Source of the DNA: Isurus oxyrinchus
Taxonomy: Eukaryota
DNA: 64,000 nucleotides
Direction: 5' to 3'
Assembly: GCA_026770705.1 (NCBI GenBank)
Contig: JANJGN010000009.1
Location: 91,388,001-91,452,000 of the forward strand
Below are positions 1 through 64,000 of this stretch, piece after piece. The stretch's first letter is position 1, and each line of letters starts with the position of its first letter. The notes under the pieces are model-generated. The model saw only the letters and a list, made by a program, of their open reading frames with translations, did no database searches and was not told where the DNA came from. The position numbers and the translations under genes were made by a program.

Positions 1-134
1 ACTCTAAAGGCATCAAGGTTTATGGGGAGAGCACAGGAGTACAGTGTTGAGATAGAGGATCAGCCGTGATCATACTGAATGGCGGAGCAGGCTCGAAGGG
101 CCAAATGACCTACTCCTGCTCCTAGCTTCTATGT
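1..134 (+). mobile_element. CR1 LINE 3' end
   Basis: gatcagccgtgat...gaatggcggagcaggctcgaagggccaaatgacctactcctgctcc matches the CR1 3' UTR also seen at 21117-21200. Confidence 0.85.
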
Positions 135-449
135 GAGTGATCCTATCTACTAGAGGCTGTGTTGGAAAGACTGAAAAGTCAAAAGTTGAGATTGCATATG
201 GTATTATGTTTGTGCAGGTGGTGAAGTGAATGCTTATGGTTGTGTAAGACGTATCGACTATTTAAAGTGAAATTTGCACTTTTATTTGAAGTATCATTTG
301 CCAGATAATTAATGTGTAATTTATTTTGGTTCTGGTTGTGTTAAAGTAAAAGCTACCAAAGTGGAATCTTGTTGATAAATTCTTCCTTTGAGCGCTATTC
401 AGTAAATTCGGTTATTTTGATTTACAGTTTCCCCACAGCGATCGTAACA
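135..449 (+). mobile_element. Possible 3' part of an LTR (solo-LTR remnant)
   Basis: T-rich tract ending GATCGTAACA, an LTR-like TAACA terminus similar to 42641. No internal domains. Confidence 0.35.
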
Positions 450-885
450 CTGAAATTTGAAGACATTGAAGAAAACAAAGGGCTGTGGTCATAAACAATT
501 GGCTATGAAAGCAGCTAATCCTTATCCATTTATAACACATCTATAAGGGTGTTATATCTGAGGCAATGTTCTGGCAGAGCTGCTTGGCCAATGTGCCCCC
601 AACCGAATTAATAAACCATACACAATCAACATTTCCTTTAAGAGAATGCATGTACGGTTATGCAGCAATTTTAAAGGAACTAGCAGTACATTGAACAGAA
701 TGCGCACACCAAAGTTAGATCTGAGGTACTAAAATGATGTGAGACAACCGCATAATTCATCAGACATTTACGGCTGAATTTTCCCACCTTAGGATTTTTT
801 CCTGGTTGGTGGAACCATTTACGGGTTGTGACCTAATCACCACAAAGCAGGACTGGAGGTACAATCTTGCAGGAGTGTCTAATTT

Positions 886-2015
886 TTTATTTATTTATGG
901 AATGTGGGCTTCGCTGGTTGGACCAGCATTTATTGCCCATCCCTAATTGCCCTTGAGAAGGTGGTGGTGAGCTGCCTTCTTGAACTGCTGCAGTCCATGT
1001 GGTGTAGGTACACCCACAGTGCTGCTGGGAGGGAGTTCCAGGATTTTGACCCAGCGACAGTGAAGGAACGGCGATATATTTTCAAGTCAGGATGGTGAGT
1101 GTCTTGAAGTGGAACTTCCAGATGGTGGTGTTCCCACCTATCTGCTGCCCTTGTCCTTCTAGATGGTAGCAGTGGTGGGTTTGGAAGGTGCTATCTAAGG
1201 AGCCTTGGTGAATTTCTGCAGTGCATCTTGTAGATACACACTGCTGCTACTGTACACGGTAGTGAAGGGAGTGAATGTTTGTGGATGTGATGCCAATCAA
1301 GTGGGCTGCTTTGTCCTGGATGATGTCAAGCTTCTTGAGTGTTATGGGAGCTGCACTCATCCAGGCAAATGGAGAGCATTCCATCACATCCCTGACTTGT
1401 GCCTTGTAGATGGTGGACAGGCTTTGGGGAGTCAGGAGCTGAGTTAATTGTCGCAGGATTCCTAGTCTCTGGCCTGCTTTTGTAGCCATAGTATTTATAT
1501 GGCTAGTCTAGTTCAGTTTCTGGTCAATGGTATCACCCAGGATGTTGATAGTGGGAGATTCAGTGATGGTAATGCCATTGAATGTCATGGGACGATGGTT
1601 AGATTCTATCTTGTTGGAGATGGTCATTGCCTGGCACTTGTGTGGCACAAATGTTACTCGTCGTTTGTCAGCCCAAGCCTGGATATTGTCCAGGTCTTGC
1701 CGCATTTGGACATGGACTGCTTCAGTATCTGAGGAGTTGTGAATGGTGCTGAATATTATGCAATCATCAGCGAACATCCCCACTTCTGACCTTATGATGG
1801 AAGGAAGATCATTGATGAAGCAGCTGAAGTTGGTTGGGCCGAGGACACTACCCTGAGGAACTCCTGCAGTGATGTCCTGGGACTAAGATGACTGAACTCC
1901 AACAACCACAACCATCTTCCTTTGTGTTAGGTATGACTCCAACCAGCAGAGAGTTTTCCCCCTGATTCCCATTAACTCCAGTTTTATGAGGGCCCCTTGA
2001 TGCCACACTCAGTCA
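886..2015 (-). mobile_element. CR1/Jockey-group LINE ('family B'), 5'-truncated RT C-terminus plus 3' UTR
   Basis: FADDC RT motif, QDLDNIQAWADK, IYKAQVRDVMECSPFAW. 3' tail of the GGGCAATTAGGGATGGGCAATAAATGCTGG type. Confidence 0.9.
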
Positions 2016-2614
2016 ATTAAGAAGGGTCCTCCAGGATCACCATCCAGTTAGGGGCAGTGGGTGGGTTGAAGAGGCGGGAGGGCAGTTGCACAGATGGCCA
2101 GCAACCTTCTCTGTAACTGTAGTGAGAGTGCTGCTGGGGGGAAAGAGATGAAAGAGTGAGAGGGACGAAATGGAGGCAGGAAATGGCTGGAGGAAACGGG
2201 CGCCATTTCTTCACCACCAGCATAATTGTTAACATTGGTCTCCAACCTCTGCCTCTGAGTGATGTCAGGCTTACTGATTCACACTTTTAATGGGAAGACT
2301 GAATATTATTATCGTGATGCTCCACCCTCCCACTGTGCACTCACCTCCTGTGGGTTGACAAAGCCACAGACACAGCGGGGAATTCCATGCGCAGCTGATA
2401 AAATTACATTACCTGCAGGAAATTCCTGCTAAGTACCTCATTAAAGACTTCAACTGGCTTTCCGCTATTGCTGGGTGAGTAATCATTTTTGCACAGCAAC
2501 TGCCTCTGGGAAAAGCAGAGGAGATGGGGACATATCTGCATTCCTGTCCAACATCATTTCTTCTAATCTTCCTCACACCTTCACACCTCCAAACCCAACA
2601 ACAATTGATGCAAG

Positions 2615-2765
2615 TTGAATGGTCACCATTACTGAGACTAGCTTTCAATTCCAGATTTTATTAGTTGAATTTAAATTCTACCAGTTGACATGGTGGGATT
2701 TGAACCAATGGTCCCAGAACATTAGCCTGGGTCTTACTAACCTAGTGACATTACCACCATTACCC
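2615..2765 (-). mobile_element. tRNA-headed SINE (family B partner), 5' part
   Basis: Reverse complement reads GGTGGTAATGTCACTAGG...CCCAGGCTAATGTTCTGGGA...GGTTCAAATCCCACC, matching 18290-18690. Confidence 0.75.
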
Positions 2766-3267
2766 CCATCTATAGCTTCTTGGGTGCATGATGAATCTGA
2801 AGATAAACCATTCATCATTCTTTCCACCATAGCACAAAAATTGCTACAAACCCATCTCCTCAAACATAACTGTATCCCAACATCCTCAAAGTTCTCTTTC
2901 CCCTACCATCTCTGACCCTAGCAACTCTCTCCCAAGTCCCCCTACACTGCATAATCATCATCCAAAATCCCTTTTCTCCTCTCCATTGTTGGGGGCCAAT
3001 TCTCCTCTCCCCAATTCTTTCACTCCATTTCCCCCAACCCTCCAGATCTTGCCAATCCTTTTCTTTTGCTTACAGGTCCTGATTTCAAAGTTGCAAAGCC
3101 CCCAGCCTCTAAGAACTTCCTCTGAGCATTTCCACAACCCTACTCGCAGCCAGGCAAGATTCCAACACACTCAACACAGTGTTCTCACACACCCTGGCAG
3201 CCAACTCCCTATTCTGACAATCCAGCACCCTTACCTCAGGACTCCAATACTACCAAACCACCACTGA

Positions 3268-3730
3268 ACACAAGAACCAAAGAAATAGGAGCAGGAGTAG
3301 ACCATACAGCCTATGGAGTCTGAACCACCATTCAATATGATCATGCCTGATTTTGGGCTTCAACTCCACTTTCCCGCCTTCTCCCCATTACCTGAGAGAC
3401 CAAAAATCTGTCTATCCCCGCCTTAAATGTATTCAACAATGGAGCATCCACAACCCTCTGTGGCAGAGAATTCCAAAGATTCACAACCCTTTGAGTGAAG
3501 TAATTTCTCCTCATCTCAGTCCAAAGGATTGGCTCCTTATCCTGAGACTGTGACCCCATGTTTTAGACTCCCTGACCAGTGGAAACAATTTCTGTGTCCA
3601 CCTTATCAAACCCCTTCAGAATTTTGTAGATTTCAATGAGATTGCCTCTCATTCTTCTAAACTCCAGAGAACATAAGTCCAATTTACTGAGCTCTCGTCA
3701 TAGGACAACCCCTTCAGTTAAGGGACCAAT
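3268..3730 (-). mobile_element. CR1 LINE 3' fragment
   Basis: RRNYFTQRVVNLWNSLP ORF2 C-terminus plus CR1 3' UTR. Confidence 0.9.
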
Positions 3731-4014
3731 TCAGAAACACTGTTGCATCACCTCGATGCAACTAGGCTATTTAAACATTACACCTCTAGCAATGCTTCCA
3801 GGCCCCACACTTCCCTCCACTTCTTTGCCCCATGACCCTCTTTTCAAAAGGCGTAAATAATCAAAAGCTAATCTTTGTAATCTGCCTGTTTGCGTTTCTA
3901 TCAGATATCTCTCTAAGGTCAAAAAAATCTTAATACAGAAATATTCCCTGTTTGCTAAAGCTCTGCTTCTGTCACAAAGATATCCAGTCACATGTCTATT
4001 TTAGAGTTACTCAC

Positions 4015-4166
4015 ATTTTGGACTAGCCAGTTGCTGCTTATGCTGCTCCTCCTTCTTATCTGATAGTTCACACACTTTAGGTTCCAATGGGCTGGTAGAC
4101 CCCAGTTAATGTCAAATGTTTTGCCAGTCTTTGAAATATTTATTCCCCAAGGAGGAGACAGTTTTA
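4015..4166 (-). CDS. il13ra1: IL13RA1-like exon 6 (D3 first half) (V)KLSPPWGINISKTGKTFDINWGLPAHWNLKCVNYQIRRRSSISSNWLVQN
   Basis: Acceptor tttcttgtag|, donor |gtgagt, 152 nt, phase 1 to 0. VKxxPP...W..P...C..Y FnIII pattern. WSxWS, transmembrane and cytoplasmic exons were not found and are presumably left of the window. Confidence 0.92.
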
Positions 4167-4564
4167 CTACAAGAAAATGGAACATATCATCATTATGAGG
4201 TTCAATGTTGCCCACTGAACACAAATATTACCAGAATTTCATGATGCCACTGAAACACAAGGCTCCAATCATTGGGCTACAGTTTCAAGTCAGGTCAAAT
4301 GTTCTGTTTTATTCTGTTGGATTTTTACTGATGCTTCGGAAATGGTATTTCTCAACTTCATCCTTAAATTCACACAAGTTATTCAACTTGAACTGAGTGC
4401 CATGGTCAAGGCATGGGTAATGCCTCTGGGCCTCATTAAATCATGCCACTTCACTTGCGCCAGTTGATGCATGCTCATTGCAACATTCCAGTGACTGGAA
4501 ACACCTCCGCTCATTGGTTTCATCTCCGAGGCAGCCCCATGCGCTGAATTTGATTTTGTTATCT

Positions 4565-4915
4565 ACATTCAGGATATGTCCATTGCTGGCAAGGCTGGCA
4601 TTTATTGCCCATCCCTGGTTGCCCTTAAAAGGTGGGAGTGAACCTTCTTTGTAGCAGTTTTGATACAGCTGAATTTCTTGTGAGGCCAATTCAGGGACCA
4701 ATCAAAAATCAACCATGTTGGTGTGGGATTAGAGTCCCATCGGCCAGACCGGTTTAAAGATGGCAGATTTCTTTCCACAAAGGGCATGAGTGAATTAATT
4801 GCACTGACAATCTAACAGGTTCATGGTCAATTTTACTCATAATAAATTGTTTTCTTCCTTTGAATTCACATTCTGGATGACAAGTCCAGTAACATAACCA
4901 TTACATGACTACAGA
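4565..4915 (-). mobile_element. tRNA-headed SINE (family B partner)
   Basis: Reverse-complement similarity to 18290-18690. Confidence 0.75.
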
Positions 4916-4999
4916 ACATTAATGGCTCCTGCACTGTGTTACAATGACCATGAGAGGGGAAGTATGGTAACATGAATATGGTGTACATAACATTACCTG

Positions 5000-5255
5000 A
5001 AGAGCAGTCCCATGACATTATCTGAAGAGCAGAGGTATTCTCACTTGTGTCCTGACCAATAATTATCCCTAACCAAAATCTCCAAAACATATTATCTGGT
5101 CATTACCTCATCACTATTTTGCTGTGATCAAAAAGGCTGCTCCATTTCTATGTAGCAACAGTGAATACACTTCAAAGGTACCTCATTGGTTGTAAAGAGC
5201 TTTGGGATGTCCTGAGGTTGCTAAAATTGCTAAATAAGTGGAAGTTTTTCATTTT
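5000..5255 (+). mobile_element. Deu-domain SINE (SacSINE1-like), 3' fragment
   Basis: attatctggtcattac...cacttcaaaggtacctcattggttgtaaagagctttgggatgtcctgagg tail. Confidence 0.75.
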
Positions 5256-5344
5256 AACAATGGACAGCCTTGTGTGATGTCCAAGTCGCTTGGCTGCTAA
5301 GGTACTACTATCCACAATACTAATTCTCAGACATTTTCAGGTAG

Positions 5345-5455
5345 GGGGAAACAGTGGTGTAATAGAAATGTCACTGGACTAGAAACGCAGAGGCCCAGGT
5401 TAATACTCTGGGAAAACATGAGTACGAATCCCACCATGGCATTGGGTGGAAATTA
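5345..5455 (+). mobile_element. tRNA-headed SINE, 5' half (split by Harbinger insertion)
   Basis: aatgtcactggactag...gaggcccagg...gaatcccaccatggc head; sequence resumes at 9938. Confidence 0.8.
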
Positions 5456-5699
5456 GGGAAGAATTTTGAGGTTGTCGGGTGGGGATGGCGGGCAGGCCTG
5501 CAAGTGGCAGGGGAATGGGCCGCTGCCTGCAATTGGCCCCTGACTGTGATTTCATATTGGTGGGCCAATTAAACATGGCTGTACACTGGGTAGAACCCTG
5601 AGGGCTGCCAGGTCCAATGGCGACCCGGATGGCCGGTGATAAAGCAGCCCAGGCTGCCACAGATGGACGTCTGTTCAGTGCTCCCAATGGAGTCGAGTG

Positions 5700-7080
5700 C
5701 TGCACAACATGGCAGGGGGGAGGGAAGATCAAGTGGGCACTTGCCTCATCGTTCTTGTGGAGGATGTGGCTGCCTGGAGGGGCACCCTTGTCCCCAGAGA
5801 TGGGAGAAGGAGGAGGCCACTGCACCTCATCAAGAGGGCATGGGGGGGGTGGGTGCCAACCATGATGTGGTGTGGCGCATATGGATGCAGTACCAAAAGT
5901 GCTTCAATGGCCTGCAGCGCTCAGGAAGGGTGAGTACCATGCCAGCAGTGTGCAGAAGTATTAAGGTCTGGCTGTCCCCTCCTGGATCTCAGGGGTGCTA
6001 GAGCCTGAGTGCCAACTGTCAATAGTACCGGAGCTGACCAATAGGATGAGCCTTGGCTGCTTGGATTGAGCGCCTTGCGGCTCGAGGGCCACGATTCAGA
6101 TGTGCCCTGCGAGGTGTTCCTCAGGTGGGATTGGCCAGGCTGCAATGGTGCTGCAGTTGGAGAGTGGACTAATCAATGCTCCTCTGTCCTTTCAGGAGAA
6201 GGCAAGCTATAACTAGGCTGAGAGGGCACGTACAGGCAGAGGGCAGCCCATACCTGCTGCTCAGCAGATTCGAGCAAGACGTCCTGGAGTTCGAGAGCTG
6301 GTACACTCCCTGTGCAACCAGGCGTGGAGAGGCAGACATGCCAGACGAAGAGCGCAGTACACAGAGGTGAGATTTTTGGCTTATGCAACCATTCTAGTGT
6401 AGTCTCTTTATTGATATGAGTCTTGAACTTGGGCATCCCCATTGACCATTGAAAGACAAGGGCACCAAGATGCAGATCTCCATTGTCTCACCAGGGTGCC
6501 TGGCATGCACAGTGACAGTGTGATGACTTTAGATAATGAAATGTCCTTGCTGTCCCTTAGATTCACTAGCAGGCATTCGCTCTGTGGAACATGAAGGGCC
6601 ACCCCTGACACCGGAGGACTACCGAGCTTCTGTTGCACCGGCATCACAGCCGATCTCTGCCAAGCAGGCACCAGCACAGATACCAGCACCTTGGTGGGCA
6701 TTAGAGCGGTGGTGAGTATCTCCGTGCACATTGGTGAGGGTACCACACACTTGCTTGACGTCCAGGCGGAGGCAGAGAGTGCCCAGGGTGCCAGTGTGGG
6801 AAATGAATGAGGCACCCAATGTCCCAGCTAGGTGCCTGTCCATCAGTGGTGAGCAGGGAGGTCCTGAGCAACCTCGCGTTGGCTCATGAGCTACTTGTCA
6901 TCTCTGTGGGCTCCTCTCAGGGTGCTCTGGATGACAACAGCAGCTCCTCCCCAAATCTGCCAGTCACCGTGGCATCTGACGAGTCTGCGGTGACTGGGGA
7001 GATGCCAGCTATGCCATTGGCTGCTCTCTCTCAGGCGGGGCCAGCACAAACTCCACGGGCCAGAGGATGACCGCCAAGGT
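5700..7080 (+). pseudogene. Harbinger ORF2, Myb/SANT-like DNA-binding protein, spliced and decayed
   Basis: LVEDV...LVPRDGRRR...KRAW...RIWMQYQKCFNGL followed by |gtgagt (about 5930); acceptor tttcag| at about 6195 leading into EKASYN*AERARTGRG. Confidence 0.65.
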
Positions 7081-7532
7081 CATCAAGACCAACAGGACAG
7101 CACAGTTAGTAGGCTGTCTCCAATGCCGGTGCCAGCGAGGGGGAGGGGAGTGGAGGGCACCAGGATGTAGCACTTGCAAACTTAAGTTAAAGGCACCATG
7201 AACACAAAAAGGGCAGCTCACAGGTGATTTTATGTACATGTATGTTTACTTTATCTACACTGGTCTGAGAATGAAGACCAGAGAAGTCCAATCAAATAGT
7301 TTGGAATTGTCAAAATGACATAAATTTTGTTTTTGTTATCATGGGTTGAGAATGCTTCACCTTTTTATTTTACTGGTGCAGGGTATACCAGTATGTAATG
7401 CTGGACATAAGTGGTTCTGAACTTTATTGTACAGGCAATGAGTGTTCTTTGTGTTCAAATGAAAGGATCATTTCAGACGTCCAGGATGGAGCCGGCAGCC
7501 CTGGCATGAGGTTGAAGCTGATCTTTGGCAGC

Positions 7533-9470
7533 CTAGCTGAAGCAGCATTGGATCAAGGCATCCCTGCCTCCCTGGAGGTTACCAAGGTCTGCCTCCACGC
7601 CCTCAGCATTCTCTTCACCAGCTGCGTCAAGATCCTCTTCCTCTAGTGAGTCCCTCCTTGCCAGTGCCAGATTGTGGGGAGTGCAGCATGTGACCACTAT
7701 CAGTGACAGCCGCTCTGGAGGGTATTGTAGTGCACCTCCTGAATGATCCAGGCATCGGAAGTGCATCTTCAGAAGACCTATGGTCCTCTTTACCACAGCC
7801 CTTCTGGAGGCATGGCTCCTATTTTAACATTGCTCTGCCTCTGTTCTTGGGTCTCGGAGAGGCATCATGAGCCATCTTTTCAACGGATAGCCCTTGTCAC
7901 TCAGCTGCTATCCATCCAGTCGGGCTGGAGCACTGAAGAGCCTCGGCACCTGGGAGTGTCTCAGGATGTAAGTGTCATGGGAGCTGCCTGGGTACCTTGC
8001 ACAGACTTGCAGAATCTGCATCCTGTGGTCACACACTACCTGCATGTTCATGGAGTGGTGTCCCTTCCTGTTGATGAAGTCACCCGGCTGACCCGCTGGT
8101 GCTTTGATGGTCACATGTGTGCAGTCAATGGCACCCTGGATGCAGGGGAAACGGGCAATCACTGCAAAGACTCTGGCTCACTCAGCCAGGTGGGCCTTGT
8201 CCGTACAGTAAAGAATAAGTGTGCCATGACACTAGGAAGTTCTGACGAGCAAAGGGACCTTGACGTGTGTGTCCATAGATCTCTGAAGGCGGGGGGCATG
8301 TTAGCGGGCTGGTGAAAAAAGCATATGGGATACCTGCCTTTAACAATTGAGGCATTGATTACAAAAGTAGAGAGGTCATGTTGGAGTTGTATATAACTCT
8401 GGTGAGGCCGCAGTTGGAGTACTGTGTGCAGTTCTGCTCGCTACATTATAGGAAGGATGTGATTGCACTGGAGGGGGTGCAGAGGAGATTCACCAGGATG
8501 TTGCCTGGAATGAAACATTTAAGTAATGAAGAGAGGTTGGATAGACTTGAGTTATTTTTGTTGGAGCAGAGAAGACTGAGGGGTGACCTGATCGAGGTGT
8601 ACAAGATTATGAAGGGCATGGACAGGGTGGATAGGGAGCAGCTGTTCCCCTTATTTGAAGGGTCAGTCACAAGGGAACATAAGTTCAAGGTGAGGGGCAG
8701 GAGGTTTAGGGGGGATGTGAGGAAAAACTTTTTTACCCAGAGGGTGGTGACAGTCTGGAATGCGCTGCCTGGGAGGGTGGTGGAGGTGGGTTGCCTCACA
8801 TCCTTTAAAAAGTACCTGGATGAGCACTTGGCACGTCAGCCAAGTGCTGGTAAATGGGATTAGATAGGTTGGTCAGGTGTTTCTCATGTGTCAGTGCAGG
8901 CTCAATGGGCCGGAGGGCCTCTTCTGCACTGTGTGATTCCGTGATTACTCGCCTGAACAGAACTTATGTCACCAGCTTGACGCAACTGTGAACAGCTGAT
9001 TGGGAGATTCCACAAAGATCTCCCACTGACTCCTGGAAAGAGCCAGAGGCATAGAAGTTGAGGGCCACTGTGACCTTCAGAGCCACTGGCATGGGATGTC
9101 CACCCACACAGTCGGAGCTGACCTCAGGGCCGATCATCTGACAAATGGAGGTCACTGTCTCCCTTGAGCCTCCTTCAGCACTGCACCTCAGACATATTGA
9201 GTCAGCTGCATCACAGCCTGTAAACCCTGGCAGCAAGGTAGTGACATCTTCTGTGGCCCCTTCCACCGTGGACATCCTGTTGGCCCTGCACCCCTTGTAC
9301 TTGCGCCTCGCCTCCCACAAGTTGCTCCCCTGGAAGCTGAATAGGGACACCTGGCCTCCTCTCCTTTCTGCCCCTCTCTTCCTCCTCAGAGGAAGTGCCT
9401 CCAGCGGAGACCACAATCTCCATAACCAGGGTATGGGAAGGCTGTCTGATACTTGGAAGGGCCCACACAG
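7533..9470 (-). pseudogene. Harbinger (HARBI1/DDE_Tnp_4-like) transposase, disrupted
   Basis: ALNFYASGSFQ...CGISQSAVH, GAIDCTHV, NRKGHHSMNMQVVCD, YPGSSHD, DKGYPL, RTIGLLKMHFRCL. Broken by stops/frameshifts and a CR1 insertion. Confidence 0.92.
8225..8946 (+). mobile_element. Young CR1 LINE 3' fragment inserted in the Harbinger transposase
   Basis: 161-aa ORF LVRPQLEYCVQF...RRLRGDLIEVYKIM...FFTQRVVTVWNALP; (GTGATTCY)n tail. Confidence 0.93.
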
Positions 9471-9937
9471 TCTGAATCCCCTGGGGTCCTGGCAGATATC
9501 AATGAGTCCTGAAATGAAGCCTGGAAATGTTAACAATGAAGCCCCAAACAGAGATGAAGCTGCCAAGTACCAATAAGTCACCAGCAGCAAACTATCTCCA
9601 AAACTGCTCACTATTCACACTGGCAATGCTGTGGACCCTTTTTATTCCGCCCTTGGATGAGGTTTTAGAAAATGTTGGCTGGCCACCTGCCCGTTTTGAC
9701 CATGCCCAGTGCAAAATCACATGGGCAATGAAAAATCAACATCAATTGGACTGTTAGTGGCCTTGGGTGACCTGTTAGTTAATGGTGGGCGCGGCTCCAG
9801 CACTCGTGAGCGGCCGCCAAGCGAAATATCGTGCGAGTGCACGATGACGTTGGGATGTTCGCCTGACATCACCGAGTGCCATTTTATGCCCGATTGGGTC
9901 GGGCATGCGCTTGCCCGCAGGACATAAAATTCTGCCC

Positions 9938-10207
9938 TTGAGTTCAATTTAAAAATCTGGGATATCAAGTCTCAGTATGGTGACCATGACATCTATTATT
10001 GCTTTTAAAAACCCATCTGGTTCACTCATGCACCTTTAAGGGAAGGAAATCTGCCATCCTTACTTGGTCTGGTCTACATCTGACTCCACATAAAGCAACA
10101 AATTTGACTCTTAATGGCCAAGCAAGCCACTCAGCTCCAGGGGAATGAGGGATGGGCAACAAATGCTGGTCTTGCCAGTGATGCCCACATCCCCTTAAAG
10201 AATAAAG
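9938..10207 (+). mobile_element. tRNA-headed SINE, 3' half
   Basis: aaacccatctggttcact...gggaaggaaatctgcc...gggatgggcaacaaatgctgg...gcccacatccc; continues 5345-5455. Confidence 0.85.
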
Positions 10208-10972
10208 GAAGTATAGCAGTGGGTAGTATTTCTGAGAATTAGCATTGTCTAGTCTATCAAGGTCACCTGGCTACTACCCTGTATAATTCTTTGCTTTGTC
10301 TGCCTTCATGTCAGTGGTTGTCCTCCAGTGTGGTTAAGTCTAAAAGTAAATCCCACCCAACCTGCAACTCCCAGGTAGAAATATTAGTACAACAGTAATT
10401 GCCAAGGCCAACAGAGATATCGAATTGCAGAGCAGGCTCAAAGAGCCAAATGTCCTACTCATTCTCATAAATTCTACATTCCTATTTCAAGACAGTTAAT
10501 CTGTAAAGATTATTTGTACAGTAAACACTCCATATGATTTGATACAATTGATGTTTCTCAACTGGGTTGGACACCGACCAACTGATTTCACAACACCGAA
10601 GGCAGGGTTCCGTCAAGCTATTTACATAAACTGCAACTGTTCAGCATCATCTGATATTTGAGGTAGTTTTGTCTTATGGGATGGGATTCGAGACTGTCGC
10701 AACTCAATTTATATGGAATCTTAAAAATAGTATATAAATACCCTCTAACCCATCAGTCCACATTGGATTTGATACCAAGTCTTGGAGATGAATGAATAAT
10801 GAGCTATTCCATTGGACTATCCAGTCTCCCAAATAAATGCAACTTTGTCCAAAGACACAAAGATTTTTTACTTGCAGACTGGCTGTAAAATTGGAGACCA
10901 GTTACTTGTTATTAATAACTGACATGGATCATGGTAATGCACTCATCAATAAACTTATGCTGAACATCCCAG

Positions 10973-11545
10973 TGCAGTACTGAGGGAATGCTACAATGTC
11001 AGAGGAGCAGGGCTGAGGGAGTGCTGCCCTGTTGGAGGGGCAATACTGAGGAAGTGCTGCACTGTCAGAGGTTCAGTACTGAGGGAGTGCTGCACTGTCA
11101 GAGAGACAGGACGGAGGCAATGTTGCACTGTCAGAGGGGCAGTATTGAGGAAGTGCTGTACTGTCAAATGGTCAGGAGTGAGGCAGTGCTGCACTGTCAG
11201 AGGGGCAGGACTGAGGAAGTGCTGCACTGTCAGAGGGCTAGGGCTAAAGGAGTGCTACACTGTAAAAGGGTCAGGACAAAAAGAGAGTATTGCACTGTCA
11301 AAGGGTCAGGACTGAGGGAGTGCTGCACTGTCACAAAGGCAGTACAAAGGGAGTGCTGCACTGTTAGAGGGGCAGTACTGAGGGAGTGCTGCACTGTCAA
11401 AGGGTCAGGACTGAGGGAGTGCTGCACTGTCAAAGGGTCAGGACTGAGGGAGTGCTGCACTGTCACAAGGGCAGTATTGAGGGAGTCCTCAATTGTTAGA
11501 GGGGCAGCACTGGGGGAGTGCTGCACTCTCAGTGACGCTGTCATA
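10973..11545 (+). repeat. 32-bp minisatellite (about 18 copies) derived from a Deu-SINE segment
   Basis: Unit about GCAGTACTGAGGGAGTGCTGCACTGTCAGAGG; a single-copy counterpart lies in the SINE at 34657-34680. Confidence 0.9.
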
Positions 11546-11677
11546 TATTAGGGCTATGGGTTAAAAATTGCTCCACAGATTCCTCAGTTATGACCTTGCT
11601 GGTGTGAATGGCAGTGACTGAGGAAATTGCTCACATTCAATTGATTTGGATTTGATGATACAACAGGTGTAACTTAC

Positions 11678-11865
11678 CGAAACTTGCTGTTTCGAGGTTG
11701 TAAAAGAATGGCTTTATCTTCGCACTAGCACTTACTCCTGTGACACAAATATTCAAGTCCGTTTGATCATCGAACTGATCACGTTCAAGATGGCAGCCAG
11801 CATCCAACCTGCCATCTTTTGATATGTAACTGGTACAGTTCTGGATGATGTCCTTTCCATCTTGC
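11678..11865 (-). CDS. il13ra1: IL13RA1-like exon 5 (D2 second half) (W)QDGKDIIQNCTSYISKDGRLDAGCHLERDQFDDQTDLNICVTGVSASAKIKPFFYNLETASF
   Basis: Acceptor cacag|, donor G|gtaagt, 188 nt, phase 2 to 1. Contains the second Cys pair (C...GC) and KIKPF, similar to KIKPSF in mammalian IL13RA1. Confidence 0.95.
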
Positions 11866-11946
11866 CTGTGTGATAATAAAGCAGATTTAGTCTGCATATA
11901 TATGTACACCAAGTGAATTCATCCATCTGTTTAAACACTCCATTAC

Positions 11947-12067
11947 CAGTAATTGAAGTTATAGACTGTGTCAGATGGTGCTTTACTTCCGATGTCCCAA
12001 GTGCAATTTATGTGTTCAAAGTTGTAGTAAATACATTTGATGTTTCTGACAGCAGTACCTACATCAC
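11947..12067 (-). CDS. il13ra1: IL13RA1-like exon 4 (D2 first half) (G)DVGTAVRNIKCIYYNFEHINCTWDIGSKAPSDTVYNFNY(W)
   Basis: Acceptor ttttgcag|, donor TG|gtaatg, 121 nt, phase 1 to 2. C-x9-C-x-W class I cytokine receptor signature. Confidence 0.95.
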
Positions 12068-13348
12068 CTGCAAAATGGGAATAACAGAAAGAATGTTGTC
12101 AAGAAGATTATCATCACAGAGAGGAAAAGTAACAGAAGAGGAAATTATCTCAGAATTACAGCTCATCCCAAGTCTCTCTCTTTCACATGCTCTCTTTCTA
12201 AGATACATATAGAATACATACAGACAAACATCATCTTTCTTGTGCATCTAGCAAACTCTCAGTGCCAAACCTTGCTACAAATCCAAAACGAGCTTCTAAA
12301 AGAAACAAAGCTAGTCGTATCACCTTGTGTTTTTTTCCCAACCTGCAGCTTGACATCTACAAGTAATTTACTAATTCCTAATTGGCCTCAGAAATTTGCA
12401 AGCAGTTACAATTACTTGGTTTCTCACAGGGGGACCTCTGGCCAGCTTATCAGTTAAATGGCACAGCCATACTCCATGAGCAATACCCAAAGGGGTGTGG
12501 CTGGGAGGCAAAAAATCCTCCTGCCAATGCAGAGGGGACTGTATTGCTGTATTAAAATCGCAACAAGGGGCATGCCACATTAGGTTTAGTAATAAGTAAT
12601 GAGCCGAATTTAGTTAACAGACTAAGAGTTAGTGGTTATTTATCCAACAGTCATCATAACATGATTGTGTTCAACATAGTGTTTAAAGGAAGAGATGTGA
12701 AACTGTTACCAAGATTTTAGATTTAGTGATTATTCTGGTTATGCTCTTCAGCTTCACTTCCCCTTGTGGACCTTTTTTTCTAACTTTGGATACGCACACC
12801 ATTTGACTTAAAATTGTGATGGAGGATGAGCTAATCCTCATTTAAAGTTGCCCAATTCACATTTTCAATGATTAAATTCCCACTCTACTGTTTCTCTTTA
12901 GTTGCTCAATGTGAATGATTTAGAATGCAATGTTTGTCCTCAAAATATGACTGAATTATGGGAATTAGACTGCATAATATTTCCATTTGATTTTATACAC
13001 GCAAAGTGATGTGAGTCAAAGATTTTGGATTCACTTTGTCTTTAAACATTCTCTTTGGTGCTGTCATCATTATATTAGTACATGTCTGGGACCAACACTT
13101 TCGAAGCATTAACATAAAAAATTTGGAGAAGGAAGAAAGTAGATGAAGTCATGAGACTCTGATGGCCAAACTCCGAGGTTGGTTGCCTTAATATTTAAAA
13201 GATTGCCCAAAACACAAACGATACACAAAATGTGATCAGGTAGCATTAACAAACAAACCGCCAGAGAAACAAGACATTACTGTTCAACTCTCTTTAAATG
13301 TTAAAAGTGGTCAATATTTTAAATGCCTGACGGCTGAGAAGAATCCAT

Positions 13349-14047
13349 GGCCAGAATTTTACATCCCATGGGCGGGCGCACACCCGACCTAAACGGGCAT
13401 AAAATCATGTGAGATGATGTCAGGTGAGAATCCCGACATCACCATGCACTCACGCAATGTTTCGCCTGAGGGGCATGCGCAAAAGTCAGAAAAGCACCCA
13501 CCAACAATTAAACGGGCAATTAAGTTCATTAATGGTCCAATTATTAGTGATTTTTTGTGGCCTGTCCAACCTTACGGTCGGCAGATGGGTCAATCGACCA
13601 GGTGGGCTTTACATTTCTGATGAAATCTCATCCAAGGGTGGGATGAAATCTCCTTTAGGATTTAAAATATGAAGAAATATCTGGGGGCTGATTTTTTTTA
13701 TGAGGTCTGCTTTCAGGTGCTTGATTATGCTGCATGGACATTTTTGCAGCATTTTTGTGCTTTCTTTTATTATTTGGAGGTCTGCAGTTCCCTGAGGCAT
13801 CTGCCTGCCTTCAGGGAGCTTGGCAGAAGCGCTCACCCAGCACTCGCGATGACGTCAATGCCCGCTCTCTTCCCATCCCCACCGGCAGTGCTGAGCCTTT
13901 TTCAGGGTGCATTTCATGCTGGCTAGCTGTTAATTGGCCAGCCAGTGTGAAATTGTGGTCAGGGGCCGATCGCAGTCGGGGGATCATTTCCTGCCTGCTC
14001 CCAGGCCCACAAATCGCGCGTGCCCAATGAGCGCAAAAATTCAGGCC
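13349..14047. mobile_element. Complete Harbinger-family MITE (699 bp)
   Basis: TIRs GGCCAGAATTTT and AAAATTCAGGCC, 3-bp TSD CAT/CAT. Both ends are homologous (inverted) to the ends of the 5456-9937 element. Confidence 0.9.
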
Positions 14048-14589
14048 CATGTGACCTTCCAATGGGCCTGGTTCAGCCTCAAGGAGAAAACCAATATAAT
14101 GGGACCACTATTCTAAATCCCCTGTTTCTCATGGACAATTCCATTTTAAGATAGCAATGTGTTGTTTCATCAGAGACATGGTTATGAGCTACTGTAATGG
14201 TAGGATGTCCAACATCTGACAGTATCTGAACAATTTCGATGGGAATTTCCCTTAGGAGCCTCGCATGCGGCCAATGACACTTCAGTGGAAACCGTGCCTG
14301 GAGATTCTGCTGAACTTCTTCAAAGATATAGTGGCAAATTGAGAGAGCTCCCAAGGAAAAGCTCAGCCTTTATGAATTAAGTCAAGTACTGTACTGCTCG
14401 CCATTGTTATACCTTTGGTGTCTCTAGACATTCTAAATGTAAATAAATCCATCACCTGAAAGTGCAACATTCATCACTTTTTGGAGTGGACAGGAAAATA
14501 GAGTGGGCAGATGACAAATCTCTGGTGTGAGATATCATTGTGAAAAAGTAACTATTAATCTTGTGGAACACTATCTCATTCACAATTTT

Positions 14590-15180
14590 AAAGAAACACT
14601 GAGGAGAGACAATGTAAATTACATGCTACAGTGTTAATGGGCCAGTCAGAATAAATAGAGAGGCCTGGGAATTCTGATACACAAAACTTTAAATGTGCCA
14701 GGACAAGCTGAGAAGGCTGTTTAAAAACAAAACACACAGGCTCCTGGACTTTTTAAACAGAGGGCTGGAGTATTGTGTTGAATTCTGGCACCAAACTTTA
14801 GTGAGAAGCTCATGGCCTGAGAGAGGGTGCGTAGGTGGTTTACTGGGAAGGAAGTAGGAATATTAAGACCATGTGAAGATATTAGAGAAGTTTTGATTGC
14901 TCTCCTTAGAGCAGAGTTACAGGTAGATTTGATAGAGATATTCAAAATCATAAAGGTCTTTGATAGAATAATTAGGTCCACTGGTAGGAGGGTTGGTAAC
15001 AGAAGACATAAATATAAGGTAATTAAAGGGGCTGATAGGTATAATATTTTTAACCAGTGCATTGTTCCGATCTGGAATCCACTGCCTGAAAGGGTGGTGG
15101 AAGCAGATTCAATAGTATTGGATAGCTCTTTTGAACAGCCAGCATGATGGCCCGAATGGCCTCCTTTTGTACTGTAAAAT
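14590..15180 (+). mobile_element. Old CR1 3' fragment
   Basis: DLIEIFKIIK, HKYK, WNPLPERVVEADS remnants. Confidence 0.8.
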
Positions 15181-15561
15181 TACACAAGGTCAACTTTCAA
15201 TCTATAGTAGACTCAATGTGCTTCTGCAAACTGCTTCTTTGGCATAAGTTCATTCACGGGTTTGGAGGAATTCCAGTGCACTATCAGTGCTTTCACAGAC
15301 TAATCTCACAGTAATAAATGGCCTGGGGACAAAACCCATGAAGTTTTCATGGTCATCAAGAGGAAGTCAATGAAGACAGGGGATGCCCCACTGGTTTGGA
15401 AACAAGCCAATGGCAATGAAACAATCCCCGGGAACTGCAGACCCTCAGTTTACAATCAGTAAGGCACAGCGGATTCGGTCAGTGGGCCAGACTTGAGGAA
15501 CAAGTACGAAAATAGCTGAGCATGGAATAGTGTTGTCATCCTGCGCAGATGCCTGAGAAAA

Positions 15562-15822
15562 ATGTCTCACATTTATACAGTGTCTTTCACAATGTAAGAA
15601 AGTCCCAAAGCACTTTACAGCTAAGAAAGTACTTTTTGAAATGTAGCTGTTTTTGTAGCGTAGGGAGTGTGGCAGCCAATTTGCACGTAGCAAGGTGCCA
15701 AAAGCAGCAATGTGATTATGACTACATAATCTGTTTTGGTGGAGGAATAAATATTGGACAGGTCAGCACAGAGAACTCCCCCTCTCTTTGAAATAATGAT
15801 ATGAGAACTTTTATATCTACCA
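15562..15822 (-). mobile_element. Deu-domain SINE fragment
   Basis: cccaaagcactttacagc...ggcagccaatttgcac...ataaatattgg is the reverse complement of the SINE body. Confidence 0.8.
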
Positions 15823-15824
15823 GG

Positions 15825-16215
15825 ATGGCATAGCGGTAATGTTACTAGGCTAGTAATCCTGAAGCCCAGGCTAATCCTCTGGGGAAACAAAAATACCTAG
15901 TAAAACTCAAGGGTCTTACGGACTCGAAACGTCAGCTGTATCCCTCTCCTCAGATGCTGTCAGACCTGCTGAGTTTTTCCAGGTACTTTTGTTTTTGTTC
16001 TAGATTTCCAGCATCCGCAGTATTTTGCTTATAACTCTCTGGGGATGTGGGTTCAAACCCCACCATGACAGCTGATGGAATTTAAATTCAGTTAATAAAT
16101 CTGGAATATGAAGATCATGAAACTGCCATTGATTATCATTAAAAACCCATCTGGCTCACTCATGTCCTTTAGGAAGTCAGCCGGTCTCACTTAGATGTGG
16201 CTCCAGACCCTTGAC
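15825..16215 (+). mobile_element. tRNA-headed SINE carrying a Penelope terminal fragment (15886-16036)
   Basis: SINE head interrupted by PLE sequence; direct repeat CTCTGGGGA at 15877-15885 and 16037-16045. Confidence 0.8.
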
Positions 16216-16431
16216 TCTTTTATATATATACATATAGTGTACTTAGAGCTCCAGACAGTCTTCCATAAGGTTTCACTTGAGAGGCAGGTGCACAAATTTA
16301 AAGCAGTGGGTATCCATGGTATACCACAGATGAGGGATTACAGGAGGTACACGGATGAGGAAGTGTTTTGAGTGTAAGACTCCAACTCTGTGGCGTTAAG
16401 GGCTTCTGACCTATATAAACAAGATGGATTT

Positions 16432-18280
16432 AATAACAACAACTTGTATTTACATAGCACCTTTGACATAGTAAAATGGCTTAAGGGATTTCACGGAAGC
16501 ATAATCAAACTAAATTTGACATTGAATCGCACAAGGAGACATGAACACAGGTGACCAAAAAGCACCAAAAGTCAAAGAGTAGATTTTAAGGATCACCTTT
16601 AAGGAAGAATGAAGGATGGAGAGGTTTAGGGAGGGAATTCCAGATCATAGGGCCTAGATGGCTGAAGGCACAGCCAGCAGTGGTGGAGCGATTAAAATCG
16701 GGAATGCTCAGGAAGCCAGAATTAGAGGAGTGCAGATATCGCGTAGGTTTTTAAGGCTGGAGGGATCACAGAGATAGGGAGGAGAGAGTTCACGGAAGGA
16801 TCTGAAAACAAGCATGAGGATTTCAAAACTGAGATGTTGCTTAAAGGAGAGCCAATGTAGGGCAGCGAGCGCTGGGGTGATAGGGAAACGGAACTTAGTT
16901 CCAGTTAAGACGTGGGCAGCAAGGGTTTGGAAGACCTCAAGTTTATGGTGGGTAGGATATGGGAGACCAGTTAGGAATGCAGTGGAATAATCAGGTCCTG
17001 AAGTAACCGAGGCAGGAATGAGGGTTTTAGCAGCAGATAAGCTGAGACAGGGATGAAGTTGAGCGATGTTACACAGGTGGAAATAGCAGGTCTCAGTGAT
17101 GACACAGATACGTGGTCGGGAACTCATCTCAAAGTCAAATATGATACCAAGATTGCGAACAGTATGGAGTGGGGACCAAAAACAATGGCTTTTTTTCCCA
17201 ATCATATAATTTCCACTCATTAAGTACAGGATGTTGGATAAGATGTCTGATAGTGGAGGAGTCAAGAGAGGTACTGGTGAGGTACAGCTGGATGTGAAGG
17301 CTAATGCTGTGCTTTTGTATGATAATACCGTGGGGTGGCCAAGGGGGTGCCAAGGAATGATGGATGCCAGAGGTAACGGTGGGGGAACAGGAAGAAAAGA
17401 CATTGTTAGTGATTCTCTGGGAGCAATTAGATAGACAAGAATGGAACAAGGTGCGAGGACAGTGTGGTCAACCATGTTAAAGGCTGCAGACCGGTTGAGA
17501 AGGATAAGGAGGAATAACTTACCTTTGTCTCAAGAACCATTTCCTACTGAGAGGTCAGAAATATGATTGGAGGGATTCAAACATGGAGTTCCGGGAAAGA
17601 TAAACATGAACCTGGAAGGCCCAATTAACTTTGGAGAGGAAAGGGAGGTTGGAGATGGGGCAGTAGTTTGCAAGGACGATGGGGGGTAATTGTTGGCATT
17701 TGTGAAGTGGGGTGATGACGCTTGATAAAGCAGAGAGGCAAAACACCTGTAGAGAGAGAGAGCTATTTACAATATCGTCCAACATGGGGAGTAGGAGAGG
17801 AAGTTTAGTGGGAATAGGATCGAGGAAGCAGGAGGTGGGTCTCATAGACAAGCTGAGCTCAGAGGGAGAGAAACTGGAGAAAGATGCGAGTTCAGGGTTA
17901 GGGCAGGGGGGGTCTTCAGAGGAATTTTGGCCTGTTAACCAGGGGAAGGAGGGAATGCAATAGAGGCAGCTAATTGCCTGATCTCAATCTTAGTGACAAA
18001 GAGGACAATGAGCTCCTCATATTTATTGCTGGACGTGAGGGTGAAGTAGATCGGGGAGAGGGGTTTAGGAAGTTGCATTGCAGTAGAGGAAAGCAACTGG
18101 GATTATCTTTGAATTGCAGGATGATCCTGGAATAGTGAGCAGTTTTAGCAAGTGAGAGCATGACCTGAGTGATTTATTTGGTCCAGCCAAATCTGGCAGT
18201 GGACAGCTAAATCAGCTATCCGCCATAGCCTTTCAAGTCTGCACTCCTTGGATTTGAGGGGGTAGAGATGAGGGCTGGAC
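16432..18280 (-). mobile_element. L2 LINE, internally deleted and decayed
   Basis: LDPIPT, YCPISNLPFLSKV, ITPALAALHWL...LSPPYL; tail AAAGGTGCTATGTAAATACAAG(TTG)n. Confidence 0.9.
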
Positions 18281-18289
18281 TAGAGAGAG

Positions 18290-18690
18290 ATGGTGGCTTA
18301 ATGGCTAATATCACTGGTGTAGTAAGCCAGAGTTACAGACTATTATGAGGACATGTTCAAATCCTGCCATGGTAGCTGTTGGAATTTAAATTTGATTAAA
18401 AAGTCTTGAATTAAAAATAAAAGCTAGTCTCAGTAATAGTAACCATGACAGCTATCATTGGTTTAAAAAAAGCCATCTGGTTCACTAATGACCTTTAGGG
18501 AAGGAAATCTGCCATCCTTACCTGGTCTGGCCTACATGTGACTCCATATCCACAGTAATGTGGTTGACTCTTAACTGCCCTCTGAAATGGCCTAGCAAGC
18601 CACTCAGTTCAACGGCAATTAAGGATGGGCAACAAATGTTGGCCTTGCCAGCAATGCCCACATCCCATGAAAGAATAAAGGAAAAAAAAA
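18290..18690 (+). mobile_element. Full-length tRNA-headed SINE (family B partner)
   Basis: A/B-box-like head (GTTCAAATCC), family body, LINE-derived tail and A-rich end. Confidence 0.85.
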
Positions 18691-18869
18691 CAGATAGAAG
18701 ATAAGCCAGTCATATAAAAACTATTTTAATGATATGCTTATATAAGTCCATCTCTACCCACTTTAGAATCCAGCTTGTGGCATCTCTGTGCCTCAGAGAT
18801 GATAACTATTTTAAAGTGAATTTTAAAACTTTGTGCTAAACATTCTAACATCATGAAACCTTGCATTAC

Positions 18870-19017
18870 CTTCTGCTGGAGGAATATATATCTCAGTCCA
18901 GTTGCTTTCTCCACAAGCACAGTTCCCAGTTGATACTAATGCCTTCACTTTGAAAGTGATGCCTTGGTTAAGAACCACCTTATCCTCACGGGTCAAATAC
19001 AGATTTCTTTTTCTTTC
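18870..19017 (-). CDS. il13ra1: IL13RA1-like exon 3 (D1 second half) ERKRNLYLTREDKVVLNQGITFKVKALVSTGNCACGESNWTEIYIPPAE(G)
   Basis: Acceptor tttatttag|, donor G|gtaatg, 148 nt, phase 0 to 1. LNxG...SxW...PPxEG pattern of IL13RA/IL5RA D1. Confidence 0.9.
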
Positions 19018-19111
19018 CTAAATAAACAACATATCAAGAAGACTCTGGATTACAAAGCCAGACCAATTCAGTTCAAACCTTCCGGTTACACACAAAAGCT
19101 GCACAGAGGCC

Positions 19112-19399
19112 TGGTCAGAACGCACTGGAGTACTTGATCTGGTTCTGGTTCTGTTCAACGCACACCTGGAGTACTGGGTCCAGTTCTGACCAGGCCACAC
19201 CTGGAGTACTGGATCCAGTTCTGACCAGACCACACCTGGGGTGCTGCTTCCACTTCTGACTAGACCATATCTGGAGTACTGATTCTAGTTCTGGCTAGAG
19301 CACACCTGAAGTACTGGATCCAGTTCTGACTAGACCACACCTGGAGTACTGGATCCAGTTCTGGCTAGAACATACCTGGAGTACTGGATCCAGTTCTAG
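19112..19399 (+). repeat. 35-bp minisatellite (about 8 copies) derived from CR1 ORF2
   Basis: Unit CCACACCTGGAGTACTGGATCCAGTTCTGAC(C/T)AGA corresponds to the RPHLEYCVQFW-coding segment (compare 8401-8436). Confidence 0.88.
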
Positions 19400-19487
19400 T
19401 TGTCACAATATAATATGAATCTCCCAAGCTATAAGCAAAGGGTTAACTGGACTGCCTTGAAGTATGCTAATGTTATCCTTCTAGAAT

Positions 19488-19730
19488 CAAAACAGAAGGA
19501 AAATGGTGGAAAAACTCAGCAGGTCTGGCAGCATCTGTGGAGCGGGAAACAGAGTTAATGCTTTGAGTCAAAGGTCTCTTCTTCAGAACAGTTCCGTAGA
19601 AGAGTTATATTCGACTCAAAACATTATCGCTGTTTTTCTCTCCACAGATGCTGCCAGACCTGCTGAGTTTTTCCAGCACTTTGTTTTGATTTCAGATTTT
19701 CAGAATCTGCACTGTTTCACTTTTACTTTA
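19488..19730. mobile_element. Short fold-back Penelope terminal element (two inverted pLTR ends)
   Basis: ggaaaaactcagcaggtctggcagcatctgtggag is inverted relative to ctccacagatgctgccagacctgctgagtttttcc; degenerate hammerhead motifs meet at the centre. Confidence 0.8.
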
Positions 19731-20599
19731 ATGCTCTCCTTCAGCTGATTTCTCTTCATAGCATAGTAACAGGAATAGCCTGTTATGGGGAGGAGTAAAG
19801 CCAATTTAGATGCAGTGACCACTGAACTGCCAATTTAAGACAAGCAATGGTCAATTCCAACAATTCCCCTAATTAATCAGGATAAACCCACAACTACATC
19901 ACCCTCTCTAGGAAGCAGATGATTGCTTTGGAACGGTCTAAATCTGCAATCAATAGTTTCACTTGGTGAAATAGTAACAAGAGTGAAACTATTGATAAAA
20001 AAGTAGGTTTATTGGTCTATAGAAAAATACCTTGTTATTGATAAGGGATAAATCTCATTAAAATTTATGATATATGGAAGTGACGAAAGGTCACAGGCCT
20101 GAAACCTTAACTGTTTTTCACCAGATCTGCTGAGTATTTCCAGCATTTTCTCTGCTTATTTCCTATATGTAGCTGTATTACTTTATGTAGAAATGTATGG
20201 ACTGGTACTCAGAAAGGGGTACAAAACAGCTGTATGAGGTGGGTGTCCAGAATATAGACTTATCGAAAGGTCTGCCATCAAGAAACTGAGCTCGGAACTG
20301 AAACACTTTTGTGCCTCCTAACGAAACCCACAAGATTTGGTCATAACTCTATGTTTAATTATTGTGCATAGAATAAATCTGTGATGTCTGACATTCAATG
20401 TTGCGAGTTCCATTGATTTGAGGAGTAAATTATAAGTAAGAACATGCACTCAATAACCCTCCATCAACTCAAACATTACAGGTAGCAGGAGGAGAGAGGA
20501 GGGTAACTAAGTGAGAGGGAAGAGCTAGAGGGAATCGAACTGAGAAGGCAGGATGACTCAGCCTTAAAAAGGGGTTGTCAGATGGGACTCCTAACGAAG

Positions 20600-21200
20600 G
20601 CATAGGGGATACGAAAAGACAATTGTTTTGCTACAGTTGTATGGAGTGTTGGTGAGACCACATCTGGAGGACTGTGTAAAGTTTTTGTCTCCTTATTTAA
20701 GAAAGGATATAAATGAATTAGAAGCAGTTCAGAGAAGGTTCACTCGACTGATACCTGGGATGAGGGGATTATCCAAGAGGAAAGTTTAGACAAGCTGGGC
20801 CTGCATCCATTGGAGTTTAGAAGATTGAGAGGTGATCTTATTGAAACATATAAGATCCTGAGGGGATTTGATAGGGTGGATACTGAAAGGATGTGGGAGA
20901 CACTAGAACTAGGAGACACAGTTTAAAAATAAGGGGTCTCCCATTTAAGATGGAGATGAAGAGAATTTTTTTCTCTCAGAGGGTTTTGAATCTTTGGAAC
21001 TCTCTTCCCCAGAGAGCGGTGGAGGCAGGGTCAGTGAATATTTTTAAGGCAGAGGTAGATAGATTGTTGACTAACAAGGGAGTCAAAGGCAGAATGTGGA
21101 GTTGAGGCTGAAATCAGATCAGCCATGAACTTATTGAATGGTGGAGCAGGCTCGAGGGGCTGAATGGCCTACTCCTGCTCCTAATTCATATGTTCATAAG
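20600..21200 (+). mobile_element. CR1 3' fragment
   Basis: RIFFSQRVLNLWNSLPQRAVEAGS plus 3' UTR. Confidence 0.9.
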
Positions 21201-21314
21201 TTCGTAACTGCAATAGTAAAAACTGGGACAATGCACGCCAATATGGCAGCACCAGCAGGCACACGTCTAGGGTTCTGAAAAGCAAGTTAAAGAGAGTGGT
21301 CAGAAGAATTTCTT

Positions 21315-21450
21315 TTCAAAGAAGAGTCAGTTTGGGTTTGAAATGTTAACTCTGTTTCTCTCCATAGATGCTGCCAGACCTGCTGAGTTTTTCCAGCACT
21401 TTCGGTCTTTACTTCAGCCTTCCACCATCTGTAGCATTATGCTTTGATTA
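21315..21450 (+). mobile_element. Penelope terminal fragment
   Basis: gaaatgttaactctgtttctctccatagatgctgccagacctgctgagtttttccagc. Confidence 0.75.
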
Positions 21451-21589
21451 CGGAATAATTTCTTTACTCAGAGTGTGGTCTGGATACCAGGTTTAGATCA
21501 AGACACTCAGCTAGGAGATATTCTGGTGAGATGCAATCTAATAGGGGAGAGGAGCTTTTTCATCCAAATCCACCATGTGGTCTAGAAAA

Positions 21590-21915
21590 GTGGACATCCA
21601 TAGCGTAGAAAGCTGTGAAATGTGGTTCCGGAGAAGGCTGGGGTGGATCAGTTGGAGAGAACACAAGAGCAATGAAAAAGTTATGAGGATGGTGAAGAAG
21701 AAAGAGTTTTAGTGAATATCATCAAGAAAAGGCAACAAGGTTGGATTGGCCATATCCTAAAGCAGGTGAAGGAGTTGACTGAAGGAAGATTAGAGGGATG
21801 TAGACCAAGTGGGAGAAAGAGAACCATGATGTTAGACAAGTTGAAGTTGAAAATGGGAGACACCTATGAACAACTGAAGCGGAAAACGCAAGGCTACGAG
21901 ATATGGAGAAAATGA
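21590..21915 (+). mobile_element. RTE-clade LINE 3' fragment
   Basis: EMWFRRRLGWISW.E..SNE.V and IIKKRQQGWIGHIL...EGRLEGCRPSGRKR, a typical RTE C-terminus. Confidence 0.75.
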
Positions 21916-21987
21916 AGAGCCCTTAGAGGAACCACTGTTACTACTACAGTACACTGGGAAAGGATGACAAAGAACATTTCAACTTAC

Positions 21988-22145
21988 CGTCCACTCAGCA
22001 TTATCATACTTAAATGAGCTGCAAAATCTGACAGAAAGGTTGGTGAAATTTTCAAGGTCGCTTGGTGGTTTCCAGGCCCAGGTGGAATTAATGAAACCGA
22101 TCCCCTTCAATGTCACAGTCAAGTGATTTGGAGGCGGGACAGTCA
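21988..22145 (-). CDS. il13ra1: IL13RA1-like exon 2 (D1 first half) (V)TVPPPNHLTVTLKGIGFINSTWAWKPPSDLENFTNLSVRFCSSFKYDNAEWT
   Basis: Acceptor ttgcag|, donor |gtaagt, 158 nt, phase 1 to 0. PPxNL and WxPP motifs of an FnIII-like domain. Confidence 0.9.
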
Positions 22146-22359
22146 CTGCAATGCAATCACAACAAGCACTAAGCATTTCCTCTTCACACCCAACACACAG
22201 ACACAGAAGTGGCAGAGCTGAATGGTTGATTAGCTGCCTGTGGGAATGGGATCAGCTCAGTGACAGCAGGAAAGGCAGATTCAAATATAGCAGTCTGGCT
22301 CAGCAGTAACACTCATGCATCCAGACATTTAAGCACAAAATCCAGACTGACACAACCAT

Positions 22360-24015
22360 GCTCTCTAAGGTGGACGGATTATTTGCAATACAAAAATTCA
22401 AAGTTAGAGCAACACCTGGAGTAACAGCGATGCATCCAAGGGCTGGGAAACCCTGTGGATAGCATGTTTCCGGATGTGGTCACCCCACAGCTTAAGCATA
22501 TGCAGGAAGAGAGGAGATAAGTGACTGCCAAGTAGTCAAGAAGGACTAGGCAGTTAGTAATCAGGGTCCCCTGAGTGCATCTCACACTCCAACCAGTATT
22601 CTGTACTGAATAGGTGAGAATTATGGTTCATCTGAAGAAAGCAGCCAGAGGCAAGCTGACCGTACCATGGCTGGCTCAGCTTTACAGGGGTGGGGAAGCA
22701 GGAGGATTGGGAAAGCAATGATGGGGCATTCAGTATTTAACAGGCAGACATTTCTACAGCCTCATATGTACTTCCAGGATGGTATGCTGCCTCTTTGGTG
22801 TCAGGGTCAAGGATGTCACTGAGCAGCTACCCTGATGGGGAAAGGTGAACAGCCAGCGGTTGCAGGCCATATCAATACCAATGACATATGTAAAAAGAGG
22901 AAATGAGGTCCTGCTGGCAGATTTTAGAGAGCTAGAAAGCAAGAGGACATCAAAGGTAGTAATCTCTGGATTACGCTCGGTACCACTCGCTAGTGGGTGC
23001 AGGAAATAGAAAGATGGAGCAACTGATTGCATGGCTGGAAGGATGGTGCAGGAGGGAGGGCTATAGATTCATGGCACATTGTGACTGGTTCTGCAAGAGG
23101 TGGGGCCTGTACAGCTGGAAAGGCTGCACCCAAACAGAGCTGGGTCCCAAGTTCTTATGGGGTGGCTTGCTTGTGCTGTTGGAGGGCTTAAGATAATTTA
23201 GCAGTGGGATGACAACCAGGATGTAGCATTAGGAAGTTTAAACAAGGTGTTTAAGGAATTGGGAGAGACAGATAGCAACAGAGTAGAAATAGTAAAGTAT
23301 TGGCTGGGGTCAGAGTAAGAGGGAATGTAATAAGATCTAAATTAGCGTTACTGTCCATGTATGAGTGTTGGTGGGCTGCAGGTGTCAATATTCACATGAG
23401 AGTATGATGTTGCGATGATAACAATAAAAAAGGCATAACTGGGAACTTGGGTTTTATAAACAGAAGCATAGGATAGAAAAGCAAGGAGGTTATGATGAAT
23501 TTTATAAAACCCTGGTTCATTCTCAACGTGAGAATTGTGTCCATTCTGGGCACAACACGATAGGAAGAATGTGAAGACTTCAGAGGGAGTGCAGAAAAGA
23601 TCCACAAGAATGGTTCACAGTTACTTGGGTGGATTAAAGAAACTGGGGTTATTCTCCTCAGAGAAGCGAAGATTGAGAGGAGATTTGATAGAAATGCTCA
23701 AAATCATGAAGGGTCCAAACAAGGTAGATAGCCATTGGCAGAAGGGTCAAAAGCCAGGGGACAGCGAGAGAAGATGATTGGAAAAACAACCAATGGCTAC
23801 TTGAGGATAAACCTTTTTAGGCAGTGAGTGGTCAGGATCTGGAAACATGCTGCCTGAGAGTGTGGTAGAGGCAGTTACAACATGGCCTTTCAAGCAGGAG
23901 TTGGATAAGCTTCTGAAGATCAAAAGTGAAAGGGTAGGGAAGTGGGAATAGCTAAACTGCTCTTACAGAGAAACAGCATGGACTGAACAACCTCCTGCTA
24001 TGCTGTAAGCATTCT
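22360..24015 (+). mobile_element. Internally deleted CR1 (ORF1 esterase joined to ORF2 C-terminus)
   Basis: AWLEGWCRREGYRF (ORF1), a short endonuclease start at about 23350-23420, then a jump to RRLRGDLIEMLKIMKG and the 3' UTR. Confidence 0.8.
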
Positions 24016-24534
24016 ATAATTCTTTTTGGTCATTATCACCTTACTGTTTGTGGGGCTTTGTGTAAATTGGCCTAAATGAATATTAAGCATTTGATTGGGT
24101 GGGCGGCACGGGGCAGGGTTGGGGGGAGGGGATTGGGGGGCTGTATCTGAGGTCATGAAAAGTGCTGTATCACTATAATTTCCTCTTCATTGTGGACAAG
24201 AACACAGATAACAGCATCATTATTTATCCTGTAATATTTTAATTCCTGAACAATATTCACAGATGAAATAAACATCCTGTGTTCTCATTCATGAGGTTTC
24301 TCAGCGTCCAGGAAAATTGCTTTGTTTTAATAAAATAAAATATGGGTAGTTGGTAGATTTACTCCTCCCTGAGTTTGTTCATTCCCAATGAGGCATTCCT
24401 TTGCAAGACTTAGACTCTAAGGCTTGATGAACCTAACTGCTCCATGGGTTTAAATGCCTTTTCTTCTCTCTCTTTCTCCTCACCAGCTGCTGATAATGAA
24501 TTATTTCAGAACCCAAGCTCCTATGAGCTTAGGG

Positions 24535-24858
24535 TGCCCTATCACACTTTACAGTTAATGAAGTACTTCTGAAGTGTTGTCAGTGTTGTGGTGTAGGATT
24601 CAATGCAGCCGATTTGCACACAGCAGGTTTCCACAAAAGCAATGAGGTAAATGACCAGATAATCTGTTTTGGTGATGCTGGTTTGAGGGATAAATATTGC
24701 ATGAGCTCCCCCGTTCTTCCTGAAATAGTGTCATGGGATTACTGCACTCCCTCAGTGCTGCATTGGAGTGTCAGCCTCGATTATGTTGTCAAGAGTGGCT
24801 CTTAAACTCACAATTTTCTGATTCAGAGGCACGAGTGCTAGCACTGAGCCATAGCCAC
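24535..24858 (-). mobile_element. Deu-domain SINE (SacSINE1-like)
   Basis: Reverse complement gives head GGCTCAGTGCTAGCACTCGTGCCTCTGAATCAGAA, then GCAGCACTGAGGGAGTGCAG and the body. Confidence 0.85.
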
Positions 24859-25229
24859 ATCTGGGTCCACCAAATGAAAAATCAGTAAAAACTGGGAAAT
24901 AAGTAAACTGGTCTTGTATGCCTTAAAATGGAACACCAGTAAAGACTGGGAAATAAGAGTACCGGTTCGAAATGGATCCAAAAGGATGCTGTGCATAAAA
25001 TTCCCGCAGAGCAGAATCCCTGCCAGTTCCAGCAGGGGATTAGGAAAACCCACCCATGGAAAGTCCTTGTCTTTTACCACACAATCTATTAAGGTACCAT
25101 TTGAATTTGGAACACTGCAGGGCTATTGTACAAAAGCATTACTTCAACCACTTGCAGTTGAAACAAAATTTAACTTTACAAGGGTAAGCATGACGTAAAC
25201 TAAATGGTCCAATGTCCAAGGGGCTTCAG

Positions 25230-25850
25230 AAACAGAGACCTCCGGGGGGAATACACAAGTCTTTGAAGATGGCAAGACACGTTGATGAGGTTGTTATAAT
25301 GGAATATGAGGCCTTTGGCTTTATTAATGGAGGCATATAGAGCTGAAAAGCAAGGGAACTGTACTAAACCTTTATAAATCATTGGTTAGGCCTCAGAGTA
25401 TTCTAGCCAATTCTGTGCACCACACTTTTGGAAGGATATGGAAGCCTTGGAGAGAGACCAGAGGAGATTTGCTCGAATTGTGCCAGGGATAGAGGACTTG
25501 GATCTTGTGGAAAGAAGCTGGGGTTGTCCGCCTTAGAGCAGAAAAGGTTAAGTGGAGATTTAATAGAATTGTTCAAAGTGATGAAACCGATGTAGCAGAA
25601 ATTGTTTACACTGTCAGGAGGATCAGTAACCAGAGAAGACAAATTTAAGATGATTAGCAAAAGAAGCAGGGGGAGATGAGGAGAGTTTTTTTTCATGCGA
25701 TGGGTTGTTATGATCTACAAAAGATGGTGGAAACAGCTTCAATAGTGACGTTCAGAAGGGAATGGGATTTAAAAAGAAGCCAAAAGGTTTACAGGTCCAG
25801 AGAAAGGATAGAATAGTTAGAATTAATTGAACAGTCCTTTCAAAGAGCCA
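25230..25850 (+). mobile_element. Old CR1 3' fragment
   Basis: gttaggcctcag...gagcagaaaaggttaagtggagatttaatag (RLRGDLIE-like). Confidence 0.75.
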
Positions 25851-27559
25851 TGCAGTTGTCCCAGGTTAGGGGCAACAGTTTTATTAATGAACTTCCATGA
25901 GGAACTGAACACAAAAGTTGAGGAGGGGTAGGAAGAAAAGGCCAGAAGGGTAGCAGCATTTATTTGAGGCAGTGTTACAATGCCAGAAAACAAGAAGTTA
26001 AACAGGGAAGTGAGCCAATTCTTCCAGATTGAGCATGTCACGTTCTTGGAATTATATTACAGGCTGCTGAAAAAAGGAGTGGAATTTATAATTAAATCAA
26101 AGAGGGAGTGCATATTAGATTTGTCCCACAAGATTGTACACTTAAGTTCTGTATTAGCTGGAGATTTTTAGTTGTTTGTTATGTATTTAAAAACAGTTTG
26201 AGAACTCAGGATATCCCAAAGCACTTTACAGCCAATGAAGTACTTATGAAGTGTAGTCACTGTCATAATATCAGAAAAGTTGTGGTGGAAAAAAGCTGTT
26301 TTCTTCCTTCCAATGTGATTAGCGTTGTTTTCACACTTAGCATCATTAATTTTTTTCCTTGAAAACATGATGTTATATGAAACAACATTATGCAAAACAT
26401 AATCTCACGTGGATGCAATGTTATAAACAAGGGTTACGCTCTAGAGGAAGGCTTTTAGAATATACATTTCCTTACAAACATATAAATTAATATTGTAAAG
26501 TTAAGAAAATGTAGAAAACATCAACAATAAATTTATCCTAATGTGAGAAAGCTAGCCAAACATACAGCTTGGTTGCACACCAAGTGGTGAAGCCCTGTGT
26601 CACTTTAGGGAATGGATGAGTGGTGCTGGAGGTGATTCAACTGGAGATTGGGAGGACAGCTGAAGCCAACCAAGATGGTGATGGGAGATAACTGCTGTCT
26701 TGCATGGTCCACCTGACTGCAATTTTGGTGTACAAGTAGGCACGGCACACACTCCACCAATCTATACAAGGTGATGTTTAACCAGCGATCTTTAAAGGGG
26801 CCACTATAGGAAAGTGCTAACCGGGGCCAGCACAAGTTAAAACTTGAGCTGCTATTAGTCTGTCTAAGGCTCATAGCCACCTTATAAGGTTGCCTGCTCC
26901 CCGCCTCCCTCGAAAGTCAACTCTTGAAGGCTAAACATTGCACGGGTTCAGGCATGTAAATGATGTTAACGTGAAACAGCAACACAATGCAAATGCAGTG
27001 TACTAATTGGAGAGTGATGCTAATGTGAAATGACATTGCACAGGGTGACGTTAAGCCAGGATTTTTCTGCAACATGTTCCTCCTCCCACAGGGAAGGAAA
27101 CAATAGATGGTTTGGGTCTCGGCAGAAATTGTGCAAGTAAGCAGCATTAAGGGGACATTCAGAAGCCAACACCTACAATATGATTCAGCGAATGGAAAAA
27201 TAGAAAAGAGAAGAGAAGAGTTAAAAACAAGGCATACAGCTGAAAAAGGAGAGCAAATTTTAGTGAGATCATGAAATGGAAGGAAAAACTAGCAATTAGA
27301 ATCAGAGATCAGCAATGTGAACAATTTAAACAAGAGAAGAAATAATCACAAATGTAGTGTGTTGCAGTGTGGAGAAAAGATAAGTGTGTTGAAGGCTAGG
27401 TTTGCACGCCTGAATAGAGGGGTTAGAACATGATTGAAATGAGCAAATGGAGTAGTTTGTGCTTAGGGAGCAGGTGTTGAAATGAAAACAAAGATAAACA
27501 CAACATAAGAAAATTACAAAAGGGAGCTTACATAGACTGGGAGGAAGAATGAGAGGAAA

Positions 27560-28290
27560 AAATAGCAAAACAGAGAGAGGGCATTAAAAAGGCTTTCTAT
27601 CGGCATGTTATAGGCAAAGGGTGGACAGAGTCTAGATAAATTCAGCAAGAGATGAAGGAGGCAGGTTTGTGGTGGACAGTGTGGGAATGGCAGAGATTCT
27701 AAATAGTCAGTGGGGTTGTAGAGCCATCAAAGGTAAGTGGTGAAAAGTTAGTGAAGCTTTGTGTTCAAAAGAAAATGATATGTGTAAAATTGTTTGAAGG
27801 AACATCAGGAAAGAAAATGCATTTTGTTATGTATAGATATTTCCGGTTATATGGATGCCCTCCTTGTTTTCAACTCTTCTTTTCACTTTTCTGTTTTTCC
27901 ATTCGCTCAATCACATTTGATAAAGTAAGAGACTTATTACAGAGATAATGGTATATGGAATTAAAGGGAATGTGGCTATTTGGCTAGACGGCCGGATTCA
28001 AAGAGTAGAGATTCCAGCAAGGCTGTCAGACTAGTGAATGATGGGGTTTGCTTTGGGACCACTTATTTATTGTATGAAATGAGGGAACAAAATCAAAGTT
28101 TGTCGATGATATCAAATTGTAGCATGAAACACTACAGGAGGACAAAGACCATCTAGCAGGATGAACAGCCTGTACACAACAGTATAACACATTCTGGAAA
28201 GTAGAATGCAGAACAACTTTTAATTATATAGAACAGAGGGACTTTGATGTGCAGGGACATGTATATTAAAGGGAGCAGCAAAAATAAATC
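27560..28290 (+). mobile_element. Highly decayed CR1 ORF2 fragment
   Basis: AFDKV- and KFVDDIKL-like remnants (catttgataaagta, aagtttgtcgatgatatcaaattg). Confidence 0.55.
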
Positions 28291-28309
28291 AGGTTATTAT
28301 CCTCAGATA

Positions 28310-28735
28310 ATGAAGCAGTTCATGCCTGCATGATGCAAGACCTGGACAACATTTAGCTGCTAAATGGCATGTAACATTTGTATTGCACAAATGCTGGTAA
28401 TGACTGTGTCCAACAAGAGTCCAACCACCTGCCCCTGACATTCAATTGCATTACTGAATCCTTCATCATTAATATCCTGGGAGGTTACCATTGATCAGAA
28501 ACTGAACTGGACCAGCCATATAAATACTGTGGCTACAAGAGCAGGTCAGAAGCTAGGAATCCCACAGCAAGTAATCCACCTCCTGACGCCCCAAAGCCTA
28601 TCCACCATCTACAAGGCACAAGTCAGGAGTGTATTGGAATATTCTCCACTTGCCTGGATGAGTGCAGTTACAACAACACTCAAGAAGATTGACATTATCC
28701 AGGATCCAGGACAAAGCAGTCCTGCCCACCACCTT
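28310..28735 (+). mobile_element. Family B LINE, 5' piece (interrupted by CR1 at about 28740)
   Basis: ATRAGQKLGI...IYKAQVRSVLEYSPLAW; resumes at about 31546. Confidence 0.85.
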
Positions 28736-28739
28736 AACC

Positions 28740-31545
28740 ATGGTTTCAGAGAGGGCTTTAAACTAAATAGTGGGGGGAAGGGATCATGAGAGAGAAGATG
28801 TGGTAAATCAGAGGGAAACAACGAGGTATTAGAGCGGGGTAATGATAATCAGAGTGTAACAGGAAAGGACAAAGTGTATAAGCTAATAGCGCACCAGCGG
28901 ATAAGGCCAGAGATTGCAAAATGGTAAAAAGGCAGGCAGAGTTAAAGGCTCTGTATCTGAATGCACAAAGCATTTATAACAAGCTAGATGTAGGACCTGA
29001 TAGCCATTGCAGACATGGATGCAAAGTGACAAAGGCTGGGACCTGAAAATTGAAGATAATTGACATTTTGAAAATACAGGAAACTAGGAAAAGGTGGTAG
29101 GCTAGCTCTGTTATTTAAGGTGTCATTAGTACAGTAGTTAGAGATGACCTTAGCTCAAAAGAGCAAGATGTAGAATAAGGTTTGATAGAGATAAGAAATA
29201 GGTAAGGTAGGGGGTTGCTTGTGGGAATAGTTTATAGGCCCTCTTAACAGTAGTTACATTGTAGGACAGAGTATACAAGAAGAAATAACTGGGGTATGTA
29301 AGAAAGGTATTGCAATAATCATGAATGATTTTAATCTACATATTGATTGGATGAATCAGTTTGGCAAAGGTAGCCTGAAAAATTTGTCTATCGAGTGTTT
29401 GCGGGACAACTTAGAGAAGTACATTCTAGAGCCAAACAAGGAGTTACCTATTCTAGAGCTGGTAATGTGCAACGAGACAGGATTAATTAATAACCTCATG
29501 GTAAAAGAGCCTCTAGGTGACAGCGATCATAACATGGTTTTTTCATGTTCAGTTTGAAGGGGTGAATTGTGGGTCTAAGACTAGTGTTTTAAGCCAGGAT
29601 AAAGGTAACTATAAGGTATGAAGGTAGAGCTAGCAAAAGTGAAATGGGAAACTAGGTTAAAAAGTAGGGCAGTAGAGGTGCAGTGGCAGACTTTTAAGGA
29701 GATATTTATGAACTCTCAGCAAAGTTTTATCCCAGTGAGAGAGAAAGACTCTTTGAGAAGGCTGCATCACCTGTGGGTGAATAAGGAATTTAAGGATAGT
29801 ATCAAATGGAAAGAAACATTGTACAATTCTGCAGAAAAATAGTGGTAGGTTAGAAGATTGGTCGAATTTTAGGAACCTGCAAAGAACGACTAAAAAAAAC
29901 TAAAAAGGGAGAAAGTAGAGTAATAGAGAAAGCTAGCCAGAAGTATAGAAACAGATAGCAGGAGTTTATACAAATATTTAAATATGAAAAGGGTAACTAA
30001 AGCTCATGTTGGTCCTTTAGAGAGTGACTCTGGGGAATTCAAAATGGAAAACAAGGAAATGGTGGAGGCGTTGAACAGGTATTTTGTGTCTGTCTTCACT
30101 ACAGAAGACTTAGAAAGCTTCCCAAAGATACATGAAAATCACGAGGTCAAAGGGAGGCAGGAACTTTCACAATCACAGGGAAAATGTGTTACGAAAACAA
30201 TTAGACCTAAAGGCTGACAAATCCCCAGGGCCTGATGGCCTGCATCCTCAGGTCTTAAAAGAAGTGGCTGCAGAAATAATAGGAGCATTGCTTATAATCT
30301 TCCAAAATGCCTCAGATTCTGGAATGGTCCCAGTGGATTGGAAAATAGCAAATGTGACACTTTTATTCAAGAAGACGGAGACAGGAAGCAGTTAGACTAA
30401 CATCAGGGAAATTGCTAGAATCTATTGTTAAGGAGGTTATAGCAGAATGCTTATAAAATCAGAATATGATCAGGCAGAGTCAACGTGATTTTGTGAAAGG
30501 GAAATTGTGTTTATCTAATTTATTAGAGTTTTTTGAGGAAGTAACAAACAAGGTGGATAAACAGGACCCTGCAGATGTGGTGTACCTGGATTTTCATAAG
30601 GCATTTGATAAGCTAAGGGCACATGGTGTAGGGGGTAACATATTATCATGGATAAAGGATTGCTTAGCTAATGGCAAGCAGAGAGTAGGAATAAATGGGT
30701 CTTTTTCGGGTTGGCAAGCTGTAATATTTGGCATGCCACAGGGATCAGTGCTGCATTAAACTATTTACAATCTATATCAATGACTTGGATGGCAGGACAG
30801 AGAGTGTGTATGAAAAGCAGTATATTATTTAAATGACAGATTGCAGAACTCGATGGTACAGAGGCATCAGGGTGTCCGGATACATGAAGCAAATAAAGTC
30901 AATATGCATGTACAGGAAGTGATTAGGAAGGCAAATGGAATTTTGTCATTTATTGCAAGGGGAATAGAATATAAAGGTAGGGAAGTTTTACTGAAGCTGT
31001 ACAGGGCCTTGGTGAGACCACTTCTGCAGTATTGTGTATAGCTTTGGTCTCTCATTTAAAAGAGGATATAATTGCATTCAAAATGGTTCAGAAAATGCTC
31101 AGTCAACTCATTCCTAGATGAAGAAAGTTGAACAGGTTGGGCCTATACCCATTGGAGTTTAGAAGAATCAGAGATGATTTTATTGAAATGTATAAGATCC
31201 TGAGGCAACTTGACAGGGCGGATACCGGAAGGATTTTTCCTCTTGTGGGGGAGACAAGAACTAGAATAAGAGGTCTTCTTTTAGTATGGAGATGAGGAGA
31301 ATTTTTTTTCTCTCAAGAGGGCGGTTAGTCTGTGAAATTCTCTTCCCAGTAAGTAGTGGAGTATGGTCTCTGATTTTATTCAAGCCTGAGTTAGACAAAT
31401 TTTTGATAGACAAGAGAGTCAAGGGTTATGGGGGGCAGACAGGAAAGTGGAGTGGAGACCACAACCAGAACAACCAGTGGCTTATTGAATGGCAAAGCTG
31501 CCTTGAAGGGCTGAATAATCTATTCGTGCTCCTAAGTCCTATGTT
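28740..31545 (+). mobile_element. Long CR1 (end of ORF1, then ORF2 endonuclease and RT), decayed
   Basis: LYLNAQS, DFNLHIDW, PLGDSDHNM, SPGPDGLHP, VYLDFHKAFDK, GMPQGSVL, 3' UTR. Confidence 0.92.
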
Positions 31546-31912
31546 CCTATCCATTCTCACCACTGTTGTAGAAGCAATGTATACCATATACAAGATGCAC
31601 TACAGTAACTCACCAATCCTCCTTCAACAGCATCTTCCATATCTGTGACCTCTACCATTTAGAAGGACAAGGTCAGCAGATGCATTGGAACACCACCACC
31701 TGAAAGCTCCCCTCCAAGCCACTCACCCTGGGAAATATATCACCGTTCCTTCACTGTCACTGGATCAAAATCCTGGAACTCCTGCCCCAAAAGCATGGTG
31801 GGTGTACCTTGCACCAGATAAACTTAACTGTTCAAGAACATGGCTCTCAAGGGCAATTAGGGATGGGCAACAAATTGGCTTTGCCAGCGATGCCCCTGAA
31901 TGATTAAAAAAA
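31546..31912 (+). mobile_element. Family B LINE, 3' piece with tail
   Basis: YTIYKMHYSNSP continuation; ends AAGGGCAATTAGGGATGGGCAACAAA...A-rich. Confidence 0.85.
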
Positions 31913-32711
31913 GACAGAGGATGTTAAGACTCTGGGTAATAACCAATAGGTTGAAGCCTCTTGTGGGGCTTGCTCACTTTTAAAGGCAACTTCTTGAGGG
32001 CTCTGGTGGTGGAAAGGGTTGTAGAATTGCCACCTCCAATTAGTTGTGTCTCATCATGTGACCTCCAATCCTCATGCACCCCTCTTCTCCTTGATCACCA
32101 ACATGTCTGTCCTAGCAAAGTACTGTTTCCTTGCTCCAATTGGAAAGCCAACAGATTCCTCATTAACTAATTGGATGAGTCACGACTGTCAGTCAAACAG
32201 CCTTCTTTTCTGACCTCAGATATGTTTTAATGCCCTTATGATTGTTCTCCTGGTAACTGTGTGGGAGATTAATCTTTATTCCTTGGATGCTCCAGGAAGT
32301 TATGGGAAGATTGCTAACCACAAAGGATAGGGGATAGAGGAGAGTGGAGGTGAACACATATGGACCTGAGTGACTCTTCTCATCCAGATTATGTACATTT
32401 CAAAAACTGTGTAAGAGTGAAGGCCACTCTGGTCTGTCAGACCGCAGCTTGAATACTCCCTCCAGGGATAAATGACTAAAAGCTTGGTGAAACCCAAAGT
32501 AGTGCAACAGTAAGTGTGCAGTGGTTAAATGGACTGTTTTGAGGTGTTGTGTGTGGTGTGCAGTGCTGGGAGAGAAAGCTCTCTATATTTGGTTCAGCGA
32601 GGGACTGAAAAGGCACAGTGAGTCCTCAAACATCCCTTTCATCTCCAGGATCTGTGTTTGAATTTTGCCCATAATAATAACCAACAATAACGTGCACTCA
32701 CATAGCCTCTG

Positions 32712-33170
32712 TAACAACAACTTATATCTATATAGCACCTTTAAAGTAATTAAATGATCCAAGGCACTTCACAGGAGCATTCTAAAACAAAATGTGATAC
32801 TGAGCCATGTAAGAAGATATTAGATTAGATAATTAAAAACTCGGGGTAACAATTTTCCAGTCTTGCCAGCGGCAAACTGACTTTTGGCAGCTCCCCAAAT
32901 GTTTCTGTCCCTCTCATGACGATGCTCGCCACTGGCAGGACTGAGAAATCCCTCCCTTGGTCAAAATCAGAGGTTTTAAGAAAGGTGTTAATTGAGGAAA
33001 GAGAAGCAGAGACAATGGAGTGAAACAATTAAAAATTGGGAATGCTAAATGGACCAGAATTACATGAGCCCAGGTATCTTGGTGAGTTGTGGAGTAGGAG
33101 CAGATTACAGAGAGAGAGAAGTGAAGCCTTTGAGGGGTCTGAAATCAAGTAAGGAGAAGAATTTAAAAAT
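32712..33170 (-). mobile_element. L2 3' fragment with a small insert (about 32845-32956)
   Basis: caacaacttatatctatatagcacctttaa tail, as at 16432. Confidence 0.7.
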
Positions 33171-33834
33171 TGGCCGAAAATGCTCATTCCAATTACTATA
33201 GGGTCTGCGGAGTTATAAAATGCAGATTAATGCTGTGTTCATTTACAGGAGTGTCGTGTCTGTGTGGAGTGAGCTGTGGCTCTGTGCTCGTTTTCCTTTC
33301 TCTAAATCTGAAGGTGACAGGTTTGAGGTCCACTCCAGACAGTCACTGTAAGTGGGTCTCTGAATACTGGATGAGATCTGGTAGGGTACTTGAGTCTAAT
33401 TGGAGTGGAATAATAATCCTTCCTCCCCCCACCATCCTTCCAAATGTATCTAGCAGGCTTCCTGGGAGGGAGTTGTAAATCGAGAAACCTGCTCACGAAT
33501 GAAAGGTACTGATAGGGGAAAGTGCTAGGCTGTAAGGTCAGTGAAAGAACTGGGTTGTCTCATGCTGTGGGGCACAAGAAATGTCTGAGTCAGGCGCAGG
33601 GGGTGCATTGAGCTTTGCTCTTGCCAAGTGGACCCCACAAGATTCAACTGAGTGGGATCATCAGCCTGCATTTACAGAGCAAGTTCACACAGACTTATAT
33701 TTCTATGGATCTTGATTGTCATTCATCCATGAAGCCTGGGCTTGTTTGCAGTCTGGAACACAAAGAGGGCAGATGAAAACATGTTATTAGCTGCTCTCCT
33801 TCAGTCTTGTATACCCGAAGGGAGCAGCTAGCTG

Positions 33835-34180
33835 TAATATAAGAACATAATAAATAGGAGTAGGAGTCGATCTTTTCACCCTTGGAGCTTGCCCGCCCAC
33901 TCAACAAGATAATGGTTGACTTTTGACCTCAACTTTACTTTCTCATGTCCCTTGATTCTCTTCTCCAAAAACTAATTGATCTCTGTCTTGAATATACTTA
34001 ACAGTTGAGCAGCCACAGCTTTCTGGGGGTAGAAAATTCTGAATATTCACTGGTCTGAGTGAAGAGATTTCTCCTCATCTCAGTCCTAAATAGCTGATTC
34101 CTTATCCTGGAGCAACCACGGAAAACAGCTTCTCACCATCTACCCTGCGGAGCCCTCTCAGAATCTCATATGCTTCAACA
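33835..34180 (-). mobile_element. CR1 3' fragment
   Basis: aagaacataa...aataggagtaggagt...atttctcctcatctcagtcc, as at 3268-3560. Confidence 0.8.
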
Positions 34181-34402
34181 ACACAACCAGGTGCCACAAA
34201 GACCACATCTCTGGGCTTCGCTACATATTTCTGAGGCTGCGTTAATGAGTCTGTGTCCTTTAACACTCTCATTCTGTTAGTTTAGATCGTTTGCAATAGG
34301 TTCAAAAAAATGGACACTCTTCCCTGCTACATCAGGCTGCAAGAATCTCAAAGCTGAAAGAAATCAGAAAACTGCTGGAAGTACACATCCTCCTGATTTC
34401 TC

Positions 34403-34970
34403 AGCCATGGTGTATTTGGTAGCACTCTCAACTCTAAGTCAGACGATTGTTTTTGAAGATAAAAACAAAAAAACTGCGGATGCTGGAAATCCAAAACAAA
34501 AACAAAAACAGAATTACCTGGAAAAACTCAGGTCTGGCAGCATCGGCGGAGAAGAAAAGAGTTGACGTTTCGAGTCCTCATGACCCTTCGACAGAACTGT
34601 TGAATTGTTGTTGAAGTCCCACTCTAAATGCTTAGGCACAAGGAAGACCCTCAAGTGCAGTAATGAGTGAGTGCTGCACAAGTGCCATCTTCTGGATGAG
34701 ATGTTCAATCGAGGCACTATCTGCCCACTCAGGCAAGTGTGAAAGATCCCATGGCACTATCTGGAACAACTGGACAATGTTTATCCCTCATCCCAGAAAC
34801 AGATCATCTAATCATTATCACATCACTGTTTGTGGGAACTTGCTGTGTGCAAACTGGTTGCCACATTTCCTACATTACAACAGTGACTGCACTTCAAAAG
34901 TGGCTGTAAAATGTCGAGATGCTCTGTGCTGTGAAAGGTGCTACACAAATGCAAGTCCTTATTTCTTTAA
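34403..34970 (+). mobile_element. Deu-domain SINE split by a young Penelope fragment (34459-34603, minus strand)
   Basis: SINE head gtagcactctc...gtcaga, body gtgccatcttctggatgagatg...gatcccatggcactat, tail gtgaaaggtgctacacaaatgcaag. TSD ATTGTT(T/G)TTGAAG at 34446-34458 and 34604-34616. Confidence 0.88.
34560..34598 (-). ncRNA. Minimal type I hammerhead ribozyme-like motif (PLE-borne, CUGUCGA core)
   Basis: Reverse complement AGTT-CTGTCGA-A-GGGTC-ATGAG-GACTC-GAAAC-GTC-AACT: stem I, core, stem II hairpin, GAAA, palindromic ACGU stem III, GUC site. Confidence 0.7.
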
Positions 34971-35278
34971 TGAGGCTGGGTGTCAGCTGTTGTCTGATTG
35001 AGCTCTTGGATAAGCACATTGGCATGATTTACGGCACTAGAGGCGTTATGTAAATATAAAGTGTTATTGTTAATGCATTCTGTGCAGTCAATAAGCCATG
35101 AACGGTCTGTGATGTCCGCCATGGCTTTATTCCTGGAACACGGAATTTCAAACAGAGTGAAGAGCCTCCGTCAGTAATTAATAGCAGCCACGCGGTTTGC
35201 TCTATCTGGTCTGGAACATTAAGATCGATGACTCCCAAAACTGTAGCTCAAGAGAATAAATTGAATTGAAGAAAGGTT

Positions 35279-35302
35279 TATATACGTATATATATATATA
35301 TA
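35279..35302. repeat. (TA)n microsatellite at the start of il13ra1 intron 1
   Basis: tatatacgtatatatatatatata, about 30 nt from the exon 1 donor. Confidence 0.9.
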
Positions 35303-35331
35303 AAAGGTTGGAAAGGAAGGCGCACACTTAC

Positions 35332-35422
35332 CTGACAAGGCACAGCAGTTAAAGCCCTCAGTCCGGGAAATCAGCAAATAGGGCAGCGAGAGCAAAAACA
35401 GTGGGGGTAGCACTCCTGGCAT
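35332..35422 (-). CDS. il13ra1: IL-13 receptor alpha-1-like, exon 1 (signal peptide) MPGVLPPLFLLSLPYLLISRTEGFNCCALS
   Basis: ATG at 35422 with G at -3; a weaker in-frame ATG lies at 35446. Hydrophobic leader, phase-1 donor TCAG|gtaagt matching the phase-1 acceptor of the next exon, locally CpG-rich surroundings. Confidence 0.8.
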
Positions 35423-35750
35423 CTCGCACTTGGTCACCTCCCGCATTCAGCTTGTAGCCACTTTCCTTAGACGGGGTCTGATTCAATCTTTCCCCGATGG
35501 GCAGCGGGGTTCACACGCTCGGCTCAGTCCCCTACTCGATACCAGCTCTCAGCCTTCGCACTGTTTCCCAACCAGCGGAAGAATGTTTTCAAACATTAGT
35601 CATCCAGCACGTCACTGGGGTGTGGGAGGTTTGGAGGTTTTATCTAAACCGCGCTCAGCTATTCCTCATTTATTGTTTTGCTTTCAGGCTGTAACGCCCC
35701 AGCTCTTTCAACACGCATTGCAAAAACAATCTGCTACTAAATAAGTAAAC
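35423..35750 (-). promoter_or_regulatory. Probable 5' UTR and promoter of il13ra1-like gene
   Basis: Repeat-free and CpG-enriched relative to the rest of the window, immediately 5' of the ATG. TSS not determinable. Confidence 0.45.
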
Positions 35751-36009
35751 AAACTTCAAGATCAGTTTAAAACCAGTAAAACTTGGCAATGAATTCAGCT
35801 TATCTGAATTGATCTTGTATACCTTAAAGTGGAACTCCAGCATTACTGAGTTTTGCTGGGAGATGAAAATTTTGGACTGGTTTCTCCCTTCTGTGAAAAA
35901 TTGATAAATCTAACTACGTGTCCAGATATATTAATGGCACCTGGAACCTGGACTTTCCCTCAGAATGCAGCCAAGCCTGCTGTGCACATTTTGAAAACTT
36001 TATTCCTAA

Positions 36010-36365
36010 GACTTATCACTGCCAAGGCTGGTACTTATTGCCCTGAGAAGATGGCAGTGGGGTTTTTTTTCTTGAAGTTGTTTGATACAGAAGAAGCTGC
36101 CCAGAGGTTGTTCATAGTCAGCCAGGTTGAATGCGGGATTAAAGTCAAATAGGTGTCAGGCCAGGTTAAGGACAGCAGGTTTCCTTCCCAAAAGGACTTA
36201 CATGAACATGTCTTTTTCTGGTACATTGTTGCGGCAGCTCCCTGATCACTCTTTTTGAGACCAGCTCTTTCTTTCCAGTCTTATTCAAAACTCAATTCAA
36301 ATTCTCAAATTGGAAATTGAATTCACATGTTCTGGGTTACTAGTCCAGCATTACATCACCATACC
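36010..36365 (-). mobile_element. tRNA-headed SINE, decayed
   Basis: ggccaggttaaggacagcaggtttccttcccaaaagga...ttactagtccagc. Confidence 0.65.
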
Positions 36366-36869
36366 CGCCACCCCACTCCACCCAGCTTAACCAGATAACA
36401 CTGCCTGTCACTCCACTGGGCTGATGAAGGCCAGAGTCGGTGATTCTCCTGTGAGAATTCTAAAGACCCACAACAACAACTTGAGATTGCTACAAGAAGC
36501 CAAACCCAGGAACCTGAATGAAAAGAGACGAATATTTTAAATGAGTTTGGCTTAACCCAGTCTCCAAAAAGCTCACAACTGCATGTAAAAATGAATAGTT
36601 TCACAGCCTTTGTAACCGTAGTGAGGTCAAACATTGCTTTACTTATATAGGCACAAACAAAACAATGTAAGTGACTGTCTAAAGGAGAATATTCCAAAGT
36701 TGAAGGTATAAAATTGGCCAGGCATCTCTAAAAGGGTCTAGTTTCAGGCTTGCTCTGAAGATTCAGATATTCAGATATTGTTTTAGTTAAAATGGGTGCA
36801 TTCTGATTCTTTTGCACTTGACAATTAATTGATTTTATTTAAAAAAAACAGGAAAGGCAAAGTGACACT

Positions 36870-37229
36870 GGTTTTTGTGACTCTGTCACATGAGCAGGGA
36901 CACGTTATAAATGAGATTTAAACATTTTTGTTTGTAATTCCTGTTGGAAACCTCATCCCGACTGTGGATCAGGTTTCATAAAAAATCCAAAGGCCGCTTG
37001 GCCTTTCAGCCCGCCCACTAACCAAATGGTTGGACGGGTAGCGAAAAATCCGATTTAATTAATTGGTTAAGGGCATTAATATGCCTCTTAACTGTCGATT
37101 GGCTCCCTGCCACCTCTTGCACATGCCTGCTGAGTGAAATATTGCAAGTGTGTGCAATGACATTGGGATGCTCGGCAATGTCATCACACACTATTTTACT
37201 CTGTTCAGTCAAGAGAAAAATTCTGTCCT
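36870..37229. mobile_element. Partial Harbinger MITE
   Basis: Ends AAAATTCTGTCC; collinear with 9650-9937. Confidence 0.75.
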
Positions 37230-37352
37230 GGGCGTGTGAATTACATGTGAGTTTCATGCAGATTCCTCCTTGCAGAAATAATTCTTATTTGATAGAAGTC
37301 TGCATTTCCCATATCAGTCTTATTTACTGATGTTTTTTGACATTCAATGCAC

Positions 37353-37926
37353 ACTGGGTTTGCCAACTGGAATGCGCTGCCTGGGAGAGTGGTGGAAGCG
37401 GGTTGCCTCACATCCTTTAAAAAAGTACTTGGATGAGCACTTGGCATGTCATAACATTCAAGGCTATGGGCCAAGTGCTGGTAAATGGGATTAGGTAGGT
37501 AGGTCAGGTGTTTCTCATGTGTCAGTGCAGACTTGATGGGCCAAAGGACCTCTTCTGTACTGTGTGATTCTGTGATTCTGGAACTAAATGTATTCCTGGA
37601 GATTTCATGACATGACTTGCCCCCATGTTCCATCCATTAATTGGCCAACATATCCATCCTTGTGACATACTGCCTTCCTACACCAATTGGAAAGCAAAAA
37701 GACTCATTACCCAATTGGATGATGCTTGACTGTCCGCCAAACAGTCTCTCCTGCACCACCCCGCACCCCCCCCCACCACCCCCCAATTTTCAATATTTTT
37801 AGATCAGGTAAAAGATCTAAAAGAATCCTTTTTAATGTCCTGATAAATTTTCTCCAGGGTTGCACACAGAATTTGATCTTCCATTCCTGGAGATGCCAGG
37901 CCAATCCTGGAGGGTTGGCAACCCTA
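37353..37926. mobile_element. Non-autonomous DNA transposon with a CR1 3' fragment (37367-37577) inserted
   Basis: Ends gggtttgccaac and ggttggcaacccta (imperfect TIR); interior similar to 32130-32300. The insert is nearly identical to 8755-8945. Confidence 0.65.
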
Positions 37927-38904
37927 CATCAAGCATAAACCAGCCAAGGTAAACAATAATGGCATTCAATGGAATGAAAAGCAGTTGATGGGTGTGACCT
38001 GTGATCAAACAGATCCTTGTTTTAGATGTGTCAAAGAGAGATCAAATTACAAAGATGTGGCTTGTCAATGTGGCCTGTTTTAAATATCATGAAAATTGGC
38101 CTGAGGTTCCATCATGCAGGATAATTACTTCCTGCAGGCAGCTGATACTCTCATTGCTAAAGACATTGCAGTCATGAAAATTAAAACAAGCATTCTCCCC
38201 TTTTGAATAAACCCTCAGCCACGCTTTCATTATCTGCAGACTCAATGATTCCAACGGTCTCGTGGTCAGCGTCCCATTTCCTATCTACAAAAAACTAAAG
38301 CGGCAGTTCTCAATCTTTTGGCTTCCCATATTATAAAAAAAAACCTACAGAGGCCTCTGTAACACTGAGTATTTTTGTTGCATAAAAATCAATTGTACAA
38401 TGAAGCATATTTATTATTCGCATCGTTTTACTTTATATGAAATTTGTTGCTGGCTTTCAGCAACAATACTGTCAAAAGATGGAAGATCTTCGACATGACA
38501 TACGTTATGGTCAGTGTTCACCCTAGCTCAGTACTTTGTTTTCATTGTTGTAATCACTGAAAATACAGCTTCACATAAATAGATTTTATGAAATGCACCA
38601 ACATTTTCAATGTTGCAGAAGAAGCAGTGCTGTGCTCGGTTGCACCATTGACAACATGATCTTGCTCATGTGATGTCCGTACACTTGCACATTCCTGCAG
38701 GGGTTCACGGGATGGTACTTAGGAGTGCGAGTCCAGCTGGCTTTATTTTTTCCTTCCAATAGATGTTGGAGGAACTCCTACTGCCATTTGACACAGGCCA
38801 AGTGAGCTCAGCCCAGGGATCTGCAGGCCACTCCTGTTGTTGTATCACATTAGTGCATTTACCCAGCAATTCATCAATGGTGGCCTATAGGTTTACAATA
38901 TAAG

Positions 38905-39618
38905 AGAATGGAATCATAGAATGATTACAACACAGAAGGAGCCATTCGGCCCATCATGTCTGTGGTGACTTTCTGCAAGAGAAAATCAGCTGGTCCCATT
39001 CCCATAGCCCCATATTTTTTTTTTCTCTTCAGAAAATTATTCAATTTCTTTTCGGGAGTCATAATGAAATCTGCCTCCACCATACTCTCAGGCAGTGCAT
39101 TTCAGAGTGGGAAAGGTTGTTCCTCATATGTTCTTTTGCCAAACACCTTATATCATTGTCCTCTGGTTCTCAACACTCCCAGCAATAGGAACAGTTTCTC
39201 TCTAGCTATTTCATATGAACATACAAACATACGAATCAGGAACAGGAGCAGGCCACTTGGCCCCTTGATCCTGCTCTGCGATTCAATAAGATCATGGCTG
39301 GTCTGAATGTAACTTCAACCCCACATTCCTGCCTACCCCCAATAATCTTTCATCCCCTTGTTAATCGTGACTCCATCTAGCTCTGCCTTAAAAATATTCA
39401 AAGACTCTGCTTCGACCACCTTTTGAGGAAGAGAGATCCAAATAACCACAACCCTCTGAGAGAAAAACATTTCTCCTCATCTCTGTCTTAAATGAGTGGC
39501 CCCTTATTTTTAAACAGTGACCTCCTAGTTCCTCTATCAAATCTCCTGCCAATCCTCTCTAGGAGAACAACCCCAGCTTCTCCAATCTATCCACACAATT
39601 GAAGTCCCTCATCCCGGA
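38905..39618 (-). mobile_element. Two nested CR1 3' fragments
   Basis: Outer tail aatcatagaatg...ggagccattcggccc; inner 39213-39530 atatgaacatac...ggagcaggcc. Confidence 0.75.
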
Positions 39619-39619
39619 C

Positions 39620-40036
39620 CTCTGCATTTTTTGGAAACCTCATCCATGGGTGGGATGAGGTTTCCAAAAGAAAATAACAATAAGTTTTAAAAATTAATTA
39701 ATATGTCCCTGCTCGTGTGACAGAGTCACATGAGGGGACATGTTTCATTACATTTTTAATTTCTTCATTTTAAAAAAAAAATCCTTCCTCTCCCTGAAGC
39801 AGCTCTGTGCCTCAGGGAGGTTATGCAGCACTCACCCATGCGCATGCGTGGAGTTCGCACTCAGCCCGCTTGGCCTCTTCCCCTGGTCCGCACAAGCAGT
39901 ATTCAGCACTGCTGCTTGCATTCCATGCTGGGCAGGCCTTAACTGGCCCGCTAGTGTGAAGTTATGATCCAGTCCCGATTGCGGGCAGCAGTCGGCTTCC
40001 CAACCACCCCCACCTGCCAAGGGCAAAATTCTGCCC
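39620..40036. mobile_element. Partial Harbinger MITE
   Basis: Ends AAAATTCTGCCC; collinear with 13610-14047; contains two internal palindromes. Confidence 0.8.
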
Positions 40037-40039
40037 AGT

Positions 40040-40440
40040 ATTCCAGTTGTGGCCAAAATAGTATGTTATAAAGTTTCATAATCATTTCCTTGTTTTTGTT
40101 ATCTCTGCCTTTATATGTATGTAAAGCTTAGGGTCCCCAGAGGGTCTCAACCTTTCCTGCCACCTTCAACTTTTCTGCACATATACCCCAGGTCACTCTG
40201 CTCTTTCCTCTTTCACCCTCTTTAGAATTGTCCTTTTTATTTGATATTGCTCTCCTTGTTCTTCCCACCAAAAACTATCACTTCACAATTCTCTGCATTA
40301 AGTTTCATATATTGATGGGTGTATCCATTCCATCAGAGTGCTTATGTCCTCTTGCGGTCGATCTTCCTCATGGTTCTCAAAACTTCCAAGTTTTCTGTCA
40401 TCTGCAGGTTTTGAAATTGTGCCCTTTACACCCAAGTCTA
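40040..40440 (-). mobile_element. CR1 RT fragment
   Basis: LGVKGTISKPADDRKLG (KFADDTKLG-like). Confidence 0.7.
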
Positions 40441-40997
40441 GGGGCTGAATTATATCGGGGGGCGGACTTCTTGCCACTACCCCCCACCCCCACCATACCC
40501 CCAGCCTCCACCCCTGGAAGGAAAGTTGGCCGGTGGCCAACACACCAGAAAGAAGCCCGCACCACAGCCAAAATGTGCTGCTGGAAAGCTAAACTAGCTG
40601 AGATTGGGACTCAGTGGGAGGAGACTTGCCAGCCAATCTGATAGCAGCTCTAAAAGTGCTGGCAGTGCTAGATCATAGTGGACATTGCCAGGACTGTAAG
40701 GAGGAACAGGGAGAAGAGTGATGGCTGCTGGAGACAGGTAACCCCCGGACTTTTAGGGTGGGGAAGGATCTCAGAGCCCACAAAGAGGGGAGGGGGGTGG
40801 AGGGCTGGATTTTGGAGGAATGAAGGCAAGTGGGGTGGGGTGGGGCAGGTAACATCTTGGGGGGGGTGCCCCTGATGCGATATTTCCTGAATGATGTGGC
40901 CCCCCTTCCTTCCCACCCTTTTTCAACCTGTGAAAACCAATCAAATCAAAGGCATTTTTATGGATTTTGATTTTCAAATAAGGCTATATATCCTGTA

Positions 40998-41430
40998 TAA
41001 AAGCAAAATACTGCGGATGCTGGAAATCTAGAACAAAAACAAAAATACCTGGAAAAACTCAGCAGGTCTGACAGCATCTGCAGAGAGGAACACAGTTAAT
41101 GTTTTGAGTCCAAATGACTCTTCATCAGAACTAAAGAAAAATAAGAAAGAGGTGAAATATAAGCTGGTTTAAGGGGGGAGGGGGGGGGGGGGGGGGGCGC
41201 GGGGGGGGGGGGGGGGGGGGGGGGTGGGACAGGTAGAGCTAATATCACTACCACGTCAACACCTCTTTGTCCCTTTGTCTATGACATCTTTTGGCAATCT
41301 CCGTCTATCACTGACCCTCTCTACCGGTCCCACCTCCCCCCCCCCCCCCCCTTAAACCAGCTTATATTTCACCTCTTTTCTATTTTTCCTTAGTTCTGAT
41401 GAAGAGTCATTCGGACTCGAAACATTAACT
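40998..41430. mobile_element. Fold-back Penelope terminal element with two hammerhead motifs
   Basis: Inverted arms with poly-G and poly-C; 14-bp TSD CTATATATCCTGTA at 40984-40997 and 41429-41442. Confidence 0.88.
41392..41430 (+). ncRNA. Minimal hammerhead ribozyme-like motif with canonical CUGAUGA core
   Basis: AGTT-CTGATGA-A-GAGTC-ATTCG-GACTC-GAAAC-ATT-AACT; perfect 5-bp stem II; a G>A change in stem III probably impairs it. Confidence 0.65.
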
Positions 41431-41519
41431 ATATATCCTGTAATTACTTTTGGTGGATCTTTTGAAACATTCTTGTGGATCCCTAGGGGCCACAGACCCT
41501 AGGTTGGGAATCCCCAAAT

Positions 41520-41890
41520 GAACTTGAGTTCATTCAGAACTCTGATGCCTGTATTCTAATTCACGCCAAGTCCTATTCACTAATCACCCTCTGCTTGCTG
41601 ATCCACATCGGCTCCCAGTCCAGCAAAACCTTGATTTTAAAATTCTCTTCCCCCTGTTTAAATCCCAGCATAGTCATGCCATTCCCTATCTCTGTACCCT
41701 CCTCCAGTTCCACAGCTTCCTGAGATCTCTGCACTCCTCCAGTGTTGGCCTCTTGGTCATCCCTGATTTTTCTCGCTCCATCATTACTGTTTTCAGCTGG
41801 CTAGCTTCCAAGCTCTGGTACTGTTTTGCCAAGCATGTCTGTCTCTCCACTCTGACCTTCTCCATTAACACACTCCTTAAAACCTGCTCT
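41520..41890 (+). mobile_element. L2 3' fragment
   Basis: caccaagtcc...tcaccc...ggctcccagtccagc...ttgattttaaaattctc (ITP...HWLPV...FKIL-like). Confidence 0.75.
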
Positions 41891-41899
41891 TGTAATGAC

Positions 41900-42190
41900 A
41901 ATATTTATATGGCTGGTCTAATCAAGTTTCTGGTCAATGTTAATTCCTAAGATGATGATGGTGGGGGATTCACTGAGGTGATTAGGCTTTTTCTTATTGG
42001 AGGTGGCCATTCCCTGGATGTGAGACATGAATGTTATTTGATACTTATCAGTCAAAGTCTGGATGCTTTCCAGCTCTTGCTCCATGTGGGCATGGAGTGC
42101 TTCATTAATTGTAGCATTGTGAAGAAGCTCACTGTACAATCATCAGCAAAAATACCCACTTCTAGCCTTATGATGGAAGGAAGATCAATG
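41900..42190 (-). mobile_element. Family B LINE RT fragment
   Basis: Similar to 1490-1815 (gtttctggtcaatg...ccttatgatggaaggaagatca). Confidence 0.75.
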
Positions 42191-42199
42191 GTTTACCTT

Positions 42200-42641
42200 C
42201 TAACTCCATCATCTTCAAAGCACAAATTAATTCAGTGAGACCAGTTGGCTCACGGTGGACAAGCATTTGGGAGCGGTTGATGAGAAATCCATAGAAACTT
42301 GGTTTGAGAGTGTGGTGTGTCTGATCACAGTTCATCCATTTACATGGGCTATATATTTACTGTGAACATTAGTGTATAAAATAGGTTTTGTATCATGTCA
42401 CTATGAATTTGTATATATATTTGTAAAGGTTGAGGTGAAGGAGTAGTGAAATAAAGTTCATCTTTTCTTGTTCGATAAATGTTTTATTCTTTTGTTAAAA
42501 GTTCATCAGCTGACTCCGGTGACTCTGTGCAGTTACCACCCTCCACGTTTCTAAACAAAACATAAAAGTTAGGATCCATCAAGCCAGGTTCCACACTGGG
42601 ATCTGACTTGTCCAGTAGTAACATCAGCTGGAATCATAACA
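42200..42641 (+). mobile_element. Possible LTR 3' portion
   Basis: AATAAA-containing T-rich region ending GGAATCATAACA. Confidence 0.4.
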
Positions 42642-42644
42642 GTA

Positions 42645-43000
42645 GGGTAGGAGGTGAGTAGCGTGGCAGCTGCATAGCATGGCAGCTGGGTAGAGTGGTA
42701 GATGGATAGGGTGTCAGCTGGGTAGGGTGGTAGTTGAGTGAGGAGGCAGGTGGGTAGGGTGGGAGGTGGGTAGGATGGCAGCTGGATGGAATGATAGGTG
42801 GGTGAGGTGGATAAGGTGAGTAGTCAGGTCAGGAGTGAGGGGATTGTCAGGTCAGGGGCTAGTCAGGTCTGGTTGTGGGGGAGGGTAAATTGGGGTTCAG
42901 GGGTCAGCTGTCTTATGAACAGGTAATAATGGGACTAGACCATAAAGCTGAAGGAGGGTGGTCAGGTTGGGTAGGGTGGGAGTTGAGAGGTTGAGGGAGG
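42645..43000 (+). repeat. G-rich degenerate tandem repeat (GGGTAGGGTGGCAGCT-like)
   Basis: Repeated gggtagggtgg/gtcagg motifs. Confidence 0.6.
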
Positions 43001-43619
43001 AGTCAAAGATATCAGTTCTATAGTTGCCCAGGAGTTAGACAGAGAGGGAGGAGTGGGACTGTAATTGGCCTGACTGGATTTGTCCTACTTTTTGTGGAAA
43101 GGATTTATCTGAACAATTTTGCACATTGTCGGGTAGATGCCAGTTTTGTTGCTGTACTGAAAGATCCTGGCTGGGGCCATGGCTAGTTCTGGAGAGAAAA
43201 GTGATCAGCTGTGCAGGCTATAAGCAGGGATGGGTGTTGGAGGAGTATGGGACTTTGGCTGATAGTCATTTTTACTGAGTCATGCCTATGGTCTGCTTCA
43301 ATGGTCTGTGGGACAACTCTCCCAACTCGGTACCAGCAGATGGACGATAGTGAGGATTTTGTTGGGTCAACTTGGCTGGATAGTCTTCATTTGATGCCAA
43401 GGTGATAACTGGACAGTCTGCTGGTTTTATTTTTCTAACATATTACAGCAATTTAATACAACTAAGTGGCTTCGTAGATCGCTTGAGAGAGCATTTACGA
43501 GTCAACCACACTGAAGTGGGAGAGGAATCACGTGTAGGCCAGGCCAGGTAAGGATGACAGTTTTCCTGCCTAAAGGACATTAGTGAACCCTCTGGATTTT
43601 TACAATTCAACAGCTTTTG

Positions 43620-44017
43620 TGGGGAGTTGGTGATGTAGAGGTAATATCACTGGGTTAGTAATCCAGAGGCCCAGGCTAATGTTCTGGGGACGCAGGTTCA
43701 AATCCCACCACAGCAGCTGGTGGAATTTAAATTCTGGTAATAAATCTGGAATATAAAGCTAGTCTTAGTAATAGTGACCATGAAACCATCATCAATTGTT
43801 CTAAAACCCATCTGGTTCACTAATATCCTTTAGGGAAGGAAATCTGCTTTCCTTACCTGGCCTGGCCTACATGTGATCCAAACCCATAGCAATGTGGTTG
43901 ACATTTAAGCTCCCACTGAAATGGCCTACCAAGCCAGTTATTTCAAGGGCAATTGTGGACGGGCAACAATTGCTGGCCTTGCCAGTGACACCCACAACCT
44001 ATGAAATAAAAAAAAAT
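43620..44017 (+). mobile_element. Full-length tRNA-headed SINE, nested in an opposite-strand copy (about 43445-43618, 44018-44080, 44440-44480)
   Basis: GGTAATATCACTGG...GGTTCAAATCCCACC head, family body, tail and poly-A. Confidence 0.85.
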
Positions 44018-44084
44018 CACTTTTACTGATACCACCTTCTTATTCCAGATACATTATTCAGAATTCAAATTCTAAAGCTGCACA

Positions 44085-44436
44085 CTGCTTGATCTCTCAT
44101 GCAACAGTAACTTACCAAGGCTCTTTTGACAGCACCTTCCAAATCTGTGACCTCCAACACCTAGACAGACAAGGGCAGCAGATGCATCGGAACATTATTA
44201 CATCCAAGCCACTCACCATCCTGACTTGGAAACATATCGCTGTTCCTTCACTGTCACCAGGTCAAAATCCTGTAACTCCCTCCCTAACAGCACTGTTGGT
44301 GTACCTACACCACATGTACTGCAGTGGTTCAAGAAGGAGGCCCACCACTGCCTTCCCAAGGGGCAATTAGGTATGGGCAATAAATGCTGGCCTAGCCAGC
44401 GATGACCATATCCTGTGAAAGAATTTTTTTAAAAAA
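44085..44436 (+). mobile_element. Family B LINE 3' end
   Basis: Ends AAGGGGCAATTAGGTATGGGCAATAAATGCTGGCCTAGCCAGCG. Confidence 0.85.
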
Positions 44437-45339
44437 TTCTCTGGATTCGTGGTCCAGTAATATAACCACTGCACTACCATTCCATTGATATGAGAAAGTA
44501 CTGTGTGAAGCTGGCACACCAATGCTCTTGAATACTCTGCTGGCAATCCTCATGACCCGTTCATCAATGGAGCAGCTGGAAGTAGAGCCTGGTTCTCGAT
44601 TCCTTTAACAGTGTAAACTAAACCCAGCATGAGAGGAAACAGCTGTGGCTGACATGGTTGAGGACCCCAAAGAGTCCCATGGTTGTCTTTGGATCAGCAA
44701 GCCTATTTGAGCATGAGTTGTCCATTGCCACAGGCAGGAGACGTGCTTTGCATTCAGTGTTGGTATGGATCAGGTGCAATATCCGGGCTGCTGATCAACA
44801 TGAAAACTGGTGATGGCAGTGCAGGTTGAGAATGTAGGAGTCAGGTGGGAGTAGATTCTGAGAGCAGATGGCTCACAGCTTGTAGAGGAACCAGCTCCCA
44901 TTGGGGTCAAGGCACCCAACTGTGGGCATTACTGAGGAAGTGGTCAGTGACCAAACTCAATCTTCTGAAGGGATTTTTCTTTTGGTCAGGAAATTGTCAA
45001 CTCCATTTAGCACAATCAGCAGAGTGCAATCAAAGTCTATTTAAAGGTATAACAAACTTTGCATTGCACAACGTGTATGCGAAAATGGGGCATGCATTGC
45101 TTTCAGCTGCCACTCTTTCCCTTGGAAATGCTGACACAATTGAATTATCCCTCTACCAAAAAAAGGAAGGCACTTTGTTGTACCAGAAATAAATTCATAA
45201 TCCTCTCAATGATAATGCATTCGCTTGAGACATAGTCACTCCATTGAAAAAGGGATACATCATGTTTCATTAAAGATAATATTAGATTAAAAGAGGTTTA
45301 AAATGTTGCCTTCAACAGTATTTAGCTTGAGAATTAGGA

Positions 45340-45875
45340 GGGTTTTAAAATATCAGCAAAAGATGGCCAAGAAATTGATGAAGAAGGGAAAAATAGAATA
45401 ACCAGCAAGAAATATAAAACCAGATGGTAAGAGCTTCTAAACAAATGTAAAATGTGAGAGTTTAGTGGAAGTAAATATGGTTCTCTTTGAGGCAGAGACA
45501 GGAGGAATTATAAGAAGGAATAAAGAAATGATAGAGAAGTTAAATAAATATTTTGTAGCTGTCTTCACTGTAGAAGGCTCAAAGAACAGGTCAGAAATTG
45601 CAGGGAACCAATGGGGGTCAAACTTAAGATAATCAATATTAGAAAAAATACTCGGAAAAAATAATGGGTCTTCCTTGGATCTGAAGACCAACATCTTAGA
45701 ATTTTAAAAAGGTTGGCTGCAGAGATTGTGGTTACATTGGTTTTAATCTTCCACTGTTCCCTAGATTCTAGAATAGTTCATGTGGATTGGGAGATATTTA
45801 ATATAATACCGCTGTTTGAAAAAGAAGAGGAAATGGAACAGGGAATGCGTAAATCAGTTAGCCTGATATTAGAAG
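45340..45875 (+). mobile_element. CR1 ORF2 middle fragment
   Basis: LNKYFVAVFTVE and IFHCSLDSRIVHVDW-like remnants. Confidence 0.7.
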
Positions 45876-45877
45876 TT

Positions 45878-47262
45878 TGGATGTAAGTGCTGCTGGCTAG
45901 CCCAGCATTTACTGCCCATCCCTAATTGCCCTTAAGAAGGTGGTGGTGAGCTGCCTTCTTGAATCACTGCAGACTATGTAGTGTAGGTACACCCACATTG
46001 CTGATAGGGAGGGAGTTCCAGGATTTTGGCCCAGCGACAGTGAAGGAATGTCGATATATTTCCAAGTCAGGATGGTGAGTGACTTGGAGGGGAACTTCCA
46101 GGTGCCCTTGGCCTTCCAAATAGTGGAAGTTGTGGGTTTGGAAGGAGCTGTCAAAGGAGCCTTGGTGAGTTGCTGCAGTGCACCTTGTAGATGGAACACA
46201 CTGCTGCTGCTGTGTGTCGGTGGTGGAGGGAGTGAATGCTTGTGGATGGGGTGCCAATCAAGTGGGCTGCTTTGTCCTGGACGGTGTTGAACTTCTTGAG
46301 TGTTGTTTGAGCTGCACTCATACAGACAAGTGGAGTGTGTTCCATCACACTCCTGACTTGTGCCTTGGACAGGCTTTGGGGAGTCAGATGGTGAGTTATT
46401 TCTGCAGAATTGCCAGTCTCTGGCTTGCTCTTGCAGCCAGAGAATTTCTATAGCTAGTCCAGTTCAGCTTCTGGCCAATTGTAATGCACAGGATGTTGAT
46501 AGTGGGGGGTTCAGCATTTGTAATGGCACTGAATGTCAAACAGAGATGGTTAAATTCTCTCTTGGTGGAGATGGCAGTTGTGTCACATGAATGTTATTGT
46601 CATTTATCAGCCCGTGTCTGAATGTTGTCCAGGTCTTGCTACATGCAGGCACAGACTGCTTCAGTATTTGAGGAGATTTGACAAGTATTGAACACTGTGC
46701 ATTCATCAACTGACAACCTTATTTCTGATCTTATGATGGAAGAAGGGTCATTGGTGAATCAGTTGAAGATGGTTGGGCCTAGACATTACCCTGAGGAACC
46801 CCTGCAACAATATCCTGGGGCCAAAATGATTGACTTCCAATTGGCGTGACCGTCTTCCTTTCTGCTAGGTATGATTCCAACCAAGGAGATTTCCCCTCCC
46901 TGATTTCCAGCAGCTACAATTTTGCTAGGGCTCCTTGATGCAACACTTGGTCAAATGTTGCATTGATATCACTCTCACCTCACCTCTGGAGTTCAGGCTC
47001 TAATGAGATCTGCATCCAAGTGATCCTGGCAGAATCCAAACTGAGGGAAAAATGCATCAGTTATTTCTGCGTAAGTACCACTTGGCAGCACTGTTGATGA
47101 CACCTTCCATCACTTTACTGATGATCGAGAATAGACTGATGGGGCACTGATTGGCTGGATTGGATTTTTCCTGCTTTTTGTCTATAGGACATACCTGGGC
47201 AATTTTTCACATAGCCAAGTAAACACCAGTGTTGTAGCTGTACTGGAACAGATTGGCTAGAG
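45878..47262 (-). mobile_element. Family B LINE, 5'-truncated
   Basis: Collinear with 886-2015 and extends further into the RT domain. Confidence 0.88.
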
Positions 47263-47269
47263 AAACTAT

Positions 47270-47710
47270 TTCTCCTGCTGGGAGAATCAAGATACAGTCA
47301 TAACATTCAGGATTGAAATCAGGAAGTCAGGCATCACTACGAAAGACTAATCCTCTTTCTCTCTCCACAGATGCTGTCAGACATGCTGGGTACTTCCAGC
47401 ATTTTCTGGACATTTGATGTTAAATCTCCAGCATCTATAGTATTTTACTCTTGCATTGAAATTAGGAAGTATTGTTTCACATGAATATAGTAGAAATCTG
47501 GACTAAAGTGTGGGGCTGGGGGGGGTGTTGGGGGGAGCAATTGGAGCCTTCAAGGCTGACATTAATAGAGTTTTGTTGGGCAAGAGTATTAAGAGATATT
47601 GAACAAAGGTGAGAGATTGGAGTTAGGGGCAGATCAGCCATGGTCTAATTGAATGGTACAGCAGACTTGAGGGGATGAATGGTCTGCTCCCATTCCTGTT
47701 TTCATGTATC
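47270..47710 (+). mobile_element. CR1 3' end carrying a Penelope terminal fragment (about 47335-47450)
   Basis: ttgaaat(c/t)aggaagt on both sides of ctctccacagatgctgtcagac...; CR1 3' UTR follows. Confidence 0.65.
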
Positions 47711-49349
47711 CCAGCATTTCATTTGCTTTTTAACAGCTTGCCCATATAAAAATACAGAGTCTATTAGCCTTCTCGTTCTTCTTGAGCTGATTATATTTCT
47801 TACACTGTACAAATATATTGCCCACTCTTTATCTCAGTGCATAATACACAGTTGTTGGCAACTACTGTGAAACCTATCATTAGTCATATTGTCAGATAGT
47901 TTCTGCAGTTTGGATCTTAATATTTTCTTGCTCTGCTCTGTTGCTTTTTGAAAAACCTTCAACAATGGGAAGACCCTGGGCTAGATTTTCAGAGTTCGGC
48001 TGGACCACCACCCCCCCAACCCCATAATTTTCTTGGAGTCGGGCCAGGTTCTCGAGGGCTTGTAGTTCATGGCCCCTCAGAGAATTTGTAAACCATAGTC
48101 GGGATTCGGGAACAGTTTGATAGGTATGTTTGAAAGGTCTTACCCATGCCCCCACCTTGTCCCATGCCCCCTTCCTTGTCCCATGCTCCCCTGCATCCTT
48201 TATGTCCACTCACCCAGTGTGCACTATAGGACAAACATATAATAACAATGGCAAGTCTTCAAATGAAATTTTTAAAAAATCCATCCAGAAACTAGCTTTG
48301 ATAAAACTGCTGCTCTTATAACTCAAGTGTCAATCTGACAGAGTCATTATAGGATCAACAAGCTCTCAGGTCGCACCTCTTAATCTTGTCCAAATAAACA
48401 CACAGACATTGAAAGAAAGAGTTCAAAGAAAGACTAATATGACTTTATAAAGATGTCAGTCAATCAAAGACTCCACTTCCACACAGACCTTTGCTGAGCT
48501 AATCCATTAATGAGTCTTAGAGCTCAGCCAACCCTTCATTATAAGGCACCTGAAGAAACAGGTATCTGGCCATCCTTAGGGCTAGGTTGAGCTCCAAGAC
48601 TCACTAATGGATTAGCTCTGCAGGGGCCTGGAGTGGGCACAGAGGCATGGAGTTGACACGGAGGAGCCATGGGGGGTAGCATGGGGAATTGGTGGGGTGG
48701 GGGTTGAGGGGTGAGGGCCTGAAGGCCTAATAGCCTTTAACACAACTGGGACAAAGTCCGAGAACAAAGATGGGCATCCTGCCTTGACATTCACCCGCCT
48801 CCCTCTGAACTGTCTCCAGAGGTAGTGGGCTTGACTCCATCCTGGAGTGGAATGAAAATACCCAGTGGGGAGAGGCCCTTTTAAAGGAGTCGGGCCTGCT
48901 AAGTCGGGAAATTTCCCAACCCGAGCATTCCACCTCGATGGGGGAGGTGTGCAATAGAGTGCGCAAATAGGAAGAGAGCGGGTATTGCCCTTGCATGAGA
49001 TTTAAAGGTCAGAATTAGGGGACAAACAGCAGCTTGAGGCATGGGAGAGTGGACTCAAATATGGAATAATTCTGTAAAATTATAAAAGGGGCTGTTGGGC
49101 ATTCCCAATATTATATCAACAATCTTTCTTCTAAAGGGCAATCCCACAATGGAACAACTTGCCAAAGGACACAGTCACAGCCCCACACTGAAAATCTTCA
49201 AGACCCATCTTTAGATTATTTCCATTGAAAAGTTTTCATTATCAGGACTACCATCACAGCAGCTCATGCCTGGTTTAGCTAGCACTACCATATGTTGGTG
49301 GAATATGGGTATTCATCTGTGATACTGACGCAACTAAAATAGGAGGATT

Positions 49350-52300
49350 AAAAACAGAAAATGATGGGCCTGGCAGCATCTATGGAGAGAGAAACAGGGT
49401 TAAGGTTTTGAATCCATATGACCCTACTTCAGAGCTAAAGAAAAGGAGAAATGTGATAGGTTTGATACTATTTAAGAGGAGGTGGAGCAGGTGAAGCAAG
49501 ATGGGAAGGTCAAGGATAGGTCGGTAAGGGATAGGTCATGTTAAGGACTAAAGAAGGTGCTGATAGTGGCAGAATGTGTTAATAGCTGAACAAGGGCGAG
49601 TGCTCTGTGAAAGCACAACACAGGCCTGAATTTTTCCTGCGTCGGGCGGGCTCAGCGGGAGCGGGCGCTCCGCACCTGATTTCATGTGGGTGGGCCAATT
49701 AAGGCACGCCCCGTGTGGATCGCGAGTGGTAGCACTGAGGCTACCTGTGCGGACGGGGGGAGCGGGGAGAGTGGGCCTGGTGCACAGTTTGAGAATGCGC
49801 GTGAAAGAGCACTTCAATCTCCCTGGGACACTGAGCTGCCTTAGGGAGATTGAAGTGCGTTTTGAAAAAATTAATAAATGCAATAAAAATTCAATGAAAC
49901 ATGTCCCCTCATGTGACTGTGTTACATGAGATGGGACACGTTTTTAATTTCAAAAGAACGTTTTTATTTAATTTGTAATACCTCCAGGAAACGTCATCCC
50001 ACTCGTGGATGATGGAGAATACTGGATGCAGGTGAAAGGATCTATTGAATAGGGGGAGGACTCCTGCCCAACGTAGTAAACATGGAGGCGAAGGCAACGG
50101 AAGAAGAGTTCACATCATGTCGAGCCCGAAATTCATTGAGGTAAGCGGAGTACAGAATGTTCAGCATCAGAGAGGGGAAGGTTTGAGGGTATAGTGAGTA
50201 CATGGCAAGGGCTGGCATTGGAAGGGATGGGTCAGAGGGACAGGAAGGAGGGGGGGGAGGGTCCCAGGTGGGCATTGGTATCCCAACAGGACCTGTTGAA
50301 CTCCTGCTCAACAGATCCTTTCACCCACCTCCAGTATTCTTCCTCTGCCTGGACTCCTCCCTCTGGCCTCTTCCCTGCTCTTGATCATTTCATTGAGAAT
50401 TGTCAGCGTGACATCGGCCATCTTAATTTCTCTGCCCCTCTCACCCACTCCAACCTGTCTCCTCCTGAACTTGCTGCACTCGGTTCTCTCAAGTCCAACC
50501 CTGACATTGTTATCAAACCTATCGACAAGGGTGGTTGTTGTCCAGGGTACTGATCTCTACCTTGCAAAGGCTGAATGCCAACTCTTAGACACTTCCTCCT
50601 ACATCCCCCTGGACTGTGACTCCACCACTGAACATCAAGTCATTTTTTCCAGGACTGTCACTGACCTCATCTCCTCTGGAGGTCTTCCCTCCACAGCTTC
50701 CAACCTCATGGTCTCCCAACCCCAGATAGCCCGCCTCTACCTCCTTCCCAAAATGCAAATAGGACTGTCCTGATAGACCAATCGTGTCAGCCTGTTCCTG
50801 CCCCGTGGAACTAATTTCTTCCTATCTCCACGTCCAGTCTCTTTCCACCTACATCTGCAATTCCTCTGATGCCCTACATCATATTAACAGTTTTCAGTTC
50901 CCTGGCCCTAACTGCCTTCATGGACATCCAATCCCTCGACACCTCCATCCCCCACCAGGACATTCTGAGGGCTCTTTGCTTCTTTCTTGAACAGAGGCCT
51001 GAACAATTGCCACCCATCACCACTCTCCTCTATCTGGCTGGATTTGTTCTCTCACTGAACAATTTCTCTTATAACTTGTTGCACTTCCTTCAAACTAAAG
51101 GTGTGGCTATGGGTATCTGCACGGGCCCCAGTTATGCCTGTCTTTTTGTGGGGTATGTGGAAAATTCATTGTTCCAGTCCTACTCAGGCCCCCTCCCACA
51201 ACTTTTTTTAAAATCGGTACATCAGTGACTGCATCGGTGCTACTTCATGCTTTCATCTGGACCTGGAAAAATTTATCAATTTTGCTTCCAATTTCCACCT
51301 CTCACTTTCACATGGTCCATCTCTGACACTTCCCTTCCTTGACCTCTCTGTCTCCATTTCTGGTGATAGACTGTCCATCAATATTCATTACAATCCCAAT
51401 GACTCCCAAAGCTACCTCGACTACAGCTCCTCATACCCTACCTCTTGTAAAAACTCCATCCCATTATCCGAGTTCCTCTGCCTCCGTTGCATCTGTTCCA
51501 ATGATGCCACCATCCAAAACAGCACTTCTGACATGTCTTCCTTTTTCCTTAACCAAGTTTTCTCCCACATTGTGGTTGACAGTGCCCTCAACTGTGTCCA
51601 ACCTGCACCCTTGCTCTCACCCCTTCCCCTCCCTCCCAAAACCATGATAGGGTCCCCCTGGTTCTCACTTTTTACCCCGCCAGCCTCCACATTCAAAGGA
51701 TCATCCTCCGCCATTTCCACCAACTCCAGCATGATGCCACCACACATCTTCCCCTCCCTGGTGGCATAATGTAGGGGCCTCTGTGACATCCTGGTACACT
51801 CCTCTATCCTCCCAACACCTCATCCCCTTCCCAAGGCACCTTCCCATGCAATCGTAGAAGGTGCAACGCCTGCCTGCCCCTTTACCTCCTCCCTCCTCGA
51901 GGCCCCAAACACTCCTTTCAGATGACGCAGCACTTCACTTGCACCTCCTTCAATTTGGCCTACTGTATTCGCTGCTCCCATTGATGTCTCCTGTACATTG
52001 GGGATACTAAACACAGACTGGGTGACGGCTTTGTGAAACACCTTTGCTCAGTCCACAAGCATGACCCAGACCTCCCTGTCGCTTGCCATTTCAACACACC
52101 ACCCTGCTCTCAAGCCCACATGTCCGTCCTTGGCCTGCTGTAATGTTCCAGTGAAACCCAACGCAAACTGGAGGAACAGCACCTCATCTTCCGATTAGGC
52201 ACTTTACAGCCTTCCGGACTTACACATTCAACAACTTCAGACAATGAACTCTCTCCTCCATCCCTACACATTTTTTAATCCAATTTTAAATTTTTTAATA

Positions 52301-52783
52301 TTTTTAATTTTAACTTTTATTTTTATTCTTATTTATTTTCATCTTTATTTATTTATTCAATTTTTAAAAATTCTTTTTCCTCAACCCCCCACCCCACCCC
52401 AACCCACAGGACCATCTGTCCCTTGTTTCTATATTGTGCTTTCAGAGTGCTCATCCTTATTCAGCTATTAACACATTCTGCCACCATTAGGACCTTTAGT
52501 CTTTACCATTACCATGAACACTCCCTTTGTCTTGTGTTCATGACATCCTTGTCAATCTCTCCTTAGTCCCACCTATCCCTCACCTTCTATCCATCTTCAC
52601 TTGCTCCACCCCCTCTTAAACAGTATAAAATCTGTCACATTTCTATTTCTCTTTAGCTCTGAAGAGTCATACAGACTCAAAACGTTAACTTAATTTCTCT
52701 CTCCACAGATGCTGCCACTCCTGCTGAGTTTGCCCAGCATTTTTGGTTTTTATTTCAGATTTCCGTCATCTGCAGTATTTTCA
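49350..52783 (+). mobile_element. Penelope-like element (RT plus GIY-YIG endonuclease, decayed) with inverted 5' segments
   Basis: NPDIVIKPIDKGG, LYLLPK, FMDIQSLDTSIP, NNFSYN...QTKGVAMG..GPSYACLFVG, YCIRC...LYIGDTKHRL; pLTR at about 52450-52783; 49350-49620 and 50011-50300 are inverted. Confidence 0.9.
49623..50012. mobile_element. Partial Harbinger MITE inside the PLE
   Basis: Starts GGCCTGAATTTT; reverse-collinear with 39620-40036. Confidence 0.8.
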
Positions 52784-55075
52784 CAGAATCAAAACAGCAC
52801 AGGAGGCCATTCGGCCCAGCATGTCTGCACCATCTCTCCAAATGGGCATTATGACCTAGTGCCATTGTCTTGCCTTTTCCCTGTACCCTTGCACATCGTT
52901 TCTATTCAGATAATCATCTAATGGCCTCTTGAATGTCTCGATTGAACCTGCCTCCACCACCCTTCCAGGAAGTGCATTCCAGACCCAAACCACTCGCTGT
53001 GTAAAAAAATTTTCCTCTCGTCACACTTGCTTCTTTTGCAAATCACCTTAAATCTGTTTCCTCTCAGTCTTGATCGTTTTATGAGTGGCTTCTCCCTATC
53101 TATGTCTAGCCCCCTCATGATTTTGAGAATCTCTATCAAATCACCTCTCAGCCTTCTTCTGTCCAAGGAAAACATCCCAACCTCTCCAATCCTTCATCGC
53201 TGAAGTTTCTCATCCCTGGGATCATTCTTGTAAACTTCTTCTGCACTCTCTCCAATGTGTTCACATCCTTCCTATAACATGTTGCTCAGAAATTTACACA
53301 ATACTCCAGCTGAGGTCTAACAAGTGTCTTATATAAATTCAGCATAACCTCCCTGCTCTTGTACTCTATGCCCCCATTAACAAAGTCCAGGATACGATAT
53401 GCTTTATTAACTGCTCTCTCCACCTGTCCTGCCACCTTAAATGATCTATGCATATATACATCAAAGTCTTTCTGCTCCTGCACCCCCTTCAAAATTCCAC
53501 TCCTTATTTTGTATTGTCAGTCCATGTTCTTCCTACCAAAACGCATCACCTTAGACTTCTCCACATTGAACTTCATCTGCCACCTATCTGCCCACTCCAC
53601 CAACTTGACTATGTCCTCTTAAAGTTCTACACTGTCCTCCTTGCAGTTCACAACACTCCCAAGCTTCGTATCACCTGCAAACTTTGAAATTGTCCCCTGC
53701 ACACCAAGATCTAGATCATTAATATATTATCAGGAAAAGCAAGGATCCCAATACCCATCCCTGGGGAACTGCACTACAAAGCTTCCTTCAGCACGAAAGA
53801 TATCCATTGGCCATTACCCTCCGCTTCCTATTTTTTAGCCAATTCTGTATCCACGTTACTACAGCCCCTTTTATTCCATGAGCAATAACTTTTCTCACAA
53901 GCCTGTTGTGTGGCACTGTATCAAATGCCTTTTCAAAGTCCATGTACACCACATCACAGCAGTACCCTCAAAGACCTTTTCTGTTACCTCTTCAAAAAAC
54001 TTCAGCAAGTTAGTTAAAAACAATTTCCCCTTTAGAAATCCATGTTGGCTTTTCCTTATCAACCCATATTTTTTCATTTGACTACTAATTCTATCTGGAA
54101 TAATTGTCTACAGAATCCTGCCCACCACTGAAGTTAAACTGACTGCTCTGTAATTGCTCAGCTTATTTTATGACCTTTCTTGAACAAGGGCATAATGTTT
54201 GCAATTCTCCAGTCCTTTGGTACCATCCCTGACTCTAGGGAAGACTGAAAGATTATGTCCAGTGCCCCTGCAATTTCTACTCTCACTTCCTCCAACATCC
54301 TTGGATACACCTCATCCGGTCCCGGTGCCTTGTTAACTTTAAGTATTGACAGTCTATTCAACGCTTCCTCCTTATCAATTCTGAACCTTTCTAGTGACAG
54401 AGTTTCCTCATCTGTCACCATGACCTGGGTAGCATCTACTTCCTTGGTAAAGACGGATGCAAAGTATTCCTTTAATACCTCAGCCACAGCCCCTTTGTCC
54501 ATGTGTAAATTCCCTTTTAGGTCCCTAATCAGCCCTACTCCTCCTTTTACTATTTATATGCCTTTAGAAGACTTTGGGATTCCCCTGTATGTTGGCTGCC
54601 AGTCTTTCCTCATAATTCCTCTTCACTTCTCTAATATGCTTTTTCACCTTCCATCTGAAATTTCTGTATTCCTCTTGGTTGTCAATTATATCTTGTACCT
54701 GACACCTGTCATTAGCGCACTGTTTCTTTTTTATCTTAATTTCTATCTCCTTTTTCATCCAGGAAGCTCTGGACTTGTTTGTCCTACCTTTCTCTTTCGA
54801 TTGAATATACCTTGACTGTGCCCGAACCAGTTCTTTTCGGAAGGTAGCCCATTGTTCAGCTACAGTTTTTCCTGCCAATATTTTGTTCCAGTCTATTTGG
54901 CCCAGCCCTGTTCTTGCCCCTTCAAAGTCGCCTCTTGTCCAGTTAATTATTTTTACTCTGGATTGCAAATCGTCCTTTTCTATCATCATCCTAAAACGTA
55001 CAATACAATGATCACTGTCTCCTAAATGATCCCCCACTGCCTCATTTCCAAGAAACAGGTCCTATAGTGCATCTT

Positions 55076-55466
55076 AAACAAAAACAGAATTACCTGGAAA
55101 AACTCAGCAGGTCTGGCAGCATCGGCGGAGAAGAAAAGAGTTGACGTTTCGAGTCCTCATGACCCTTCGACAGAACTTGATTTCGAGTCCAAGAAAGAGT
55201 TGAAATATAAGCTGGTTTCAGGTGTGTGCGGGGGGGGGGGGGGGGGGGTGGGGGTGGGGGGGCGGAGAGATAGAGAGGGAGAGAGGTGCTTGTGTAGACA
55301 AACAAGCAGTGATAGAAGCAGATCATCAAAAGATGTCAGTGACAATGGTACAAAAGAACACATAGGTGTTAAAGTTAAAGTTGGTGATATTATCTAAACG
55401 AATGTGCTAATTAAGAATGGATGGTAGGGCACTCAAGGTATAGCTCTAGTGGGGGTAAACACCACA
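55076..55466 (-). mobile_element. Young Penelope pLTR fragment inserted in CR1 ORF2
   Basis: Perfect 16-bp TSD TCCTATAGTGCATCTT at 55060-55075 and 55467-55482. Confidence 0.92.
55139..55177 (-). ncRNA. Minimal hammerhead ribozyme-like motif (CUGUCGA core)
   Basis: Identical 39-mer to 34560-34598 and 59632-59670. Confidence 0.7.
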
Positions 55467-57788
55467 TCCTATAGTGCATCTTTTCTTGTTGGATTGGACA
55501 CATGCTGCTGTAGAAAATTCTCCTTAACACAATCTAAGAACTTTTGCTCCTCTCCACCCTTTACACTACCACTGTCCCAGTCTATAATTGGGTAAGTAAA
55601 GTCCCCCATTATAACCACTCAATATGGTCTGCATCTCTCTGTAATTTCCCTGCAGATTTGTTCTTCCAGGCCCTTCTCACTAGTTGGTGGCCTATAGGCT
55701 ACACCGAGCAATGTAATTGCACCTTTTTGTTCCTTAGCTCTAGCCAAATTGATTCTGTCCTTGAACCCTCTGGAACATCCTCTTTCTCCTCCGTTGCAAT
55801 GCTCTCCTTAACAAATACCACCACCCCTCCACTTTTCCAATCTCTTCTGAACACTTTGCACCCAGGAATATTTAACACCCACTTCTGCCTTTCCTTGAGC
55901 CAGTTCTCTGTTATCGCCACAACATCATTATCCCATATGGTAACCTGCACCTATAACTCCCCAATCTTATTTACTACACTCCGTGCATTCACATACATGC
56001 ATAGAAGCCCTGATTTAGATTTTGTTAATTTCTCCCTTACTCCGACTTTACCTATTAACTTACTATTCTCTATACTAGTGCTATCTGTCCCTCCCAGTAT
56101 TTTGTGCACCCTGGTATTCTTCTCTAATATTTTTTCTTGGTTCCCACACCCTTGCCGAGTTAGTTTATAGCCCTCCCACAGCACTAGCAAAATGTCCTGC
56201 AAGGAACTCAGTCCCGGCTCTGTTCAGGTGCAGCCCATCCAGCTTGAAGAGGTGCCATCTCCCCCAGAGCCAGTCCCAGTGTCCCAGGAATCTAAAGCCC
56301 TCTCTCCTGCACCATCTTTCCAGCCATGCATTCATCTGCCTTATCCTCCCATTTCTGCACTCACTGGCATGTGGCACTGGGAGTAATCCGGAGATTACTA
56401 CATTTGAGGTTCTGCTTGTTAATTTTTAACATAGCTCCCTAAATTCTCATTGCAAGACCACATCCCCCTTCCTACCCAAGCCATTGGTACCAATGTGGAC
56501 CATGAACTCTGGCTGATCACCCTCCCCCAGAAGAATGTCCTGCAGCCGCTCTGTGACACCAGGGAGGAAACATATTATCCTGGAGTCACATCTACAGTCA
56601 CAGAAACACCTGTCTGTTTCCCTAACCAATGAATCCCCCATCACTATTGCTCTTCCTTTCTTCTTCCTCCCCTCCTGTACAGCCCAGCCACTCGTGATGC
56701 CACAAACTTGGCCCCGACTGCACTCCTCTGATGAACCATCATCCTCACCAGCTTCCAAAACAGAAAACCAATTTGTGAGCGGGACCCTAGGGGACTCCTG
56801 CACTACCTGCCTACTTCTCTTGGACTACCTGTTAGTCACCTATTTCTCGCTGACTCCAGGCCCTTAAGCTGCGGTGTGACCACCTCTCTGAATGTGCTAC
56901 CCATGGAGCTCTCCGCCTCGTGAATGTGCCACAGTGACTCCAGCCGTCGCTCGAGCTCTGAAACCCAGAGCTCAAGTTTCCGCAGCTGACAGCACTTCTT
57001 GCATATGTGGTCATCCAGGACACTGGTAGCATCCATGACTTTGCACATATTACAGGACACACATTACCCTGCCATGTCTTAGCTTTACTTCCCTTACATT
57101 AACTTTATTCTACTTTGGATTATTTATATTACTTTATTACATTGGCCCTAAACTTCCCTGATCATTGGTGCTTTGCAGTTAAATCCAAATATAGGAACTT
57201 TAAAAATATTACACTTCTCTAATTTACTTACCAGTTCCTATTTACCGAGGCTGCTGCGCTTCTTTGAGAAAAGGTAGAAAAGGAAAGGAGCACCTCCTCC
57301 CTCAATCATCAAACTCCAACGGAAGCACTCTACTGCAGCCAAAAACAGCACTCCAGTGCAGTCAAATTCAGCAATATAAGATATCCTACTTTTATACTCT
57401 CTGAACCTAACCTCTGAAAACCTGATTGAACCAGTTATCGAATTAACTAGTTGCAGTTGCAAGCAAAGCCTGCATGAGCCCTGTTTTAAAGCTGGACTAT
57501 TCACAGGTTCTAATCTTATCTTCAATATGACCTCCTAGAACCTGCTTCTATTGCAGATCCTTAGTTTTAATGTGTAAGTGCCCTTACTATAGAGAAATGT
57601 TTAATAAAGCTATTAGAAGTAAAAAAAAACTCACTTTCCAACCCTAACAGCAACTTTTACTTAATTGCTAAATTAAAAAAAAGACTAGACTTTAAATAGA
57701 ATTTAACCCTTAAACTCCCTGTCACCAAATTCCAACTGAAGCTCTCTAGTGCAGTCAAACACAGCGCTCCAGTGCTTTCATGAACGTA

Positions 57789-59729
57789 ATGAAAACAAAA
57801 AACTGCGGATGCTGGAAATCCAAAACAAAAACAGAATTACCTGGAAAAACTCAGCAGGTCTGGCAGCATCGGCAGAGAAGGAAAGAGTTGATGTTTCGAG
57901 TCCTCATGACCCTTTGACAGAACTGAGTGAATATTAGAAGAGGGGTGAAATATAAGCTGGTTTAAGGGTGGGGGGGGGGGGGGCGTAGGCAGAAGTGGGA
58001 GGGGGCAGTGTGGTTGTAGGGTCAAGCAAGCAGTGATAGGAGCAGATAATCAAAAGATGTCACAGACAAAGGAACAAAGAAGTGTTGAAGGTGGTGATAT
58101 TATCTAAACGAATGTACTAATTAAGAATGGATGGCAGGGCACTCAAGGTACAGCTCTAGTGGGGGTGGGGTGGAAAGACTAGCAGGGCATACAAGATTTA
58201 AAAATAATGGAAATAGGTGGGAAAAGAAAAATCTATATAAATTATTGGAAAAAACAAAAGGAATGGGGAAGAAATGGAAAGGGGGTGGGGATGGAGGAGG
58301 GAGTTCAAGATCTAAAGTTGTTGAATTCAATATTCAGTCCGGAAGGCTGTAAAGTGCCTAGTCGGAAGATGAGGTGCTGTTCCTCCAATTTGCGTTGGGC
58401 TTCACTGGAACAATGCAGCAAGCCAAGGACAGACATGTGGGCAAGAGAGCAGGGTGGAGTGTAAAAATGGCAAGCCACATGGAGGTTTGGGTCTTTCTTG
58501 CGGACAGACAGCAGGTGTTCTGCAAAGCGGTCACCCAGTTTACGTTTGGTCTCTCCAGTGTAGAGGAGACCACATTGGGAGCAACGAATGCAGTAGACTA
58601 AGTTGGGGGAAATGCAAGTGAAATGCTTGTTTCACTTGAAAGGAGTGTTTGGGCCCTTGGATGGTGAGGAGAGAGGAAGTGAAGAGGCAGGTGTTACATC
58701 TTTTGTATGGGCATGGGGAGGTGCCATAGGTAGGGGTTGAGGAGTAGGGGGTGATAGAGGAGTGGACCTGGCTGTCCTGGAGGGAACGATCCCTACGGAA
58801 TGCCGCCGGGGGGGTTGAAGGGAAGATGTGTTTGGTGGTGGCATCATGCTGGAGTTGGCAAAAGATGCAAGACCTGCCCCTTCACTTCCTCTCTCCTCAC
58901 CGTCCAAGGGCCCAAACACTCCTTTCAAGTGAAGCAACATTTCACTTGCATTTCCCCCAACTTAGTCTACTGCATTCGTTGCTCCCAATGCGGTCTCCTC
59001 TATATTGGACAGACCAAACGTAAACTGGGTGACCGCTTTGCAGAACACCTGCTGTCTGTCCGCAAGAAAGACCCAAACCTCCCTGTCGCTTGCCATTTTT
59101 ACACTCCACCCTGCTCTCTTGCCCACGTCTGTCCTTGGCTTGCTGCATTGTTCCAGTGAAGCCCAACGCAAATTGGAGGAACAGCACCTCATCTTCCGAC
59201 TAAGCACTTTACAGCCTTCCGGACTGAATATTGAATTCAACAACTTTAGATCTTGAACTCGCTCCTCCATCCCCACCCCCTTTCCATTTCTACCCCCTTC
59301 CTTTTGTTTTTTCCAATAATTTGTATAGATTTTTCTTTTCCCACCTATTTCCATTATTTTTAAATCTTGTATGCCCTGCTAGTCTTTCCACCCCAACCCC
59401 ACTAGAGCTGTACATTGAGTGCCCTGCCATCCATTCTTAATTAGTATATTCGTTTAGATAATATCACCACCTTCAACACTTCTTTGTTCCTTTGTCTGTG
59501 ACATCTTTTGATTATCTGCTCCTATCACTGCTTGCTTGTCCCTACAACCACACCCCCCGCCCCCCCACCCCCCACTTCTCTCCCCCCACCTTAAACCAGC
59601 TTATATTTTACCCCTCTTCTAATATTCACTCAGTTCTGTCGAAGGGTCATGAGGACTCGAAACGTCAACTCTTTTCTTCTCCGCCGATGCTGCCAGACCT
59701 GCTGAGTTTTTCCAGGTAATTCTGTTTTT
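57789..59729. mobile_element. Fold-back Penelope element: inverted GIY-YIG plus pLTR arms
   Basis: 57823-58700 is the reverse complement of 58864-59729. VYCIRCSQCGLLYIGQTKRKLGDRFAEH. Flanking 13/15 direct repeat GCTTTCAT(G/T)AA(C/T)GTA at 57774-57788 and 59730-59744. Confidence 0.93.
59632..59670 (+). ncRNA. Minimal hammerhead ribozyme-like motif (CUGUCGA core)
   Basis: AGTT-CTGTCGA-A-GGGTC-ATGAG-GACTC-GAAAC-GTC-AACT in PLE sense orientation. Confidence 0.7.
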
Positions 59730-60447
59730 GCTTTCATTAATGTAGGAGGTTTCTGACTAAAGCAGATGACTTTGTAGCCTTCCATTTGTATGAAGTTACC
59801 CACCCCTCCCCCCTAACAAAGTGAGAAAATTCCCCTCCCACATAAAGAGTAAGGAAGCTCCATTTGAAAAAAATGTCCAATATATTTAAGGTTTTTTTGT
59901 ATACTACCCGTCACAGTGTAACACTACTTGTAGTTACAATTTAAATGTACAACACTTTGAGATGACAATCTGATGCATAGAGTTAAGATGATCTGTTCCT
60001 ATTTTATACACTCTTAAACAATTGGGGATGAATTGGAAATACTGAAGTAGTTTTAACATCTCATTTGTGAAAACAATACTTTGCTTTTGACATCAATATT
60101 TTTCAAATCCAGTAGTCTGTACATCACGTCTCTGCATAGGCAGCCATGCTGATAATAATAATACTCTTTAGAATGTAAGCCTCAGGTGTATCGACAAAGG
60201 AGCGTTTTTTTTCCCGAATGTGACTGAGAATAAGCTTCCTCCAGGAGAAAGTTGAACAGTTGCTGTAATCAGACCGTCTTCCTCGGCACGGCTGAACGGA
60301 GTCAGTTCTCCTGCGTTGCGATAGCCATCAACCAGTGCTGACAGTTCCCCCACTCCCCGCAGATAAATAAACCTTCCTGAGAACCAGTTAAAAACAAACG
60401 TTCACATTGCTCCCCACCACCCCCCCACACAAGCCAGCATGAGCTGT

Positions 60448-60558
60448 TCAAAGTGTTGAGGGGAAGGCAGAGGGAGCTCTGGCAGTCCCACTAATGGCGC
60501 TGAAAACATGCAACGAACTCCTCAGCTGGGACTTCACCAAATCGTCTTCTATCAACAT
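60448..60558 (-). CDS. dock11: DOCK11-like (DOCK-D/zizimin family) last coding exon MLIEDDLVKSQLRSSLHVFSAISGTARAPSAFPSTL*
   Basis: Pyrimidine tract plus ttccaag| acceptor, phase 0. LHVFxAISGT matches the DOCK9/DOCK11 C-terminal motif. Lies upstream of, and on the same strand as, an IL13RA1-like gene, as for human DOCK11-IL13RA1. Confidence 0.85.
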   Translation of the reverse strand: MLIEDDLVKSQLRSSLHVFSAISGTARAPSAFPSTL

Positions 60559-61547
60559 CTTGGAAAACAGGCAAAGAAAGAAAATGATTGCAGTTACTAG
60601 GGATGCAATAACATTTCAAATCAACATGATACTGAAATACACATGCATCATAAATATTTATATCATAGATGCAGAGCAGCATTCAGCTCTGGAGGAGAAA
60701 ATGACTTGTTCACATCGGGCAAGGATCAGAATGGTCACTGAGATTTAGCTGCCACTTGATCCAAATTATGAAATGAGGCCCCGGGCCTAGTTGGGGCTTG
60801 TGTGGTCCTGAAGGGGTCATAGCCCAACTCTACCTTCACACAGTGCAGCCAGGAGGGTACTAAACATACTCTGTAATTACAGAAACTCCCATGTTACTTG
60901 TTAAAAGGGTGACATATGCACTGGTACACAAGGATTTTATTCCAATTGGGGAATACTGAAGTGGTTGATGGTTAGGGTTAGATGGGAGAGAAGTGCAGCT
61001 ACACTCAAAGATGGATTTGACAAACCCTCATCAGTTTGAGGAGCTGAATCTGTGTCCACCATTCTTCTCTCAGGAATTCAGATGCACAGAGACCAAAGGA
61101 ACACATGGGGAGTATACGTCCAAATCTCTTTCCATCTATATCTTGGCTTTTACATTAGGTTTGAAGCATAAAATCTGGAGTGCATTTACCCATTAACGTC
61201 TTCAGCACTTCATAATAAGCAAGCATGTTTGAAGTAAAGGGAGAGAACAAAAGGTTAATAAACATTGCACACCGGAAACAGTTGAGCAAAGAATAGAAAA
61301 GATATTAAGTTCATTGAATGATCAGTGAAAATGTTTTGTGCAAATATAAGGTTCTAGGAATGGCAGCAGACCATTCAGCCCCTCAATCATGTTTCACCAT
61401 TCAAATAGATCATGGATGATCTGTACCTCAACACCAATTACCCACCATCGCATCATACAATATTTTCCTGTGTGGTTTGTCTTCAATTCCATTTTCCCTA
61501 TCTTCCCTAAAGTGTTTAAATAAGGACTTATCCAAAACTTTCAAGTG

Positions 61548-63055
61548 GAAGGGAGGGCTCTCATGGTTTGGTTTTCTTATTCCATGTGTCCTCACGTTTT
61601 TAGCCCATTTCTTGCCCATTTTCTGATCCTTGCTTCAATTGTCATTAAAAGTGAATGTCCTGTAATTTGGACACAGCGCTGGAGCTCATCCCAGGCTCAG
61701 CAACAAGTCATAAGGAGCCTATATAGACCACATAACGAAACTTGCTCATGCTTCTTGACACATTGCCAGCTGGTGTCACAAGAATACTGACATTTCTGCG
61801 ATCCCACAGAAGGAAATGAATTCTTGGTATTTCTGCCATTTCATATCATATGCAGCCTACGCACAAAGAACTGCTGCATGAGTTAAATCCCAGCACTGCA
61901 GATCTGTGACTGCCAATGCTCGGAAAGAGAAACCACAAGCTGCTTCTCTCTTTTGGGTCAAAAGTATTTCCAGCTTTTTCTGTTCCTGCTCAAAACTTTT
62001 CCCAGTTCTGATGAAAGATCATTAGCCCGGAACATTAACTCTGTCTTTCTCTCTGCACAGATGTTGTCAAGCCGACTGAGTAGTTCCAACATTTCCTGCT
62101 GCACACTCTCGACCTCTCTCTTCAGCAGCACTAACTCACTCCAGCTCAAAGTTTCGCTGCTCTGCCATCTCATTTCATCCTTTACCTCATCTGACATCTT
62201 AAGAAAAAACTTTGCCCTGCTGTTAGGTGTGAAGGATTGCAAACTTCAAGAACTTGAGGGTACCAATGCCACTCCAAACTTTCTTTCCTTTCCCTCTGAC
62301 CCTGTCCCTTCTTTTTATCACGGCCCTTGATGTATATTCCCAATACCTTCCATCCTTCCCCTCTCTGACACTGAACTAACTGTTCTTAGCATTTGTGTAA
62401 CAAGGCATCTCCTCTCAATTTAAATTGCACGGCCATTACAGTCTCTAAAGACTTGCTTTTGCAAGATATTCTGTTAATTCTGCATTGGACCAATGAGAAT
62501 TGCTTTGGGATCACGCCAGTGACTTCAGAAATAGCATTGTGAGGGGATCCAGCAATGTACTGAATTTAAAAATCGCTCCCTGGCGTTCAAATCTTCCTTG
62601 GCCTCACCCTATCCCTATTGCTATAACCTCTGCCAATATTCCCAAAGTTCCCAGTGCTCCTCAATTTTAGTCTTTTGCCCATCTGTGATTTTCATCATCC
62701 ACTGTCCCTTCCGCTGCCTTGGTCCGAAGCTTTGGAATTCCCTCCCTACACCTCTCCGCCTCTCTCCTCCTCTTTTAATGCACTCTTTTTGGTCATCTGT
62801 CCCAATAACTCATATCACTCAATATCAAGTGTTGCTTGATTATACTCCTGTGAAGCACCTTACTTTTTATTACATTAAGGTGCTATATAAATGCAAATTG
62901 TTGTTGTTGCTGAGCCTGGGATGAGCTCCAGCTCTGTGTCCAAATTACAGGACATCCATTTTTACTGATAATCAAAGCAAGGATCGGAAACCGGGTCCGA
63001 AAAACATGAGGAAGCATGGAATAAGCAAACTAAACCACGAAAGGCCATATCCTTC
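61548..63055. repeat. Inverted repeat pair (about 155-bp arms: 61548-61706 and 62904-63055)
   Basis: The inner 51 nt are complementary at 50 of 51 positions; the outer parts are more diverged. Confidence 0.85.
62560..62908 (+). mobile_element. L2 3' end
   Basis: FRCLGPKLWNSLP; tail AAGGTGCTATATAAATGCAAA(TTG)n. Confidence 0.85.
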
Positions 63056-63115
63056 TAAAGAATCCCTGAACGACAATCCAGTAACACACTACCAGATTTA
63101 CCAGGTGATTTCACG

Positions 63116-63822
63116 AGCAGAATTTCCCAGCCCTCACGTGACAGCAGAGATGATGGGAGGTGGGGGTGTGTGCGTAAACCAGAGGGCAGCCAGAGGGGAG
63201 CTGTGTCGGGAGAGCTCCCTGACATAGTCCCACTGCCAGGGATGTTTCCCAGCTGCGGATTGTGAGGCTGATTGGCTGCTCACTCCAAGCAGTTGGGCAG
63301 CTGATTGGCATGATTAAAGGGCCTATTAATGGCCATTTTATAGAGCAGCTAACATTTTGCCAAAGGTAGGGCAACCACCCCAGTCACACTGGGAAGCTGT
63401 CGGCTTCATGAAGGTGGCCGTCTGGTGCCAACCCACAGAGGCCATCAGACCTGGAAGTTCTATGCCCCACAGCCCATATGATGCCTCCAGAGGGTTTAGT
63501 CCCGCAATCAGTGGGGCCATCCTCCCCCTCGGCCAGCCTGAAATTTAATTTATACTTACTTCTACGAGGGCACCTCCATGTTGAGGAAACCCGCGGTCCC
63601 CTACTTAGCTCAGCAGTGACATCTCTCACCTTGGTATTGCTGGGAATTCAGAGCTGTCTCCTTCTGACTGGGCCGGAAGCACCAGAAGCCCACCCGCTAT
63701 CCTTAACTGGACAACAGCCCGCTGATGGCCATTAGGGGGCTATCTGTGGTAAAATCGCCAAGACAGTTCTGCTTTTGGCAAGAATGGGCTTAGGGCAGCT
63801 CAGCCCCGCAGTTCAATTATCC
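63116..63822. mobile_element. Probable old Harbinger-type non-autonomous element
   Basis: Starts GAGCAGAATTT (TIR-like); GC-rich interior with attaa/ttaat motifs like the other MITEs; right end unclear. Confidence 0.4.
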
Positions 63823-63965
63823 TCAGATGCATCATCAATGACCCTCCCTCCATCATAAGGTCAGCAGTAGTTACTGTTTACTGATGGTTTCAATGCAGAT
63901 GACTCCATTCTAATCCTCTAATAACATCTGCCCCAAATAAATTGAGGCAATCACCATCTTCAATA

Positions 63966-64000
63966 GTGGAGACAGAGTAGTGGTAATGTCACTGGACTAA
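63966..64000 (+). mobile_element. Head of a tRNA-headed SINE running off the window
   Basis: gtagtggtaatgtcactggactaa. Confidence 0.7.

What the first reader, a model, noticed from the sequence alone, without database searches (positions are those of the whole stretch)
34560..59670. Young Penelope subfamily carrying a non-canonical (CUGUCGA) minimal hammerhead ribozyme
Seen: an identical 39-mer, AGTT-CTGTCGA-A-GGGTC-ATGAG-GACTC-GAAAC-GTC-AACT, at 34560-34598(-), 55139-55177(-) and 59632-59670(+), with a fourth copy carrying two G>A changes at 57886-57924(-). It has type I hammerhead topology with a 4-bp stem I, 5-bp stem II, loop-less palindromic ACGU stem III and a GUC site. Established: PLE termini carry minimal hammerheads that cleave as dimers. 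Unusual here: the normally conserved core A6 (CUGANGA) is U in all four copies, and there is an extra A before stem II. A sister subfamily in the same window (41392, 41094, 62004) keeps CUGAUGA with a different stem II loop. Inference: a recently active lineage either tolerates or compensates for A6U, or no longer needs self-cleavage.
Basis: partly seen in the sequence, partly recalled or inferred. Interest (0 to 1): 0.75.

Follow-up and report, generated by a model that had tools for sequence, protein, structure and literature searches.

The report
Shark Penelope hammerhead lacking core A6
An abundant family of Penelope-like jumping genes in a cartilaginous-fish-type genome has spread while carrying a hammerhead-ribozyme-shaped RNA motif with U in place of a normally fixed core A, which likely weakens self-cutting and would make the family a natural test of whether these elements need to cut their own RNA.

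Summary
The 39-mer is identical at three sites; the fourth copy has two CpG-type G>A changes, one at core G8. The copies end three Penelope-like (PLE) insertions with target-site duplications, one beside a GIY-YIG fragment, so U6 came from the template. In public contigs of two coded organisms, A6 stays below 2% of depth, while position 7 is about half U: the family core is CUGUYGA and is abundant, not a rare dead branch. The extra A before stem II is not unusual (54 of 56 published PLE hammerheads). "Young" is only partly supported. Published changes in this core strand give low activity, and PLE insertion in vitro does not need cleavage. Best reading (0.55): a weakened hammerhead, tolerated because cutting is dispensable, inside a module kept for other roles. 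Two sub-lineages 10% apart upstream share 99 of 99 module bases. Cleavage is untested. The scan noted shark PLE hammerheads on other DNA before, but not this core. Lünse 2017 could not be read.

The parts
59632..59670 (+). U6 minimal hammerhead motif (C3 at 59636, U6 at 59639, predicted cut after C17 at 59666)
58859..59730 (+). 5'-truncated PLE arm: GIY-YIG 3' end (58860-59250, one private 2-nt deletion), 3' UTR, hammerhead motif, short end without tail
57789..58858 (-). Inverted 5'-truncated PLE arm, head-to-head with the plus arm: CX4CxxC linker, GIY-YIG (one private 1-nt insertion), 3' UTR, motif, about 35-nt tail found on this arm only
57886..57924 (-). U6 motif with CpG decay at G8 and G16.2
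57773..57781 (.). 9-nt target-site duplication, partner at 59729-59737
55076..55466 (-). Second U6 insertion (about 390 nt); upstream UTR 133/147 identical to the 59632 arm, motif plus tail 99/99; 16/16 duplication at 55060-55075 and 55467-55482
55139..55177 (-). U6 minimal hammerhead motif
34459..34598 (-). Third U6 insertion: 140 nt, begins at the first base of stem I and includes the tail; 12/13 duplication at 34446-34458 and 34604-34616
34560..34598 (-). U6 minimal hammerhead motif
59604..59633 (+). Putative 3' splice acceptor (80% pyrimidine tract then CAG) whose AG is the first two bases of stem I; inferred from sequence only
   Evidence: precedent in D. virilis
40998..41430 (.). A6 sister subfamily: one inverted insertion with motifs at 41094-41132(-) and 41392-41430(+), 14/14 duplication; comparison group
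62004..62089 (+). Degraded A6 sister copy

Best explanation
These are ends of a high-copy Penelope-like retrotransposon subfamily whose template RNA carried a minimal hammerhead-shaped motif with U at core position 6; the motif likely cleaves weakly or not at all, and the lineage likely spread anyway because insertion would not depend on self-cleavage. Shown: the motif lies on the coding strand behind a GIY-YIG endonuclease fragment; U6 sits in three insertions with target-site duplications and dominates the family in two coded organisms. Inferred: the element protein binds the module that starts at stem I and reverse transcription starts at one of two sites in the tail (giving the short and tailed ends seen here), as shown for the anole element; the stem I-to-tail module stays conserved for RNP recognition, priming and leader or splice functions, with at most residual dimer- or protein-assisted cutting after GUC.
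For: U6 in 4 of 4 copies from 3 insertions with duplications of 16/16, 12/13 and 9/9. In contigs laid at >=80% likeness (54,571, 63,238 and 4,107 records in X1, X2, X15), position 6 shows only T>C at 4.2/4.3/0.9% of summed depth. The tool's tally holds one T>A place in X1, which is 59673, and none in X2 or X15, so A6 is under 2%. Position 7 is C>T 50/42/37% against G8>A 2.0/4.0/0.1%. A natural A6C hammerhead has kobs below 0.1 per min (PMC3088659, passages). In a type III hammerhead all single and double mutants of the CUGA region except the C3-G8 swap had low activity (PMC9901934, passages). In the anole PLE, hammerhead-dead mutants insert normally in vitro and no RNA-seq reads ended at the cut site (PMC11167929, parts 1-2). 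Naiad PLEs lack canonical hammerheads yet can outnumber those that have them (PMC8557442, passages). The frameshifts of the two arms are at different places, consistent with a coding-competent template.
Against: The rest of the core and the stems are not decaying at template level. Listed changes >=2% inside the 39-mer are CpG sites, position 6, free position 7, loop II, or changes that keep a pair (10.2 G>A, 11.3 C>T, stem I C>T), which is the pattern expected of a ribozyme still under selection; 6 rows were hidden and few variants are involved. Two sub-lineages differ at 20 of 184 upstream sites but 0 of 99 module sites (Fisher p=1.5e-4); this fits selection on the whole module or a module swap. 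No paper read gave a rate for A6U itself. The mutagenesis data come from other hammerhead scaffolds, and the insertion data from a Poseidon element in vitro. Depth shares are not copy numbers, X1 and X2 were incompletely counted, and A6 sister families are clipped out by the alignment.
Confidence: 0.55

Rival explanations
1. The U6 motif is a working ribozyme at the rate the element needs: dimer formation and the element protein rescue it, and U6 trades core contacts for relief of an inactive fold in which core bases 4-8 pair with 15.2-1.1.
For: All other core and stem positions look held at template level; module frozen across sub-lineages. In the 39-mer the native U6/C7 form has MFE -7.3 against -11.3 kcal/mol with A6/C7, and the gap from two monomers to the hammerhead dimer is 4.5 against 12.5 kcal/mol. 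The anole PLE hammerhead cleaves only with protein. A6C retains low but detectable activity.
Against: The same inactive helix can form in a canonical A6 PLE hammerhead (Acropora row), so it is evidently tolerated. In 103-115 nt of native context stem II is predicted with probability under 0.1, and folding z-scores are near 0. No second-site rescue in pairwise mutagenesis. No two-sided stem change, 0 of 9 pairs.
Confidence: 0.25
2. The motif is dead and the U6 copies are passengers: the module was fixed by one founder and spread by template switching or by mobilisation in trans by A6 elements, so its uniformity reflects recent common descent and not selection.
For: Identity between the 55139 and 59632 copies jumps from 84-90% to 100% exactly at stem I; a 140-nt insertion begins there; contigs show loose ends at 59632 in 3 of 3 runs with coverage. 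Intact A6-type sister insertions lie in the same window.
Against: The U6 inverted insertion carries GIY-YIG sequence whose frameshifts are private to each arm. Template-level variants inside the family fall on tolerated positions. The boundary also coincides with a putative splice acceptor, which would explain a change in constraint.
Confidence: 0.17
3. The resemblance to a hammerhead is incidental, or U6 arose after insertion.
For: No Rfam hammerhead hit; no folding signal over shuffles.
Against: Position behind a PLE endonuclease, match to every other feature of the published PLE consensus, A6 sisters 32/39 identical, three independent insertions, none in 30 of 30 shuffles.
Confidence: 0.03

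Closest known systems
Minimal type I hammerheads (min-HHR) of metazoan Penelope-like elements (Cervera and De la Pena 2014, PMC4209133; main text parts 1-2 of 4 and supplement parts 1-2 of 3 read)
   Same: Location in the terminal repeat, short stem I, extra base between 9 and 10.1, G10.1-C11.1, palindromic C-G at 15.2/16.2, GAAA and UH; dispersed solo copies and opposite-strand pairs.
   Different: U at position 6: 56 of 56 representatives in Fig. S3 have A6 (their descriptor fixed the core, so it could not have found U6). The only core variant they describe is U3-A8. No cartilaginous fish is among the 56.
Natural A6C hammerhead of phage Bcep176 (Perreault 2011, PMC3088659; passages read)
   Same: A natural substitution at core position 6.
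   Different: C and not U; a single phage locus, measured at kobs below 0.1 per min. Here the change is near-fixed in a high-copy retrotransposon family, with a minor C6 share of about 4%.
Anole Poseidon element PAc (Frangieh 2024, PMC11167929; parts 1-2 of 4 and passages read)
   Same: Hammerhead followed by a 30-40 nt optional tail marking two RT start sites; two kinds of end are seen here too.
   Different: Canonical-type core, protein-assisted cleavage shown; Poseidon clade without the zinc-finger linker. The ATG in stem II loop here opens only 18 codons.
Neptune-type C-terminal EN+ PLEs of cartilaginous fishes (P0001, P0002, P0004, P0006: Mobula, Hypanus, Leucoraja; P0003, P0005, P0008: Rhincodon)
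   Same: GIY-YIG with CX4CxxC linker and CxxC...H...H pattern; 59-77% identity over 43-91% of the 99-aa query.
   Different: Their hammerhead cores could not be retrieved, so whether U6 occurs in those hosts is unknown.

Membership tests
Penelope-like element (EN+) | C-terminal GIY-YIG endonuclease | tested here: met
   PF01541 E 4.1e-5, 24.2 bits over cut-off 22.6, at 58860-59156; 8 chondrichthyan-type homologues; tblastn to both arms
Penelope-like element (EN+) | Telomerase-related RT upstream of the endonuclease | tested here: inconclusive
   U6 copies are 5'-truncated and match only the C-terminal part of homologues; the homologues and an older neighbour at 50920-52224 extend into the RT region
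Penelope-like element (EN+) | Inverted 5'-truncated copy adjacent at the 5' end; 30-40 nt tail at one end only | tested here: met
   Arms 57789-58858(-) and 58859-59730(+), about 35-nt tail on the minus arm only; feature per PMC8557442
Neptune clade | CX2-5CxxC zinc-finger linker before the endonuclease | tested here: met
   CX4CxxC in the minus-arm translation; definition. Shared with Nematis in reduced form, so not exclusive
Neptune clade | RT phylogeny | not tested
   No RT in the U6 copies
PLE minimal type I hammerhead | Core strand CUGANGA (A6) | tested here: not met
   U6 in 4 of 4 copies; A6 under 2% of depth in 3 of 3 covered runs
PLE minimal type I hammerhead | Extra base between 9 and 10.1, G10.1-C11.1, GAAA, palindromic 15.2/16.2, UH site, stems I and II | tested here: met
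   Descriptor passes 3 of 4 copies; consensus; 48 of 49 stem cells paired in 7 rows
PLE minimal type I hammerhead | Stem covariation | tested here: inconclusive
   0 of 9 pairs with a change on both sides, 3 one-sided; 7 rows, two of them partly misaligned
PLE minimal type I hammerhead | Self-cleavage as a dimer | not testable with these tools
   Only contigs covered the motif; they cannot show RNA ends
Rfam hammerhead families | Covariance-model match | tested here: not met
   No hammerhead family among 19 matches at E<=5; the A6 sister copies were missed too, so the test is insensitive to minimal motifs

The most novel reading that the evidence does not exclude
A catalytically competent hammerhead with a CUGUYGA core: dimer- and protein-assisted, held by selection in a very large vertebrate retrotransposon family, with U6 removing an inhibitory fold. 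It would break an accepted core invariant and point to a class of genomic hammerheads that CUGANGA-based searches cannot see.
Probability: 0.22. Interest if true: 0.68.

Novelty: new variant of a known kind. Interest (0 to 1): 0.42.

Why it matters
The role of PLE hammerheads is still open (PMC7761336, passages; PMC8557442). A family that amplified massively with U at a core position, beside an A6 sister family in the same genome, is a ready-made comparison. If U6 is dead, it is in vivo evidence that hammerhead-bearing PLEs can spread without cutting and that the fold has another job. If U6 cuts, the hammerhead core consensus and the descriptors built on it are too narrow.

Tried and rejected
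No whole genome was held, so no genome-wide copy count or subfamily tree. Rfam gave no hammerhead hit. Degenerate motif scans of metagenome and viral contigs: 0 hits. Tail 21-mer scans: 1, 1 and 0 hits in metagenome, genome and viral contigs; both hits have unrelated flanks and are chance. Searching proteins with the antisense reading of the motif, to type position 6 in other hosts, found nothing real (2 unrelated repeat proteins). Raw-read run X21 (organism D) laid 0 reads and is no test. X15 is only guessed to be RNA, so expression is not shown. The ATG in stem II loop and the ATG in the tail close after 18 and 10 codons, so coding constraint on the module is not supported in these copies. 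A half-motif just upstream of the 55139 copy was considered as a permuted hammerhead and dropped because stem I cannot close. 18 long stop-to-stop frames elsewhere gave no Pfam family. Paper searches for a U6 core (listings of 2, 25 of 663 and 20 of 56 papers; one hit opened was chance) and for sharks with PLE hammerheads found no description. Lünse 2017 and Arkhipova 2017 were not held, and bioRxiv supplements were closed; these may describe position-6 variants.
Full report
Observation. The core pattern matches four places, three exactly and one with a mismatch, and none of 100 shuffles gives a match. The fourth copy has G8>A and G16.2>A, both CpG transitions. A minimal-hammerhead descriptor with position 6 free returns only the three intact U6 copies and nothing in 30 of 30 shuffles. 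Rfam returned no hammerhead family among 19 matches at E<=5, but it also missed the A6 sister copies, so this says little.

What the copies are. 57789-58858(-) and 58859-59730(+) are two 5'-truncated arms joined head to head, 94.6% identical over 888 columns, with a 9/9 target-site duplication and a tail of about 35 nt on one arm only. This matches the published PLE insertion layout (PMC8557442, passages). The plus arm encodes a GIY-YIG fragment (PF01541, E 4.1e-5) on the same strand as the motif. The minus arm shows a CX4CxxC linker, which points to the Neptune type. The 8 homologues found are 59-77% identical; those named come from rays, a skate and whale shark, so the host is inferred to be a cartilaginous fish. 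The copies at 55076-55466(-) and 34459-34598(-) are separate insertions with 16/16 and 12/13 duplications. There are thus three events, not four, and U6 was in the template each time. The frameshifts in the two arms are at different places, consistent with a coding-competent template.

How common U6 is. No assembly was held, so I used public runs. Of 24 listed, 14 hold at least half the sampled words of the plus arm, in coded organisms A and B. I laid 4 of the 24 on 59590-59734 at 80% likeness. X1 (A), X2 (B) and X15 (A, guessed RNA) laid 54,571, 63,238 and 4,107 contigs; X21 (organism D) laid none. At position 6 the only listed change is T>C (4.2, 4.3, 0.9% of summed depth). The tool's tally of places at 2% or more has one T>A in X1, accounted for by 59673, and none in X2 or X15, so A6 is under 2%. 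Position 7 is C>T in 50, 42 and 37% while its CpG partner G8>A is 2.0, 4.0 and 0.1%, so U7 is a template variant and the family core is CUGUYGA. Limits: depth is not copy number, X1 and X2 were read to 48% and 88% and incompletely counted, 6 rows were hidden, and A6 sister families are clipped at 59678 and do not enter these shares. The variant is not a rare dead branch.

What is not unusual. The base between A9 and stem II is part of the published consensus CUGANGAH, present in 54 of 56 representatives (PMC4209133, main text parts 1-2 and supplement parts 1-2). The palindromic CG and short stem I are also standard. All 56 have A6, but their descriptor fixed the core. 'Young' needs qualifying: the arms differ at 32 of 872 aligned bases and CpG sites are 5-14% decayed in X1 and X2. 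The A6 sister insertion has an equally perfect 14/14 duplication.

Is the motif still constrained? The 55139 and 59632 copies differ at 14 of 147 UTR sites and 6 of 37 sites just upstream, but at 0 of 39 motif and 0 of 60 tail sites (Fisher p=1.5e-4). The A6 sister differs about evenly across all segments (80-89%). So either the module from stem I onward has been frozen, U6 included, or it was swapped between sub-lineages. The boundary coincides with a pyrimidine tract and AG in 5 of 7 copies examined (75-95% pyrimidine; the 55139 copy has 60% and the 34560 copy, which starts here, 50%). In D. virilis the PLE intron ends at helix I, so a splice acceptor is a reasonable but untested reading. 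Within the family the listed non-CpG variants fall on position 6, position 7, loop II or pair-preserving changes. Across 7 window copies 48 of 49 stem cells pair, with no two-sided change; that is too few to test covariation.

Likely effect of U6. G5 and A6 stack after the turn in the core (PMC11300833, passages). A natural A6C variant cuts at under 0.1 per min (PMC3088659, passages). Pairwise mutagenesis of a type III hammerhead found low activity for all changes in the CUGA region except the C3-G8 swap, with no rescue (PMC9901934, passages). I found no measured A6U rate. Minimal PLE hammerheads are already slow as dimers. In the anole element the ribozyme needs protein, dead mutants insert normally in vitro, and no reads ended at the cut site (PMC11167929, parts 1-2). 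Naiads thrive without canonical hammerheads. Hence the best explanation (0.55): a weakened hammerhead tolerated because cutting is not needed for insertion, inside a module kept for protein binding, priming and leader functions.

Rivals. An active variant (0.25): in the 39-mer, A6 would complete a 5-bp inactive helix (MFE -11.3 against -7.3 kcal/mol native; gap to the hammerhead dimer 12.5 against 4.5), so U6 could ease folding. Against this, a canonical Acropora motif can form the same helix, native context does not favour stem II and z-scores are near zero. A dead passenger spread by swapping or in trans (0.17) fits the sharp boundary and the 140-nt copy but not the private frameshifts. Chance resemblance is 0.03.

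Comparison and novelty. The element is a PLE of probable Neptune type (RT not available). The motif works like a PLE minimal hammerhead in architecture but fails the A6 criterion, so I file it as a variant and not a member of the canonical consensus. Position-6 variation in nature has a precedent (A6C), and PLE core variants are known (U3-A8). My searches found no U6 core in print (listings only), but Lünse 2017, which by its title describes numerous PLE hammerhead variants, and Arkhipova 2017 were not held, and could remove the novelty. Other papers seen: PMC6765202, PMC6155905, PMC7761336 and PMC11014351 (passages), bioRxiv 2026.07.22.740005 (part 1 of 5 and passages; one chondrichthyan sampled with standard models), bioRxiv 2026.07.27.740603 (passages, irrelevant). 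Earlier scan notes report PLE hammerheads in shark-type genomes on other DNA; the word CUGUCGA occurred in none, and look-ups by sequence, place and further words returned nothing.

Verdict. Real, family-wide and testable, with function unmeasured: new variant of a known kind, interest 0.42.

Noticed in passing
window 50920-52790(+) and 49345-49640(-): An older PLE with RT-side and GIY-YIG homology (40-55% identity to ray proteins) ending in a motif with 3 core bases deleted near 52655; a related inverted end lies at 49345-49640.
   Followed up: partly
window 59632 (and equivalent in sister copies): Stem I begins with the AG of a splice-acceptor-like context; the 140-nt copy starts here and contigs show loose ends and strand-switch joints at this base.
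   Followed up: partly
window 55178-55192(-): A partial repeat of the motif's 3' half lies directly upstream of the 55139 copy; a similar loose-end consensus appears in X1 and X2, so it marks a sub-lineage.
   Followed up: partly
window 41392-41430(+) versus 59632-59670(+): Between the A6 and U6 families positions 7 and 16.2 both change (U/A versus C/G) in a way that keeps the predicted inactive rod helix; may be CpG decay or chance.
   Followed up: no
window 59639-59640: Minor shares of C at position 6 (about 4%) and G at position 7 (about 6%) in X1 and X2 suggest further small sub-lineages; linkage not available.
   Followed up: no
window 41429-41430: The plus arm of the A6 inverted insertion stops at the 3' end of stem I, with no tail, directly at the target-site duplication.
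   Followed up: no
window 15900-16030, 19480-19725, 21320-21450, 47346-47450, 20080-20151: Further decayed PLE end fragments; 19480-19725 is an inverted pair.
   Followed up: partly
window 10974-11532, 19161-19397, 42652-42810: Minisatellites with 33-nt (16.9 copies), 35-nt (6.8 copies) and 16-nt-based units.
   Followed up: no
   Followed up: no
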